Assembly (NCBI GenBank): GCA_038087875.1
Contig: CM075993.1
Location: 11,224,001 to 11,288,000 of the forward strand
Reading direction: 5' to 3'
DNA from: Malacoraja senta
Taxonomy: Eukaryota
Length of the DNA: 64,000 nt
A model generated the notes under the pieces. That model did not search any database. It was not told the DNA's origin and saw only the letters and a program-made list of their open reading frames with translations. Numbering within the stretch: the first letter of the stretch is position 1; each line of letters begins with the position of its first letter. Positions 1 to 64,000 of this stretch are shown here, piece by piece. The translations under genes were made by a program, and so were the position numbers.

Positions 1-344
1 ACTGCGTATGTGCGGCGCGCGGCGTCGGATGTTTACGGACGTTGACGCACGGTGACGTAACCATGCGTCACCAGCGTGCGTCACCACGCGATACAGCGTG
101 CGTCGCCACCCCAATGCGTCAGCGTGCGTAAGCGATACATCACGCAGGTGGCGCGCGAGGATTTCGGTACACTCCGAAATCCTGGAGCGCCGCACGATAC
201 CGCACGCCACTACACGCGAATCCACGCCTCACCATGCGCTATGCGCGCGTCACCCACGCGCCCCCCACTCGTCACGATGCCTAGACCAATTTTCTACATG
301 ACGCGTAAATGAGGCACAAATGACGCCCAAGTGGGACAGGCCCT
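1..344. mobile_element. PIF/Harbinger-like MITE, right end (left end outside the window)
   Basis: CpG-rich interior ending in GTGGGACAGGCCCT followed by TAA; same terminus as the complete copies at 11470 and 51579. Confidence 0.7.
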
Positions 345-689
345 TAACTCAGCGGGGCAGGTGTGAAGTGTTTAACTGTTAATTAACTGTTAATTAACTG
401 TTACTGTTTTTCGTTCCAACATGCATAAATGGAGACTGCCAGGCAAGCCCGATCACCCAACCTTTGGTCAGGGGGAGAATGTAAAACTCCGTCGTCAGGA
501 TCGAACCCGGGTCTCTTGCGCTGTGAGGCAGCAACTCTAACGCTGCGTCACCGTGCCATCCAGATACAGATAGTAGATTAAGAAACATGTGATGGTTAGT
601 GATATATATAAGTCATCTGGATGAAAATGAATGTAGTCTGATCACAGATGGCACAAACACTGGAGTTATGGATAGTGAAGAATGTTTTT

Positions 690-1064
690 GTTTTTTTTGT
701 TTTTTTTGTTTTGTTTTTGTTTTGTTTATTTTATTAGAAATTAATACAATACAAAACAATACAGTGGCACCTAATTTTAGGTGCCAACTATGTCATAACG
801 TAATGCATTCTATGTACAACCTCTAGTTTTATGTTTTTGAAAAGGAGGTAAAAATAAAAAAAAAGAAAGAAAAAAATAATAGAGAAAAGAAAGAGGAAAA
901 ATAAATAGTAGAAAATAGAAAAACGTGAAGTGTGTATATAAGAAAAGAAAAAATAGAAAGTAGAAATAGTAGAAAAAGACCCTTAAAAAAGAAATTTTCA
1001 AATCTTTGTTTGGAGATGTAAATTTATCCACGACCTGACCTGAAATCAGTAATCTTTACGGTAC
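690..1064 (-). mobile_element. 5'-truncated poly(A)-tailed retrotransposon 3' end (L1-like)
   Basis: T-rich tail on +; flanked by a 14-bp direct repeat tgaagaa(t/a)gttttt at 676-689 and 1065-1078; internal hairpin ggcacctaa-t-ttaggtgcc. Confidence 0.6.
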
Positions 1065-2311
1065 TGAAGAAAGTTTTTTTTAAAAACATTTTCTGTTTCG
1101 ATTTGAGATGGAGCCTTGGAGACACCAGGAACTGCAGATGCTGGAATCTTGAGTCAAATACAAAGTTCTGGAGGAACTCAGTAGGTCAGGCAGCCTCTGT
1201 GGAGGGAATAGACAGATGAGGTTTTGGGTCGGGATCCTTTTTCTGGTCTGACTCAGGATGAAGAATGGTCCTGACCCAATGCGATACGATACAATATGAT
1301 AGAACTTTATTTATCCCAGGAGGGAAATTGATCAGCCAACAGTCATAAAAGCACAAAATACACAAAACACATGAAACATTAAATTAAAGTGATGAGTGGA
1401 AAGGCTTGGGGGATGTGCAAAGATTGAGGTGGGGGGTGGGGGGGTGGGGGGGGAGTCAGTCTCAGTCTACACCATGACAGAAGGGGGAGAGGTTGTAAAG
1501 TTCAACATAATTTGTCCATTCCCTCCATAAGACACGGAATAGTGATCAACTTCAGGAAGCCAAGCGGTACCCATACCCCAGTTTTCATTAACGTTGCCAA
1601 AGTAGGTTGAAAACTTCAAGTTCCTGGGCTTCAATATCACCAACAACTTCTCATGAACCACCCATATTGAAGCTATTTCTTTGATGACCCTCGGACTATC
1701 CTTGATCGGACTTTGCTGGCTATCTTGCACTAAGCATTATTCCCCTATATATTGTAAATGGGTGTAAATGGACAAATTTTAACATGTCTTATCTTTCTGC
1801 TGACTGGATAGCACGCAACAATAGCTTTTCACTGTACCTCGGTACACGTAAACTAAACTGAACTGAAACACAGAAGCTGCCTATCCCGCAGAATTCCTCC
1901 AGCACTTTGTGAATCAGAAAGGGCCATATTTCTTTTTAATTTGATGATAATTTATATTAGCCTGACCACTCCCGGGAGATATTTTCTATATTAAAGCTTT
2001 ATATTGTAGACATTGATGCGTTTTTTTCTTTTAACAAGCAATTCCTTGATAGCTTTGAAGAATTAAGAGATTTTGGATGTACTGTAAGATGTGGCCCTCA
2101 AGACTTAAAATTCTAAATGAAAGTGGTCTTAAAATTGAGTTGCTGCTTGGAGTTTTGCTTCTTTCACAAAGCTTCAATTGAGATAAATTAGTGTCAATTA
2201 ATTTTCTTCCAGTTTATTCAGTTCCTTCCTTAGACAACCCAAACACACCTAAAAAAAAGATGACCAGCTGACTGTAGAACATAGAACAGTACATGCTGGA
2301 ACAGGCTCTTC

Positions 2312-3780
2312 AGACAATAGACAATAGACAATAGGCGCAGGAGTAGGCCATTCGGCCCTTCGAGCCAGCACTGCCATTCAATGTGATCATGGCTGATTAT
2401 CCCCAATCAGTACCCCGTTCCTGCCTTCTCCCCATATCCCCTGACTCGGCTATCTTTAAGAGCTCTATCTAACTCTCTCTTGAAAGCATCCAGAGAACCA
2501 GCCTCCACCTCCCTCTGAGACAGAGAATTCCACAGACTCACCACTCTCTGTGTGAAAAAGTATTTCCTCATCTCCATTCTAAATGGCTTACCCCTTATTC
2601 TTAAACTGTGGCCCCGGGTTCTGGACATCGGCAACATGTTTCCTGCCTCTAGAGTGTCCAAACCCTTAATAATCTTTTATGTTTCAATAAGATCACCTCT
2701 CATCCTTCTAAACTCCAGAGTGTACATGCCCAGCTGCTCCATTCTCTCAGCATATGACAGTCCCGCCATCCCGGGAATTAACCTTGTAAACCTACGCTGC
2801 ACTCCCTCAATAGAAAGAATGTCCTTCCTCAAATTTGGAGACCAAAACTGCACACAATACTCCAGGTGTGGTCTCACTCGGGCCCTGTACAACTGCAGAA
2901 GGACCTCTTTGCTCCTATACTCAACTCCTCGTGTCATGAAGGCCAACATGCCATTCGCTTTCTTCACTGCCTGCTGTACCTGCATCCTTACTTTCAGTGA
3001 CTGATGAACAAGGACCCCCAGATCCCATTGTACTTCCCCTTTTCCCAATTTGACACCATTTAGATAATAATCTGCCTTCCTGTTTTTGCCACCAAAGTGG
3101 ATAACCTCACATTTATCCACATTAAACTGCATCTGCCATGCATCTGCACCCAACCTGTCCAAGTCACCCTGCATCTTCATAGCATCCTCCTCACAGTTCA
3201 CACTGCCACCCAGCTTTGTGTCATCTGCAAATTTGCTAATGTTACTTTTAACCCCTTCATCTAAATCATTAATATATATTGTAAATAGCTGTGGTCCCAG
3301 CACCGAGCCTTGCGGTTGCCCCACTAGTCACTGCCTGCCATTCTGAAGGGGACCCGTTAATCCCTACTCTTTGTTTCCTGTCTGCTAACCAATTTTCTAT
3401 CCATAATAATAATAATAATAATGGATTGGATTTATATAGCGCCTTTCTAATACCCAAGGCGCTTTACATCGCATTATTCATTCACTCCTCAGTCACACTC
3501 GGTGGTGGTGAGCTACTTCTGTAGCCACAGCTGCCCTGGGGAAGACTGACGGAAGCGTGGCTGCTAATCTGCGCCTACGGCCCCTCCGACCACCACCAAT
3601 CACTCACACGCATTCACACAGATTCACACGCAGGCAAAGGTGGGTGAAGTGTCTTGCCCAAGGACACAACGACAGTATGCACTCCAAGCGGGATTCGAAC
3701 CGGCTACCTTCCAGTTGCCAGCCGAACACTTAGCCCATTGCGCCATCTGTCGTCCTCGTCAGCACTCTACCCCCAATGTC
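2312..3780 (-). mobile_element. CR1-clade LINE (HER1-like) 3' part with RT domain, interrupted by a SINE
   Basis: ORFs 2677-3324 and 2407-2661 encode PQGSVLGPQLF...KFADDTKL...[11 protein letters not shown]; (TCTATTG)n tail; frameshifted. Confidence 0.92.
3404..3755 (-). mobile_element. tRNA-derived CORE-type SINE with L2-like tail, nested in CR1
   Basis: Minus strand: tRNA-like head with GGTTCGAATCC B box, CORE-like gtgtccttgggcaagacacttcacc, tail gtaaagcgccttgggtattagaaaggcgctatataaat + (ATT)n. Confidence 0.8.
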
Positions 3781-4416
3781 GGTGCCCAACATAAGAGCAG
3801 CACGGTGGCACAGCAGTAGAGTTGCTGCCTTACAGCGGCAGAGACCCAGGTTCAATCCTGACCACGGGTGCTGTCTGTACGGAGTTTGTACGTTCTCCCC
3901 GTGACCGTGTGCGTTTTCTCTGAGATCTTCGGTTTCCTCTCGTTGTAGCACATACGCCACTAATCCAGGCATCACTTGGTTACTCAGCGGGTCAGGCAGC
4001 ATCTCTGAAGAACAGGCAGCATCTCTGAAGATCGGTGACGCTTCGAATTGGGACCCTTCTGCAGAGGGACAAAGAAAGCTGGGAGGAGGGTCAGGACAAA
4101 GTCTGGCAGGTAATAGATGGATACAGGAGAGGGGGGGGGGTGGTGGTTTATAGGCAGATGGGGGAACAAAGGCCAGAGGAAAAGACAGAAGCTGTGAGAT
4201 AAAAGGATTGAAGTGTTGCAAATTGTGAAGCTAGAGGAAGGGGAGGGGTAGGGTGCAAATACGTGCAAGTCCAGGTGGGGTCACTGCGGAGAGGAGAGAG
4301 GGAGAAAGATTTGGAGTGGAGAGAAGGGGAGGTTGGGGGAAGGAGGGGGAGGGGAAGGGAGGTTTTGTCAGAATCTAAAATTAGAGAATTCAGTTTTCAT
4401 ACCATTGTGTTGTAAG

Positions 4417-4557
4417 GTGGGAGATTGCAACCTTCACGTGGTCCACCCTGTTTCGACGAATGCAATCAACCCGGCGTGCACAATCAAGTAAGATCAAATA
4501 GGACAAGTTGTCCTACAACCTTAGGCTGTGCACGCCATACACAAGAAGAAGAAGAAG
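4417..4557 (+). mobile_element. Short (GAA)n-tailed retroposon inserted in a Penelope fragment
   Basis: Interrupts Penelope sequence (tgtaag|caacccaag); partial second copy on - at ~63495-63595. Confidence 0.6.
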
Positions 4558-4945
4558 CAACCCAAGTGGAATATGAGGTGCTGTTCCTCCAGTTTGCATG
4601 TGGCTTCATGCTGTCAATGGAGGAAGCCCAGGACGGAAAGGTCAGTGTGGGAATGGGAAGAGGAGATGAAATGGTTATCTGCCAGGAGATCCTGTAGGCC
4701 TAGGCGGATCGAACGCAAGTGCTGGGAGAAGCGGTCGCCGAGTCTATGCCTGGTCTCGCCGATGCAGAGGAGTCCACATCAGGAATGCCAGAGGCAGTTA
4801 GATGAGGTTAGAAGAGGTGCTCGTGAACCTCTGTCCCTGGATGGAGGTGAGGGGAGAGGTAGAGGGACAGGTGTTGCATCACGAAGGCTGGCTCTGTCCT
4901 GGGGGCGGAGTTGGAGTTGGATTCATGGGAGGTTGGTCTTGGAGG

Positions 4946-5307
4946 GGAGGATGCTCCTCAAACTGAGGAGCATCCTGGACAATACAGCTCACCCCCTCCA
5001 TGACACACTGGTCAACCTGAGGAGCACCTTCAGCAACAGACTGGTTCCACCAAGATGCAGCACAGAACGCCACAGGAGATACTTCTTCCCTCTGGCTATC
5101 AAACTGTACAACTCCTCCCCCCTCTGTCGTGGGGTAGACTGACTCCCCTCCATTCCCCTCCCCTCCCTACCCCCTCCCAATCTTTGCACATCCCCAATCC
5201 TTTCCACTCGTCACTTTAATTTATTTTTTCATGGATCTTGTTGTGTTTTATGACTGTTGGCAGATCAATTTCCCTCCTGGGATAAATAAAGTTCTATCGT
5301 ATCGTAT
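4946..5307 (+). mobile_element. Rex1/Babar-clade LINE 3' end
   Basis: LLKLRSILDNTAHPLH...RRYFFPLAIKLYNSS*; tail aataaagttctatcgtatcgtat; matching tail on - at ~1280-1500. Confidence 0.75.
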
Positions 5308-5609
5308 GTTCTGCCATTGTAGGGGAAAGTACCTTAGGAGGGGGGTAGTTTGGATGGGAAGGGATGAGTGAACCAAGGAGATGTGGGAGTGGTCCCTGCA
5401 GATTGCGGAAAGGGGTGGAGATGGGTAGACATGAACAGTGGTGAGATCATGTTGGGGATGTCAGAGAATGATTCTGGTAAACCTACTCTCCGCCTCTCGG
5501 CCCTCTCCCTGCTTTCTATTAGTTAATAAATCCTAAAGAAGGGTTCCGACCCAAAACGTTGCCCATCCTTACAGATGCTACCTGACCTGCTGAGTTACTC
5601 CGGCACTTT

Positions 5610-5925
5610 TAGTTTAGTTTAGTTTAGAGATACAGCGCGAAAACAGGCCCTTCAGTCCACTGGGTCTGCGCCGACCAGCGATCCCCGCACATTAACACTA
5701 TCCTACACCCACTAGGGACAATTTTTACATTTACCAAGCCAATTAACCTACAAACCTGTACGTCTTTGGAGTGTGGGAGGAAACCGAAGATCTTGGAGAA
5801 AACCCACGCGGATCACAGGGAGAACGTACAAACTCCGTACGGACAGAACCCGTAGTCAGGATCGAACCTGGGACACCGGCGCTGCAAGCACTGTACGGCA
5901 GCAACTCTACCGCTGCGCCACCGTG
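5610..5925 (-). mobile_element. HE1-like V-SINE (representative near-full-length copy)
   Basis: tRNA-like head (ggtggcgcagcggtagag...ggttcgatcc), V-like core gagtttgtacgttctccc...ggtttcctcccacactccaaagac, CR1-like tail with (CTAAA)n. Further copies at ~6455, 8670, 15372, 19525, 20247, 24660, 41590, 47935, 50940, 57335. Confidence 0.85.
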
Positions 5926-7635
5926 GCCATCTTCGGTATAAACCAGCAACAGCAGTTCGTTCCTACACATAATAAATACTGATCTCAATTAGATCGGGAT
6001 AAATAAGGGCCTGAACTCAGAAGTGTGTCAGGTATTATTTGAGAATTGCTAACACTGGGTTTCAGATCCGCACACATTCAAAATTGACAACTGTTGAATA
6101 ATTTGATTCAGCAATTCGGGATCTGAGGCAATGCTGCTGTTCTGAAACATTTCTGATTGAAGAGGCAAGAACAAGTAAGGCTTTGGAAGTTACAGGGGAT
6201 AAATATTTGAATCTTTCTGATCTGTGCCACTGAATGATATATCACACTGTGCATTCACCGCACTGGAGCCATTGAAAGGGCAGCATGAAACCCCCTGGAA
6301 ACACTACAAAATGTTGTCCATATTTTGTCCATTTCATTTCAAAATCCTAAATCCAGCCGTTGTTCTGCAAAGAGTTTTGTCAACGTTCAGCGTAGACACA
6401 AGGAACTGGGATCATTATTATTATCAAATTGGATGCATTAATTGATACTCAACGCCTCTGTAGAGATGCTGCCTCACAGCGGCAGAGACCCGTGTTTGAT
6501 CCTGACCTCGCGTGCTATCTGTGTGGAGTTTGTACGTTCTCCCTGTGACCCCGTGGGTTTCCTTCGGGTGCTCAGGTTTCCTCCCACATCCCAAAGACGT
6601 GCGGGTTTGTCGGTTAATTGTCGGTTTTCCACTGTGCAGGGGAGTGAATGAGAAAGTGGAATAATATGGAACTAGTGTGAATGGGTGATCGATGGTTAGC
6701 ATGGACTCGGTAGGCCGAAGGGCCTGTTTCAAGGGATATGAGGAGAAGGCAGGCACGGGTTATTGATTAGGGACGATCAGCCATGATCACAATGGTGCTG
6801 GCTCGAAGGGCCGAATGGCCTCCTCCTGCACCTAATTTCTATGTGTTTAAGAAGGAACTGCAGATGCTAGAAAATCGAAGGTAGAGAAAAGTGCTGTCTG
6901 AAGAAGGGTTTTGGCCCAAAACGGTGCCTATTTCCTTCGCTCCATAGATGCTGCTGCACCCGCTGAGTTTCTCCAGCACTTTTGTCTACCTATTTTCTAT
7001 GTTGCTATGTTTCAACGCTGTATCTATCAATGGATCAATCAATGTCTTCCTAAAATGACAAATTATCTACTTGGGTCCTATTGCCACGGCACAAAGGATT
7101 TTTTTAAAGAAGATGACATTGCAACTACAAGAGGCTGAAACAGCAGCCTAGTTTTGAAAGCCTATAGATTTATTTGGAGATATCACATGACACAGCATGG
7201 TGTCGGTTTGAATTTTAACACTTCAAGAGACCTGGACTTAACTCATTCAGTTCTCCTTATCCTGTAAGACAAATGGCTGACAAATCTTGACTGGTATGAC
7301 AAGTCCATTCAGTTTAGTTTAGTTTAGAGATACAGCGCGGAAACAGGCCCATCGGCCCACCGAGTCCACGCCAACCAGCGAACACCGCATATTAACACAC
7401 AAACATCCATCACAGTGAGGAGGTGTTTGGAGATTCACTGAGATGGATGTGTGTGTGGAATTGTGTTAATTGTGTGTTTGTTTGTTTTTTGCTGTTATTT
7501 TGACTGCAGGGAACGACATTTCATCCAAACCTTTGTTTGTTTGAATGACAATAAAGGTATTCTAATTCTAATTAACACTATCCTGCACATTGTAGGGACA
7601 ATTTACATTTATACCAAGTTAATTAACCTACAAAC

Positions 7636-8363
7636 CAGGCACGGAAATCACTATCAAAATATGGAGGGGACTGGGGGACAGGGGGGGACATACACACGCA
7701 CACACACACGCGAGTCTTCGGAGGCTCAATCCAACTTTGCCTGTCCCGCCTGGTTAACCTACAGCCCTGCCTGGCGGACGGGATACCAGCGCTGCTTCTC
7801 CGCGCTGGCTGTAAACCTGGGCCATATTTCCCGCAATTCCAGGCAGGTCTGTAGGGTTAACCAGGCGGGACAGGCAAAGTTGAGCTGGGTTTTGCGCTGC
7901 TTCTCTGCACTGGCTGTGGGCCTGGGGGTACAGCTCCCGTCTGACACCTGACCTCTCTGCCCACCCGTGGGGGGGGGGGGGGGGGCACTCGGGTGGGGAC
8001 GGGACAGCGCCGGAGAGCCGGGATCGATCCTGGCTGTGGATGAGGCGCAGGTCTGTGTTTTGGCACGTCTCCCTCCTCCAATCACCGCACTGTATCCTCA
8101 GTCCCACCCCCCACCCGCCCACTCCTTCCTCCTCCAATCATCGCGCTGAATCATCATGTCCCGCCCTCATTGCCTGCTGACCGACGTCTCTCTCATCCAA
8201 TCGGCGCCCTCGATCATCAGTCCCACCCCCACTGTCTTGCGGAAAGCGGAGATTTCACCGGGTTTTACAATCCGGATTACAAAAACTTGGGGGGATCGTC
8301 CCCCACTTCTCAAAACAGAGGGGGGACGTGTCCCCCCTGGCCCCCCCGGGATTTCCGCCCCTG
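7636..8363. mobile_element. Non-autonomous hAT-like MITE inserted in an HE1-like SINE
   Basis: Imperfect 14-bp TIRs CAGGCACGGAAATC / GATTTCCGCCCCTG; the SINE sequence (aacctacaaac...ctgtacgtctt) is split around it; TSD degraded. Confidence 0.65.
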
Positions 8364-10207
8364 CGAAACCTGTACGTCTTTGGATTGTGGGAGGAAACCA
8401 GAGATCCAGGAGAAAACACACGTGGTGCAGCCAGAAGGCAAGGAGAAGCCCCTTTAGACATTGGAACAGGGGCTGCGACCTCACACACCCCATGTACACG
8501 TGGACTGAATCCACGCTGAATACTCATCAATTACGCACACTATGATGCAATACTTCATAAGTTCATGTTATAGGAGCAGAATTAGGCCATTCGGCCCATC
8601 TGAACCTTCTGAACCTAAATGTTGTAGTCGGCAGGGCAGTACTCTGCATATCGCCAACTTGGACAATTTTACACTTTTTTTATCAAGCCAATTAACCTAC
8701 AAACCTGCACGTCTTTGGAGTGTGGGAGGGAGGAAACTGAAGTTCTCGGAGAAAACCCACGCAGATCATGGGGAGAACGTACAAACTCCATACAGACAGC
8801 ACCCGTAGTCGGGATCGAACCTGGGTCTCTGGCGCTGCATTTTGCTGTAAGGCAGCAACTCTACCGCTGTGCCACCGTGACTGCATCGTCCACTCTGCTG
8901 TTCAATCATAGCTGATCTATCTTCTTCTCTCAACCTCATTCTCCTGCCTTCTCCCCATAACCCCTGACACCCGCACTAATCAACAGTCCATCTATCTCTG
9001 CCTATAGAATCTATCTGTGTCTGTGGCAATGAATTCCACTGTGATCAGCTGCTCATCAACACCATATACAGCAAATCCACTGACATCACATGTTGAGTAT
9101 TTGGTGATACTAGTGTGTTGTGAATTCCCTGCTAATCCACACTGCACATCCTACTTTTAATGTCTTTTAATTTTTTGTGTGTTTTTTATAGTCCTTCGTT
9201 TTACGGTTTTTTAATGGTTTTTAATTGTTTGTAATAGCTTTTTGTTCGTGATTTCTCATGTACAGCACTTTGTGGCAACTGTGGTTGTTTAAAGTGCTTT
9301 ATAAATAAAGTTATTATTATTATTATTATTATTATATTACAAGTAAGTGACACTCGACGAGAGTAGGGAAATCGAGGAGCAGAGGACAGGTTCAAGGTGA
9401 AGGGGAAAAGATTTAATGGGAATCCGAGGGGTAACTTTTTCACACAAAGGGTGGTGGGTGTATGGAACCAGCTGCCAGATGAGGTAGTTGAGGCTGGGAC
9501 TATCCCAACGTTTGAGAAACAGTCAGACAGGATATGGACCAAGTGCAGGCAGGTGGGACTAGTGTAGATGGGACATGTTGGCCAGTGTGGGCAAGTTGGG
9601 CCAAAGGGCCTGTTTCCACACTGTATCACTCTATGACTATGACCCGACTGACTCCCGACTGACTCCGGAAAGAGAATTCTTACTTAAAATATCCGTTGCT
9701 TTGCTCATCCTTCGTGTAAAACTGAGCAAATAATACATTGTGAAACTGCCCTCTGAATCCTTGATAACAAGGTTACAAACCACAGTGGGAATCAACAAGT
9801 ACATTCACACAGTGTGTAGGAAGGAACTGCAGGTGCTGGTTTACATCGAAGATAGACACAAAATGCTGGAGTAACTCAGCGGGTCAGGCAGCATCTCTGG
9901 AGAGAAGGAATGGGTGACGTTTCGGGTCGAGACCCTTCTTCAGACTGTCAGGGGAGAGGGAGACTAGAGATGTGGATGGGTAAGGTGTGAAAACGACAGA
10001 TCAAAGCCGACGATGATACGGAAATGTTAGGATTCACTGCACTCATTCCTGGCTTAGACACAAAGTGCCTCAGCGGGCTATACCTTTCAATACCTCTAGT
10101 GACCTCTCCTCTGACTCTGAAGATGGGTCTTGGTCCAAAACGTCACCTATTTCTTTTCCCGCGTTCATAAGTTTTAGGAGCAGAATTCGGCCATTTAGCC
10201 CGTCAAG

Positions 10208-10520
10208 GGTCGGCGCGGTGGTACAGCGGGTGGAGCTGCTTCTTCACAGCATCAGAGACCTGGTTCGATCCTGACTACGGGTGCTGTCTGTACGGAGTTT
10301 GTACATTCTCCCGTGACCAGGGCGGGTTTTCTCCGGATGCTCCGGTTTCCTCCCACGCTCCAAAGACGTACAGGTTTTGTAGGCTAACGAGCTTGGCATC
10401 ATTGTAAATTGTCCCTAGTGTGTGTAGGACAGTGGTAATGTGCGGGGATCGCTGGGTGGCACAGACTCGGTGGGACGAAGGGCCTGTTTCCGCTCTGTAT
10501 CTCTAAACTAAGCTAAAACT
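10208..10520 (+). mobile_element. HE1-like V-SINE
   Basis: Same head, core and tail as the 5610 copy. Confidence 0.85.
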
Positions 10521-11469
10521 AGACTCAAAGAGGAAAAATCACATGGCAGATCTCAGGCTGGCCCAACGATGTACATAGGATGCACAGTAGCTGGTTGAAT
10601 AATGCAAACCAAACACAATTTGCAGAAAAGGCAGGAGGGATATGTACCTAAGTGCAGAATCGACGAACATTTAGCATAATTAACAGATTAGCAAGCCTTA
10701 CCTCGAGTGTAAATTAAGGTTGTTAATTAAAGCTCGCGTAGTCCATCACACACGCTAAGATCCTCCCAATGGTCGGATGTTAGGTCCAGCTCTGAAACTT
10801 CCTCTCATCACTCTGAATCCCTGTAGATATCTCCTGACTAGAACTGAAAACATTTGCACTTGTATAGGGGCGGTACGTAGGCGCAGGGATAGGGCAGCTG
10901 CCTCACAGCGCCAGAGACCCAGGATCGATTCTGACTTCCTGCACTGTCTGTTCAAAGGTGTCTAATGCAGTACACCTTTCATAATCATTGTCACACCTGC
11001 AGTTTCCACAGGAGATGGAGGAAGAAATGTATGCCCAATGGGTGGGGGAGCAGAGGAAAGAGGGGGGGGGAGCGGGCAGACCCAGGTTCGATTCTGACTA
11101 CGGGTGCTGTCTGTACGGAGTTTGCACGTTCTCCCTGTGAACGCTTTGGGTTTTCTCCTGGTACTCAGTTTCATCCCACACTCCAAGGACGTGCAGGTTT
11201 GTAGGTTGACACAAAATGCTGGCGTAACTCAGTGGGTCAGGCAGCATCTATGGAGAAAAGGAGTGGGGACATTTTGGGTCGAGACCATTCAGTCTGAAAA
11301 AGGGTCTCAACCCAAAACATCGCCTATTCCTTTTCTCCAGAGATGCTGCCTGACCCGCTGAGTTACTCCAGCATTTTGTGCCTTTCTTCAGTATAAACCA
11401 GCATCTGCAGTTCCTAACACAGGTTAAATGACTCCTGTGTGCCCCTACTGTATAGCGAGTGATGAGTAA

Positions 11470-12149
11470 AGGCCCTGTCCCACTTACGTGTCCTTGGCAT
11501 GCAAATTATGTGACCTCGTGGTTGCTTTGAGGCGCACGGGCATCGTGTGGCCGTGCGGGGCTGGTCCCATTTAGCACGGAGGGGTATGTAGTTGTGCGCG
11601 ACATCGCGCGGGGCTCCGAAATTTTTGTAGTGAACTAAATCTTCGCGCGCCTACGGCCTGTCACGGAACTGACGGCCAAAGTGGGACAGGCCCAACACCC
11701 TGGCACGACGCAACGTCTCACCTCCAACAGCAGCAGAGGCAGGCAAACGATCGCCGAGCTCGGCCTGGGGCTCACGGCCGTTGCGGATCCGGATCCTCCC
11801 CCACTTCTACTGCCAGAGCGGGGCCAAGAAAATTGAAGATGGACCCAAATTGCTGGAGTAACTCAGCGGGACCGGCAGCATCTCTGGAGAGAAGCAATGG
11901 GTGACGTTTAGGGTCAAGACCCTTCTTTTCAGACTGAAGGAGAGTCTCGACACAAAACGTCACCCATTGCTTCTCTCCAGAGATGCTGCCTGTCCTGCTG
12001 AGTTACTCCAGCTTTGTGTCCATCTTCAAAATGACATCACGCGCTCCAGACGGCTGTGCGGACGCATGAAATCGTGCCCGACCTTCGCGGGGACCGTTTA
12101 CGAGGTCGCGTAATTTGCGTGCCAAGGACACATAAGTGGGACAGGTCCT
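11470..12149. mobile_element. PIF/Harbinger-like MITE with nested Penelope-derived inverted dimer
   Basis: ~50-bp imperfect TIRs AGGCCCTGTCCCACTTACGTGTCC.../...GGACACATAAGTGGGACAGGTCCT; TAA TSD at 11467-11469 and 12150-12152. Confidence 0.85.
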
Positions 12150-13106
12150 TAAGTGGGATAATGTCAAACTGGTTTACGGGTTATCGATGGCTGGCGTGGA
12201 CTCGGTGGGCCGAATGGCCTGTTTCACATTGTATCTTTAAACTTAAAGGAAGGCCATGTGAGGAACCAGACATGAATCGACAACTCACTGTGAATCACTG
12301 GTGATGATACAGTTCTGTGCACCATGCTATGGGAAGGATGTTGTCAAGCTGGAAAGGGTACAGAGAAGATTTACCAGGATGTTGCCAGGACTCGAGGGTC
12401 TGAGCTACAGGGAGAGGTTGAGTAGGCTGGGACTCTATTCCTTGGAGCGCAGGAGGATGAGGGGTGATCTTATAGAGGTGTATAAAATCATGAGAGGAAT
12501 AGATCGGGCAGGTGTTCAGAGTCTCTTGCCCAGCGTAGGTGAATCAAGAACCTGATGACATAGGTATTAGGTGAAGGGGAAAATATTTAAAAGGAATCTG
12601 AGGCTTCACACAAAGGGTGGCGGGTGTATGGAATAAGCTTTCTCAGGAACGCCGGAGGTTGAGGAGAGACATGATAGAAGTCCACATGCTGGAAGTACTG
12701 CAGCACACCTGACCCAGGTGTGCCGCAGGTAAGCCCAGGTAAGCCGCAGGTAAGCTCCAAGCTGCCGCATGCCCACGAACCCCATGTCCCTCTCCCTGCA
12801 CTACCTCCATTGTGTTCCGGGGGTGCCTCCTGCAGCCACCCTTGCAGGCGCTGGAGGCAATACCCCGCTCCCTCTGCCACCGGCCCACTCCTCATGTCCA
12901 TCATCACCAGCGGCTCCCTTCTCCTCCACACTCTGGTTTTCGGGGCTTCCGAGCTTACCTCCCATGGGCGGCAGCTTCTCGGCAGCGGGCGAACCACGCC
13001 TGCCGCCAAACCTGGTCGGTGGGTCTCCGTTCTCGGCAGCAGGCGCCTCGTCTGCATACTGCCGGGGATGGCGGTGAAGGCGGCTACAAGAGTAATAGTC
13101 ACAGGG

Positions 13107-13820
13107 TCATGGAGTGATACAGTGTGGAAACAGGCCCTTCAGCCCAACTTGCCCACACCGGCCAACATGTCCCAGCTTGCGCTTGGCCCATATCCCTCCA
13201 AACCTGTCCTATCCATGTATCTGTCTAACTGTTTCTTAAACGTTGCGATAGTCCCAGCCTCAACTTCCTCCTCTGGCATTTAAGAAGGAACTGCAGATGC
13301 TGGAAAATCAAAGGTAGACATAAGGGCTGAGAAACTCAGCCGGTGCAGCAGCATCTATGGAGCGAAGGAAATAGGCAACGTTTCGGGCCGAAACGTTGCC
13401 TATTTCCTTCGCTCCATAGATGCTGCTGCACCCGCTGAGTTTCTCCAGCACTTTTGTCTACCTACGTCCTCTGGCAGCTTGTTCCATACACCCACCACTC
13501 TTGTGTGAAAAGGTTACCCCTCGGATTCCTATTGAATCTTTTCCCCTTCACCTTGAACCAAGTCCTCTGGTCCTCGATTCCTCTACTCTGGGCAAGAGAC
13601 TCTGTGCATCTACCCGATCTATTCCTCTCATGATTTTATCCACCGCTATAAGATCACCCCTCATCCTCCTGCGCTCCATGGAATAGAGTCCCAGCCTACT
13701 CAACTCTCCCTGTAGCTCACACCCTCTAGTCCTGGCAACATCCTCGTAAATCTTCTCTGAACCCTTTCAAGCTTGACAACATCTTTCCTATAACATGGTG
13801 CCCAGAACTAAACACAATAG
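13107..13820 (-). mobile_element. CR1-clade LINE 3' fragment (second subfamily) interrupted by a Penelope-derived palindrome
   Basis: CR1 C-terminal coding remnant and 3' UTR; insertion at 13279-13466 flanked by tcctctggca direct repeats. Confidence 0.8.
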
Positions 13821-14174
13821 TGAAGGAGTATTTATACAAACACATGAACGGGGGGCAGGGAATGGAGGGAGGTAGTCCATGTGCTGGGAGCTGGGATCAG
13901 GGTCGATTGGCTCCATGGTCAGCATGGATCTCAAGGGCCAAATGGCCTGTTCCTGTGCTCAAACGTTCTATGTTCCACATTCTCCCTGTGATGACGTGCA
14001 TTTCCACTGGGTGCTCCAGCTTCCTCTCAAACATGCTCAACATCATTGTGTAGATAAAGTCCAAAGTAATATCCATCAATTACACCGGGCGCTCACATTT
14101 ACTCCTCGTGCAGCGAGCGAGGCTGATTGTAAATTAGCTCGTGTAGGTTACTGGCAAGATAATCTAAGGGGAGG

Positions 14175-14567
<393 letters not shown>

Positions 14568-15694
14568 TACAAGTGCCGCAGATCTACAGTTAAAGCATAA
14601 TAGGGTCAAACAGCACAGATTGAGATTCATCCAGATTCAGGGACAGTTTCGTCCCTGCTGTTATCAGGCTACTGAACCATCCTATCACCTACCGGGGAGC
14701 GGTCCTGACTTACCATCTACCTCATTGGAGACCCTCAGACTATCTTTAAGGGGGTATTCTTTATTTTATCTTGCACTAAATGTTATTCCCTTTATCATTT
14801 ATCCGTACACTGTGGAGGGCTCGATTGGAATCATGTATAGTCTTTCCCTGTACCTGTATCATGTATAGGTTTTCACACAGAGAGTGGTGAATCTCTGGAA
14901 TTCTCTGCAACAGAAAGTAGTTGAGGCCAGTTCATTGGCATTATTTAAGAGGGAGTTAGATGTGGCCCTTGTGGCTAAAGGGATCAGGGGGTATGGAGAG
15001 AAGGCAGGTACAGGATACTGAGTTGGATGATCAGCCATGATCATATTGAATGGCGGTACAGGCTCGAAGAGCCGAATGGCCTACTCCTGCACCTATTGTC
15101 TATGTTTCTATGTTTGTGCTGACAGGTTAGCACGCAACAGATAAGCTTTTCTCTTGGTTCACGTGACAATGCACTAAACCAATAAACTAAACTGAACAGG
15201 CCCTTCAGCCTGACCCTTCAAGTTAAATATGGATGAGACAGGTGAAATTGCACTCCCAGGAGCAGGTAAGGTACATAATGGGCTGAATGGCCTCTTTCTA
15301 CGTCATTGTAAATGAAAGACCAGGTATAACTCTACTCCAAGCGCTGCTTACCTATTAGAAATACAGCTTCTTGGCGCACGGTGGTGCAGCAGTAGAGTTG
15401 CTGCCTCACAGCGCCAGAGACCCGGGTTTGATCCTGACTGCGGGCAATGTCCGTAGGGAGTTTGTACGTTCTCCCCGTGACGTGTGTGGGTTTTTTCCGG
15501 GTGCTCCGGTTTCCTCCCACACTCCAAAGACGTGCCGGTTTGTAGGCTAATTTGCTTGATATAAAATGTAAATTGTTCCTAGTGTGTGTCGGTTAGTGTT
15601 AGTGTGCGGCGATCACTGAAGGGCCTGTTTCCGCGCTGTATCTCTAAACTAAAATAAACCCAACTCACTAACGGCAGCCGGGTTAAACAGCAAA

Positions 15695-16100
15695 GGGGAT
15701 CTTATAGAAACATATGAAATTCTTAAAGGATTGGAGAGGCTAGATGCAAGAAAAATGTTCCCGGTGTTGGGGGGAGTCCAGAACCAGGGGTCACAGTTTA
15801 AGAATAAGGGGTGGGCCATTTAGAACTGAGATGAGGAAACACTTTTTCACCCAGAGAGTTGTGAATCTGTGGAATTCTCTGCCACAGAAGGCAGTGGAGG
15901 CCAATTCACTGCATGTTTTCAAGAGAGAGTTAGATTTAGCTCTTAGGGCTAACGGAATCGAGGAATATTGGGGAGAAAGCAGGAACGGGTTACTGATTCT
16001 GGATGATCAGCCATGATCATATTGAATGGCGGTGCTGGCTCGAAGGAGCGAGTGGCCTACTCCTGCACCTATTTTATTATTTTTCTATCTTTCTATGTTT
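15695..16100 (+). mobile_element. CR1-clade LINE 3' end
   Basis: [12 protein letters not shown]...FFTQRVVNLWNSLP motif plus conserved 3' UTR. Confidence 0.85.
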
Positions 16101-16896
16101 GCTCCCTGAGCTTGGTGCCACGAGCTTATATTGCCGCGGTATAATTTATGGAAATTAATTTAGATTTTGTTCTGACAGTGACGTTGAGTATATTTGGGAA
16201 GATGAACTGTTGGCAGGAGTCGGGCGAAGACTCTGCAACTGTGTGAGATCACCTCACTGCATCAGGACCGGTTTTACACGCTCCTACTTAGCTGGGTGAC
16301 ACTGACTGATGTGGTGCCTTGTAAATATTGTAGCAGGATTATATTATACTTCATAGCAATCATTCTAACAAATCATTTCATCAAACAGTGGTGTGAACCA
16401 TCTATCCTGTTTAGTTAAACAGATATATATCAATATATTTCAATGCAATCTGGGCAGTTCTGTAATAAAGCAGCGTTTACCTATTGGAAACAAAAACAGC
16501 TCCTTGCACCATTCACATGAAGTGTGAAAACGCACATCTCCAGATTCAGGGATAGTTTCTTCCCAGTTTTTAATAGACACAAAATGCTGGAGTAACTCAG
16601 CGAGACAGGCAACATCTCTGCATAGAAGGAATGGGTGACCTTTTGGGTCAAGACCCTTCTTCAGACTGTAACGTCACCCATTCCTTCTCTCCAGAGATGC
16701 TGCCTGTCCTACTGAGTTACTCCAGCATTTTGTGTCTGGCTTCAGTGTAAACCAGCATCTGCAGTTCCTTCCTACACAGTTTCTTCCCAGCTGTTATCAG
16801 GCAACTGATTCACCCTACCACAACCAGAGAGCAGTGCTGAACTACTATCTACCTCATTGGTGACCCTTGGACTATCCTTGATCAGACTTCGCTGGC

Positions 16897-17414
16897 TTCC
16901 TCCAACCTCATCTATTGCATCCGCTGCTCTAGATGCCAGCTGATCTACATCGGTGAGACCAAGCGGAGGCTTGGCGATCGTTTCGCCGAACACCTCCGGT
17001 CGGTCCGCAATAACCAACCTGCCCTCCCGGTGGCTCAGCACTTCAACCCCCCCTCCCATTCCGTATCTGACCTCTCTGCCCTGGGACTCCTCCATGGCCA
17101 CAGCGAGCAACACCGGAAATTGGAGGAAATGCACCTCATATTCCGCTTGGGCAGTCTGCATCCTGGGGGCTTGAACATTGAATTCTCCCAATTCTGCTAG
17201 CCCTTGCTGTCCCCTCCCCTTCATCATCCATCTGGTTGTCTCCTCCCCTCCCCTAGCCCTCGGGCTCCTCCTCTGCCTTTTTTCCTTTTTTCCTTTCTTC
17301 TCCCCACCCCCTATCAGTCGGAAGAAGGGTTTCGGCCCGAAACGTTGCCTATTTCCTTCGCTCCATAGATGCTGCTGCACCCGCTGAGTTTCTCCAGCAT
17401 TTTTGTGTACCTTC
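16897..17414 (+). mobile_element. Penelope-like element 3' part: GIY-YIG endonuclease and terminal repeat
   Basis: SNLIYCIRCSRCQLIYIGETKRRLGDRFAEH...VAQHFN...LEEMHLIFRLGSLHPGGLNIEF, followed by the repeat carrying a hammerhead-like core at ~17319-17346. Confidence 0.9.
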
Positions 17415-17913
17415 GCTGGCTTTACCTTGCACTAAACATTATTCCCTTATCATGTATCACTGCACTGTAAATGGCCCGATTGTAATCATGTATTGTCTTT
17501 CTGCTGACTGGTTAGCACGCAACAAAAGCTGTTACACCTCGTTACACGTGACGGTAAACTAAGCTAAAACTTCCAGTCTTTGTGGAATTCCTCTCAATGT
17601 CTGAACTAGTGGAAGCTTTGGAATGAGCAACACTTAATCATGTCGACCCGAAACGTCACCCATTCCTTCTCTCCAGAGATGCTGCCTGTCCCGCTGAGTT
17701 ACTCCAGCATTTTGTGTCTATCTTGGGTAGATAGTAGTTCAGGACTGCTCTCTGGTTGTGGCAGGATAGTTCAGTTGCCCGATAACTGCTGGGAAGAAAC
17801 TGTCCCTGAATCTGGAGGTGTGCCTTTTCACACTTCTGTACATTTTGGCATCTGCAGTTCCTTCCTGCACAATTAGACGTGTGTGTGGGTCCAGGTCGAG
17901 CAGGCTAAGTTGA

Positions 17914-18218
17914 AGGTTGTGGTGCAAAGCTGCTTATACAGGCTACAAACGCGGCCTTCGAAACCAAAGAGAGCATATACAGATCTAGTGAAGATTGCCG
18001 CAATGAGACTGTCTTTACCTGGGCAAGAGATTTGCCCACGTCTACAAGGGAAAGACCAACACTGTTACTCCTGGTGGTAAACCAAATAAAACCTGCGTCA
18101 TTTGGGGTAAAGTGACTCGTTCTCATGGAACAGTTGCATGGTGGTGCCAAGTAGTAACCTGCCTGCGAAGGCTATTGGGCATAGGACTCCTGTGATGCTG
18201 CACCCATCAAGAATTTAA
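17914..18218 (+). pseudogene. RPL35A: Processed pseudogene of 60S ribosomal protein L35a
   Basis: Intronless translation across frameshifts gives RLWCKAAYTGYKRGLRNQREH...[38 protein letters not shown]...[20 protein letters not shown], matching the remembered RPL35A sequence; no ATG, several indels, A-rich tract at ~18261-18280. Confidence 0.93.
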
Positions 18219-21200
18219 AGCAACGGTGTACATACATTGGAAATAAGCAGTAAATTTGTCTAAAAATATATAATATTAAAGTGTGAAGTTTGAGTAAGGG
18301 ACGTGTGGGGGGCAGGGGCAGGGGCAGGGGCTGTGGTGAGAGGGGGCGGCGGGTAACCTGTGCCACGTTAGTGATGATGACTGCGCCGAGACTTTCTTAG
18401 GCTGCCCTCCACACCTCCCGCCTGCAGCGACCACGTTTCAAGTGGAGCGCCCGATGGAGATAGGGAGCGCAGGGCAGCTCTGTACGTCTTCTTTTCCCCA
18501 TTTCAATCGCTGGGGAAGTGACAGGACCTCCTCATTAGGCCTAATAAAGCAGGCAAGTGTTAGTGCCAGAGCTGTGTGTGTCTGTGGATGGGGTCACTCC
18601 ACTATTCCAGGTGCCGCCTTGGGGCACTCCTTACACTTGCTACATAAGTGGCACATTACAGCCCTGCTCATATCATATTCAAATGCAAAAAAAAAAAGGA
18701 ACATATTTTCCCCGTGATTTGCCGGCCAGGAACAAAAGAGACTCTCTAATCAAACGAGCCTGACAATTTGATGTCTTGACATTAAAAGCAGCGAGCGGCA
18801 GGGCTGTGCCAAATGCACCACATTACTTACAGCTATCTCTTTGAATTGGAGAAGAATCATTTCTTTGTTAAGAAAATTAAAAATTCATCAGACGGAAAGC
18901 CGTCTGAGGTCCGGCGGAATGCGCTCTGGTGATGGAACCAACATTTGTAAAGGTTCCAGTTCCTTAAGCGATGATTGTTAGTGATCGCTGCCTTATTAAG
19001 AGCTGTGGGAGTGGGTTGGCATTGGAGAGGAGGGGGTGCCTGTATAGTCTGAGCTTCGCTACGGGTCTACTCTGCGAGGGACACATTAACCGCCTCGCTG
19101 CTACAGTCCCTCGTTTATATTCAGCTGCCAGACATAAGATTCTGCTCAGGCATCAGTCTGAAGAAGGGTTTCGGCCCGAAACGTTGCCTATTTCCTTCGC
19201 TCCATAGATGCTGCTGCACCCGCTGAGTTTCTCCAGCACTTTTGTCTACCATAAGATTTAGCTCTTAGGGCTAACGGAATCAAGGGATATGGGGAGAAAG
19301 CAGGAACGGGGTACTGATTCTGGATGATCAGACATGATCATATTGAATGGCTCGAAGGGCTGAATGGCCTACTCCTGCACCTATTGTCTATGTTTCTAAC
19401 TCAGAAGACCCAAAACGTCGCCTATTGCTTCTCTCCAGAGATGCTGCCTGACCCGCTGAGTTACTCCAGCACTTTGTGTCTTGTCATAAGTTCTAGGAGC
19501 GGACATCGGCCGTTCGGCCCATCACGGTGGAGGAGCGGGTAGAGTTGCTGCCTCGCAGCGGGAGAGACGCGGGTTCAATCCAGGCTATGGGTGCTGTCCG
19601 AATGGAGTTTGTACCTTCTCCCTGTGACCTGCGTGGGTTTCCCCCGGATGCACTCCCACACCACAAAGCCATGCAGGTTTGGAGGTCAAGAGGCTTCCGT
19701 AAAATTATGAATTGTACCTAATGTGTGTAGGATAGTGCTAGTGGCAGGCATGGACTCAGTGGGCCGAAGAGCCTGTTTGCATGCTGTATCTCTAAACTAA
19801 AATATATCTCTAAACTCAGTCTACTCCACCATTCAATCATGGCTCATCTATCTTTCCTTCCAGACCTCATTCTCTGGCCTTCTCCCCATAACCCCTGACA
19901 TCCATACTAATCAAGAACCTGTCAATCTCTGCCTAAAAAATAGGCCGTCTCTGTCAATGAATTCCACAGATTCACCACCCTCTGACTAAAGAAATGTCTC
20001 CTCATCTCCTTTCTGAATGTGCGTCCTTTTATTCTGAGGCTGTGGCCTCTGGTCCTAGACTCTCCCACCAGTGATGACATTCTCTTCCACATCCACTCAA
20101 TCCAGGCCTTTCACTATTCGGTAAGTTTCACTGAGGTTTCTCGCTCATCCTTCTAAACCCCAGCGAGTACAGGCCCAGTGCCGTCAAACGCACATCGTAC
20201 GTTAACCCACTCATTCCTGGGATCATTCAAATGGGACAATAAGTTGGGGGCGGCACAGTGACGCAGTGGTAGAGTTGCTGCCTTACAGCGCCAGAGACAT
20301 GGGTTCGATCCTGACTACGGATGCTGTCTGTACAAAGTTTGTATGTTCATCTCGTGACCAAGCGGGTTTTCTCCAAGACCTTCGGTTTCCTCCCACACTC
20401 CAAAGACGTACAGGTTTGTAGGTTAATTGGCTTGGTATTAATGTCACATTGTCCCTAGTGTGTGTGGGATAGTGTCTTGTGATAATGTACGGAGATCAGT
20501 GGGTGGAAGGGCCTGTTTCCGCGCTGTATGACTGTATGACTCCACAACTCTAACTCCAACACTGACTCCTCATAAATCAACCCAAAACTCACCTCCACAG
20601 AGTTCCCAGCTGATGTTGGTCTGAAGAAGGCTCTCAACCCAAAACATCACCCATTCCTTCTCTCCAGAGATGCTGCCTGAGTTACTCCAGCATTTTGTGT
20701 CTATCTTCGATTTAATCCGGCATCTGCAGTTCCTTCCTACACATGATTTTGGGCCCTCATGCACAAGCTAACGGGGACACAAGGAACTTCAGATGCTGGT
20801 TTACAAAGAAAGGACACAAAGTGCTGGAGGAACTCAGCGGGTCATGCAGCATCTCTGGATAACATGGATAGGTGAGGCTTCGGGTCACAGGACCCTTCCA
20901 ATTAAGACGGAGACACAAGGAACTGCAGATGCTGGAATCTTGACTAAAACACAAAGTGATGGAGTAACCTAGCAGGTCAGGCAGCTTCTGTGGAGAACAC
21001 AGGCAGGCAACATTTTGGGTTGGAATCCTCCTCTGACTTCAGTCTGAAAAACGGGTCCTGTCTTGAAACTTCACCAATCCACGTTTTACGGAGTTTTACT
21101 CAAGATTCCAGCATCTGCAGTTCCTTGTGTTGAACCATCCAAGTGGTAAAGAAAGGGAAGGCTACTACCTACACCCTCAAGCTCATTCCCAATGGTGTAT

Positions 21201-21699
21201 CCATGACAACACTTCCAAAGTTCCTCATTGACTGTAGAGGACTTCAGAAGTTCAAGGAACATGGAATTATCCACAAAAATATGGTGATAACAGCTCCTGT
21301 TACAGGTGTGATAGTGGAAGCAGGCATTGTCTCCAGCTCAAAACACTGGAGTGACTCAGCGGGACAGGCAGCATCTCTGGCGATAAGGAATAGGTGACGT
21401 TTCGTGTCAGCACCCTTCTTCAGAGGCAGGGGACTATCAAATTTCCCCCATCAAAGTTCTGGACTAACTCAGCGGGTCAGGCAGCAACTCTGGAGAACAT
21501 GGATAGATGACATTTTGGGTCGGGACCCGTCTTCTGCTAACCCAAAGTCTCGTCTATCAATGTCCTCCACAGATGCTGCCTGGCCCACTGAGTTACTCCA
21601 GCACTTTGTGTTTTAGATCTCCATTCACTCCACCATTTAAATGTGGTCGATGATTTTACATTGATGATATGTGTGTCTCTGGGTCATAGATACTGTACA

Positions 21700-23185
21700 T
21701 AGACAATAGGTGCAGGAGTAGGCCATTCGGCCCTTCAAACCAGCACCGCCATTCAATGTGATCATGGCTGATCATCCACAATCAGTACCCCATTCCTGCC
21801 TTCTCCCATACCCCTTGATTCCTCTAGTCCCTAAGAGCTCTATGTAACTCTCTTAATAATGCATCCATTGAATCGGCCTCCACTACCTACTGAGGCAGAG
21901 AATTCCACAAATTCACAACTGTCCGTGTGAAAACGTTTTTCCTCAGAGTTCTAAATGGCCTATCCCTTATTCTTAAACTGTGGCCCCTGATTCTGGACCC
22001 CCAAGATCAGGAACATGTTTCCTGCCTCTAGCGCGTCCAATCCCTTAATAATTTTATATGTTTCTATAAGATTCTCTCTCATCCTTCTAAATTCCAGTGA
22101 ATACAAGCCCAGTCGATCCATTCTTTCACCACCAGGGGCGCCGCACGATTGGCAGCCTCGCCAACATTCCTGTCTGTTTTTTCGTATTATTTTTATTTTT
22201 AGTGTGTGTTAAAAGTTTGTGTAAATGTTCTCGGTTTGTTTTATGTGGGGGGAGGGGGTGGGAGGAGGGGGGAACTTTTTTTTTCAGTTTCTTACCTTGC
22301 CTGAGATGTGATTATTTTCCAGATCGCATCTCCGGTCGCTCTGCGGCCTACCATCGATGGAGCTGGAGGCCTCTTCAGACTGACTTGAACCCGCCTGGGA
22401 TCGCTCCAATCGCGGCCTGTGGACTTACCTTCGCTATTTCGCCGTCTCAGGAGCGGCTAGTCAGGAGTTCCATCAACGCAGAGGTTCGACCAGCCCCGAC
22501 GCGGGGCTCGATCGCCAGTGCGGGCGAGCTGACATTCCCCCCCCCCGATGCAAGAGCTGATCGCCCCGATGCGGAGGGCCAAATCGCCACCGGTGAGTCA
22601 AGATCGTCCTGTCAACGGAGGGTTCGAGAGCTAAGGGAAGAGATTTAAACTTTTTTTCGCCTTCCATCACAGTGAGGAATGTGGAGGAGTCACTGTGGTG
22701 GATGTTTATGTTAAAATGTATTTTGTGTGTTCTGTTACATTTTATTTGAATGACTGACTTGGCAAATGAAATTCCTCGTATGTTGCAAAACATACTTGGC
22801 TAATAAAGTATTATTGTGAATGTGATTGTGAAACAGGCCCGCCATTCCGGGAATTAACCTGGTGAACCTACGCTGCACTCCCTCAATAGCAAGAATGTCC
22901 TTCCTCAAATTAGGAGACCAAAACTGCACACAATACTCCAGGTGTGGTCTGTACAACTGCAGAAGGACCTCTTTGCTCCCATACTCAACTCATCTCGTTA
23001 TGAAGGCCAACATGCCATTAGCTTTCTACAATGCCTGCTGTATATGCATGTTTACTTTCAGTGACTGGTGTACATGGACACCCAGGTCTCGTTGTACTTC
23101 CTCTTTTCCTAACCTGACACCATTCAGATAATAATCTGCCTTCCCTTTCCTGCCTCCAAAGTGGATAACCTCACATTTATCCACA
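21700..23185 (-). mobile_element. CR1-clade LINE 3' part split by a GC-rich non-autonomous element
   Basis: CR1 sequence stops near 22127 and resumes near 22836 ([11 protein letters not shown]). Confidence 0.85.
22128..22832 (+). mobile_element. GC-rich non-autonomous retroelement with LINE-like 3' tail
   Basis: Head caccaggggcgccg, T-rich tract, GC-rich core, tail ttccatcacagtgagg...catacttggctaataaagtattat; related copies at ~29280-29990 and ~58280-59130. Confidence 0.65.
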
Positions 23186-25106
23186 TTATACACTATGAAT
23201 GTGTATTGTTTACACGCTGTTCTGGGAACACCAACCTACACACACTGGGGACAATTTACAATTATACCAAACCTGTACGTCTTTTGAGTGTGGGAGGAAA
23301 CTGGATCACCCAGAGGAAACCCACGTGGTCACAGGGAGAACAAGTTCATGTTATAGCAGTAGAATTAGGCCATTCGGCCCATCAAGTCTACTCTGCCATT
23401 TTATCATCGCTGATCTCTGCCTCCTAATCCCATTTTTCTCTCTTCTCCCATAACCCTTGACCCCCGTTCTAATCAAGAAATTGTCTACCTCTGCCTTAAA
23501 AGTATCCACAGATGGTTTCCACAGCTGTCTGTGGCAATGAATTCCACAGATTAACTACCCTCTGACTAAAGAGGTTCCTCCTCATCTCCTTTCAAAAAGA
23601 GTGCCCTTTAATTCTGAGGCTATGACCTATGTTCCTAGACTCTCCCAGCAGTGGAAACATCCTCTCCACATCCACTCTATGCCTTTTATTATTCTGTAAG
23701 TATCAATGAGGTTCCCCCTTCAACATCTAAACTCCAGCGCGTGGACGCCCAGTGCTTTCAAACGCTCATCATCAACGTCTACTCATTCCTGGAATCAGAA
23801 AGTACAAACTCTGTACAGACAGCACCCATAGTCAGGATCGAACCTGGGTCTCTGCAGCTGCAAGGCAGCAACTCTACCGCTGCGCCACCGTGCCGTCGGA
23901 GATGGATGAGACCGTGATGGGTTTAGGGAAGCAAAAAGAGGAAAGCTATTCTCTGAGTGATGAAGAGGAATTGATGAGCCTGTGAAAGGAAATGAGTTGT
24001 GAAGCTTCAGAATAGTTAAGGGTAAGGTGGAATGGGAACTCTGAGGGCCCCAGGAACTGTATATGCTGGAATCTGTCCCGAGGTGAAACATGGCCTGACA
24101 TTACCTCGATAGAATGGATGTGGAGAGAATGTTCCACTAGTGGGAGAGTCTCGGACCAGAGGGCACAGCCTCAGAATAAAAGGACGTTCCGTTAGGAAGT
24201 AGATGAGGGGGAATTTCTTTTGTCAGAGGGTGGTGAATCTGTGGAATTCATTGCCACAGACGGCTGTGGAGGCCAAGTCAATGGATATTCTTAAGGTTGA
24301 TTGATTCATGATTAGTACGGGCGTCGGGGGTTATGGGGAGAAAGCAGGAGAATGGGTTTGAGAGGGAAAGATAGATCAGACGTGATTGAATGGTGGAGTA
24401 GACAGACTTATTGGGCAGAATGGCCTAATTCTGCTCCTATCACTTCTGAACCTATGAACATATTACTCCAGCGTTTTGTGTTTGCAATCGGATCAATGTG
24501 ATTACTGCGCAGAGTATAGACCTAAAGTACCGAGTCACCGCGGCCTGCTTCATCATAAGTAAATAAGTTATTTAGAGTTATTTGAAAGTTTATACATTTT
24601 TTGGTGGCATTCAGAGTATTGTGTTCAGTTTTGGTCACCCTGCTATGTACTTTAGAATTTGGACTTCGAAGATACAATGTGGAAACAGGCCCTTCGGCCC
24701 ACCGAGTCCGTGCCGACCAGCAATCGCCCCGTACACTAACACTATCCGACACACTGGGACAATTTGACAACTTACCGACGCCAATTAACCGACAAAGCTG
24801 TAGGTCTTTGGAGTATGGGAGGAAACCGGAGCACCTGGAGAAAACCCACGTGGTCACAGGGGAGAAGGTACAAAGTCCGTAGAGACAGCGCCCATCGTGA
24901 GGATTGAACCTGGGCCTCTGGCGCAGTAAGGCAGCAATCTACCTCTGTGCCAGTGTACTGCCCAAAACTTGCATTTTAAATCGTGGGATCGGAAAGATGG
25001 AATTAGGCTGGAAAGAGCGCAGAGAAGATTTACGTGGATATTGCCAGGTCTTGAGGGCCCTGGGTTGTAGGATGCGGTTAGGCAGGTTAGGGCTATATTG
25101 TTTAAG

Positions 25107-25632
25107 AAGAAACTGCAGATACTGGAAAATCGAAGGTAGACAAAAGTGCTGAAGAAACTCAGCGGGTGCAGCAGCACCTATGTAGCGAAGGAAATAGGGA
25201 ACGTTTCGGGCCGAAACCCTTCTTCAGACTTATGTAGGGTGGGGGATGGGGGGTGTGTGGGGGGGGGGGGTTGGGGAGAAGAAAGGAGAAAGGAAGAGGA
25301 GGAGCCAGAGGGCTGAGGGAGCGCTGAGAAGGGGAGGAGACAGCAAGGGCTACCGGAAATTGGAGAATTCAATGTTTATGCCGCTAGGGTGCAGACTGCC
25401 CAAGCGGAATATGAGGTGCTGCTCCTCCAATTTCCGGTGGTGTTCACTCTGGCCATGGAGGAAGCCCAGGACAGAAAGGTCGGATTCGGAATGGGAGGGG
25501 GAGTTGAAGTGCTGAGCCACCGGGAGATCAGGTTGGTTAATGCGGACCGAGCGGAGGTGTTCGGCGAAACGATCGCCAAGCCTACGCTTGGTCTCACCGA
25601 TGTAGATCAGCTGACATCTAGAGCAGCGGATG
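25107..25632 (-). mobile_element. Penelope-like element 3' part (GIY-YIG plus terminal repeat)
   Basis: Reverse complement closely matches 16897-17414; hammerhead-like core at ~25200-25227. Confidence 0.9.
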
Positions 25633-25881
25633 CTCTAGATGTCTATATTCCTTGGAGCGCAAGAGGGTGAGGGGAGATGGGGAATATAAAATCATGAGGG
25701 GAATAGAGAGAATGAATTAATCGAGCCTTTTATCCATGGTCGGGGAATTAATCACTGGTGGGCAAAGGTTTAAAGTGAGAGGGGAAAGATTTAATAGGAA
25801 ACTGAGGGGCAACATTTTCACACAGAGGATGGTGGGTAAATGGAATGAGATTGTAGAGGAGGTATTTGGGGCAGGTATTCT

Positions 25882-26287
25882 TTGGTCCCCCTCAGTCAAG
25901 GCTGACCATCTCCAGGGTTGGAGGACGCCTGTGCGTGACTTTGTTTAACGTGGGGAGATTGGTGCACAGACAGCCACCAATCTCCCCACGTGGTCCTTGA
26001 CAGATCTGGGTCAGGATCCAGTGGCATGGAGTCCAAGACGACCGGAGACCCTTTTCTGCTGCAGCCTTCATCCGCCTTCCCAGCCGTTGTGACGTTCCAC
26101 TAGGGTCAGCCATCATCCTCCGCCTGTTCCACCGTTGAGGTCTTGGTTGGATTGCTCTTTGTCAGAGTCCTCCCCCTCAGCCTTACCGCCATGGGTGGCC
26201 CTACCAGGAGCATAGCTCCAGACGGCATCACTCTCAGGATCTCAGGACCACACAAGCTTTCTCCACCACGACAAGGTGACAATCCAA
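25882..26287 (-). mobile_element. RTE-clade-derived short non-autonomous element (5' head plus 3' tail)
   Basis: Minus strand begins tggattgtcaccttgtcgtggtggag...agggccaccca...tgacaaagagcaatcca, resembling recalled Expander/BovB 5' ends; tattct direct repeats at 25876-25881 and 26288-26293 inside a CR1 fragment. Confidence 0.6.
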
Positions 26288-27644
26288 TATTCTCACATCA
26301 TTTAAAAGACATGTGGACAGGTGCATAGATGGGAGAGATTTAGACGGATATGGGTGAAACATGCGCAAATCGGACTAGCTTGGATGGGCCAGCATGGACA
26401 ATTTGGGCTGAATGGCCTGATTGTGTGGTTACCCTTCCCTCTCCTGCCCTCCCGTACCCTAGTTGACGTGCTAGTTTCACTGTTGTCCTGTTGAGTTTCA
26501 TTGTCTGTATAACTCATTATCACCTTCCCCACTGCCAACAATGGACCATTGTGGGTTCCACCTTTCCTCGATCAGCGTTACTTTTTTCCAAATCTTTCAT
26601 TCATTTGTTCGATATCTCTCTATATCACCGACTATATCTCTAGTTTCCCTCTCCCCTGACTCTCAGACTGAAGAATGGTCTCGACCCGAAACACGTCACC
26701 CATCCCTTTTCTCCAGAGATGCTGCCTGACCCGCTGAGTTACTCCAGCTTTTTATGTCTATCTTCTGTAGAACTCTAAGTTAAGATGATAGAATTTTTAC
26801 GTTGCGTTGATCTGTAGCTAGGATCTTAAATCACAAACAAAGGCCAGGGAAGCATCAGGAGAGGGTTGGCGGTGGTTGATAAAGAAAAGAGACTGGGAAA
26901 TACATTGAAGAAAGATGCCAATGGCGAGCTTTCAAAGAAATGATGCATAAATTGCAGAAGAAAAACATATCCCTTTAAGGCACAAAAAACTCAGCAGTAA
27001 AAGTGGCTGACAGTTAAAAATAGGGATAGCATTAAATCTGAGACTGAAGCTTATAAAGATGCCAGAAACAGCAGTGGGTGTGAGGTTTGTGCATATTTTA
27101 AAACTTGGACCAGAAAATTGATAAAGAAAAACAAATTTGTATGTGACCATAAATACTTCAGACAAGTTGACCTGTTAAGGAAGCTTCTGTTAGAGACATA
27201 GATAGCATGGACAATCCAATGGTCAAATGGTTTAAGGGAGTTTTACATGTCATGGGTGAACTGCATAGTGAAATCTAACCAACAGACCTGTACGTCTTTG
27301 GAGTGTGGGAGGACACCGAAGATCTTGAAGAAACCCCATGTAGGTCACGGGGAGAACGTACAAACCCCGTACAGACAGCACCAGTAGTCTGGGTCTCCGG
27401 AGCTGTAAGGCAATGAAAGTAATTTTTGCATATTTACACACACACACACACACCATGTTTTGCCTCCATTTGCAAAATCCAAAGTCGGTCTACTTACCGG
27501 CGCGGAAACAGGCCCTTCGGCCCACCGAGTCCGCGCCGACCAGCGATCACCCCATACACTAGCACTATCCTACACACACTAGAGACAATTTACAATTTTA
27601 CCAAAGACAATTAACCTTCAAGCCTGCACGTCTATGGAATGTGG

Positions 27645-27997
27645 GAGGACTGGCCAGGCTAGATGCAGGAAAAATGTTCCCAATGTTGGGCGAGTCCAGA
27701 ACCAGGGGCCATAGTCTTAGAATAAAGAGGAGGCCATTTAAGACTGAGGTGAGAAAAAACATTTTCACCCAGAGAGTTGTGAATTTGTGCAATTCCCTGC
27801 CACAGAGGGCAGTGGAGGCCCAATCACTGGATGGATTTAAGAGACAGTTAGATAGGGGCTGGTGGAATCAAGGGATATGGGGAGAAGGCAGGCACAGGTT
27901 ATTGATTGGGGACGATCAGCCATGATCACAATGAATGGCGGTGCTGGCTCGAAGGGCCAAATGGCCTCCTCCTGCACCTATTTTCTATGTTTCTATG
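27645..27997 (+). mobile_element. CR1-clade LINE 3' end nested in an HE1-like SINE
   Basis: [18 protein letters not shown] motif; SINE sequence resumes at aaactggagcacccgg. Confidence 0.85.
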
Positions 27998-30584
27998 AAA
28001 CTGGAGCACCCGGAGTAAAACTACGTAGGTTACGGGGAGAACGTACAAACTCCGTACAGACAGCATCTCTGGAGAACGTGGCTTGGTGATGTTTTGGGTT
28101 GGGAGCATTTGATCAGACTATATATTTCATTACCAGAGGACTTGCCCTCTATGTCCATCTGAAGAAGCTGTAAGAGTATGAGATGCCTTGAGGAGATTGT
28201 GAATGTGAGTGGTCTCCAGAGCAGACTGCACTATGAATGTGGGAGGATTTAGTTGAGATACACAGTATGGAAATTGGTCCTACATCCCACCGAGTCCATG
28301 CCGACCTGAAGAAGGGTCTCGACCCGAAACGTCACCCATTGCTTCTCTCCAGAGATGCTGCCTGAGTTACTCCAGCAATTGTGTCTATTTCCGACCATTG
28401 ACGACCCCGTTCACAGTAGTTCTGTGTTATTCCACTTTCTCATCCACTCCCAACACACGAGGGAACAGTTTACAGGGTTTAATTAACCCACAAACCCGCA
28501 CGTCTTTGGTATGTTGGAGGAAACCGGAGCACCGAAGGGGGAAGGCATGCAGTCACAGGGAGAACATGCAAACTCCACACAGACAGCACCCGAGATCAGG
28601 ATCGAACTTGGGTCTCTGGCGCTGTGAGACATAGATAGAACATAGCACAGTACAGTCTTATCAACACATGTTGACTGCAGAGGCTCGCTGGCACAGCTGG
28701 TAGAGCTGCTGTCTCACAGCGCCAGAGACCCACGTTCGATCCTGATCTCGGGTGCTGTCTGTGTGGAGTTTGCATGTTCTCTGGCGCCAGCGCGACTCTG
28801 CAGTCAACATGCGTTGATAAGACTGTACTGTACTGTGCTATGTTCTATGTATGTTCTATGTTTAGGGATTCTTAGTGTAGTTTGTCATACGTGCTTTAAC
28901 ACAGCTAATGGATAAGAAGGAACTGCAGATGCTGGTTTACACCGAAGATAGACACAAATAGCGGGAGTAACTCAGCGGGACAGGCAGCATCTCTGGAGAG
29001 AAGGAATGAGGCTCTTCTTCAGACTGGGAATCAGGGAGAGGGAGTCTAGAGATATGGAAGGGTAAGGTGGGTGTCCTGTTAGGCCAATAGTTGGCTCGGG
29101 AAGCTATGACCTCAAGAGGGCTACGCGATAGCCTCAAGAATAATGGTGTTGGCCATTTAGGACTGAGATGAGGAAAAACGTTTTTCTCCCAGAGAGTTGT
29201 GAATCTGTGGAATTCTCCGCCACAGAAGACAGTGGAGGCCAATTCACTGGATGTTTTCAAGGGAGAGTTAGATATTTACCCACCAGGGGCACCGTGTGAT
29301 TGGCAGCACCGCCAACAGTCTGTCTGTTTTTTCGCCTTATTTTGTTATTTTTAATGCGTTTAAAAAGTTTGTGTAAATGTTCTGCAGTTTGTTCTATGTG
29401 GGGGGAGGGGAGAAGGTCGGGAGAAACTTTATTTCAATCTCAACTTGCCGGAGATGCAATTGGTTTTCAGGTCGTCTCTGCGGCGTAACATCATGGAGCT
29501 GGAGGCCTCCTCGGACTAACTTTGAGCCCCTCCGCAGGGCGTGGACTTACATCGGAGCCCATTCCTTGCCTGGGATCGCTCCTGCGGATTTCACAACGAG
29601 ATCTCGTAGACTCAGGAGAGGCTGAGTTGGGAGCTCCAACGACACAGAAGGTTCGACCCCAGCCCTGACCCGGGGCCCGATCACTCTGCGTGGGGTAGCT
29701 GACATGCAGGAGCTTGATCGCCCCGATGCGGAGGGCCCAAACGCAGCCGGATACGGGAGCCAAGATCGTCCCGTCAACGGCGGGCTCGAGGCCTCCGACC
29801 GTGGGAGAGCAAAGAAGGGAAGTGATGTGCCTTCCATCACAGAGAGGAATGTGGAGGAGTCACTGTGGTGGATGTTTATGTTAAAATGTGTTTTGGATTT
29901 TGTTGCTTTTTATTTGTATGACTGACTTGGCAAATGAAATTCCTCGTATGTTGCAAAACATACTTGGCTAATAAAGTATTATCGTATTGTTTATAGCTCT
30001 TAGGGCTAATGGAATCAAGGGATATGGGGGAAAAGCAGGAACGGGGTACTGATTTTGGATGATCAGCCATGATCATATTGAATGGCGGTGCTGGCTCAGG
30101 GCCGAATGGCCTACTCCTGCACCTATTGTCTATGTTTCAATGTTTCTCTGATGAACTGTAGAACTGGATAAACGACTAGGGTGGAGGAATGGGCAAGGGG
30201 GGAGGGGACAGAGTTTTCGCAGAAGTTATTTAAAATTAGAGAGTTCAACATTCATATTGCTGGGTTGTGAGGTGCTGTTTCTCCAATGGTCCCTGGATAC
30301 ACCGACTGTGTGTTAGCAGGGAGCGTTTTGACGAGTCTGTGGAATTCTCTGCCTCAGAGGGCGGTGGAGGCCGGTTCTCTGGATGCTTTCAAGAGAGAGC
30401 TAGATAGGGCTCTTAAAAATAGCGGAGTCAGGGGGATATGGGGAGAAGGCAGGAACGGGGTACTGATTGGGGATGATCAGCCATGATCACTTTGAATGGC
30501 GGTGCTGGCTCGAAGGGATAATGGCCTACTCCTGCACCTATTGTCTATTGTCTATTGACTCCGTGACTAACTCTTGACTGCAGC

Positions 30585-30897
30585 TTAGTTTAGTTTAGTT
30601 TAGAGATACAGAGCGGAAACAGGCCCTTCGGCCCACCGACCCGCGATTACCCCGTACACTAGCACTATCCTACACACACTAGGGACAATTCACAATCTTT
30701 ACTGAAGCTAATTAACCGATAAACCTGTAGGGATAAATCTTTGGAGTGTGGGAGGAAACCGGAGCACCCGGAGAAAACCCACGTGGGTCACAGGGGGAAC
30801 GTACAAACTCCGTACAGACAGCACCGGTAGCCGGGATGGAACCCGGGTCTCTGGCGCTGTCAGGCAGCAACTCTACCGCTGCGCCACCGTGCTGCCC
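30585..30897 (-). mobile_element. HE1-like V-SINE
   Basis: (TTTAG)n tail, V-like core and tRNA-like head. Confidence 0.85.
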
Positions 30898-33656
30898 TCA
30901 GTTATTTGGATGCTGATCGAAGGAGGTGCTTCATCCGTGTGAATGAGTGTCATCGAGGTACGTTAATACTGAAGGTCGAGTGTCAATGACTGGGGATTCC
31001 TTTCATCTGCAGGGTATTGACACGGTGAATGTGAGCTGTCAGTGGGCGTTTTGAGTCTGTCGACGTGGTCTATTGTGACACTGAGGTTGTTTAGTCACCA
31101 TGAGTGTTTGACCCTGTGGATATGTGATGACAGTGGGGTGTTTTGATGTGAAAATGCGTGTTGAGCCACTGTCAGAGTACATTAATGGGGAACGCCTTGA
31201 CTGTGACACAGTGTGTTGTCAGGGCCTCCGAAACTGTGAACGCATCTTGTCAGGGGGGATGCAAGCAGAAGCCTCCACGTGGCGCATCCCGGGCAATGCT
31301 GACGACAGAAACTGTACCACAGTGACTGACTGAAGTAGCCAATTCTGCAACCAACCGTCACTGACCGACCGGAAAGACGTGATATGGAAGATGGCCGGAC
31401 ACGAGGAAGAAGATCTTGTCAGGGGAGGTTCCCATGTGTGACTGTGCGCAGTCAGGAACGTGTGTTGGAAAATTAGCTTTCTCTTTAGAGATGCAGTGTG
31501 GAAACAGGCCCTTCGGCCCACCTAGTCCACGCCGACCAGCGAACACCAACACCATCCTACACACTAGGGATGATTTACAATTTTTCCAGAAACCAATTCA
31601 TCTACACACCTGAAGATAGACACAACGTTCTGCAGTAACTTAGCGGGCCGGGCAACATCTCTGGAGAAAAAGGATGGGTGATGTTTTGGATCAGAACCCT
31701 TCTTCACACTATTACTTCAATCTGAAGAAGGGTTCCAACACAAAACATCACCCATTCTTTTTCTGCAGAGATGCTACCTGACCCTCTGAGTTGCTCCAGC
31801 ACTTTGTGTCTATCTTTGGTATAAACCAGCATCTGCAGTTTCTTTCTGCACAAAACTTACAGACTTGTACATATTTGGAGTGTGGGAGGAAACCGGAGCA
31901 CCCGGAGGAAACCCACGCAGGTCACGGGGAGAACGTACAAACACCATACAGACAGCACCCGGAGTCAGGATTGAACCTGGGTCTGTGGTGCCGTGAGGCA
32001 GCAACTCTACCGCTGCACTACTGTGGCGCCCAGTGTTGGTTTGAAGCTGGGACTCTGAGATATTTACTGACAAGTGGTGTCAGTCACGAGATACTTTGTC
32101 ACTGTGAATATGCAGTGATTTGATACTGAGGTTGTACATTGTCAGAGATAGTTTTGAACACAAAGTTAAATTGTCATGCAGTGTTGTGACATAGTGACTG
32201 TGTGTGACAGGGCATCCCTCGCCATTGACTCCATTTACACCTCACGCTGCCTCGGCAAGGCCAGCAGCATAATCAAGGACCAGTCGCACCCTGGCCACTC
32301 CCTCTTCCCCCCTCTCCCATCAGGCAAAATGTACAGAGGTGTGAAAACGCAGACCTCCAGATTCAGGGACAGTTTCTTCCCAGCTGTTATCAGGCAACTG
32401 AATCATCCTACCACAACCAGAGAGCAGTCCTGAACTACTATCTGTTCAAGAAGGAACTGCAGATGCTGGAAAATCGAAGGTAGACAAAAATGCTGGAGAA
32501 ACTCAGCGGGTGCGGCAGCATCTATGGAGCGAAGGAAATAGGTGACGTTTTCAGGCCGAAACCCTTCTTCAGACTATTCTGTTGATTCCCCCACTGCCAC
32601 CACCACAACACCACTCACGCAGTTCCCCTCTTTACCCTCCAGAATCTGCAGCCTTTTGATCTCCACATTATTCCACTCTCCCTATCTCTGCCCTAACCAC
32701 TCCTGAACCAGGGGCCACAGTTTAAGAATAAGGGGTAAGCCATTTAGAACGGAGACGAGGAAACACCTTTTCTCACAGAGAGTGGTGAGTCTGTGGAATT
32801 CTCTGCCTCAGAGGGCGGTGGAGGCAGGTTCTCTGGATGCTTTCAAGAGAGAGCTGGATAGGGCTCTTAAAAATAGCGGAGTCAGGGGATATGGGGAGAA
32901 GGCAGGAACGGGGTACTGATTGGGGATGATCAGCCATGATCACATTGAATGGCGGTGTTGGCTCGAAGGGCCGAATGGCCTACTCCTGCACCTAATGTCT
33001 ATTGTCTATTGTCTATTGTCTATTGTCTATTGTCTATTGAAGAAGGGTCTCGATCCGAAACGTCACCCAGTCCTTCTCTCCAGAGATGCTGCCTGTCCCA
33101 TTGGGTTACTCCAGCATTTTGTGTCTTTCTTTGGTTTAAACCGGCATCTGCAGTTCCTTCCAACAACATTTCCCAGCCTTTGTGCTCTCCGCCTCTTTAG
33201 ACAAAGCCCAGAATTACATATGCCTCATTAGCCTGTTTTTCAACCTTCTATGCCACGTTCAATAACTTGGTAAATCAACCATCTGTTCTGCCCGGTTTGA
33301 TGACTACTGCAGATGCTAGTTTCTATCAAAGATCAACATAAAGTGCAGTGTAATTCAATGCGCCAGGCAGTATCTCGGGCAGTAAAAGGATGGGTGATAT
33401 TTTGGAGGAGGTGTCCCAACCCAAAATGTTTATTTTAGTTTAGTTTAGTTTGGAGATACAGCGCGGAATCAGGCATTTCGATCCACCGGAATCCATGCCG
33501 ACCAGCGATCCCCGTACACGAACGCTATTCCTACACACTAGCGGCAATTTACAATTTTTACCGAATCCAATTAACCCACAAAACCCACATGTCTTAGGAT
33601 TGTCTAAGAATGAACAAAGACAGTTAGAAGAACTTATTAGACAAATGGATATAGAT

Positions 33657-33856
33657 NNNNNNNNNNNNNNNNNNNNNNNNNNNNNNNNNNNNNNNNNNNN
33701 NNNNNNNNNNNNNNNNNNNNNNNNNNNNNNNNNNNNNNNNNNNNNNNNNNNNNNNNNNNNNNNNNNNNNNNNNNNNNNNNNNNNNNNNNNNNNNNNNNNN
33801 NNNNNNNNNNNNNNNNNNNNNNNNNNNNNNNNNNNNNNNNNNNNNNNNNNNNNNNN
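33657..33856. other. Assembly gap (200 N)
   Basis: Run of N; the round size suggests a placeholder scaffold gap. Confidence 1.
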
Positions 33857-34129
33857 CTAAATCTAACTCTCTCTTGAAAACATCCAGTGAATTGGCCTCC
33901 ACTGCTTTCTGAGAAAGAGAATTCCGTACAGACAGCACCCGTCGTCAGGATCGAACCGGTGTCCCTGGCGCTGTGAGGCAGCAACTGTACCGCTGTGCCA
34001 CCGTGCCTCCCGCGTTTGAGTTTTGAATATTGAGGTTTATTTTATTTATTGAACATTTACTTTGTTGTGTACTGTGTTTACAGACCTGTTATGGCACTGC
34101 AAGCGAGAATTTCATTGTTCCATTTCAGT

Positions 34130-34697
34130 ATAGGTGCAGAATAAGGCCATTCGGCCCTTCGAGCCAGCACCACCATTCATTGTGATCATGGCTAATCGTC
34201 CCCAATCAATAACCCGTGCCTGCCTTCTCCCCATATCCCTTGATACCACTAGCCCCTAGAGCTCTATCTAACTCTCTCTTAAATCCATCCAGTGTCTTGG
34301 CCTCCACTGCCCTCTGTAGCAGGGAATTCCATAAATTCACAACTCTCTGGGTGAAAACGTTTTTTCTCACCTCAGTCTTAAATGACCTCCCCTTTATTCT
34401 AAGACTGTGGCCCCTGGTTCTGGACTCGCCCAACATTGGGAACATTTTTCCTGCATCTAGCTTTATAATTTTATATGTTTCTATAAGATTCCCCCTCATC
34501 CTTCTAAACTCCAGTGAATACAAGCCTAGTCTTTTCAATCTTTCCTCATATGACAGTCCCACCATCCCAGGGATCAATCTCGTGAACCTACGCTGCACTG
34601 CCTCAATCACAAGGATGTCCTTCCTCAAATTAGGAGCCCAAAACTGTACACAATACTCCAGATGTGGTCTCACCAGAGCCCTGCACAACTGCAGAAG
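34130..34697 (-). mobile_element. CR1-clade LINE 3' end
   Basis: ORF 34206-34709 matches the CR1 ORF2 C-terminus. Confidence 0.9.
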
Positions 34698-34755
34698 TAT
34701 GTGTGACAATTTAACACTATGACTTACGCATGATCTCTCTCTGTTTTTTCAACAG

Positions 34756-34885
34756 CATGTCCCAGTTTACGTGCTGCCAAAGTTGGAGTATCAACCCATG
34801 TATGGGATAGAAGCCCTCACTGAGAGTGAAATCTGTCAGTTATGGACTGAAAGTCTCATCAATTCAAATTCCTGGTTTTATATCG
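34756..34885 (+). CDS. Candidate internal coding exon A of an unidentified host gene (HVPVYVLPKLEYQPMYGIEALTESEICQLWTESLINSNSWFYI)
   Basis: Strong acceptor tctctctctgttttttcaacag and donor G|GTGAGT; 130 nt of non-repeat sequence; only one of three frames is open; ends in phase 1. Confidence 0.75.
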
Positions 34886-35112
34886 GTGAGTCCCATTTGC
34901 ATTAACTCATATAAAATTCTTAAAGGATTGGACAGGCTAGATGCAGGAAAGATGTTCCTGATGTTGGAGGAGTCCAGAACCAGTGGTTTGTGTAGGTAGA
35001 TATAAACAGCTGGAGTAACTCAACGGGTCAGACAGCATCTCTGGAGAAAAAGGAATAAGTGTTTCGGCAAAATGCTTTTCGATTCATTGTGGTTGCAAAC
35101 GAGGTAGGGCAA

Positions 35113-35139
35113 ACACACACACACACACACACACACGCA

Positions 35140-35177
<38 letters not shown>

Positions 35178-35601
35178 GACACAGACACAGACACACACAC
35201 ACACACACACACACACGCAGACACAGACACAGACACACACACACACACACACACACACGCAGACACAGACACAGACACACACACACACACACAGACACAC
35301 AGACACACACACAAACACACAGACACAGACACACACACACACACGCAGACACACACACACAGACACACACAAACACACAGACACACACACACACACACAC
35401 ACACACAGACGCACACACAAACACACAGACACACACACACAGACACACACAAACACACAGACACAGACACACACACACGCAGACACACACACACACAGAA
35501 ACACACAAACACACACACACACACACACACACAGACGCACACACAGACACACACACATACACAGACACACACAGACACACTCTCACACACACACACACAC
35601 A

Positions 35602-35664
<63 letters not shown>

Positions 35665-35727
35665 ACACACACACACACACTCAGACACACACACACACAC
35701 ACAGACACACACAGACACACACACACA

Positions 35728-35772
<45 letters not shown>

Positions 35773-35804
35773 ACACACACACACACACACAGACACAGAC
35801 ACAG

Positions 35805-35838
<34 letters not shown>

Positions 35839-35900
35839 ACACACACACACACAGACACACACACGCAGACACACACACACACACAGACACACACACGCAG

Positions 35901-35932
<32 letters not shown>

Positions 35933-36103
35933 ACACACACACACAGACACACACAGACACACTCTCACACACACACACACACACAGACACACACACACAC
36001 ACACACAGACACACACAGACACACACACACACACACACTCAGACACACACACACACACACACAGACACACACACACACACACACACACAGACACACACAC
36101 ACA

Positions 36104-36144
<41 letters not shown>

Positions 36145-36165
36145 AGACACACACACACACACACA

Positions 36166-36208
<43 letters not shown>

Positions 36209-36232
36209 ACACACACAGACACACACACACAC
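35113..36232. repeat. ~1.1 kb compound (CA)n/(CAGA) microsatellite
   Basis: Directly visible. Confidence 0.98.
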
Positions 36233-36239
36233 AATGCTA

Positions 36240-36804
36240 TGTACGTAGCGGGTACGTCGGAGCTCGTGGATGTCACAATAGACAATAGGTGCAGGAGTAG
36301 GCCATTCGGCCCTTCGAGCCAGCACCGCCATTCAATGTGATCATGGCTGATCATCCCCAATCAGTACCCCATTCCTGTCTTCTCCCCATATCCCCTGACT
36401 CTGCAATTTTTAAGAGCCCTATCTAGCTCTCTCTTGAAAGCATCCAGAGAACCTGCCTCCACCGCCCTCTGAGGCAGAGAATTCCACAGACTCCCAACTC
36501 TCTGGTAAAAAAAAGTGTTTCCTCGTCTCCGTTCTAAATGGCTTACCACTTATTCTTAAACTGTGGCCCCTGGTTCCTGGTCTCCCCCAACATCGGGAAC
36601 ATGTTTCCTGCCCAACATGTCTCGTAGCGGATGGTAATGCCAACGGCAGGTACTCGGGAAATGCGGAAACTCGGGAAATTTTTCAACAGTGTGAAAAATT
36701 TCCAAGAGTAAAAAAAATACTCGTGATGAGGTACCACGAGTTTGAATTATTTTTTTTTACTCGGGAGATGCTCTTGGGTGAACTGGCATCGTGGGACAGG
36801 CCCT
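36240..36804. mobile_element. Harbinger-like MITE remnant (related to the 51579 copy) interrupted by a CR1 3' end (~36275-36615)
   Basis: acgtagcgggtacgtcggagctcg shared with ~51637-51660; right end gtgggacaggccct; atgtc duplicated around the CR1 insert. Confidence 0.7.
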
Positions 36805-36892
36805 TTACTGGTCATCACTGAGACCTGTTCTCCCTCAGCGTTTAATGTTGCTTGTACTAACTGCTGTCGCGACTCCATGACCACTTGTCACA

Positions 36893-37495
36893 CAGAAACA
36901 TGGAAACATAGAAAATAGGTGCAGGAGGAGGCCATTCGGCCCTTCGAGCCAGCACCGCCATTCATTGTGATCATGGCTGATCGTCCCCTATCAATAACCC
37001 GTGCCTGCCTTCTCCCCATATCCCTTGACTCCACTAACCCCTAGAGCTCTATCTAACTCTCTCTTAAATCCATCCAGTGACTTGGCCTCCACTGCCCTCT
37101 GTGGCAGGGAATTCCACAAATTCACAACTCTCTGGGTGAAAACGTTTTTCTCACCTCAGTCTTAAATGACCTCCCCTTTATTCTAAGACGGTGGCCCCTG
37201 GTTCTGGACTCGCCCAACATTGGGAACATTTTTCCTGCATCTAGCTTGTGTAGTCCTTTTATAATTTTATATGTTTCTATAAGATCCCCCCCTCATCCTT
37301 CTAAACTCCAGTGAATACAAGCCTTGTCTTTTCAATCTTTCCTCATATGACAGTCCCGCCATCCCAGGGATCAATCTCGTGAACCTACGCTGCACTGCCT
37401 CAATCACAAGGATGTCCTTCCTCAAATTAGGAGACTAAAACTGTACACAATACTCCAGATGTGGTCTCACCAGAGCCCTATACAACTGCAGAAGA
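36893..37495 (-). mobile_element. CR1-clade LINE 3' end
   Basis: Close match to the 34130 and 42970 copies. Confidence 0.9.
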
Positions 37496-38879
37496 AGCAG
37501 TGTCACGCAGCAGACAAGAGTCAAGAGTAGACACAAAGTGCTGGACAGCGGGACAGGCAGCATCTCTGGAGAGAAGGAATGGGTGACGTTTCGGGTTGAG
37601 ACCCTTCTTCAGACTCAGCGTTCCCTCCCTGTTTTTATATTCCAGGCCTCTAGGGTGATTGGGGTGAGTGGTCTGGTCAAGGGGCTGGTCTGGTTGGGGC
37701 AGCTTTGTGAATGGGTGGTGGAGTTGGGAGCTTCGGAACGCCAGTAGGCCACTGGTCTGGACAGCCACGGCCACAGGTCGGGTCAGGTCAGGTCCGTGAG
37801 TCGGGAGGGAGGTGAGTCGTTCCTCGTCGAAGGAAGATCGCCAGACTTAAGCCACCATGATCCATAACCCTGGCAGTCTTAGAAAAAGATGTAAAGCGAC
37901 AGGGAGGCGAACGCGAGACCATAGCCCACACCTGCTTGTGAAAGAGGTCCGAAGATAGACTCAAAATGCTGGAGTAACTCAGCGGGACAGGCAGCGTCTC
38001 GGGAGAGAAGGAATGGATGACGTTTCGGGGAGAGGTAAACCAGAGGTATTTAAAGGTACAATGAATGAAAGGTATGCAAAAGGACAAAAATCACAGCATG
38101 CAACGATGAGCAGGGAAATGTGGAGCCCACAATGGTGCATTGTTGGCTGCGGAGAAGGTGATAACGGGTGATACAAACAGTGAAACTAAGCAGGAGGACA
38201 GTGAAACTAGTATGATGACTGGGGTGGGGGAGGGACAGGGGATGCAAGTGTTACTTAAAGTTGGAGATATAGCGCTGGGATGTGAGCTGCCCAAGCGAAA
38301 TATGAGGTGTGAAGTTGACTCCATAACCATCAAGAACGACTCATAATGGAATCATGTCTGCCAGCTTCTATCACTGGCTAGATAACACATCGAGGGTAAC
38401 TGTTGTAATCTAATCCTGTGCTCAAATAGTCTATTTGCTTTTTTGAATTAGTATAGATATTTACTGCAGAGCAAGGAATTCTCTTTATACTGGATAGAGT
38501 GGATGTGGAGAGGATGTTTCCACTGGTGGGAGAGTCTAGGACCAGAGGGCACAGCCTCAGAATTGAAGGATGTCCCTTTAGGAAGGAGATGAGGAGGAAT
38601 TGATTTAGTCAGAGGATGGTGAATCTGTGGAATTTATTGGTACAAAAGGCTGTGTAGGCCGTCAATGCTTATTTTAAGGCAGAGATAGTAGATTCTTGAT
38701 TACTAAAGGTGTCAGGGGTTATGGGGAGAAGGCAGGAGAATGGGGTTGAGAAGGAAAGATAGATCAGCCATGATTGAATGGTGGAATAGACTTGATGGGT
38801 TGAATGGCCTAATCCTGCTCCTATCACTTATGAACTTTGGCCTGTGGTGAACAAAGTGCAGGTTGAAGACCATTAGACC

Positions 38880-38935
38880 AGTCTGAAGAAGGGTCTCGAC
38901 CCGAAACGTCACCCATTCCTTCTCTCCAGAGATGC
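38880..38935 (+). ncRNA. Minimal type I hammerhead-ribozyme-like motif (representative intact copy)
   Basis: CUGAAGA-A-GGGU-CUCG-ACCC-GAAAC-GUC: both conserved core boxes, a 4-5 bp stem II and a GUC cleavage triplet; helix I is weak. Confidence 0.6.
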
Positions 38936-39144
38936 TGCCTGTCCCACTGAGTTACTCCAGCTTTCTGTGTCTGTCTCCGGTTTAAACCAGCATCTGCAGT
39001 TCCTTCTACACATGAGATAAACCAGCAGAATTAGGCCATTTGGCCCATCGAGTCTGTTCTGCCATTGGTGATCAATTTTTCCCTCTCAACCCCATTCTCT
39101 TGCCCTTTCCGCGTAACCTTTGACACCCTTACTAATCACTGAAC

Positions 39145-39555
39145 GCTCTGGAGTTTAGAAGGATGAGAGGGAATCTCATTGAAACATATAAGATTGTTAA
39201 GGGCTTGGACACACGAGAGGCAGGAAACATGTTCCCAATGTTGGGGGAGTCCAGAACCAGGGGCCACAGTTTAAGAATAAGGAGTAAGCCATTTAGAACG
39301 GAGACGAGGAAACACTTTTTCTCACAGAGTGGTGAGTCTGTGGAATTCTCTGCCTCAGAGGGCGGTGGAGGCAGGTTCTCTGGATGCTTTCAAGAGAGAG
39401 CTAGATAGGGCTCTTAAAAATAGCGGAGTCAGGGGATATGGGGAGGCAGGAACCGGGTACTGATTGGGGATGATCAGCCATGATCACATTGAATGGTGGT
39501 GCTGGCTCGAAGGGCCGAATGGCCTACTCCTGCACCTATTGTCTATTGTCTATTG
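39145..39555 (+). mobile_element. CR1-clade LINE 3' end
   Basis: ORF 39163-39408 motif and (TCTATTG)n tail. Confidence 0.88.
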
Positions 39556-40235
39556 AACGTATTGGGTTGTGCCTTACAATAATGAACCCTTTTGTTCTGT
39601 ACTTTGTGGAACAAGAATCATGTCTTTGGTTTAAGTGTTGTTTTGTTCAACGAACATGTCCAAGACAAACATTAACCAGTGTTTGTTTGTTTGGTTGGTG
39701 ATAATACTAGTTGGAATGACATGGTTCAAGTTACCTGCTGGAACATATTCAAGCCTAAAATAAATAAATAACAAAGCAGAGAAAAAATCTGCACTGTGGC
39801 TTTTTATGCTGTTACACTGTATTCTGCCCTCTGGTATTTTTCTCTTTGCTCCACCTGTTATAATAGTGCTAGACTTTGTTGTACTCCTGTATGGAATTAT
39901 TCAATTGCATACCATGATGCTAACAATGCTTTTCACTGCATCTCAGTGCATGTGACAATACTAAGTAAGTAAGTTTATTGGCCAAGTATTCACATACAAG
40001 GAATTTGCTTTGGTGCTCCGTCCACAAGTAACAACATGACATACAGTGACAGTTACGAATGACTCAGAAAACACTAAACATTAATAATAATAAAACATTA
40101 ATGATAAAACACCATTGATCAAGCATGTGAACCAACAAAATACCAGATCAAAGGGAGGCTACAGATTTTTGGCTGTTGAGTAGAGCAACTACTCGTGGAT
40201 AAAAACAGTTTTTATGTCTGGCTGTGGCGGCGTTG

Positions 40236-41228
40236 ACAATAGACAATAGGTGCAGGAGCAGGCCATTCGGCCCTTCGAGCCAGCACCGCCATTCAATGTG
40301 ATCATGGCTGATCACCCCCCATCAGTACCCCGTTCCTGCCTTCTCCCCATATCCCCTGACTCCGCTATCTTTAAGAGCCCTATCTAGCTCTCTCTTGAAA
40401 GCATCCAGAGAACCTGCCTCCATCGCCCTCTGAGGCAGAGAATTCCACAGACTCACCACTGTCTGTGAGCAAAAGTGTTTCCTCGTCTCCGTTCTAAATG
40501 GCTTACTCCTTATTCTTAAACTGTGGCCCCTGGTTCTGGACTCCCCCAACATCGGGAACATGTTTCCTGCCTCTAGCGTGTCCAAACCCTTAACAATCTT
40601 ATATGTTTCAATGAGATCCCCTCTCATCGTTCTAAACTCCAGAGTGTACAAGCCCAGCTGCTCCATTCTCTCAGCATATGACAGTCCCGCCATCCCGGGA
40701 ATTAACCTTGTAAACCTACGGTGCACTGCCTCAATAGCAAGAATGTCCTTCCTCAAATTAGCGGACCAAAATTGCACACAATTCTCCAGGTGTGGTCTCA
40801 CTAGGGCTCTGTACAACTGCAGAAGGACCTCTTTGCTCCTATATTCGATTCCTCTTGTTTTAAAGGCCAACATGCCATTCGCTTTCTTCACTGCCTGCTG
40901 TACCTGCATGCTTACTTTCATAGACTGATGTACAAGGACCCCCAGATCCCGTTGTACTTCCCCTTTTCCCAACTTGACGCCATTTAGATAGTAATCTGCC
41001 TTCCTGTTTTTACTACCAGTGGATAACCTCACATTTATCCGCATTAAACTTCATCTGCCATGCATCTGCCCGCTCCCCCAACCTGTCCAAGTCACCCTGC
41101 ATTCTCATAGCATCCTCCTCACAGTTCACACTGCCACCCAGCTTTGTGTCATCTGCAAATTTGCTAATGTTACTTTGAATCCCTTCATCCAAATCATTGA
41201 AGTATATTGTAAATAGCTGCGGTCCCGG
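40236..41228 (-). mobile_element. CR1-clade LINE 3' part (RT C-terminal region)
   Basis: 240-aa ORF 40322-41044 plus upstream KFADDTKL region in another frame. Confidence 0.92.
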
Positions 41229-41881
41229 AGTTGCCTTCCAGAGGGAAGTGATTCAAAGAGTTTGTGGCCAGTGAGTGGGGTCAGAGATGATCTTGCCCGC
41301 TCGCTTCCTGGCCCTTGCAGTGTACAGTTCATCAATGGATGGAAGGTTGCAGCCAATAACCTTCTCTGCTGATCGGAAGGTGTCGTGCTTGGTGGCTAAG
41401 CCAAACCAGACCATGATGGAGAAGGTGAGAACAGACTCTACGATGGCCGTGTAGAATTGGACCATCATTGCCTGTGGCAGATTGTGCTTCCTCAGCTGCC
41501 ATAGGAAGTACATCCTCTGTTGTGCCTTTTTGACTGGAGTCGATGGTAGCCCCCCAAATCCTGTGGAGTCGATGGTAGCCTCCCCAAATACCACGGTGGC
41601 GTTGCGGTACAGCTGGTGCCTTACAGCGCCAGAGACCCGGGTTCAATCCAGACCACGGATGCTGTCTGTACGGAGTTTGTACGTTCTCCCCGTGTCCTGC
41701 AAGATCTTCCGTTTCCTCCCACACTCCAAAGACGTACAGGCTTGTAGGTTAATTGGCTTGTTATAAAATGCAAAACTGTCGCTCGTGTGTGTGTGTGTAT
41801 GTATTAATATGCGGGGATCGCTGGACGGCGCAGACTCGGTGGGCCAAAGGGCCTGTTTCCGCACTGTATCTCTAAACTAAA

Positions 41882-43586
41882 CCTTGTACACCGGTCACCG
41901 AAAGTTGGCTTACAGGTACAGCAGGCAGTGAAGAAAGCTAATGGAATGTTGGCCTTCATAACAAGAGGATTTCAGTATAATAATAATAATAATAATAATC
42001 ATTTTATTTACTGGCGCCTTTCTAAAACCCAAGGACACCTTATAATGCATAGAATCACAACAAAACAGAAAACACATAATCAGAATAAATTCAATATAAA
42101 AACACCACAGTACACAAATCAAGGACAGAATTCAATTTCAAAAGCACCAAAAGAAAATAAGAAACACAATTTGAGGAGAGAGCAGCGGCGACCATTTCGC
42201 GCATGCGTCCACTCTCCCCTTCGACCGCCATCTTGTACACGGACTGACAGGCACAGGCACAGGCACAGCACACAAAATCATCCCCCCACAATGACCACCA
42301 CTGTGGGGGAAGGCACAATGTCCAGTCCCCAACCCAGTTCTCCCCAGAGTCAGGCCCATCGAGGCCACCACAGTTGCCTCTACGGAGGCCCGATGTTCCT
42401 GGCCGTCGGGAGAGTCCTCGGAGCGGCTGGAACGGCCGGTTTCCCGACGGAGTCGATGGCACCTGAAGCCGACAGGGCCGCGCCGATTTGGAGCCACGAG
42501 GCTCCCGATGTTGGAGTCGGCGCCGCCGCCTGCAGCTGGTCGCCCCGCAGTCCCGCAGCCCGGAGGTGTTGGTGTCGGCGGTCCAGCTCACCAGAGCTCC
42601 AGCGCGTCGATCCAGCGCGGCGACCCAGGCAAGGCATCGCCCGCTACGCTCCCCGATAGCGCTCCAGCGCTGTGCCGCCACCGAACCTGAAGGTGCTGGG
42701 CGGTCCCCGCCAGGAAACGGCGCTCCATGCCCGCTGGTAGGCCACGAGGACGGATCGACGAGGCAGCCTGGAGAAAAAGCTGCCTCACCGACCAGGTAGG
42801 GACCTAGGAATAGTTTCCCCCTTACCCCCCCACATTAAAAGTCAAAATTCCCCAAACAAACAGAGAAATAAAAAACACTAAAACTAAAGAAAAAGTGAAT
42901 TTGATGGACGGCTGCTGTTTAGCAACCGTTCCTCCAAGATGGCGGCTCCCACGATGTGGAGTAGGATGTGGAGTATAGGAGTAGAGAGGTTCTTCTGCAG
43001 TTGTATAGGGCTCTGGTGAGACCACATCTGGAGTATTGTGTACAGTTTTGGTCTCCTAATTTGAGGAAGGACATCCTTGTGATTGAGGCAGTGCAGCGTA
43101 GGTTCACGAGATTGATCCCTGGGATGGCGGGACTGTCATATGAGGAAAGATTGAAAAGGCTAGGCTTGTATTCACTGGAGTTTAGAAGGATGAGGGGGAA
43201 TCTTATAGAAACATATAATTATAAAAGGACTGGACAAGCTAGATGCAGGAAAAATGTTCCCAATGTTGGGCGAGTCCAGAACCAGGGGCCACAGTCTTAG
43301 AATAAAGGGGAGGCCATTTAAGACTGAGGTGAGAAAAAACTTTTTCACCCAGAGAGTTGTGAATTTATGGAATTCCCTGCCACAGAGGGCAGTGGAGGCC
43401 AAGTCACTGGATGGATTTAAGAGAGAGTTAGATAGAGCTCTCGGTGCTAGTGGAGTCAAGGGATATGGGGTGAAGGCAGGCACGGGTTATTGATAGGGGA
43501 CGATCAGCCATGATCACAATGAATGGCGGTGCTGGCTTGAAGGGCCGAATGTCCTCCTCCTGCACCTATTTTCTATGTTTCTATGT
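41882..43586 (+). mobile_element. CR1-clade LINE 3' part split by a ~1 kb GC-rich element
   Basis: KKANGMLAFITRGFQY...(insert)...[21 protein letters not shown]; agtata duplicated on both sides of the insert. Confidence 0.88.
41980..42970 (-). mobile_element. GC-rich non-autonomous element with L2-like tail
   Basis: Minus-strand tail aaggtgtccttgggttttagaaaggcgccagtaaataaaatg(att)n; no credible ORF. Confidence 0.6.
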
Positions 43587-44299
43587 AAACTAAGCCAAGA
43601 CGAGTTTGGACAGATCTGTGAAAAGAACAAACAATATGCTGGAGAGTGAGAGTGAGAGCCTGCTGATGCCGCTGTATGGCGGCGAGACAGGTCTGAGGAA
43701 GGTCTGAGGAAGGGTCTCGACCCGAAACGTCACGTATTCTTCTCCAGAGATGCTGCCTGACCCGCTGAGTTACTCCAGCATTTTGTGCCTATCTTGAGTA
43801 TAAACCAGCATCTGCAGTTCCTTCCTACACAAACAAGTTAATATTTTGGGCAAAGACCCTTCACCAGTTCTGGGAGAATGAGAAAATAAGTTGCAGGAAG
43901 AATGGGGAAGAGATGACTGGGACCAAAGAAATATCTCTGATAGGGTTGGGCCAGGGTTGCCACGGTGATCCTGGTGTTTACTGAGCCACCTGGTTACCAG
44001 ATTAGATGTTTTGTTTTTAATCTTGGGGATGAAGCGTGGGACATTCAATCATGGCTGATCTATCTCTCCCTCCTAACTCCATTCTCCTGCCTTCTCCCCA
44101 CAACCCCTGACACCCGTACTAATCAAGAATCTATCTATAGACACAGAAAGCTGGAGTAACTCAGCGGGACAGGCAGCATCTCTGGAGAGAAGGAATGGGT
44201 GACGTTTCGGGTTGAGACCCTTCTTCAGACTCGACCCGCAACGTCACCCATTCCTTCTCGCCAGAGATGCTGCCTGTCCCGCTGAGTTACTCCAGCTTT

Positions 44300-45055
44300 T
44301 TAAGAAGGAACTGCAGATGCTAGAAAATCGAAGGTAGACAAAAGTGCTGGAGAAACTCAGCGGGTGCAGCAGCATCTATGGAGCGAAGGAAATAGGCAAC
44401 GTTTCAGGCCGAAACCCTTCTTCAGACTGATGTAGGGTGGGGGGGGGGGGGGCAGAAGAAAGGAAAAAGGAAGAGGAGGAGCCCGAGGGCTGAGGGAGAG
44501 CTGAGAAGGGGAGGAGACTGCAAGGGCTAACGGAAATTGGAGAATTCAATGTTTATGCCGCTAGGGTGCAGACTGCCCAAGCGGAATATGAGGTGCTGCT
44601 CCTCCAATTTCCAGTGGTGCTCACTCTGGCCATGGAGGAGGCCCATGACAGAGAGGTCGGATTCGGAATGGTAGGGGGAGTTGAAGTGCTGAGCCACCGG
44701 GCGATTAGGTTGGTTAATGCGGACCAAGTGAAGGTGTTCGGCGAAACGATCGCCAAGCCTACGCTTGGTCTCACCGATGTAGATCAGCTGACATCTAGAG
44801 CAGCAGATGCAACAGATGAGGTTGGAGGAGATGCAGGTGAACCTCTGTCGCTCCTGGAACGACAGCTTGGGTCCTTGAATGGAGTCGAGGGGGGAGGTAA
44901 AGCGACAAGTGTAGCATCTCTTGCGGTTGCAAGGGAAAGTGCCCAGGGAGGGGGTGGTACGGGAGGGAAGGGACAAATTGACCAGGGAGTTACGGAGGGA
45001 GCGGTCTTTGCGGAAAGCAGACAGGGGGGGAGATGGGAAGATGGTGGTATCACGT
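44300..45055 (-). mobile_element. Penelope-like element 3' part (Cys-rich linker, GIY-YIG, terminal repeat)
   Basis: ORF 44527-44976: PCNRKRCYTC...LICCICCSRCQLIYIGETKRRLGDRFAEH...GINIEF. Confidence 0.92.
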
Positions 45056-45566
45056 TGGATGGTAGTTACTCCAGCTTTTTGTGTCTTTCTTCGGATTAAA
45101 CCAGCATCTGCAGCTCCTTCCTACACAAGAATCTATGTATCTGCCGTAAAAAACATCCAATGACAATGACAAAAACATCCGGCCTCCACAGCCGTCTGTG
45201 GCAAAGAATTCCACAGATTCACCCCCTCAGACTGAAGAAATTCCTCCTCATCTTCCTAAAGGAACGTCCTTTAATACTGAGGCTTGCTTTCCCCACAATG
45301 CTCATGCAAAGTACTCATTTAGTACCTCCCCTACATCCTCAGAGAGAGAAAAAAAGTCTGCAAAAAAAATAAATGCCTTTGTGCAAAGCGCAATTAAAAG
45401 GACAGATCCATGGCAGTGATCATAGTGATACAGCATGGGAGCAGGCCGCGCGACCCAACTAGCCCACACCGGCCAACATGTCCCAGCTATTCCAGTCCCA
45501 CCTGCCCGCGTTTGGTCCATATCCCTCCAAACCTGTCTTATCCATGTACCTGTCTGACTCTTTCTT

Positions 45567-46105
45567 TTTTATTTTTTATTTTTATTTATTAGAAGTACAT
45601 TACATTACAACCACATACATTAGTACTCGTCATTTATATCTTCTTACAATTAATGTACTCCATTTATTTTTTACACTAGAAAAGGAAAAGATTGAAAGAA
45701 AGAAGAAAGTGAAGGAAAAAGTGAAAGTGTAGGAAATGTGACAACAAAAAAGGACGAAGACCCTATAAGAGCAAAATTAAAAACAAAAGAAAAAGAGTTA
45801 AGAAATAGACCCTAGGAAAGAAAGAGAGAGAGAAAGAGGAAAAAGAGAGAAACAAATATTTTTATGAGCATTACGTAAATGGGACATACCAACTCTTCAA
45901 CTATCATCCCCCCTTACCTGACCTCAATTTTTTTTTTTTTTTTAAGTACTTTTGCACCCTATGTTTGTAATAATTCTATAAATGCAGACCACGTCAGGTG
46001 GAAGTGATCTGGTTTACCTGCTAGGAGGAGTCTTATCTCTTCTAGGTGTAATGTTTCAAACATATTTGAAATCCACATATTTATAGTTGGTATTGGAGCC
46101 TTCTT
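45567..46105 (-). mobile_element. L1-clade 5'-truncated insertion
   Basis: Minus strand encodes KKAPIPTINMWISNMFETLHLEEIRLLLAGKPDHFHLTWSAFIELLQT*; poly(A) tail; perfect 17-bp TSD ctgtctgactctttctt at 45550-45566 and 46106-46122. Confidence 0.82.
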
Positions 46106-47029
46106 CTGTCTGACTCTTTCTTAAATGTTGCGATAGTCCCAGCCTCAACTCCCTCGTTCCATACACCCACCACCCTTTGTGTGAAAACATTACCCCTCAG
46201 ATTCCTATTAAATCTTTTCCCCTTCACCTAATACCTATGTCTTCTGGTCCTCGAATCACCTGCACTGGGCAAGGGACTCTGTGCATCTGCCCGATCTATT
46301 CCTCTCATGATTTTATACCCCTCTGTAAGATCACCCCTCATCCTCCACCCTCCTGCGCTCCTGCTCCTTACTGTGCCGTTGCAGAGGTAGGATCAGGGTT
46401 GTGCAGGTTAGTTCAAGAACTATAGAACAGTAGCTGTTCCTGAACCTGGTGGTGTGGGACTTCACGGACTTCTGTACCTCCTGCCTGACGATGGCAGTGA
46501 GAAGAGGGCACGGCCCGGATGGTGGAATCCTTGGCGGTAGATGCCGCCTTCTTGAGGCAGTGCCCGGTGTCAATATTGCCATTGCTGCTTCCTCTTATCC
46601 CATGTGGCACAAGTTATATGAGTAGAATTAGGCCATTCGGCCCATCAAGTCCACTCCGCCATTCAATCATGGCTGATCTCTGCCTCCTAATCCCATTTTC
46701 TTGACCTCCCCATAACCCTTGACACCCGTTTTAATCAAGAATTTGTCCATCTCTGCCTTAAAAATATCCACTGACTTGGCCTCCACAGCCCTCTGTGACA
46801 ATGGGTTTCACAGATTAACTACCCTCTGACTAAAGAAATTCCTCCTCACCTCCTTTCTAAAAGAGCGCCCTTTAATTCTGACTCTCCCATTCTTTCCGCA
46901 TCCACTCTATCTATGTCCTTTATTATTCTGTACATTCCTAACTCCAGCACATGAAGTACGACGTACAATAGCAGCTTTCACTTGGCTGAGACACCGTTTT
47001 TTGTGAATAGCAGCGAAGCTTCTCGTTAT

Positions 47030-47320
47030 CTTTAGACTTTAAAGATACAGCGTGGAAACAGACTATCGCCAAGTCCGCGCCGACCAGCGATCACCTCGTA
47101 CACTAGCACTACCCTACACACACTGGGGTCAATTTACAATTTATAGAAGCCAATTAACCTACAAACCTGCACGTCTTTGGCGTGTGGGAGGAAACCCGAG
47201 GTCCCGGAGAAAACCCACGTGGTCATGGGGAGAACGTACAGACAGCACCCGTAGTCAGGATCGAACCCGGGTCTCTGGCGCTGCGAGGCAGCAACTCTAC
47301 CGCTGCACCACTGTGTCGCC
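47030..47320 (-). mobile_element. HE1-like V-SINE
   Basis: Same family as the 5610 copy. Confidence 0.85.
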
Positions 47321-49794
47321 CCAATGATGCACTGGTGATCATTAATATTTGTCTCGGCTGTGAGTGTATGACAATCAAAGCGACCCACACTTCACCTTGT
47401 GCGAGTTCAGACATGCATCTTGTCGACGTCTGCCAGGTGTGTCTAGGCTACAGGTACTGGCATGAATTCTGTAAAGAACAGCTTCAGGCCTCTAAACCGT
47501 GGATGCAGCTCCTGGGAATCATGTCAAGAATGGGCTCATTTTGTTTGCTGCCAACCATTAAGTGTTTTATTAGACAGTTTTCTCTCAGCTCATTTGTCTG
47601 AAAATATACACCCTTGAATGAACAGTCAAGACAAGGAAAGACAAAGTGCTGGAATAGCTCAGCGGGTCAGGCAGCATCTCTGGAGAACATGGATAGGTGA
47701 CGTTTCAGTTTGGGATCCTTCTTCTGATTTTTTTAAATATTGAAACCAGTATCTGCAGTTCCTTGTTTCTACAGCCAAGCCAATGGATGGATAATCTAGA
47801 TTTCTCACACACTCCTACTTACTTACCGCCAGTTCCTTCAAATTTGTCTCATCTGCTTTGTCCACACTCAAATCCTTCATTCTAGTCGGGCAGTGGGAAG
47901 ACTTCAGAAATATGCAACATCGGAACTTGGCATCTTTAGTTGTTTAGTTTAGAGATACAGCGCGGAAACAGGCCCTTCGGCCCACCGAGTGCATGCCGAC
48001 CAGCGATCCCTGCACACTAACACTATCCGACACACACTAGGGCCAATTTACATGTATACCAAGCCAATTAACCTACAAACCTGTACGTCTTTGGAATGTG
48101 TGAGGAAACCACAGCTCCCGGAGAAACCCCCCCACAGGTGACGGGGAGAAGGTGTAAACTTCATACAGACTGCACCCGTAGTCAGGATCGAACCTGGGTC
48201 TCTGGCACCTTACGGCAGCAACTCTGTGCCACCATGCCGCCCTGTATAGCACAAAATATTTTCTAACGAGCTTGGAGCAAAAGTGCTTTAAGGAGTAACT
48301 GTCAGTGATGGGTAATGGACAAAGAAGGATTGAGGTAGGAAGGTTTAGTGGGCAGGGCAGGGTCACGGACATTGGGAGGGAAAATAATAATATTGATGCT
48401 ACTCTCTGTATTCCGATGGAAGGTCATCGACCTGATAGGTTAACTCAGTTTCTCTGTACAGACAGTGGTGCAACAGCACCAGAGATCCGGGTTCAATCCT
48501 GACTAGGGTGCTGTCTATACAGAGTTTGTACATTCTCCCTGTGACCGTGTGGGTTTTCCCCTGGTGCTCCGCTTTCTTCCCACACTCCAAAGGCATAGAG
48601 GTTTGAGGCTGGACCCTCTGCAGTGACCAATGTTACATGGCGACAACCTACGACCGGAGTAGAGGGGCAACGTCAAGCCCACATTTCAAAACCCAGCGGC
48701 GACAAGAAATAAGTAACGGCACTTGAGGAGACCGCTCCCGACAATACACGCGTCACGTCGCCACTATTTTTCAGCTGTCACCGAAGTGGGACAGGCCCTT
48801 AAAGAAGCCGCCTGACTTGCTGAGTACTTTAGCATTTCCTGGTACAGTTCAGATATTAGCTCTGCTGCAAGCGTTTGAGATCATTAATATGATTATGACC
48901 AGGATGTTCTTTTCCTGTATTCATTATCATGCACATTTAATATACATTTAACTACAATGCAACCACAATGTGACTTTACAAAAGCTAATATGGGAATCAG
49001 GAAAAAACTTTGAACAGTGCAGGACACTAATAAATTGATGATGAGTATTATATGGAAATATGTTAATGTTACAATGGCAGGTGGGAGGAGATGTGTGGAT
49101 GACACACACAGTATGCCTAAGGATATTGACAATTTTGTAGAAACAAGGAACTGCGGATGCTGATTTACACGAAAGGACACAAAGTGCTGGGGTAACTCAG
49201 CGGGTCAGGCAGCATCTCTGGAGAAAAGGAATAGGTGACGTTTCGGGTCAAGACCATTCATCAGAATGAAGAAGTAACATACTCAGGCAACAAGTGTAGG
49301 AAGGAACTGCAGATACTGGTTTACACCGAAGATAGACACAAATTGCTGGAGTAACTCAGCAGGTCAGTCAGCATCTGTGAAGAAAAAGGTGACATTTTGC
49401 TTCAGACTGAAGAAGGGTCCTGACCCGAAACGTCAACTATTCCTTTTCTCCAAAGGTGCTCCTTGAGTTACTGCAGCATTTTTTTATCCTTTTGAAAATG
49501 TTGTGTTAATTTAAAGGATGGAAGCAAGGAACAATGCTATATCATATAAAGTCCTTAACGGTTCAAGGAAGATCTTTGACTTTGCAACTGAGATTGGGCT
49601 GAAATGTTGAACCAAGACTTCACGGGAAACAGGGATTACTAAGTGTAATTTTGGGTATTGCCTGCACCAAGATAGCTTATTGTGCTCAGTAAAAACTATA
49701 TCTAAATGTTACTGCTGTGGTAATACTGCCCATTAAAGCATTGCCTTCTCATTGAGATATACATCAACCATTGCTCAAAGGTGGGTGTTATGGG

Positions 49795-50385
49795 TCATGT
49801 GATAGGAGCAGAATTAGGCCATTCGGCCCATCCAGTCTACTCTGCCATTCAATCATGGCTGATGTATCTTTCCCTCCCAACCCGATTCTCCTGCCTTCTC
49901 CCTATAACTCCTGACACCCGTACTAATCAAGAATCTATCTCTGCCTTGAAAATATCCATTGACGGCATCCACAGCCGTCTGCGACAATGAATTCCACAGT
50001 TTCACCACCCTCTGACTAAATAAATTCCTCCTCATCTTCTTCCTAAAGGAACGTCCTTTAATTCTGAGGCTACGACCTCTAATCCAAGACTCTTTCACCA
50101 GTGGAAACATCCTCTTCGCATCCAGTCTATCCAAGCCTTTCACTATTCGGTAAGTTTTAATGAGGTCCCCCCTCATTCTTCTAAACTCCAGCATGTACAG
50201 GCCCAGTGCCGTCAAACGCTCACCATCTGTTAACCCACTAATTCCTGGGATCGATCTCGTAAACCACCTCTGGACCCTCTGCAGTGCCCAGCACATCCTT
50301 CCTCAGGTATATGGCCCAACATTGCTCACAATACTCCAGATGTGTTCTGACATGCACCTTATAAAGCCTTAGCATTGCATCCCTG
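49795..50385 (-). mobile_element. CR1-clade LINE 3' end (older subfamily)
   Basis: ORF 49853-50296 matches the CR1 C-terminus. Confidence 0.85.
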
Positions 50386-51316
50386 TTAATCCTCTATGTG
50401 AGTCAGCATTTCTTGTGCTCAAGAAGAGTGCAGCGTTGAGTTCATTGCCATTATATGAGTTGTTGAGTTGTTGCTTGTGAATTCATGTTGTACACAAAAT
50501 TATTATACTAATTTCTCGTGTAACGGTGCCTGCACGACAAAGTCCCCTGACTGCTTAAATATAATACTTTGGGGTTTCCTGAGATTCTGAAATTTGCTCC
50601 TGAAATTCTATTGCTGGATTGTCTATTGCTTATTCAGTTTAAGCAGCCATTTACTGTTGAGCAGAAATAGAAATGGTTCATGTTGAAGAGCCTGAAGAAG
50701 CGTCCCGACCCAGAACGTCACCCATTCCTTCTCTCCAGAGATGCTGCCTGTCCCGCTGAGTTACTCTGGCTTTTTGTGTCTACCTTCGGTTTAAACCAGC
50801 ATCTGTAGTTCCTTCCTGCACATCACCTGCCCATATTCTCCTGAGTTGCTGTCTGACCCACTAAACTATTCCAGCACTTTGTGTCTTTTTTTGTAATCCA
50901 GCATCTGCAGTTCCTTGTTTCTACATCTTGTTTACTTTCGTTCAGAGATACAGCGCCGAAACAGGCCCTTCGGCCCACCAGCGATCCCCGTACACTAGCA
51001 CTATCCTACACACCAGGGACAATTAACAATCTTTACCAAGGCCAATTAACCTACAAACCTGCACGACTTTGGAAAGTGGGAGGAAGCCAGTGCACCCGGA
51101 GAAAACCCACCCAGTCATCACGAGGAGAACGTTCAAACTGTACAGACAGCACCTGTAGTCAGGATCAAACCCGGGTGTCTGGTGCTGTGAGGCAGCAACT
51201 CTACCGCTGCGCCACCATGCATCTTTTTAAGTTCATGTTTGTTCATTTCTGCCTTTGATAATGGCCTGTATTATTATTGATATTGTTCCAATATATCCAT
51301 CCTTGCTATATTACAG

Positions 51317-51401
51317 GTCACATCGACGTCTTCACATCGAAGATCCTATTGATTGACCAGTTCCCAGCAGCATCAATAACAGAAAAACTTGGATCATTCA
51401 A
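51317..51401 (+). CDS. Candidate internal coding exon B ((G)HIDVFTSKILLIDQFPAASITEKLGSF)
   Basis: Acceptor ccttgctatattacag and donor CAA|GTAAGT; 85 nt; the only open frame is the one required by the phase-1 end of exon A; ends in phase 2. Confidence 0.75.
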
Positions 51402-51578
51402 GTAAGTGGCTGGAGCTGCATGGTGATGCTTCCATTGGTGGTTCCACGTTTTACTTTAACGTGTTTTTAGTTCAGTTTTGAGATACAGCATGGCAACAGG
51501 CCCTTCAGCCCACTAAATCCACACTGACCGATCACCCGCTCACACTAGTTCTATCACACTTTCACATCTCCTCCCTAA

Positions 51579-51882
51579 TGGCCCTGTCCCACTGTACGAG
51601 TTCATTCCAAGAACTCGTGGTAAGCACGGAGAATGAACGTAGCGGGTACGTCGGAGCTCGGGGACGTCTCTTAGCGGCTCGTAACGCTAACGGCAGGCAC
51701 TCGGGAAGACTCGCTAACGGCAGGTAAGCACGGGAAGACTCGTGAAGATTTTTCAACGTGGTGAAAAATGTCCACGAGAGCCTCGAGTACCGACGAGTGG
51801 CCATTACCGTAAATCTCCGAGTTCGAATCAGGGCAAACTCGGGAGAGCTCTTGGAATGAACTCGTACCGTGGGACAGGGCTT
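51579..51882. mobile_element. Complete PIF/Harbinger-like MITE (304 bp)
   Basis: TIRs TGGCCCTGTCCCACTGTACGAGTTCATTCCAAGA / TCTTGGAATGAACTCGTACCGTGGGACAGGGCTT; TAA TSD at 51576-51578 and 51883-51885. Confidence 0.88.
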
Positions 51883-51904
51883 TAAGCTTTCAAGTAGAGA
51901 TGAC

Positions 51905-52705
51905 TGAAAGCTTCAAGTTCCTTGGAGTAAATATCATCAGCATCTTCTCCTGGACCACCCATATCGAAGCAATGGCCAATAAAGCATAGCATTTCCTCTT
52001 AGGGTTAGGAGGGAGAGATAGATCAGCCATGCTTGAATGGCAGAGTAGACGGTGGGCCGAATGACCTAATTATTCTCCTGTCACTTATGATCTTCCTTGG
52101 AAGGCTTAGGAAGTTCGGCATGTCCCCAACAACCCTCACCAACGTCTCAATATGCGCCGTAGAAAGCATTTCATCAGGATGCATCACAGCTTGGTTTGGG
52201 AACAGCTCCATCCAAGACCACAAGAAATTGCAGAGAATTGTGGACGCAGCCCAGACCATCACACAAACCGACCGCCCTTCCATTGACTCCGTTTACACTT
52301 CACGCTGCCTCGGCAAGGCGTGCAGCATAATCAAGGATGAGTCTCACCCCGGTCACTCCCCCTTCTCCCCTCTCCCATCAGGCAAGAGGTACAAGAAGTG
52401 TGAAAACGCACACCTCCAGATTCAGGGACAGTTTCTTCCCAGCTGTTATCAGGCAACTGAACCACCGTATCAACAACTAGAGAGCAGTCCTGAGCTGCTA
52501 TCTACCTCATTGGAGACCCTCGGACTATCTTTGATTAGATTTGACTAGACTTTATCTTGTAGCAAATGTTATTCCCTTTATCATGTATCTGTACACTATG
52601 TACGCTCGATTGTAAACATGTGTAGTCTTTCCGTTGACTGAATAGCACGCAACAAAAGCTTTTCACAGTATCTCGGTACAAGTGACAATCAACCAAACTA
52701 AAACT
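51905..52705 (+). mobile_element. Rex1/Babar-clade LINE 3' part with a small CR1-tail insert
   Basis: FLGRLRKFGMS...AVESISSGCITAWFGN...KKLQRIV...HPGHSPFSPLPSGKRY; (aaact)n tail. Related fragments at ~32213, 41230, 46390, 55570. Confidence 0.85.
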
Positions 52706-53364
52706 ACACACTGGGCACAATTTACAGAGGGCCACTTAACCTACAAACCCACGTGTCTTTGGGATGTGGGATGAAACTGGAACACCCGGAGGAAGCACAC
52801 ACGGTCACAGGGAGAACGTGCAAGCTCCACACAGACAGTACCCAAGGTCAGGATCGAACCCGGATCTCTGGCGCTGTGCAGCCCTCGGGTTGAATCTGGC
52901 AGCAGAATTTGCCCATCACACCTTGTATCATGTGTGACTTGAGGCTGTAGCCCTTCCTTTCATCTCCTTACGGATGTCTCCTTAACATCTTTGAAACCCC
53001 TAGCATGAAACAATCTGGCTTCCTTTACACCTGTCCTACTTCCTCACCTACTGACCGCTGCTCCATCACCTTTGCCTTGCCCGAACCAGCCCTCTCACAG
53101 CCTGTTCATCCTCAGCTCCATGTTGCCTGCTGTGACCAGCTTCACACAGGGTGAGCCTGTGTCTGCTGTCACCTTCTTGGCTGTACATCCCGTTGTGGGT
53201 TTTCCAGTTTTTAGTTTATTTTGTTTTTAGTTTAGAGATACAGCGCGGAAACTGGCCCTTCGGCCCACCGAGTCCGCACCGACTAGCGATCCCCGCACAT
53301 TAACACTACACCACACACACTAGGGACAATTTTACATTGATACCAAGTCAACTAACCTACAAAC

Positions 53365-53695
53365 ATATATAAAAGGACTGGACAAGCTAGATGCAGGAAA
53401 AATGTTCCCAATGTTGGGCGAGTCCAGAACCAGGGGCCACAGTCTTAGAATAAAGGGGAGGTCATTTAAGACTGAGGTGAGAAAAAACGTTTTCACCCAG
53501 AGAGTTGTGAATTTATGGAATTCCCTGCCACAGAGGGCAGTGGAGGCCAAGTCACTGGATGGATTTAAGAGAGAGTTAGATAGAGCTCTAGGGGCTAGTG
53601 GAGTCAAGGGATATGGGGAGAAGGCAGGCACGGGTTATTGATAGGGGACGATCAGCCATGATCACAATGAATGGTGGTACTGGCTCGAAGGGCTG
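53365..53695 (+). mobile_element. CR1-clade LINE 3' end
   Basis: ORF 53402-53641. Confidence 0.88.
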
Positions 53696-54313
53696 CGAGT
53701 GGGGGGAGCAGTGTTGCAGGGTATGGAAGAGACCCTGGTGCGAGCCTCATCTATGGTGGAGGAGGGGAACCCCCGTTCCCTGAAGAATGAGGACATTTCA
53801 GATGCCCTGGTGTGGAACGCCTCATCCTGGGAGCAGATGCGGCGTAGACGGAGGAATTGGGAGTGGGGGATGGAGTCCTTACAGGAAGCAGGGAGGGAAG
53901 AAGTGTAGTCCAGATAGCCATGGGAGTCAGTAGGTTTATAATGAATGTCAGTCAGAAGTCTATCACCTGCGATGGAGATAGTGAGGTCAAGGAATGGTTG
54001 GGAAGTGTCGGAAATGGTCCAGGTGTATTTGAGTGCCGGATGGAAGTTGGTGGTGAAGTGGATGAAGTCAGTCAGTTGTGTGTGGGTGCAGGAGGTGGCA
54101 CCAAAGCAGTCATCGATGCAGCGGAGGTAGAGGTCGGGGATGGGGCCCTGGTACGCCTCGAACAAGGATTGTTCGACGTACCCGACAAAGAGGCAGGCGT
54201 AGCTGGGGCCCATGCGTGTGCCCATAGCTACGCCTTGTATTTGGAGGAAATGGGAGGAGTCAAACGAGAAGTTATTGAGGGTGAGGACCAACTCCGCTAG
54301 GCGGAGGAGAGTA
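53696..54313 (-). mobile_element. Penelope-like reverse transcriptase fragment
   Basis: NNFSF...QIQGVAMGTRMGPSYACLFVG...LRCIDD (YIDD altered)...PFLDL...HYKPTDSH...SQFLRLRRICS. Confidence 0.92.
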
Positions 54314-54959
54314 TCAGTGGCCGGGTATAGGTTGCTTCTCAGAAGAGGTAGTTGTGGCTGGGACTATCCCAACGTTTAAGAAACAGTTAGACAGGTGCAT
54401 GGATAGGACAGGTTTGGAGGGATATGGACCAAGCGCAGGCAGGTGGGACCAGTGGCGATGGGACATGTTGGCCGGTGTGGGCAAGTTGGGCTGAAGGGCC
54501 TGTTTCACTCTATGACTTTAAGGCCATTCGTGCCATCATGTTCATGCCAGATCCCAAAGGAGCAATTCAATCAGTGCCATTGCCTCTCTCCTTACAGCTC
54601 TGTTGTCTAGCTGCTAGTTCTATCTCACCCCTGACCATCAGCTAGCTTCCCTTTGATTCCCTTTACCACTAACTTTATTTGTGTTCAGTTTAGTTTATTG
54701 TCACGTGTACCGAGGTTCAGTGAAAAACTTTTGTTGAGTACCAACCAGTCAGCAGAATGACAATACATGATTACAATCGAGTCATTCACGATCTACAGAT
54801 ACATGATGAATGGAATAACGTTTAGTGCAAGATAAATTAATTTACGTCGGGGATGAACTAAAGTGGCTAATTAACCTGCCAGCACGTCTCGTGGATGTGT
54901 GAGGAGACTGGGGCACCCTGGCATACAGTGTAGTTTAGTTTTGCATGCTATCGCAAACA

Positions 54960-55468
54960 CATTCTTGCTATTGAGGGAGTGCAGCGTAGGTTTACAAGGT
55001 TAATTCCCAGGATGGCGGGACTGTCATACGCTGAGAGAATGGAGCGGCTGGGCTTGTACACTCTGGAGTTTAGAAGGATGAGAGGGTATCTCATGGAAAC
55101 ATATAAGATTGTTAAGGGCTTGGACACACTAGAGGCAGGAAACATGTTCCCGATGTTGGGGGAGTCCAGAACCAGGGGCCACAGTTTAAGAATAAGGAGT
55201 AAGCCATTTAGAACGGAGACGAGGAAACACTTTTTCTCACAGAGAGTGGTGAGTCTGTGGAATTCTCTGCCTCAGGGGGCAGGTTCTCTGGATACTTTCA
55301 AGAGAGAGCTAGATGGGGCTCTTAAAAATAGCGGAGTCTGGGGATATGGGGAGAAGGCAGGAACGGGGTACTGATTGGGGAAGATCAGCCATGATCACAT
55401 TGAATGGTGGTGCTGGCTTGAAGGGCCGAATGGCCTACTCCTGCACCTATTGTCTATTGTCTATTGTC
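54960..55468 (+). mobile_element. CR1-clade LINE 3' end
   Basis: ORF 54979-55374 and tail. Confidence 0.9.
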
Positions 55469-56477
55469 AAATCATACAATACTGTAAGTAGACAAAAATG
55501 CTGGAGAATCTCAGTGGAGTGAAGGAATAGGCAACATTTCGGGCTGAAGCCCTGCTTCAATACTGTAATCAAGTCAAACTCAAGTATAATAGATAGAGCA
55601 AAGGGGAAGATACAGAATGCAGAGTATAGTTCTCAGCATTGTAATGCATCAGTTCCAGAGACAAAGTCCAATGTGCAATGGGGTAGAGGTGCAATATCCG
55701 AGCTTATGGAAGGACCGTTCTGCAGCCTGATAACAGAGGGGAAGAAGCTGTTCCTGAGTCTGGTGGTGCGCGCTTTCAAGCTTCTGTATCTTGTGCCGGA
55801 CGGGAGCAGGGAGAAGAAGGAATGACCAGGGTGGGACAGGGACAAGTCTTTGATTATGTTGGCTGATTTTCCGAGGCAGCACGAAATGTAGTCGGAGTGT
55901 GTGGTGGGGAGGCTGGTCTGTGTGAGGGAATGGTCTACATCTATTACACTCTGCAATATCTCCCGGTCTTGGGCAGCGTTGTTTCCAAACCAAGCTGTGA
56001 AGCAACCTGACAGTCTGCTTTGTACTGTGGTGCTAGTGAGACCATCACATGACAGTGAGGTATGTATAATCTGCTAGAGACTGAGAAATGCAGATGGCAA
56101 TGAGGTGGGAAGAGTTTATATAAATAGTATGCACAACCTTGGCTCACCTTGCCGTTGCCAGCAACGCCTTCAATCCTCTGATTCCTTCCTGGACCCGTGG
56201 GCCATTTAAACTCATTGGTAGTCTACGGTGTACTTACGTTGTTACTTTACGTTGGAGTAACTCAACGGGTCAGGCAGCATCTCTGGAGAATAGGGTCGTT
56301 TTGTGTCGAGATCCTTCTTCAGACCAGGAGAAAGGTCTTGACCCGAAACATGACCTATTCCATTTTTCCAGAGATGCTGCCTGATCCGCTGAGTTAACTG
56401 TAGGTGTAGATGATGTGCTGAGACTATCACGTTGTTTTGAGCTGCCTGGATCTCCCTCCACGCCTGCCCCCCGGGCC

Positions 56478-57210
56478 ACCGACAAACAAGTCAATGCCGT
56501 GGTAAAAGCTAACTTCTTCCAGCTTCGGACGATAGCTAAAATAAAACAATTCCTCCAGTTTGATGGCCTGGAAAAGATCATCCACACATTCATCTTCTCC
56601 CGCCTCAATTACTGCAATTCCCTTTACACTGGCATCAGCCAATCTTCCCTGTCCCGCCTGCAACTGGTCCAAAACGCCTCAGCGAGACTCCTGACGGGCA
56701 CCCGAAAAAGGGACCACATCACCCCGATTCTGGCCTCTCTCCACTGGCTCCCTGTGCGGTTCCGTATAAACTTCAAGATCCTTCTTTATGTCTACAGAGC
56801 CCTTAACGGGCTTGCCCCCACCTACATCAAAAGTCTGCTTACCCACCACACCACCTCCAGGGCCCTCAGATCGGCCCACTTGGGGTTACTGAACATCCCG
56901 CGGTCTAAGCATAAGCTCAGGGGCGACCGCGCCTTTGCGGTTGCAGCTCCTAGACTGTGGAACAGCATCCCTCTTCCCATCAGAACTGCCCCCTCCATCG
57001 ACTCATTTAAGTCGAGACTTAAAACTCATCTTTACTCTCAAGCCTTTCTTGACATCCTCTGAGGGAGGGCTATATGTATGTATTCATGTATGTACTTAAT
57101 CTATGAACCAATGTTATATAACGTTAGTACCTCCACCAATGTAAAGCACTTTGGCCAACGAGAGTTGTTTTTTGAATGTGCTATAGAAATAAAAGTGACT
57201 TGACTTGACA
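56478..57210 (+). mobile_element. L2-clade LINE 3' end
   Basis: FFQLRTIAK...SRLNYCNSL...LQLVQNASARLL...HITPILASLHWLPVRFRINFKILL...RAFAVAAPRLWNSIP; tail gtaaagcactttg...aataaaag(tgact)n. Confidence 0.92.
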
Positions 57211-58629
57211 CCAGCATTTGGTGGAGGGCACACGCACAATATTGCCCTTCTATCACGATTTCTTTCAGTCCTGCAAGACAGCAAGCAGATTGGAAAAGAT
57301 GATGGCAAAGCAAGGCTTCAGACCAATTTATGTAGCGGCACAGTGGAGCTGTTGCCTCAATGATTCACAAACCCGGGTTCAATCCTGACCTCAGGTGCTG
57401 TCAGTGCGGAGTTTGCACGTGCTCCCTGTGACGGCATGGGTTCCTTCCGGGTGTTCCGGTTTCCTCCCACATCCCAAAGAAGTGTGAGTTTGTAGGTCAA
57501 TGGACCCCTCGAAAATTGCCCCTAGTGTGTAGGGCGTGGATGTGAAAGTGGGATAACATAGAACTAGTGTGTATGAAGGAACTGCAGATGCTGGTTTAAA
57601 CTGAAGATAGACACATAAAGCTGGAGTAACCCGTGGGTCAGGCAGCATCACTGGAGTAATAGAATAGGTGACGTTTTGGGTTGAAAAGAAGCATCTCGAG
57701 TCGACCCAAAACATCCACTATTCCTTTTCTCCAGAGATGCTGAGTTACTCCAGTTTTTGGTGTCTATTTTCTAGAACTACTGTGAATGGGTGATTGATAG
57801 TCGGCATGGACTCGGTGGCCAAAGGGCTTGTTTCCACCCTGTATCTTTCAATTCAATTCAGTTGAATATGTCAGTAAGATAGAGAACCCATTTGGGCTCC
57901 TGTAAAGGATTGTTTAAGGACAGCCAGCAATCTTCCCCACTTCATGCTAAGAGTAGACCAGGTTTAGATCAGTGGAGTCACTTTGTGAATGGTGAAACAT
58001 TGGCATTGACATAAGTCAACACAAATGTTCATATACATGTGTAGGACGGAACTGCAGATGCTGTTTAACACCGAAGGTAGACACAAAAAGCTGGAGTAAC
58101 TCAGCAGGACAGGCAGAATATCTGGAGAGATGAAGGGTGACGTTTCAGGTCGAGGGTCAGGGGAGAGGGAAACAAGAGATATAGGCGGCACATGGATCAA
58201 ATGAATGAAAGACATGCAAAAAAAGCATTACTGAAGAAGGATCTCGACCTAAAAAGGTCACCCATTCCTTCTATCCGGAAGTGGCGGCACTGTTTAACAG
58301 CTGCGGCTCGCCTGCAGTCCGCCTGTCTTTACTTTTTTCTGTTGGTTTTTTTGTCTTGTTTTGGTTAAGTTTTAGTTTGTTGGGTTGTGTTAGGGGGGGT
58401 GAAACATGTTCTCTGTCTCTTCCTTCGGGGGAATGCGACTTTTTCGTGTCGTATCCCCCTTCTCTGCCTCCGTCTGCGCTGAGGCCTAATGGCGGAGCTG
58501 GCGGCCTCCAACCTGCGACCGACCCCGAGGCTACAGAGGCAGAGCCAGCCAGGACTTACCAACGAGAGGCTGGCCGTCTTCGGGGCTGAGGCAGCGGTGG
58601 CCCGACTTGCTGGTGCGGCGTTCTGGCTT

Positions 58630-58815
58630 TCGGCGGCGGCCTGGAGCTGATACAGCGGGGTCCGGAGCGGAGACTGTGGGACCTGGAGCTGATACAGCGG
58701 GGTCCGGAGTGGAGACTGCGGGACCCGGAGCTGGGGCAGCGGCCCGGAGCCGAGACTGCGGGACCCGGAGCTGGGGCGGTGGCCCGGAGCTGGGGCGGCG
58801 GCCCGGAGCTGATGC
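58630..58815. repeat. GC-rich minisatellite inside a non-autonomous element (~58280-59130)
   Basis: Repeated ggagctgatacagcggggtccggag and ggcccggagctggggc units. Confidence 0.75.
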
Positions 58816-59427
58816 TGTGGCGGGCGGCGTTCCGGCTTTCGGCGGCGGCGACATCACCACGGAGGTCCGCTGGACTGGAGGGCGGCATCTTCGGCCTGGA
58901 TCGATCGCCTCAGCGCAGAGGGAGAACAAGGAGGGAAGAGACGGAGACTAAGACTTTGCCTCCATCACAGTGAGGGTGTGCTTGGTGAACTCACTGTGGT
59001 GGATGTTTAATTTGTGTTTATTGTATGTTTTGTTATTATTGGTTCTGTGTATGACTGCAGGCAACATAATTTCGTTCAGACCGAAAGGTCTGAATGACAA
59101 TAAAGGAATCTATCTATCTATCTATCTATCTCCAGAGATGCTGCCTGTCCCACTGAGTTACTCCAGCTTTTTGTGTCTGTTTTCGATGATCAAGGAAAGT
59201 TGGAGCTCACAATGGTCCATTGTTGGCTGTGGGGGAGGTGATAACGAGTGGACACAAAAACTGGAGTAACTCAGCGGGACAGGCAGCATCTCAGGCGAGA
59301 AGGAATGGGTGACGTTTCGGGTCGAGACCCTTCTTCAGACTGGCTCCACTGTGACAAACATTTGCTTTCTTTTCCCCTTCTGTACTGTTGCTGTGATTTT
59401 TAACGCTACCCTTTCTTGTCCTTGCAG

Positions 59428-59478
59428 CCCCGTCAACTCGATAAACATCCTTCACCATATACTGAGGAAGCTGATGAG
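59428..59478 (+). CDS. Candidate internal coding exon C ((N)PVNSINILHHILRKLM in the frame set by exon B)
   Basis: Strong acceptor ccctttcttgtccttgcag and donor GAG|GTGAGT; 51 nt; open in the phase-2 frame continuing exon B, and also open in phase 0 (PRQLDKHPSPYTEEADE). Confidence 0.7.
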
Positions 59479-59579
59479 GTGAGTGGTGTGTGATGCCCAG
59501 ACCTCGTGATGTGTTCATGCAAATCTCTCACACTTGGGCCCTTGGTCGGATGTAGAAGACAGTGTACGATATGGACAGT

Positions 59580-61530
59580 TTAATAGTGGCGGGGCAGGTG
59601 GGTGGAGGGGTGGGGGAGCAGCTCTGGGTTGGGCAGGGCTGGGGAACCAGTTGGGCAGTCGGCAGAGAGAGGGGGTGAAGCAGCAGTATGAGGGGTGCAG
59701 CAATGGGGAGGTGGTGGGGAGGGGGGGGCTGAATGGGTGCTAGGGCAGCTCTGGGTGGAGGGTGGGGGAGCTGTGGACATACAGCAGTGTGGGGTGGGGG
59801 TGGGGAGCAGAATGGGTGGCGGAGCAGTGTGGGATGAGGGGTTCAGTAGTGGTGGGGAGTGGGCAGTAGTGAGTGGTGGGGCAGCTCTGGGTTGGAGTGG
59901 GGTGGGGGAGCAGGATGGGGGGTGGGTGAGGCAGCAGTGTGGGGCGTTGAGCAGCAGTGGGGCGGGGAGGGGCAACAGTGTAGAGGGTGGGGGAGCAGTG
60001 GCTGGGGCATCTGGTGCGTAAAGTGCGAGCCTGGTGCGAAAAGTGCGAGCAGTATGTGAGAGAGCAGGGCTCTCGCTTAACTTTTTTCCCCTGTTGCCAG
60101 CCAGGCAACCTTGGCAGCTTTTTAGGTTGCCAAATGACAGTTTAGGTGGTCATTTAAGATGGCTTGCATGACGCGTGCGATAATGTAGGTATGAGGTCAC
60201 TATGTTAAAGGCACATGCATATCACATCTACATCCTGCTCAAATAAAGTCACAAACTAAACATATTCACCAATCAAGACATGATATATCCCACAATGACA
60301 TGCAGCAAAATTATAAGACAGTATCTCAACTCTTTTTCCACATTGCAATTAATGCAATTTCTATTAGTTCTTTCCACTTCCTAACAAAAATGTGGTTGGA
60401 TTATTCAGCGTATGATCAACCTGTGTCAATAAATCCTGGACCATGGTAACATATATGCATACATATAGTTGTGAATGTTGCTCATTAAATAACTACAGTA
60501 CTGATACTCCATATTAAGAGCATTGATTTGCCGTTAAAATGAATTCTGTAATAACGTGTCAACGGCAGCAGTGACAATCGAACACTGCGGTTTTAATGTT
60601 TCACGTGTTCACAATTTAATGAATCCATCTTTATGGATTAAAACAAATAATAACATTGGCAATTAAAACACATTTGATTGCATTCCGTTATCAAACATAG
60701 TCAATGTTCGCTCTGAAGACATTTCCAGCACAATAGGGTCAGGGGGGGTGGTGTGAATCAGTGCGGGGTGGATAGATGGCGGGGGAGGGGGGGGGAGTTA
60801 GAAGGCAGTCGGTGCAGAATGGATGGATTGAGGCAGGTGAATTAGTAAGTGTTGGTTGGAGTAGGTAAAATTGTGAGGGGAGAGCACAGGGGATGTCAGT
60901 GGTGTTGAATGGGGGGGTTCAGTACGGGATGGATGGGGGTAGACAAAAGTGTTGGATAAACTCAGCGGGTGAGGCAGCATCTATGGAGCGAAGGAAATAG
61001 GCAAGGTTTTGGGTCGAGACCCTTCTTCAGACTGTTCCCCCCATTCTTCTTGAATGGGAGGATCAGTATAAGATGGATGGGGGGGGAGATCAGCGCAGGA
61101 TGAATGGGGGGGGGGTCAGTACAGTGTGGATCGGAGGGTCTGTGCAGGATGAATGGGGGATCACTACAGGATGAATGAGGGGAAGGGGGAAAGGTGCAGG
61201 GTAAATAGAAGGTTGGTCAGTACGGGATGAATGCGTGGATTAGTACAGGATGGATGGGGGATCAGTACAGGATGGATGGAGGAGAAGTGCAGGATGGATG
61301 GAGGAGAAGTGCAGGATGGATGGGAAAGGGGTAAGTACAGGGTGAATTGGGGAACCAGTGTAGGATGGATGGGGGGGTGGGTAGATGGGGAGGGGAGCAC
61401 AGGGAATGTCAGTGAGGACTGAATAGACGCGGGAATGGGGATCAGTGCGGGATGGAGTGGAGGGGTCCCAGGATAAGGGGGTGGAGGGGCGTACAAGAGA
61501 GAGAGAGAGGGGGGGGGGGCGAGGTGGGGA
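59580..61530. repeat. G-rich degenerate tandem repeats flanking an AT-rich segment (~60065-60730) that starts with CAGGGCTCTCGCTTAAC
   Basis: Units such as ggatgaatggggggatcagtacag; possible DNA transposon interior, right TIR not found. Confidence 0.5.
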
Positions 61531-62151
61531 GGAAGGAAGGTCAGCGCTCCTCGGACGTGCGGGCCGGGCCCAGGAGCAAACTCAAACCAGGACATCTTCG
61601 GCCCTACCCACTCCCCTACGCTCAGGGTGTCCAGAGATGAGGATGGTGGGTGTGAAGTGCAGCCAGCAGACAAGGAGCAGCCCCTTCAGATAATGGAACC
61701 GGGGCTAATCTTGCAGCACCACACCCTCACTCAGCAGAGACACAGTGTCGGCTTGTTGATCGGCTGCCCTGTACAGGCACGTCACAGCAGTCTGATTTGA
61801 AAATACCTGTTCTGAGGAATATGAAATACTACGCGTTGTTCTTAATCTTTTTGCAGAACGTTGCAGACATCTTGACAGTTTTTTGATCAAATATTTCAGT
61901 TCTGAGCCCTTTAAACAACTCTCACTCAACCGCAGTGTGTTTCATGCTCTTTGATCAACCTCAACTCTCTTGGTTGCACAGACAACTTTGATTTTGTTGA
62001 GCATTCATTTATTCAATGTTTTACAAAATTACAAATTATATATCTGTGTGTTATTGCATTAGTGGGGCTGTTAAGGTGCAGCAAGGAAAAAAGGTCATTG
62101 TTCTGATGGTGGTATGTATAACAATTAAACACTCTTGACTCATTTGAACAT

Positions 62152-62722
62152 CCTCCAACCTCATCTACTGTATCCGTTGTTCCAAGTATATCGGCGAGAC
62201 CAAGCGCAGGCTTGGCGATCGTTTCACGGAACTCCTCCGCTCAGTCCGCCCAGGTCTACCCAATCTCCCAGTTGCCAAACACTTTAACTCCCCCTCCCAT
62301 TCCCACACTGACCTTTCTGTCCTGGGCCTCCTTCAATGTCAGAGTGAGGCCCAGCACAAATTGGAGGAACAGCACCTCATATTTCGCTTGGGCAGCTTAC
62401 AACCCAGCGGTATGAATATTGATTTCTCTAACTTCAAGTAACCCTTGCATCCCCGCTCTCTCCATCCCTCCCCACCTTAGTCATTCTGCTAGTTTTACTG
62501 TTCGTATCCCTTCATTATCACTTCCTCCACAGCCAACAATGGATCATTGTGTGCTCTTTGAGCTGCGTTGCCGGCTCTGATCTGTCCTGTAACTTTTCAT
62601 ACCTCTAGTTTCCCTCTCCCCTGACTCAGTCTGAAGAAGGGTCTCGACCCGAAACATCACCCATTCCTTTTCTCCAGAGATGCTGCCTGTCCCGCTGAGT
62701 TACTCCAGCATTTTGTGTCAAC
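62152..62722 (+). mobile_element. Penelope-like element 3' part (GIY-YIG remnant plus terminal repeat)
   Basis: SNLIYCIRCS...YIGETKRRLGDRF...LEEQHLIFRLGSLQPSGMNIDF; hammerhead-like core at 62631. Confidence 0.88.
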
Positions 62723-63021
62723 TTTTGACTCTTGTCTGCTCTGTGGCAAGTTGGCATGGAGTAGCAAAAGCAGTTAGTGTGAGTTGCCTTAAACGCTGAG
62801 GGAGAACAGGTCTCAGTGATGTGTAAGAAGGAACTGCAGATGTTCGTTCAAACCGAAGATAGACACAAAAAGCTGGAGTAACTCAGTGCTGGGACCTCAT
62901 GTCCATTATTTCTTTATTAACCTTTCCCTAGTAAGGTTCTTTCTTGCCTGTGTAAATGGCTCGATCTCCTTCTTGCGTTTGGAGTGCACGTCCAAAAGTT
63001 GAATCATATGTAAAGAATCAT

Positions 63022-63492
63022 ATGCTGTCATATGCTGAGAGAATGGAGCAGCTGGGCTTGTACACTCTGGAGTTTAGATGGATGAGAGGAGATCTCATTG
63101 AAACATATAAGATTGTTAAGGGCTTGGACACGCTGGACGCAGGAAACATGTTCCCGATGTTGGGGGAGTCCAGAACCAGGGGCCACAGTTTAAGAATAAG
63201 GAGTAAGCCATTTAGAACAGAGATGAGGAAACACTTTTTCTCACAGAGAGTGGCGAGTCTGTGGAATTCTCTGCCTCAGAGGGCGGTGGAGGTAGGTTCT
63301 CTGGATGCTTTTAGGTTCTCTGGATGCTTTCAAGAGAGAGCTAGATAGGGCTCTTAAAAATAGCGGAGTCAGGGGATATGGGGAGAAGGCATGAACGGGG
63401 TACTGATTGGGGATGATCAGCCATGATTACATTGAATGGCGGTGCTGGCTCGAAGGGTCGAATGGCCTACTGCATCTATTGTCTACTGTCTA
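63022..63492 (+). mobile_element. CR1-clade LINE 3' end
   Basis: ORF 62956-63348; internal tandem duplication of aggttctctggatgcttt. Confidence 0.88.
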
Positions 63493-64000
63493 TTGTTGTG
63501 GGACAAGTTGTTCTATTTGATCTTATTTGATTGTGCTCGCCGGGTTAATTGCATTTGTCGAAACAGAGCGGACCACGTGAAAGTTGCAATCTTCTATCCC
63601 AATGGCTCGATTAGAATCATGTGTTGTCTTTTCACTGACTGGATAGCCGCAACAAAAGCTTTTAACTGTACCTCGGTACACGCGACAATAAACTAAACTG
63701 AACTGAAACTGATAACATACTGATATAGATTGAGAACTGATTATTGGGCAAAGAGCAAAATGAAAGACGAAACATAGCCACCATGGGCTAGAAGGCTTGA
63801 GGGGTGATGGGTTGGGGAGGGGGTGGGGGGTGGGGATCTGTGCTCAAATTTTAATGTCAAGTAATAATTTTGCTGAGAGAACGAAATGCCACATTTCCAA
63901 GTTGCTGAAGATACTAAAGTAAATGGAGGAAGATTTAACGAGAATTCAGAGGCTGTGGACAAGAAGCTTTTTGCCACATTGGATATTGACTACAGAATGT

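What the first reader, a model, noticed from the sequence alone, without database searches (positions are those of the whole stretch)
9916..62660. Dense family of minimal hammerhead-ribozyme-like motifs carried by Penelope terminal repeats
Seen: CTGA(A/G)GA-A-GGG..CCC-GAAAC-(GTC/GTT/ATC) with an intact core on + at 19158, 28306, 38883, 43704, 49407 and 62631, and on - at 9916-9943, 25200-25227, 37585, 44201 and 59311-59338. Many more decayed copies exist. Two subfamilies differ in stem II (gggtctcgaccc vs gggtttcggccc) yet both still pair. The motif sits just downstream of the GIY-YIG stop in the Penelope fragments. Established: Penelope-like elements carry minimal hammerheads with a very short helix III, often thought to act as dimers through a palindromic loop (here ACGU). 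Inference: sense copies lying in this gene's introns could cleave the pre-mRNA if active.
Basis: partly seen in the sequence, partly recalled or inferred. Interest (0 to 1): 0.72.

Follow-up and report, generated by a model that had tools for sequence, protein, structure and literature searches.

The report
Skate Penelope stubs with minimal hammerheads
About 67 short leftovers of a known kind of jumping gene (a Penelope-like retrotransposon) lie in and around the introns of a skate gene and carry the tiny self-cutting RNA motif already described for such elements, in a weakened form that is predicted not to cut the host transcript, so this is ordinary in kind.

Summary
Observation confirmed: all 11 coordinates are exact; 13 strict motifs against 0.2 by chance. 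The window is skate DNA in the ICE2 gene. The motif is the minimal type I hammerhead of a Neptune/Nematis-type Penelope-like element's pLTR, 101-189 nt after the GIY-YIG stop. Related elements in marine metagenomes carry it, often at the same place, with covarying helices, so the fold is real and known (PMC4209133). But the 67 copies are mostly 90-135 nt insertion stubs that decay neutrally (core 8.3% vs flank 8.1%). Helix I has only 2 bp (relatives 3-5), and a rival hairpin is predicted to bury the core. 30 of 67 copies sit in head-to-head pairs, and there is no strand bias (34+/33-). Intron cleavage is unlikely. One useful clue: 26 of 67 copies begin within 4 nt of the CUGA box and none at the cleavage site, so the copied RNA was uncut and likely starts there. 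The scan found this before in other shark and skate windows.

The parts
9916..9943 (-). min-hammerhead motif, subfamily A (GUC), in pLTR copy 9813-9971; head-to-head with 10078-10158
19158..19185 (+). motif, subfamily B (GUU), solo stub 19151-19250, 9-bp direct repeat on its flanks
25200..25227 (-). motif, subfamily B, 122 nt after GIY-YIG stop; helix I lost
28306..28333 (+). motif, subfamily A, stub begins at the CUGA box; no helix I
37585..37612 (-). motif, subfamily A, solo stub
38883..38910 (+). motif, subfamily A, solo full stub 38879-39012, sense in an ICE2 intron
43704..43731 (+). motif, subfamily A (CUGAGGA), solo stub 43702-43831, sense in an ICE2 intron
44201..44228 (-). motif, subfamily A, in head-to-head unit 44137-44302
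49407..49434 (+). motif in head-to-head unit 49291-49492; no helix I
59311..59338 (-). motif, subfamily A, solo stub
62631..62658 (+). motif with ACAU (palindrome lost), 189 nt after GIY-YIG stop
6843..6999 (.). head-to-head pLTR unit with 15-bp target duplication (1 mismatch)
11203..11415 (.). head-to-head unit joined at the TCAG-N-CTGA near-palindrome
11827..12027 (.). head-to-head unit joined at the same near-palindrome
13281..13466 (.). head-to-head unit, subfamily B, joined at the stem II/GAAAC palindrome; 12-bp target duplication
16573..16778 (.). head-to-head unit, 15-bp target duplication
31612..31852 (.). head-to-head unit
56253..56396 (.). head-to-head unit
57566..57771 (.). head-to-head unit, 13-bp target duplication
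16823..17418 (+). PLE 3' fragment: GIY-YIG end (Pfam PF01541, above cut-off), 3' UTR, pLTR with mutated core (CGGAAGA)
44301..45042 (-). PLE 3' fragment: CX4CX2C linker, GIY-YIG, UTR, pLTR
25099..25661 (-). PLE 3' fragment: GIY-YIG end, UTR, pLTR
62148..62728 (+). PLE 3' fragment: GIY-YIG end, UTR, pLTR
4560..4878 (-). older PLE GIY-YIG fragment; decayed pLTR at 3979-4065
53680..54342 (-). PLE reverse transcriptase fragment (55-70% identical to the four PLE proteins mapped)
34756..34885 (+). ICE2 (NARG2) exon, AG..GT
51317..51401 (+). ICE2 exon
59428..59485 (+). ICE2 exon

Best explanation
The motif is the minimal type I hammerhead in the terminal repeat (pLTR) of a skate Penelope-like retrotransposon, and the 67 copies are short insertion stubs, likely reverse-transcribed from uncut element RNA and predicted to be inactive inside ICE2 introns. 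Shown: the motif follows the GIY-YIG stop; stubs end at two 3' sites about 35 nt apart (the PLE 'tail'); most begin just before the CUGA box; 15 pairs are head-to-head. Inferred mechanism: the element's protein binds pLTR RNA, nicks DNA and starts cDNA at one of the two internal sites. It runs to the RNA's 5' end, likely a start site at the initiator-like TCAGT. Two such cDNAs, or one folding back, join at short palindromes to give the mirror pairs. The ribozyme can fold only as a dimer (shared 4-bp ACGU helix III, two 2-bp helices I), likely with protein help in the element's own RNA. Free intronic stubs are predicted to be locked in a rival hairpin.
For: PLE RT and GIY-YIG fragments with the CX4CX2C linker. 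Motif 101-189 nt after the stop in 4 of 5 fragments. In 80 related loci, 18 palindromic motifs vs 0.28 by chance; in 12 families picked by eye, stem II pairs 12/12, 12/12, 12/12, 10/12 and helix I 11/12, 11/12, 10/12 with 3-5 pair types per position, G10.1-C11.1 invariant. 3' ends: 27 of 67 at +88..105 and 29 at +122..135; 5' ends: 26 at -4..+3, 0 at +25..+33 (cleavage would follow +28); binomial p 9e-13 among the 50 ends within -12..+60. 8 of 15 pairs have one long and one short arm; 4 of 15 have 12-15 bp target duplications vs 4 of 200 controls at 12 or more. In public runs of related organisms, depth drops 14-156 fold upstream of the core and shows no step at the cleavage site. Core decay 37/448 vs 273/3365 downstream, p 0.93. 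Skate helix I reaches 3 bp in 0 of 11 motifs vs 16 of 18 in relatives. Dimer energy gap 17-21 kcal/mol vs -7 to +15 in 10 relatives. PMC11167929: anole PLE uses uncut RNA as its main template, and its hammerhead needs the protein.
Against: No cleavage assay was possible, and nearest-neighbour energies ignore tertiary contacts and protein. With only 8 nt kept after the site, the skate gap (6-9 kcal/mol) falls within the relatives' range. D. virilis PLE hammerheads also have a 2-bp helix I (PMC4209133). The start site is inferred only from copy ends: no pile-up of read starts was seen (section 6). Part of the depth drop reflects different upstream UTRs among subfamilies. 11 of 15 pairs show no target duplication.
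Confidence: 0.85

Rival explanations
1. Sense copies act as dimeric ribozymes in ICE2 pre-mRNA (for example 38883 with 43704, 4.8 kb apart in one intron) and cut it often enough to affect expression.
For: Both copies keep core, ACGU, GUC and a 2-bp helix I and are not in hairpin pairs. Tandem dimers of a Schistosoma min-HHR cleave weakly in vitro (PMC4209133). Family sequence is common in polyA RNA of a related organism: 18,726 of 7,335,232 reads.
Against: Predicted closing pair of stem II has probability 0.00-0.13 for these two copies; dimer gap 19-21 kcal/mol. No strand bias and neutral core decay. A review of exon-tethering work reports that introns cut by a slow hammerhead are still spliced (PMC2995048, passages).
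Confidence: 0.07
2. The skate hammerhead is vestigial even in the master element: helix I has eroded, and the core is kept only as promoter or protein-binding sequence, or by recent descent.
For: Helix I is 2 bp in subfamilies A and B, and both keep a hairpin that pairs with CUGAAGAAGG. No copy starts at the cleavage site. Naiad PLEs proliferate without canonical hammerheads (PMC8557442, passages).
Against: Between A and B majorities 0 of 15 core positions differ vs 16 of 95 downstream (p 0.079). Changes in stem II, helix I and the triplet all keep the fold (U-A to U-G twice, GUC to GUU). A locked monomer is also what a protein-assisted ribozyme would look like (PMC11167929).
Confidence: 0.35
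3. The sharp 5' end of the stubs marks a 3' splice site (pyrimidine tract, CAG/U) rather than a start site, and splicing supplies a longer helix I, as proposed for D. virilis Penelope.
For: Both UTR types end in a pyrimidine tract plus CAG just before U-CUGA. In D. virilis the intron's 3' end maps to the 5' end of helix I (PMC4209133).
Against: Solo stubs share no common upstream exon (by eye). No RNA-specific joint into this site among the listed joints, and the loose-end peak is the same in RNA and DNA. Most relatives lack AG there.
Confidence: 0.1
4. The ~135-nt unit is now an independent non-autonomous element (SINE- or retrozyme-like) that copies itself from its own stubs.
For: Stubs outnumber upstream and ORF sequence more than tenfold in depth and have fixed ends. 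A preprint argues animal retrozymes derive from pLTRs (10.64898/2026.07.22.740005).
Against: No tandem arrays of full units in the window; junctions of the 15 pairs all differ; RNA reads lie on both strands about equally and 96% run on into unlike sequence. Fixed ends follow from the pLTR promoter and RT start sites alone.
Confidence: 0.15

Closest known systems
Minimal type I hammerheads (min-HHR) of metazoan PLEs, including fish Xena, Poseidon and Neptune (Cervera and De la Pena 2014, PMC4209133)
   Same: CUGANGA, one extra base before stem II, G10.1-C11.1, palindromic 15.2-16.2 with no loop, location in the pLTR, mostly solo truncated copies, pairs on opposite strands, many per genome
   Different: Helix I 2 bp instead of the 4-5 bp reported for Schistosoma (but equal to D. 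virilis); stem II 4 bp; elasmobranchs were not named in the parts I read
Canonical EN+ PLE insertion unit of Neptune/Nematis type (PMC8557442; Adineta Pen2a, PMC3846280)
   Same: RT plus C-terminal GIY-YIG, CX2-5CxxC linker, 5'-truncated copies, inverted copy head-to-head, one-sided 30-40 bp tail, palindromes at the junction, initiator-like motif in the pLTR, target duplications in some copies
   Different: Here most inserts have shrunk to pLTR only (90-135 nt, or 135-245 nt as mirror pairs) with a sharp 5' end just before the ribozyme core
Anolis Poseidon PAc (Frangieh et al. 2024, PMC11167929)
   Same: Two internal RT start sites giving the tail; uncut RNA as main template; no RNA-seq ends at the cleavage site
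   Different: Different PLE clade; in PAc the ORF starts in stem II, which was not examined here; PAc cleavage was shown with protein, none is shown here
Animal non-LTR retrozymes (bioRxiv 10.64898/2026.07.22.740005)
   Same: Short non-coding, hammerhead-bearing, PLE-related repeats
   Different: Retrozymes are head-to-tail tandem arrays with two or more complete motifs; these copies are solo or head-to-head

Membership tests
PLE minimal type I hammerhead | Core boxes CUGANGA and GAAA, UH triplet | tested here: met
   13 sites vs 0.2 in shuffles
PLE minimal type I hammerhead | Extra base between 9 and 10.1; G10.1-C11.1; stem II | tested here: met
   A, G-C and 4-bp stem in subfamilies A and B and in 12 of 12 relatives
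PLE minimal type I hammerhead | Palindromic minimal helix III | tested here: met
   ACGU in 11 of 13 strict sites
PLE minimal type I hammerhead | Helix I (4-5 bp typical, 2 bp in D. virilis) | tested here: inconclusive
   2 bp in 8 of 11 palindromic sites, 0 bp in 3, never 3 or more; at the lower published limit
PLE minimal type I hammerhead | Located in the pLTR next to a PLE ORF | tested here: met
   101-189 nt after the GIY-YIG stop in 4 of 5 fragments; 95-133 nt in 6 related loci
PLE minimal type I hammerhead | Core conserved or covarying among master families | tested here: inconclusive
   Clear across distant relatives; within skate A vs B 0/15 vs 16/95, p 0.079; with 4 decayed C copies 3/13 vs 32/97, p 0.35
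PLE minimal type I hammerhead | Self-cleavage as dimer or with protein | not testable with these tools
   needs an in vitro assay
Rfam hammerhead families | Score at the gathering threshold | tested here: not met
   no hammerhead hit at gathering or at E up to 10; not filed under these models
EN+ Penelope-like element, Neptune/Nematis type | PLE RT and C-terminal GIY-YIG in one ORF | tested here: met
   window fragments map to both domains of single full-length homologs; no intact ORF in the window
EN+ Penelope-like element, Neptune/Nematis type | CX2-5CxxC linker before the endonuclease | tested here: met
   CX4CX2C in 44524-45120; definition from PMC8557442
EN+ Penelope-like element, Neptune/Nematis type | Inverted 5'-truncated copy and one-sided 30-40 bp tail | tested here: met
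   15 head-to-head pairs, two 3' end peaks, 8 of 15 long plus short
EN+ Penelope-like element, Neptune/Nematis type | Placement in Neptune rather than Nematis by RT tree | not tested
   no named reference sequences at hand
Non-LTR retrozyme | Head-to-tail tandem units, at least two with a complete hammerhead | tested here: not met
   no two adjacent same-strand copies with a complete motif among the 13 strict sites

The most novel reading that the evidence does not exclude
Skate and shark genomes are littered with run-off cDNAs of an uncut pLTR RNA that starts at an initiator 3 nt before the hammerhead core. The ribozyme is held off by a conserved hairpin and switched on, if ever, only by the element's protein. 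The stubs' ends would then map the start site, both RT start sites and the joining step of Penelope integration, and show that this lineage amplifies massively without ribozyme cleavage.
Probability: 0.4. Interest if true: 0.5.

Novelty: new member of a known kind. Interest (0 to 1): 0.25.

Why it matters
As a catch it extends a published motif to a skate PLE family and explains about a tenth of this intronic window. The role of PLE hammerheads is still open in the papers read. A family whose copies never start at the cleavage site but pile up just before the core is a cheap natural test of whether cleavage takes part in retrotransposition. The mirror pairs also put many long hairpins into host pre-mRNA. 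There is no sign here of host use or harm.

Tried and rejected
Rfam: no hammerhead model hits; the miRNA-model hits at 13338-13436 and 11892-11972 are just mirror pairs. A first protein alignment was too loose for a locus search; a second worked. The exact motif pattern gave 0 viral contigs and 1 prokaryote-labelled contig. The look-up of sequencing runs: no RNA holder listed; one raw polyA run of a related organism was laid. Read-end mapping lists only pile-ups above a fifth of local depth, so it cannot detect modest cleavage. A-to-I editing: A>G and T>C counts in RNA vs DNA runs were not interpretable without DNA of the same animal. I considered by eye an HDV-like fold starting at the 5' boundary and a second cleavage at the NUC just upstream; neither has the needed pairings, and Rfam HDV models do not hit these copies. 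A DPE-like reading of GAAACGTC is out of register (by eye against PMC2377424). My exon finder was weak; exons rest on homology. The ICE2 exons before residue 714 and after 802 were not found in the window, so intron status outside 34756-59485 is likely but not shown. Subfamily C has only 4 decayed, poorly aligned copies, so the three-way test is unreliable. Lunse et al. (RNA Biol, PMC5785218) is not held; seen only as a cited title. PMC10919898 passages gave nothing relevant.
Full report
1. Observation. A regular expression finds 19 core-like matches, 16 of them family copies. A stricter descriptor finds 13 sites, against 0.2 on average in 60 dinucleotide shuffles. BLAST with eight window copies as queries gives 67 copies of the repeat, 34 on + and 33 on -, covering 10.7% of the window. 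Rfam reports no hammerhead at either threshold.

2. Setting. The exon at 34756-34885 is 100% identical to Amblyraja radiata ICE2 (little elongation complex subunit 2). Two more ICE2 exons lie on + at 51317-51401 and 59428-59485 with AG..GT ends. So the window is skate DNA, and 34886-59427 is intronic apart from the middle exon. The flanking exons were not found, so the rest is probably intronic too. A Penelope-type RT fragment lies at 53680-54342 (-) and five GIY-YIG fragments map to the C-terminus of full-length homologs. The longest carries CX4CX2C before the endonuclease, the linker that PMC8557442 (passages) gives for the Neptune and Nematis clades. The motif follows the stop by 101, 118, 122 and 189 nt in 4 of 5 fragments.

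3. Is the fold real? Numbering C of CUGA as +1, the motif is CUGAAGA, an extra A, a 4-bp stem II closed by G-C, GAAA, then CGUC or CGUU; cleavage would follow +28. These are the features of the min-HHR in PMC4209133 (parts 1-2 of 4 read; figures and supplements not seen). In 80 related PLE loci from metagenomes the descriptor finds 23 sites, 18 palindromic, against 0.76 and 0.28 in shuffles. Of 21 loci with the ORF end and 250 nt beyond, 9 show a motif within 400 nt, 6 of them at 95-133 nt. In 12 families picked by eye, the core and G10.1-C11.1 are invariant. Stem II positions 2-4 pair in 12, 12 and 10 of 12, and helix I positions 1-3 in 11, 11 and 10 of 12, with several pair types each; helix III palindromes vary too (ACGU, ACGCGU, AAGCUU, AAAUUU). 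Stem II was part of the search, helix I was not, so helix I is the independent evidence. The motif is a genuine, selected structure in this clade.

4. The skate version is weak. Helix I is 2 bp in 8 of 11 palindromic sites and absent in 3; 16 of 18 sites in relatives have 3-5 bp. Between subfamilies A (33 aligned copies) and B (10), 0 of 15 core positions differ against 16 of 95 downstream (p 0.079). Adding 4 decayed C copies gives 3 of 13 vs 32 of 97 (p 0.35). The A-B changes are one-sided (U-A to U-G in stem II and in helix I; GUC to GUU). Individual copies decay neutrally: 37 of 448 non-CpG core positions vs 273 of 3365 downstream (p 0.93), and CpG sites, including the ACGU palindrome, at 21%. 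Folding 16 copies in two contexts, stem II's closing pair has probability under 0.15 in 29 of 32 folds; a hairpin between CUGAAGAAGG and the pyrimidine run at about +33 to +50 usually wins. The active dimer lies 17-21 kcal/mol above two monomers when 30 nt follow the site, vs -7 to +15 for 10 relatives. With only 8 nt the gap is 6-9, inside the relatives' range. These are secondary-structure estimates only.

5. What the copy ends say. 3' ends fall in two peaks: 27 of 67 at +88..105 and 29 at +122..135. This is the optional 30-40 bp PLE tail, tied to two internal RT start sites in PMC11167929 (parts 1-2 of 4 read). 5' ends: 26 of 67 at -4..+3, 7 at -12..-5, 10 further upstream, 13 at +11..+24, 11 beyond +33, and none at +25..+33. 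Copies of a cleaved RNA would start at +29. Laying public runs of related organisms gives the same picture. On an A copy, depth falls 156-fold in one contig set and 40-fold in raw polyA reads just upstream of the core. On a B copy it falls 14-fold and 25-fold, with a loose-end peak at -1 and unrelated flanks. Part of the drop is due to different UTRs among subfamilies. Depth runs smoothly across the cleavage site, and no pile-up of read ends is listed, though that test is insensitive. Reads lie on both strands about equally and 96% run on into unlike sequence, which fits passive transcription inside host RNAs. The sequence at the boundary is TCAGT; an initiator-like TCACT is described in an Adineta pLTR (PMC3846280, passages), and Penelope has an internal promoter in its pLTR (PMC2377424, passages). 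I infer a start site there; it is not shown.

6. Mirror pairs. 30 of 67 copies form 15 head-to-head pairs, against 4 looser tail-to-tail neighbours. 8 of 15 combine a long and a short arm. 4 of 15 have 12-15 bp target duplications, vs 4 of 200 random controls at that length. Several join at TCAG-N-CTGA or, in subfamily B, at the palindrome across stem II and GAAAC; the latter junction recurs in a related genome (loose end at 44415). Inverted copies, tails and junction palindromes are described for PLEs (PMC8557442, PMC3846280). As RNA, most of these units fold into long hairpins (13 of 15 at -60 kcal/mol or lower) that would bury the core.

7. Host intron cleavage. Between the mapped exons there are 12 sense and 13 antisense copies; strict sites are 6 on + and 7 on -. 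The numbers are small but show no depletion. Only 19158, 38883 and 43704 are sense, palindromic, helix-I-bearing and outside a pair. Published min-HHRs were inactive as monomers and weak as dimers (PMC4209133; review passage in PMC6765202), and the anole one needed its protein (PMC11167929). Introns cut by a slow hammerhead were still spliced in work cited by PMC2995048 (passages). I put meaningful ICE2 cleavage at about 7%.

8. Mechanism and status of each step. Shown: identity of the repeat, position of the motif, covariation in relatives, end distributions, mirror pairs, neutral decay. Inferred: RNA start at the initiator-like site, cDNA from uncut RNA, joining at palindromes by annealing or fold-back (not separable here), dimer- and protein-dependent cleavage in the element's own RNA. 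Whether the skate master ribozyme still cleaves is open; I put the chance that it is vestigial at about one in three.

9. Novelty. New member of a known kind. Searches for an elasmobranch PLE hammerhead found no such paper in the held library; Repbase and Dfam could not be searched. A 2026 preprint (part 1 of 5 and passages) reports tandem retrozymes in one chondrichthyan genome; its supplements are closed. This scan has noted the same family in at least eight other shark or skate windows, including the start 2-3 bases before the motif; those are unchecked notes, and I had reached that reading before seeing them (notes). Interest 0.25.

Noticed in passing
window 17872-18200 (+): Decayed ribosomal protein L35a sequence (Pfam PF01247 above cut-off), apparently a processed pseudogene, starting right after a 24-nt pLTR tail fragment at 17848-17871; adjacency may be chance.
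   Followed up: partly
window 31252-31349 (+): Weak Rfam hits to CPEB3 and HDV-like ribozyme models (21.7 and 24.8 bits, E 0.3 and 2.1, below gathering), unrelated to the Penelope copies; probably chance.
   Followed up: partly
L081 401-429 (-), contig CBDDTI010000588.1: A contig filed as a bacterial MAG carries a PLE-type end with the same hammerhead as locus L012 (4-bp helix I); likely animal DNA in the bin.
   Followed up: partly
window 2677-3327, 34206-34748, 40322-41050, 42965-43300, 53324-53641, 54934-55374, 62956-63348: Many 3' fragments of one non-LTR retrotransposon RT (CR1-like by recalled motifs, not tested) in both orientations; no Pfam hit for the one scanned.
   Followed up: no
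window 4525-5142, 41253-41642, 52009-52548, 55633-56073, 56385-57062: Further decayed retrotransposon ORF ends of other families; labels not established.
   Followed up: no
window e.g. 3818, 6457, 8862, 15394, 20271, 30874, 32008, 51202: A second abundant short repeat with a tRNA-like head, sharing a 16-nt stretch (AGAGTTGCTGCC-like) with the pLTR; likely a SINE (recalled, not tested).
   Followed up: no
window 14170-14600 and 35100-36250; gap 33657-33856: Long degenerate (CA)n arrays and one 200-base assembly gap.
   Followed up: no
window 44527-45042 region, run X23: In the endonuclease region first mates lie about 2:1 on the - strand, which in a usual stranded library would mean more antisense than sense PLE RNA; library strandedness unknown.
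   Followed up: no
window 61030 (-) and 32572 (-): Hybrid copies mixing subfamily A and B features; an A-head, B-tail form is frequent in the related RNA run (396 reads), suggesting a further subfamily or template switching.
   Followed up: partly

What the first reader, a model, noticed from the sequence alone, without database searches (positions are those of the whole stretch)
13279..13466. TSD-flanked inverted-dimer (foldback) mini-elements that fold back at the ribozyme core
Seen: a near-perfect palindrome of ~75-bp arms centred on aacgtttcgg-g-ccgaaacgtt, within stem II of the hammerhead-like motif, flanked by tcctctggca (13269-13278, 13467-13476). The same design recurs with its own direct repeats: 6845-6988 (ccta(a/t)tttctatgt), 16567-16777 (agtttcttcccag, 13 bp) and 57572-57771 (tagaacta(g/c)tgtg). 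Further inverted pairs lie at ~11207, 11845, 21455, 31615, 44140, 49296 and 56257. Junctions differ between copies but cluster at or next to the core. Established: Penelope insertions often show inverted terminal segments. Inference: these 150-210 bp units are single insertions formed by fold-back or template switching near a ribozyme-defined RNA end, and each would make a long dsRNA hairpin in the pre-mRNA.
Basis: partly seen in the sequence, partly recalled or inferred. Interest (0 to 1): 0.7.

Follow-up and report, generated by a model that had tools for sequence, protein, structure and literature searches.

The report
Tiny back-to-back Penelope retrotransposon insertions
This hairpin in a skate gene's intron is a very short, back-to-back double copy of the end of a common jumping gene; the design is known, and the copies join upstream of the ribozyme's cut site rather than at it.

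Summary
13279-13463 is a head-to-head pair of Penelope-like (PLE) end fragments. The arms match at 72 of 76 columns, a 33-nt tail sits on one side only, and the target duplication is 15 bp (empty paralogous site at 9473-9487). The window (a skate, inside ICE2 introns) holds 69 such fragments and 12 close head-to-head pairs; 5 of 12 have clear duplications. Breakpoints do cluster, but not at the predicted hammerhead cut: 17 of 24 arm ends lie 26-35 nt upstream of it and none within 5 nt. Unpaired copies stop at the same place (17 of 29), as do many contigs in two read sets. So the boundary belongs to the family, and the template was uncut or re-ligated. The focal junction is a 7-nt microhomology in the stem II palindrome. 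Four pairs have non-nested arms, which simple fold-back cannot make; priming from both nicks fits better. Inverted truncated copies, one-sided tails and palindromic junctions are all published PLE features. New member of a known kind, useful as a large natural test set for PLE integration.

The parts
13264..13278 (+). left copy of the 15-bp target-site duplication
   Evidence: single in the empty paralog 9473-9487
13279..13311 (-). PLE tail (about +67 to +99 from the predicted cut), present on this arm only
13312..13387 (-). left arm, subfamily A end fragment, reaching at least position -11 (to -18 if the shared 7 nt are counted)
13380..13394 (.). junction: native stem II palindrome; 13388-13394 fits either arm (7-nt microhomology)
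   Evidence: the same junction in 65 contigs of run X3
13388..13463 (+). right arm, -10 to +66, tail-less; predicted cut 13397/13398; no CUGANGA, so no intact ribozyme
13462..13476 (+). right copy of the duplication (first 2 nt shared with the element end)
9473..9487 (-). empty paralogous site in another copy of the host LINE
   Evidence: flanks 91% identical
6845..6991 (.). subfamily A pair with non-nested arms (+49..+99 and -30..+66), 15-bp duplication
16567..16777 (.). subfamily B pair, non-nested (-33..+64 and -6..+103), 15-bp duplication
57572..57771 (.). subfamily B pair, non-nested (-15..+102 and about -26..+68), 13-15-bp duplication
44137..45126 (.). subfamily B pair, non-nested, 15-bp duplication; right arm interrupted by the nested copy below
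44299..45063 (-). longer subfamily A copy: C-x4-C-x2-C linker, GIY-YIG-type endonuclease end, 3' UTR, hammerhead-like motif, tail; 15-17-bp duplication
53665..54363 (-). PLE reverse transcriptase fragment, not joined to an end fragment in this window
11205..11421 (.). pair joined at the TCAG-T-CTGA palindrome; no clear duplication
11831..12030 (.). pair joined at the same palindrome, both arms tail-less; no clear duplication
49295..49482 (.). pair joined at the same palindrome; no clear duplication
31610..31851 (.). pair with a 7-nt spacer; duplication inconclusive
34750..34887 (+). ICE2 (NARG2) exon; further exons 51316-51399 and 59429-59473; places the pairs in introns

Best explanation
These are ordinary Penelope-like retrotransposon insertions cut down to their last 50-135 nt and inserted as a head-to-head pair in one event. 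Shown: identity with PLE ends, 15-bp duplications in 5 of 12 pairs, two preferred outer ends (about +66 and +100) shared with unpaired copies, a preferred inner boundary at about -30, and templates that span the predicted cut. Inferred mechanism: the endonuclease nicks both strands 15 bp apart, and both 3' ends prime reverse transcription on uncut (or re-ligated) element RNA, often one at the tail end and one at the inner start site. Each cDNA runs through the hammerhead region and usually stops at about -30, most likely the 5' end of the RNA (an initiator-like TCAGT sits there). The two cDNA ends are then joined, often through the short palindromes of the hammerhead (TCAG-T-CTGA, stem II). 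The ribozyme contributes palindromes and position, not a cut end. The resulting hairpin is a passive by-product in an ICE2 intron. My odds: PLE single-event origin 0.95; no cut-defined end 0.9; two-primer joining as the main route 0.6; -30 being the RNA start 0.45.
For: End fragment directly follows an endonuclease ORF at 44299-45063; that ORF hits 104 of 120 fetched PLE-type RT proteins. Duplications against empty paralogs. Arm 5' ends 17 of 24 and unpaired 5' ends 17 of 29 in -35..-26, none and one within 5 nt of the cut. Loose ends at -30 in 137 contigs of X1 and 228 of X3, at +65..+68 in 124-302 contigs per row in all four runs, and the focal -18 junction in 65 contigs of X3. Outer ends of arms and unpaired copies fall in the same two groups. 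4 of 12 pairs are non-nested, and in all four the tail arm is the one that stops early. PMC11167929 (parts 1-2 of 4 read): a purified PLE protein nicks and extends both strands, starts at two internal sites that define the tail, is modelled as a dimer, and uses unprocessed RNA.
Against: 8 of 12 pairs, including the focal one, are nested and fit fold-back equally well. Later lopsided deletion at a hairpin centre could also make non-nested arms, and 4 of 4 in one direction is weak. One tail per pair (8 of 12) is not above independence (p 0.17). 7 of 12 pairs and most unpaired copies show no clear duplication. Arms overlapping by 70-80 nt need strand displacement or two RNAs, which is not shown. 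No transcript start was measured; the initiator consensus is recalled and short. Alignments may stop near -32 for copies whose UTR variant I lacked.
Confidence: 0.6

Rival explanations
1. Fold-back or self-priming: one cDNA (or an antisense RNA, as proposed for rotifer PLEs) folds on a palindrome at its 3' end and copies itself back, and the tail is left on one side when the intermediate is resolved.
For: The focal junction is a perfect snap-back in the stem II palindrome and recurs in 65 contigs of X3. 4 of 12 junctions sit in native palindromes. 8 of 12 pairs are nested. PMC3846280 (passages read) describes palindromes at inverted junctions and proposes self-priming on an antisense template.
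Against: 4 non-nested pairs; 6845 has arms that share only about 17 nt. The tail-less arm ends where independently primed unpaired copies end. 8 of 12 junctions are not in a palindrome.
Confidence: 0.27
2. One reading: the hammerhead cuts the RNA and the cut end is where reverse transcription stops and turns round.
For: Junctions lie within about 35 nt of the predicted cut in 11 of 12 pairs; the core is intact in 15 of 46 core-spanning copies. Cleavage followed by circularisation (proposed in PMC4209133) would leave no trace and is not excluded.
Against: No arm ends within 5 nt of the cut; both arms cross it in 11 of 12 pairs. Stem I is at most 2 bp. PMC11167929: ribozyme mutants insert normally and no reads begin or end at the cut.
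Confidence: 0.05
3. Independent insertions next to each other, or later rearrangement, with the family preferring its own sequence as target.
For: One nested insertion into an older pair exists (44299-45063). The family covers 10% of the window. 7 of 12 pairs lack a clear duplication, and three pairs have own-arm ranks of 7-9 among 12.
Against: One duplication encloses both arms in 5 pairs, four with empty paralogs. Arms are concordant. Close pairs are joined 5' end to 5' end.
Confidence: 0.08

Closest known systems
Endonuclease-containing Penelope-like elements with inverted 5'-truncated copies (PMC8557442, passages; PMC3846280, passages; PMC2377424, passages)
   Same: 5' truncation, adjacent inverted truncated copy, head-to-head orientation, 30-40-nt tail on one end, palindromes at the inverted junction, target duplication, hammerhead motif near the 3' end.
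   Different: Here both copies are reduced to about 50-135 nt with no ORF between them; the duplication is 15 bp where the rotifer examples seen are 8-10 bp; 5' ends pile up at the 5' edge of the hammerhead.
Poseidon of Anolis (PAc) in vitro (PMC11167929, parts 1-2 of 4)
   Same: Two start sites separated by the tail, both strands extended, uncut RNA used.
   Different: Other clade (this one has the C-x4-C-x2-C linker); the parts I read do not address inverted pairs or their junctions.
Minimal hammerheads of metazoan PLEs (PMC4209133, parts 1-2 of 4)
   Same: Core boxes, extra base before stem II, G-C at the base of stem II, palindromic ACGU in place of stem III; opposite-strand pairs of motifs were already noted in Schistosoma.
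   Different: Stem I is 2 bp, as in the D. virilis variant, not 4-5 bp; the focal unit has lost half of the core.
L1 twin priming (recalled, not from a call)
   Same: Both nicks prime, giving an inverted 5' part joined by microhomology inside one duplication.
   Different: L1 arms are adjacent, barely overlapping RNA segments; here they usually overlap by 70-100 nt, except 6845.
Non-LTR retrozymes (bioRxiv 10.64898/2026.07.22.740005, part 1 of 5 and passages)
   Same: Short non-coding hammerhead repeats related to PLE pseudo-LTRs, reported in one chondrichthyan.
   Different: Retrozymes are head-to-tail arrays with whole ribozymes; these are head-to-head pairs or single fragments.

Membership tests
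EN+ Penelope-like elements | End fragment linked to a PLE RT / GIY-YIG ORF | tested here: met
   Subfamily A end follows the ORF 44530-45063, which hits 104 of 120 RT-homolog proteins, some with precomputed PF01541. A direct Pfam scan of the two window fragments found nothing at E 0.01. No ORF-linked subfamily B copy was seen.
EN+ Penelope-like elements | 5' truncation with an adjacent inverted truncated copy | tested here: met
   12 close head-to-head pairs among 69 fragments
EN+ Penelope-like elements | 30-40-nt tail, often at one end only | tested here: met
   33-nt tail on the focal left arm; one tail in 8 of 12 pairs, both in 1, none in 3
EN+ Penelope-like elements | Target-site duplication | tested here: met
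   5 of 12 pairs, 4 with empty paralogs
Neptune/Nematis clades | CX2-5CxxC linker between RT and endonuclease | tested here: met
   C-x4-C-x2-C in the translation; feature from PMC8557442
Neptune/Nematis clades | Placement in an RT tree with named clade members | not tested
   no tree built; no named references fetched
Minimal type I hammerhead | CUGANGA, GAAA, NUH and stem II | tested here: met
   15 of 46 core-spanning copies intact; not in the focal unit, which lacks CUGANGA
Minimal type I hammerhead | Stem I of 4-5 bp | tested here: not met
   0-2 bp in all 15; no Rfam hammerhead hit at E 1 in the window or E 10 in one copy
Minimal type I hammerhead | Self-cleavage | not testable with these tools
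   needs an in vitro assay
Non-LTR retrozymes | Head-to-tail tandem units each with a whole hammerhead | tested here: not met
   no array of that period among 30 tandem rows; pairs are head-to-head
MITE (DNA transposon derivative) | Constant termini and length across copies | tested here: not met
   junctions and outer ends differ per copy and the arms are retroelement ends

The most novel reading that the evidence does not exclude
Skate genomes hold a very large in vivo record of two-primer integration by a Penelope-like enzyme: both nicks, 15 bp apart, prime on uncut leader RNA that starts at the 5' edge of the hammerhead, and the cDNA ends are joined at the hammerhead's palindromes. This would explain with one mechanism the inverted repeats, the one-sided tail and the excess of mini copies. 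A bolder extension, about 0.1, is that two RNAs paired through the palindromic ACGU of the dimeric hammerhead serve as the two templates.
Probability: 0.35. Interest if true: 0.62.

Novelty: new member of a known kind. Interest (0 to 1): 0.36.

Why it matters
How Penelope-like elements make inverted repeats and one-sided tails is still open, with self-priming, endonuclease resolution and both-strand priming all proposed. Short pairs with a fixed 15-bp duplication and mappable junctions, about 12 in this 64 kb alone, allow these models to be counted against each other by computation. They also add many intronic hairpins to skate pre-mRNAs, though no function is shown. The architecture itself is not new.

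Tried and rejected
No whole genome was held, so no genome-wide census. An exact-pattern scan of metagenome contigs gave 0 loci. Capture of host exons through the splice-acceptor-like CAG at -30: distant duplications in 6 of 35 unpaired copies against 10 of 60 random, so no support. Short inverted stubs before unpaired copies: 3 hits, against 19 of 300 random. tRNA origin of the antisense strand: no Rfam or ARAGORN hit there. Rfam microRNA hits on the hairpin are far below gathering scores and reflect the stem only. In one search the subfamily A coordinate was offset and the script failed; both were redone. Earlier scan findings: none by sequence or words. Seven paper searches ran; no listing showed a paper on these mini pairs in skates, but most subscription papers and Repbase/Dfam were not searchable, and no supplements were read, where such consensus families may be listed.

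Full report
Observation. The arms 13312-13386 and 13388-13463 match at 72 of 76 columns, and the unit folds at -133.6 kcal/mol, z -19. The left side carries 33 extra bases, 13279-13311, with no partner. The 10-bp repeat extends to 15 bp with two differences. The unit sits in a LINE copy, and another copy of that LINE at 9473-9487 has the 15 bases once, so they were duplicated on insertion.

Setting. Three exons of ICE2 (little elongation complex subunit 2) lie on the plus strand at 34750-34887, 51316-51399 and 59429-59473, 96-100% identical to the Amblyraja radiata protein. No hit to residues 1-713 was found in the window, so the focal unit is most likely in the intron before residue 714; this is inferred. 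The host is a skate or close relative. 61% of the window is self-repeated and the family studied here covers 6,440 bases, 10%.

What the arms are. A profile of 16 window copies finds 69 fragments. At 44299-45063 the same sequence is the 3' end of a longer element, after an ORF and a pyrimidine-rich UTR. That ORF hits 104 of the 120 proteins fetched with the RT fragment at 53665-54363; their named top hits are from sharks and rays, and some carry precomputed GIY-YIG domains. Pfam itself gave no hit on the two fragments. The C-x4-C-x2-C linker points to the Neptune/Nematis type (PMC8557442, passages); I built no tree. The end holds a minimal hammerhead-like motif, intact in 15 of 46 core-spanning copies, with stem I of at most 2 bp. 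Positions below count from the predicted cut (-1 is H17, C3 is -28).

Single events. Five of 12 close head-to-head pairs have a duplication scoring 10 or more, against 11 of 397 random intervals. Four have empty paralogs, each giving 15 bp when the 2-4 bases shared with the element end are counted. The pair at 44137 continues at 45064-45126, split by the longer copy, which has its own 15-17-bp duplication. Seven pairs have no clear duplication. A left arm's own partner is its nearest right arm in 6 of 11 testable pairs; permutation p is 0.0008 overall and 0.036 within the eight subfamily B pairs. Gene conversion between arms could add to this.

Breakpoints. I aligned all 69 fragments to five window references, dropped those scoring under 60, and corrected by hand rows that were mis-assigned: 9948 was given a placeholder upstream value, 50821 its profile start, 45064 was counted as an arm end. 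Of 24 arm 5' ends, 17 fall in -35..-26 and none within 5 nt of the cut; the nearest is -6. Both arms cross the cut in 11 of 12 pairs. Of 36 unpaired fragments, 7 run into the UTR and 29 end within 60 nt of the cut; 17 of those 29 fall in -35..-26 and one, poorly aligned, at -4. Arms and unpaired copies do not differ (Fisher p 0.40). Some alignments may stop near -32 for want of the right UTR variant, and a few unpaired copies may be pairs with a stub arm. Independent support comes from contigs of four public runs laid on the subfamily A copy: long unrelated loose ends at 44427 (-30) in 137 contigs of X1 and 228 of X3, at 44330-44333 (+68 to +65) in all four runs, and at 44415 (-18) in 65 contigs of X3 continuing exactly as the focal junction does. 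Only 24 of 2,253 rows were shown, none at the cut; X1 may be the source of the window.

The focal junction. The left arm reads through the native stem II palindrome to -11, and the next 7 bases fit either arm. Three other pairs join at the TCAG-T-CTGA palindrome at -33..-25. The focal unit has no CUGANGA on either arm, so it cannot be a ribozyme.

Mechanism. A template cut by the ribozyme would start at +1; these copies contain sequence upstream of it, so the template was uncut or re-ligated. This agrees with PMC11167929 (parts 1-2 of 4), where ribozyme mutants insert normally, both target strands are extended, and two internal start sites define the tail. Here outer ends fall in two groups, about +54..+77 and +90..+103, in arms and unpaired copies alike. 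Eight pairs have one tail, one has two, three none; that is not above independence (p 0.17). Fold-back needs one arm inside the other, and four pairs break this (6845, 16567, 44137, 57572), each with the tail arm stopping early. I therefore favour priming from both nicks and joining of the two cDNA ends (0.6) over fold-back (0.27); both may operate, and the focal copy alone cannot tell them apart. The cause of the -30 boundary is open. TCAGTCT at -33..-27 fits the initiator consensus (recalled), and Penelope has an internal TATA-less promoter (PMC2377424, passages). The same bases look like a splice acceptor, and the D. virilis intron ends at the 5' end of helix I (PMC4209133, parts 1-2 of 4). 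They are also a palindrome and the edge of a pyrimidine tract. A search for captured exons found nothing.

Known or new. PMC8557442 describes the adjacent inverted truncated copy and the tail at one end. PMC3846280 (passages) describes head-to-head junctions with palindromes, 8-10-bp duplications and a self-priming model. PMC4209133 notes opposite-strand pairs of minimal hammerheads. The design is therefore known. What I did not see in the listings of seven searches is the 15-bp duplication, the shared -30 boundary and the non-nested arms in a skate family; repeat databases and supplements were not seen. Verdict: new member of a known kind, interest 0.36, mainly because it makes the integration models countable.

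Noticed in passing
window 34750-34887, 51316-51399, 59429-59473 (+): Three ICE2 (NARG2) coding exons; the window is almost all intron of this gene.
   Followed up: yes
window 44285-45080: A subfamily A copy inserted into the right arm of an older subfamily B pair, with a perfect 15-17-bp duplication.
   Followed up: yes
window 9872-9934 (+) and other subfamily B copies: The antisense strand has polymerase III A-box-like and B-box-like motifs 52 nt apart, one mismatch each (5 of 20,000 shuffles, post hoc). Not kept in subfamily A, the B box is the complement of stem II, and no tRNA hit was found; probably chance.
   Followed up: partly
window 28560-28837: Two interleaved inverted repeats (72 nt at 99%, 52 nt at 90%) in a different, SINE-like repeat; looks like a local template-switch inversion.
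   Followed up: no
window 9814-10158 and 58039-58329: Wider head-to-head pairs that include UTR between the arms; right arms decay early and no duplication was found. Not counted among the 12.
   Followed up: partly
window 16899-17410 (+): Longer non-inverted subfamily A copy ending at the inner site, with a 12-bp duplication supported by empty paralogs.
   Followed up: yes
window 18007-18192 (+): Fragment matching ribosomal protein L35Ae (E 6e-8), probably a retrocopy remnant.
   Followed up: no
window 3679-3753 (-): ARAGORN calls a tRNA-Ala-like gene; likely a SINE head.
   Followed up: no
window 44430-44534: Contigs in all four runs join the ORF end to the hammerhead with unknown letters between, suggesting subfamilies with other 3' UTRs.
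   Followed up: no
window 33657-33856: A 200-base assembly gap.
   Followed up: no
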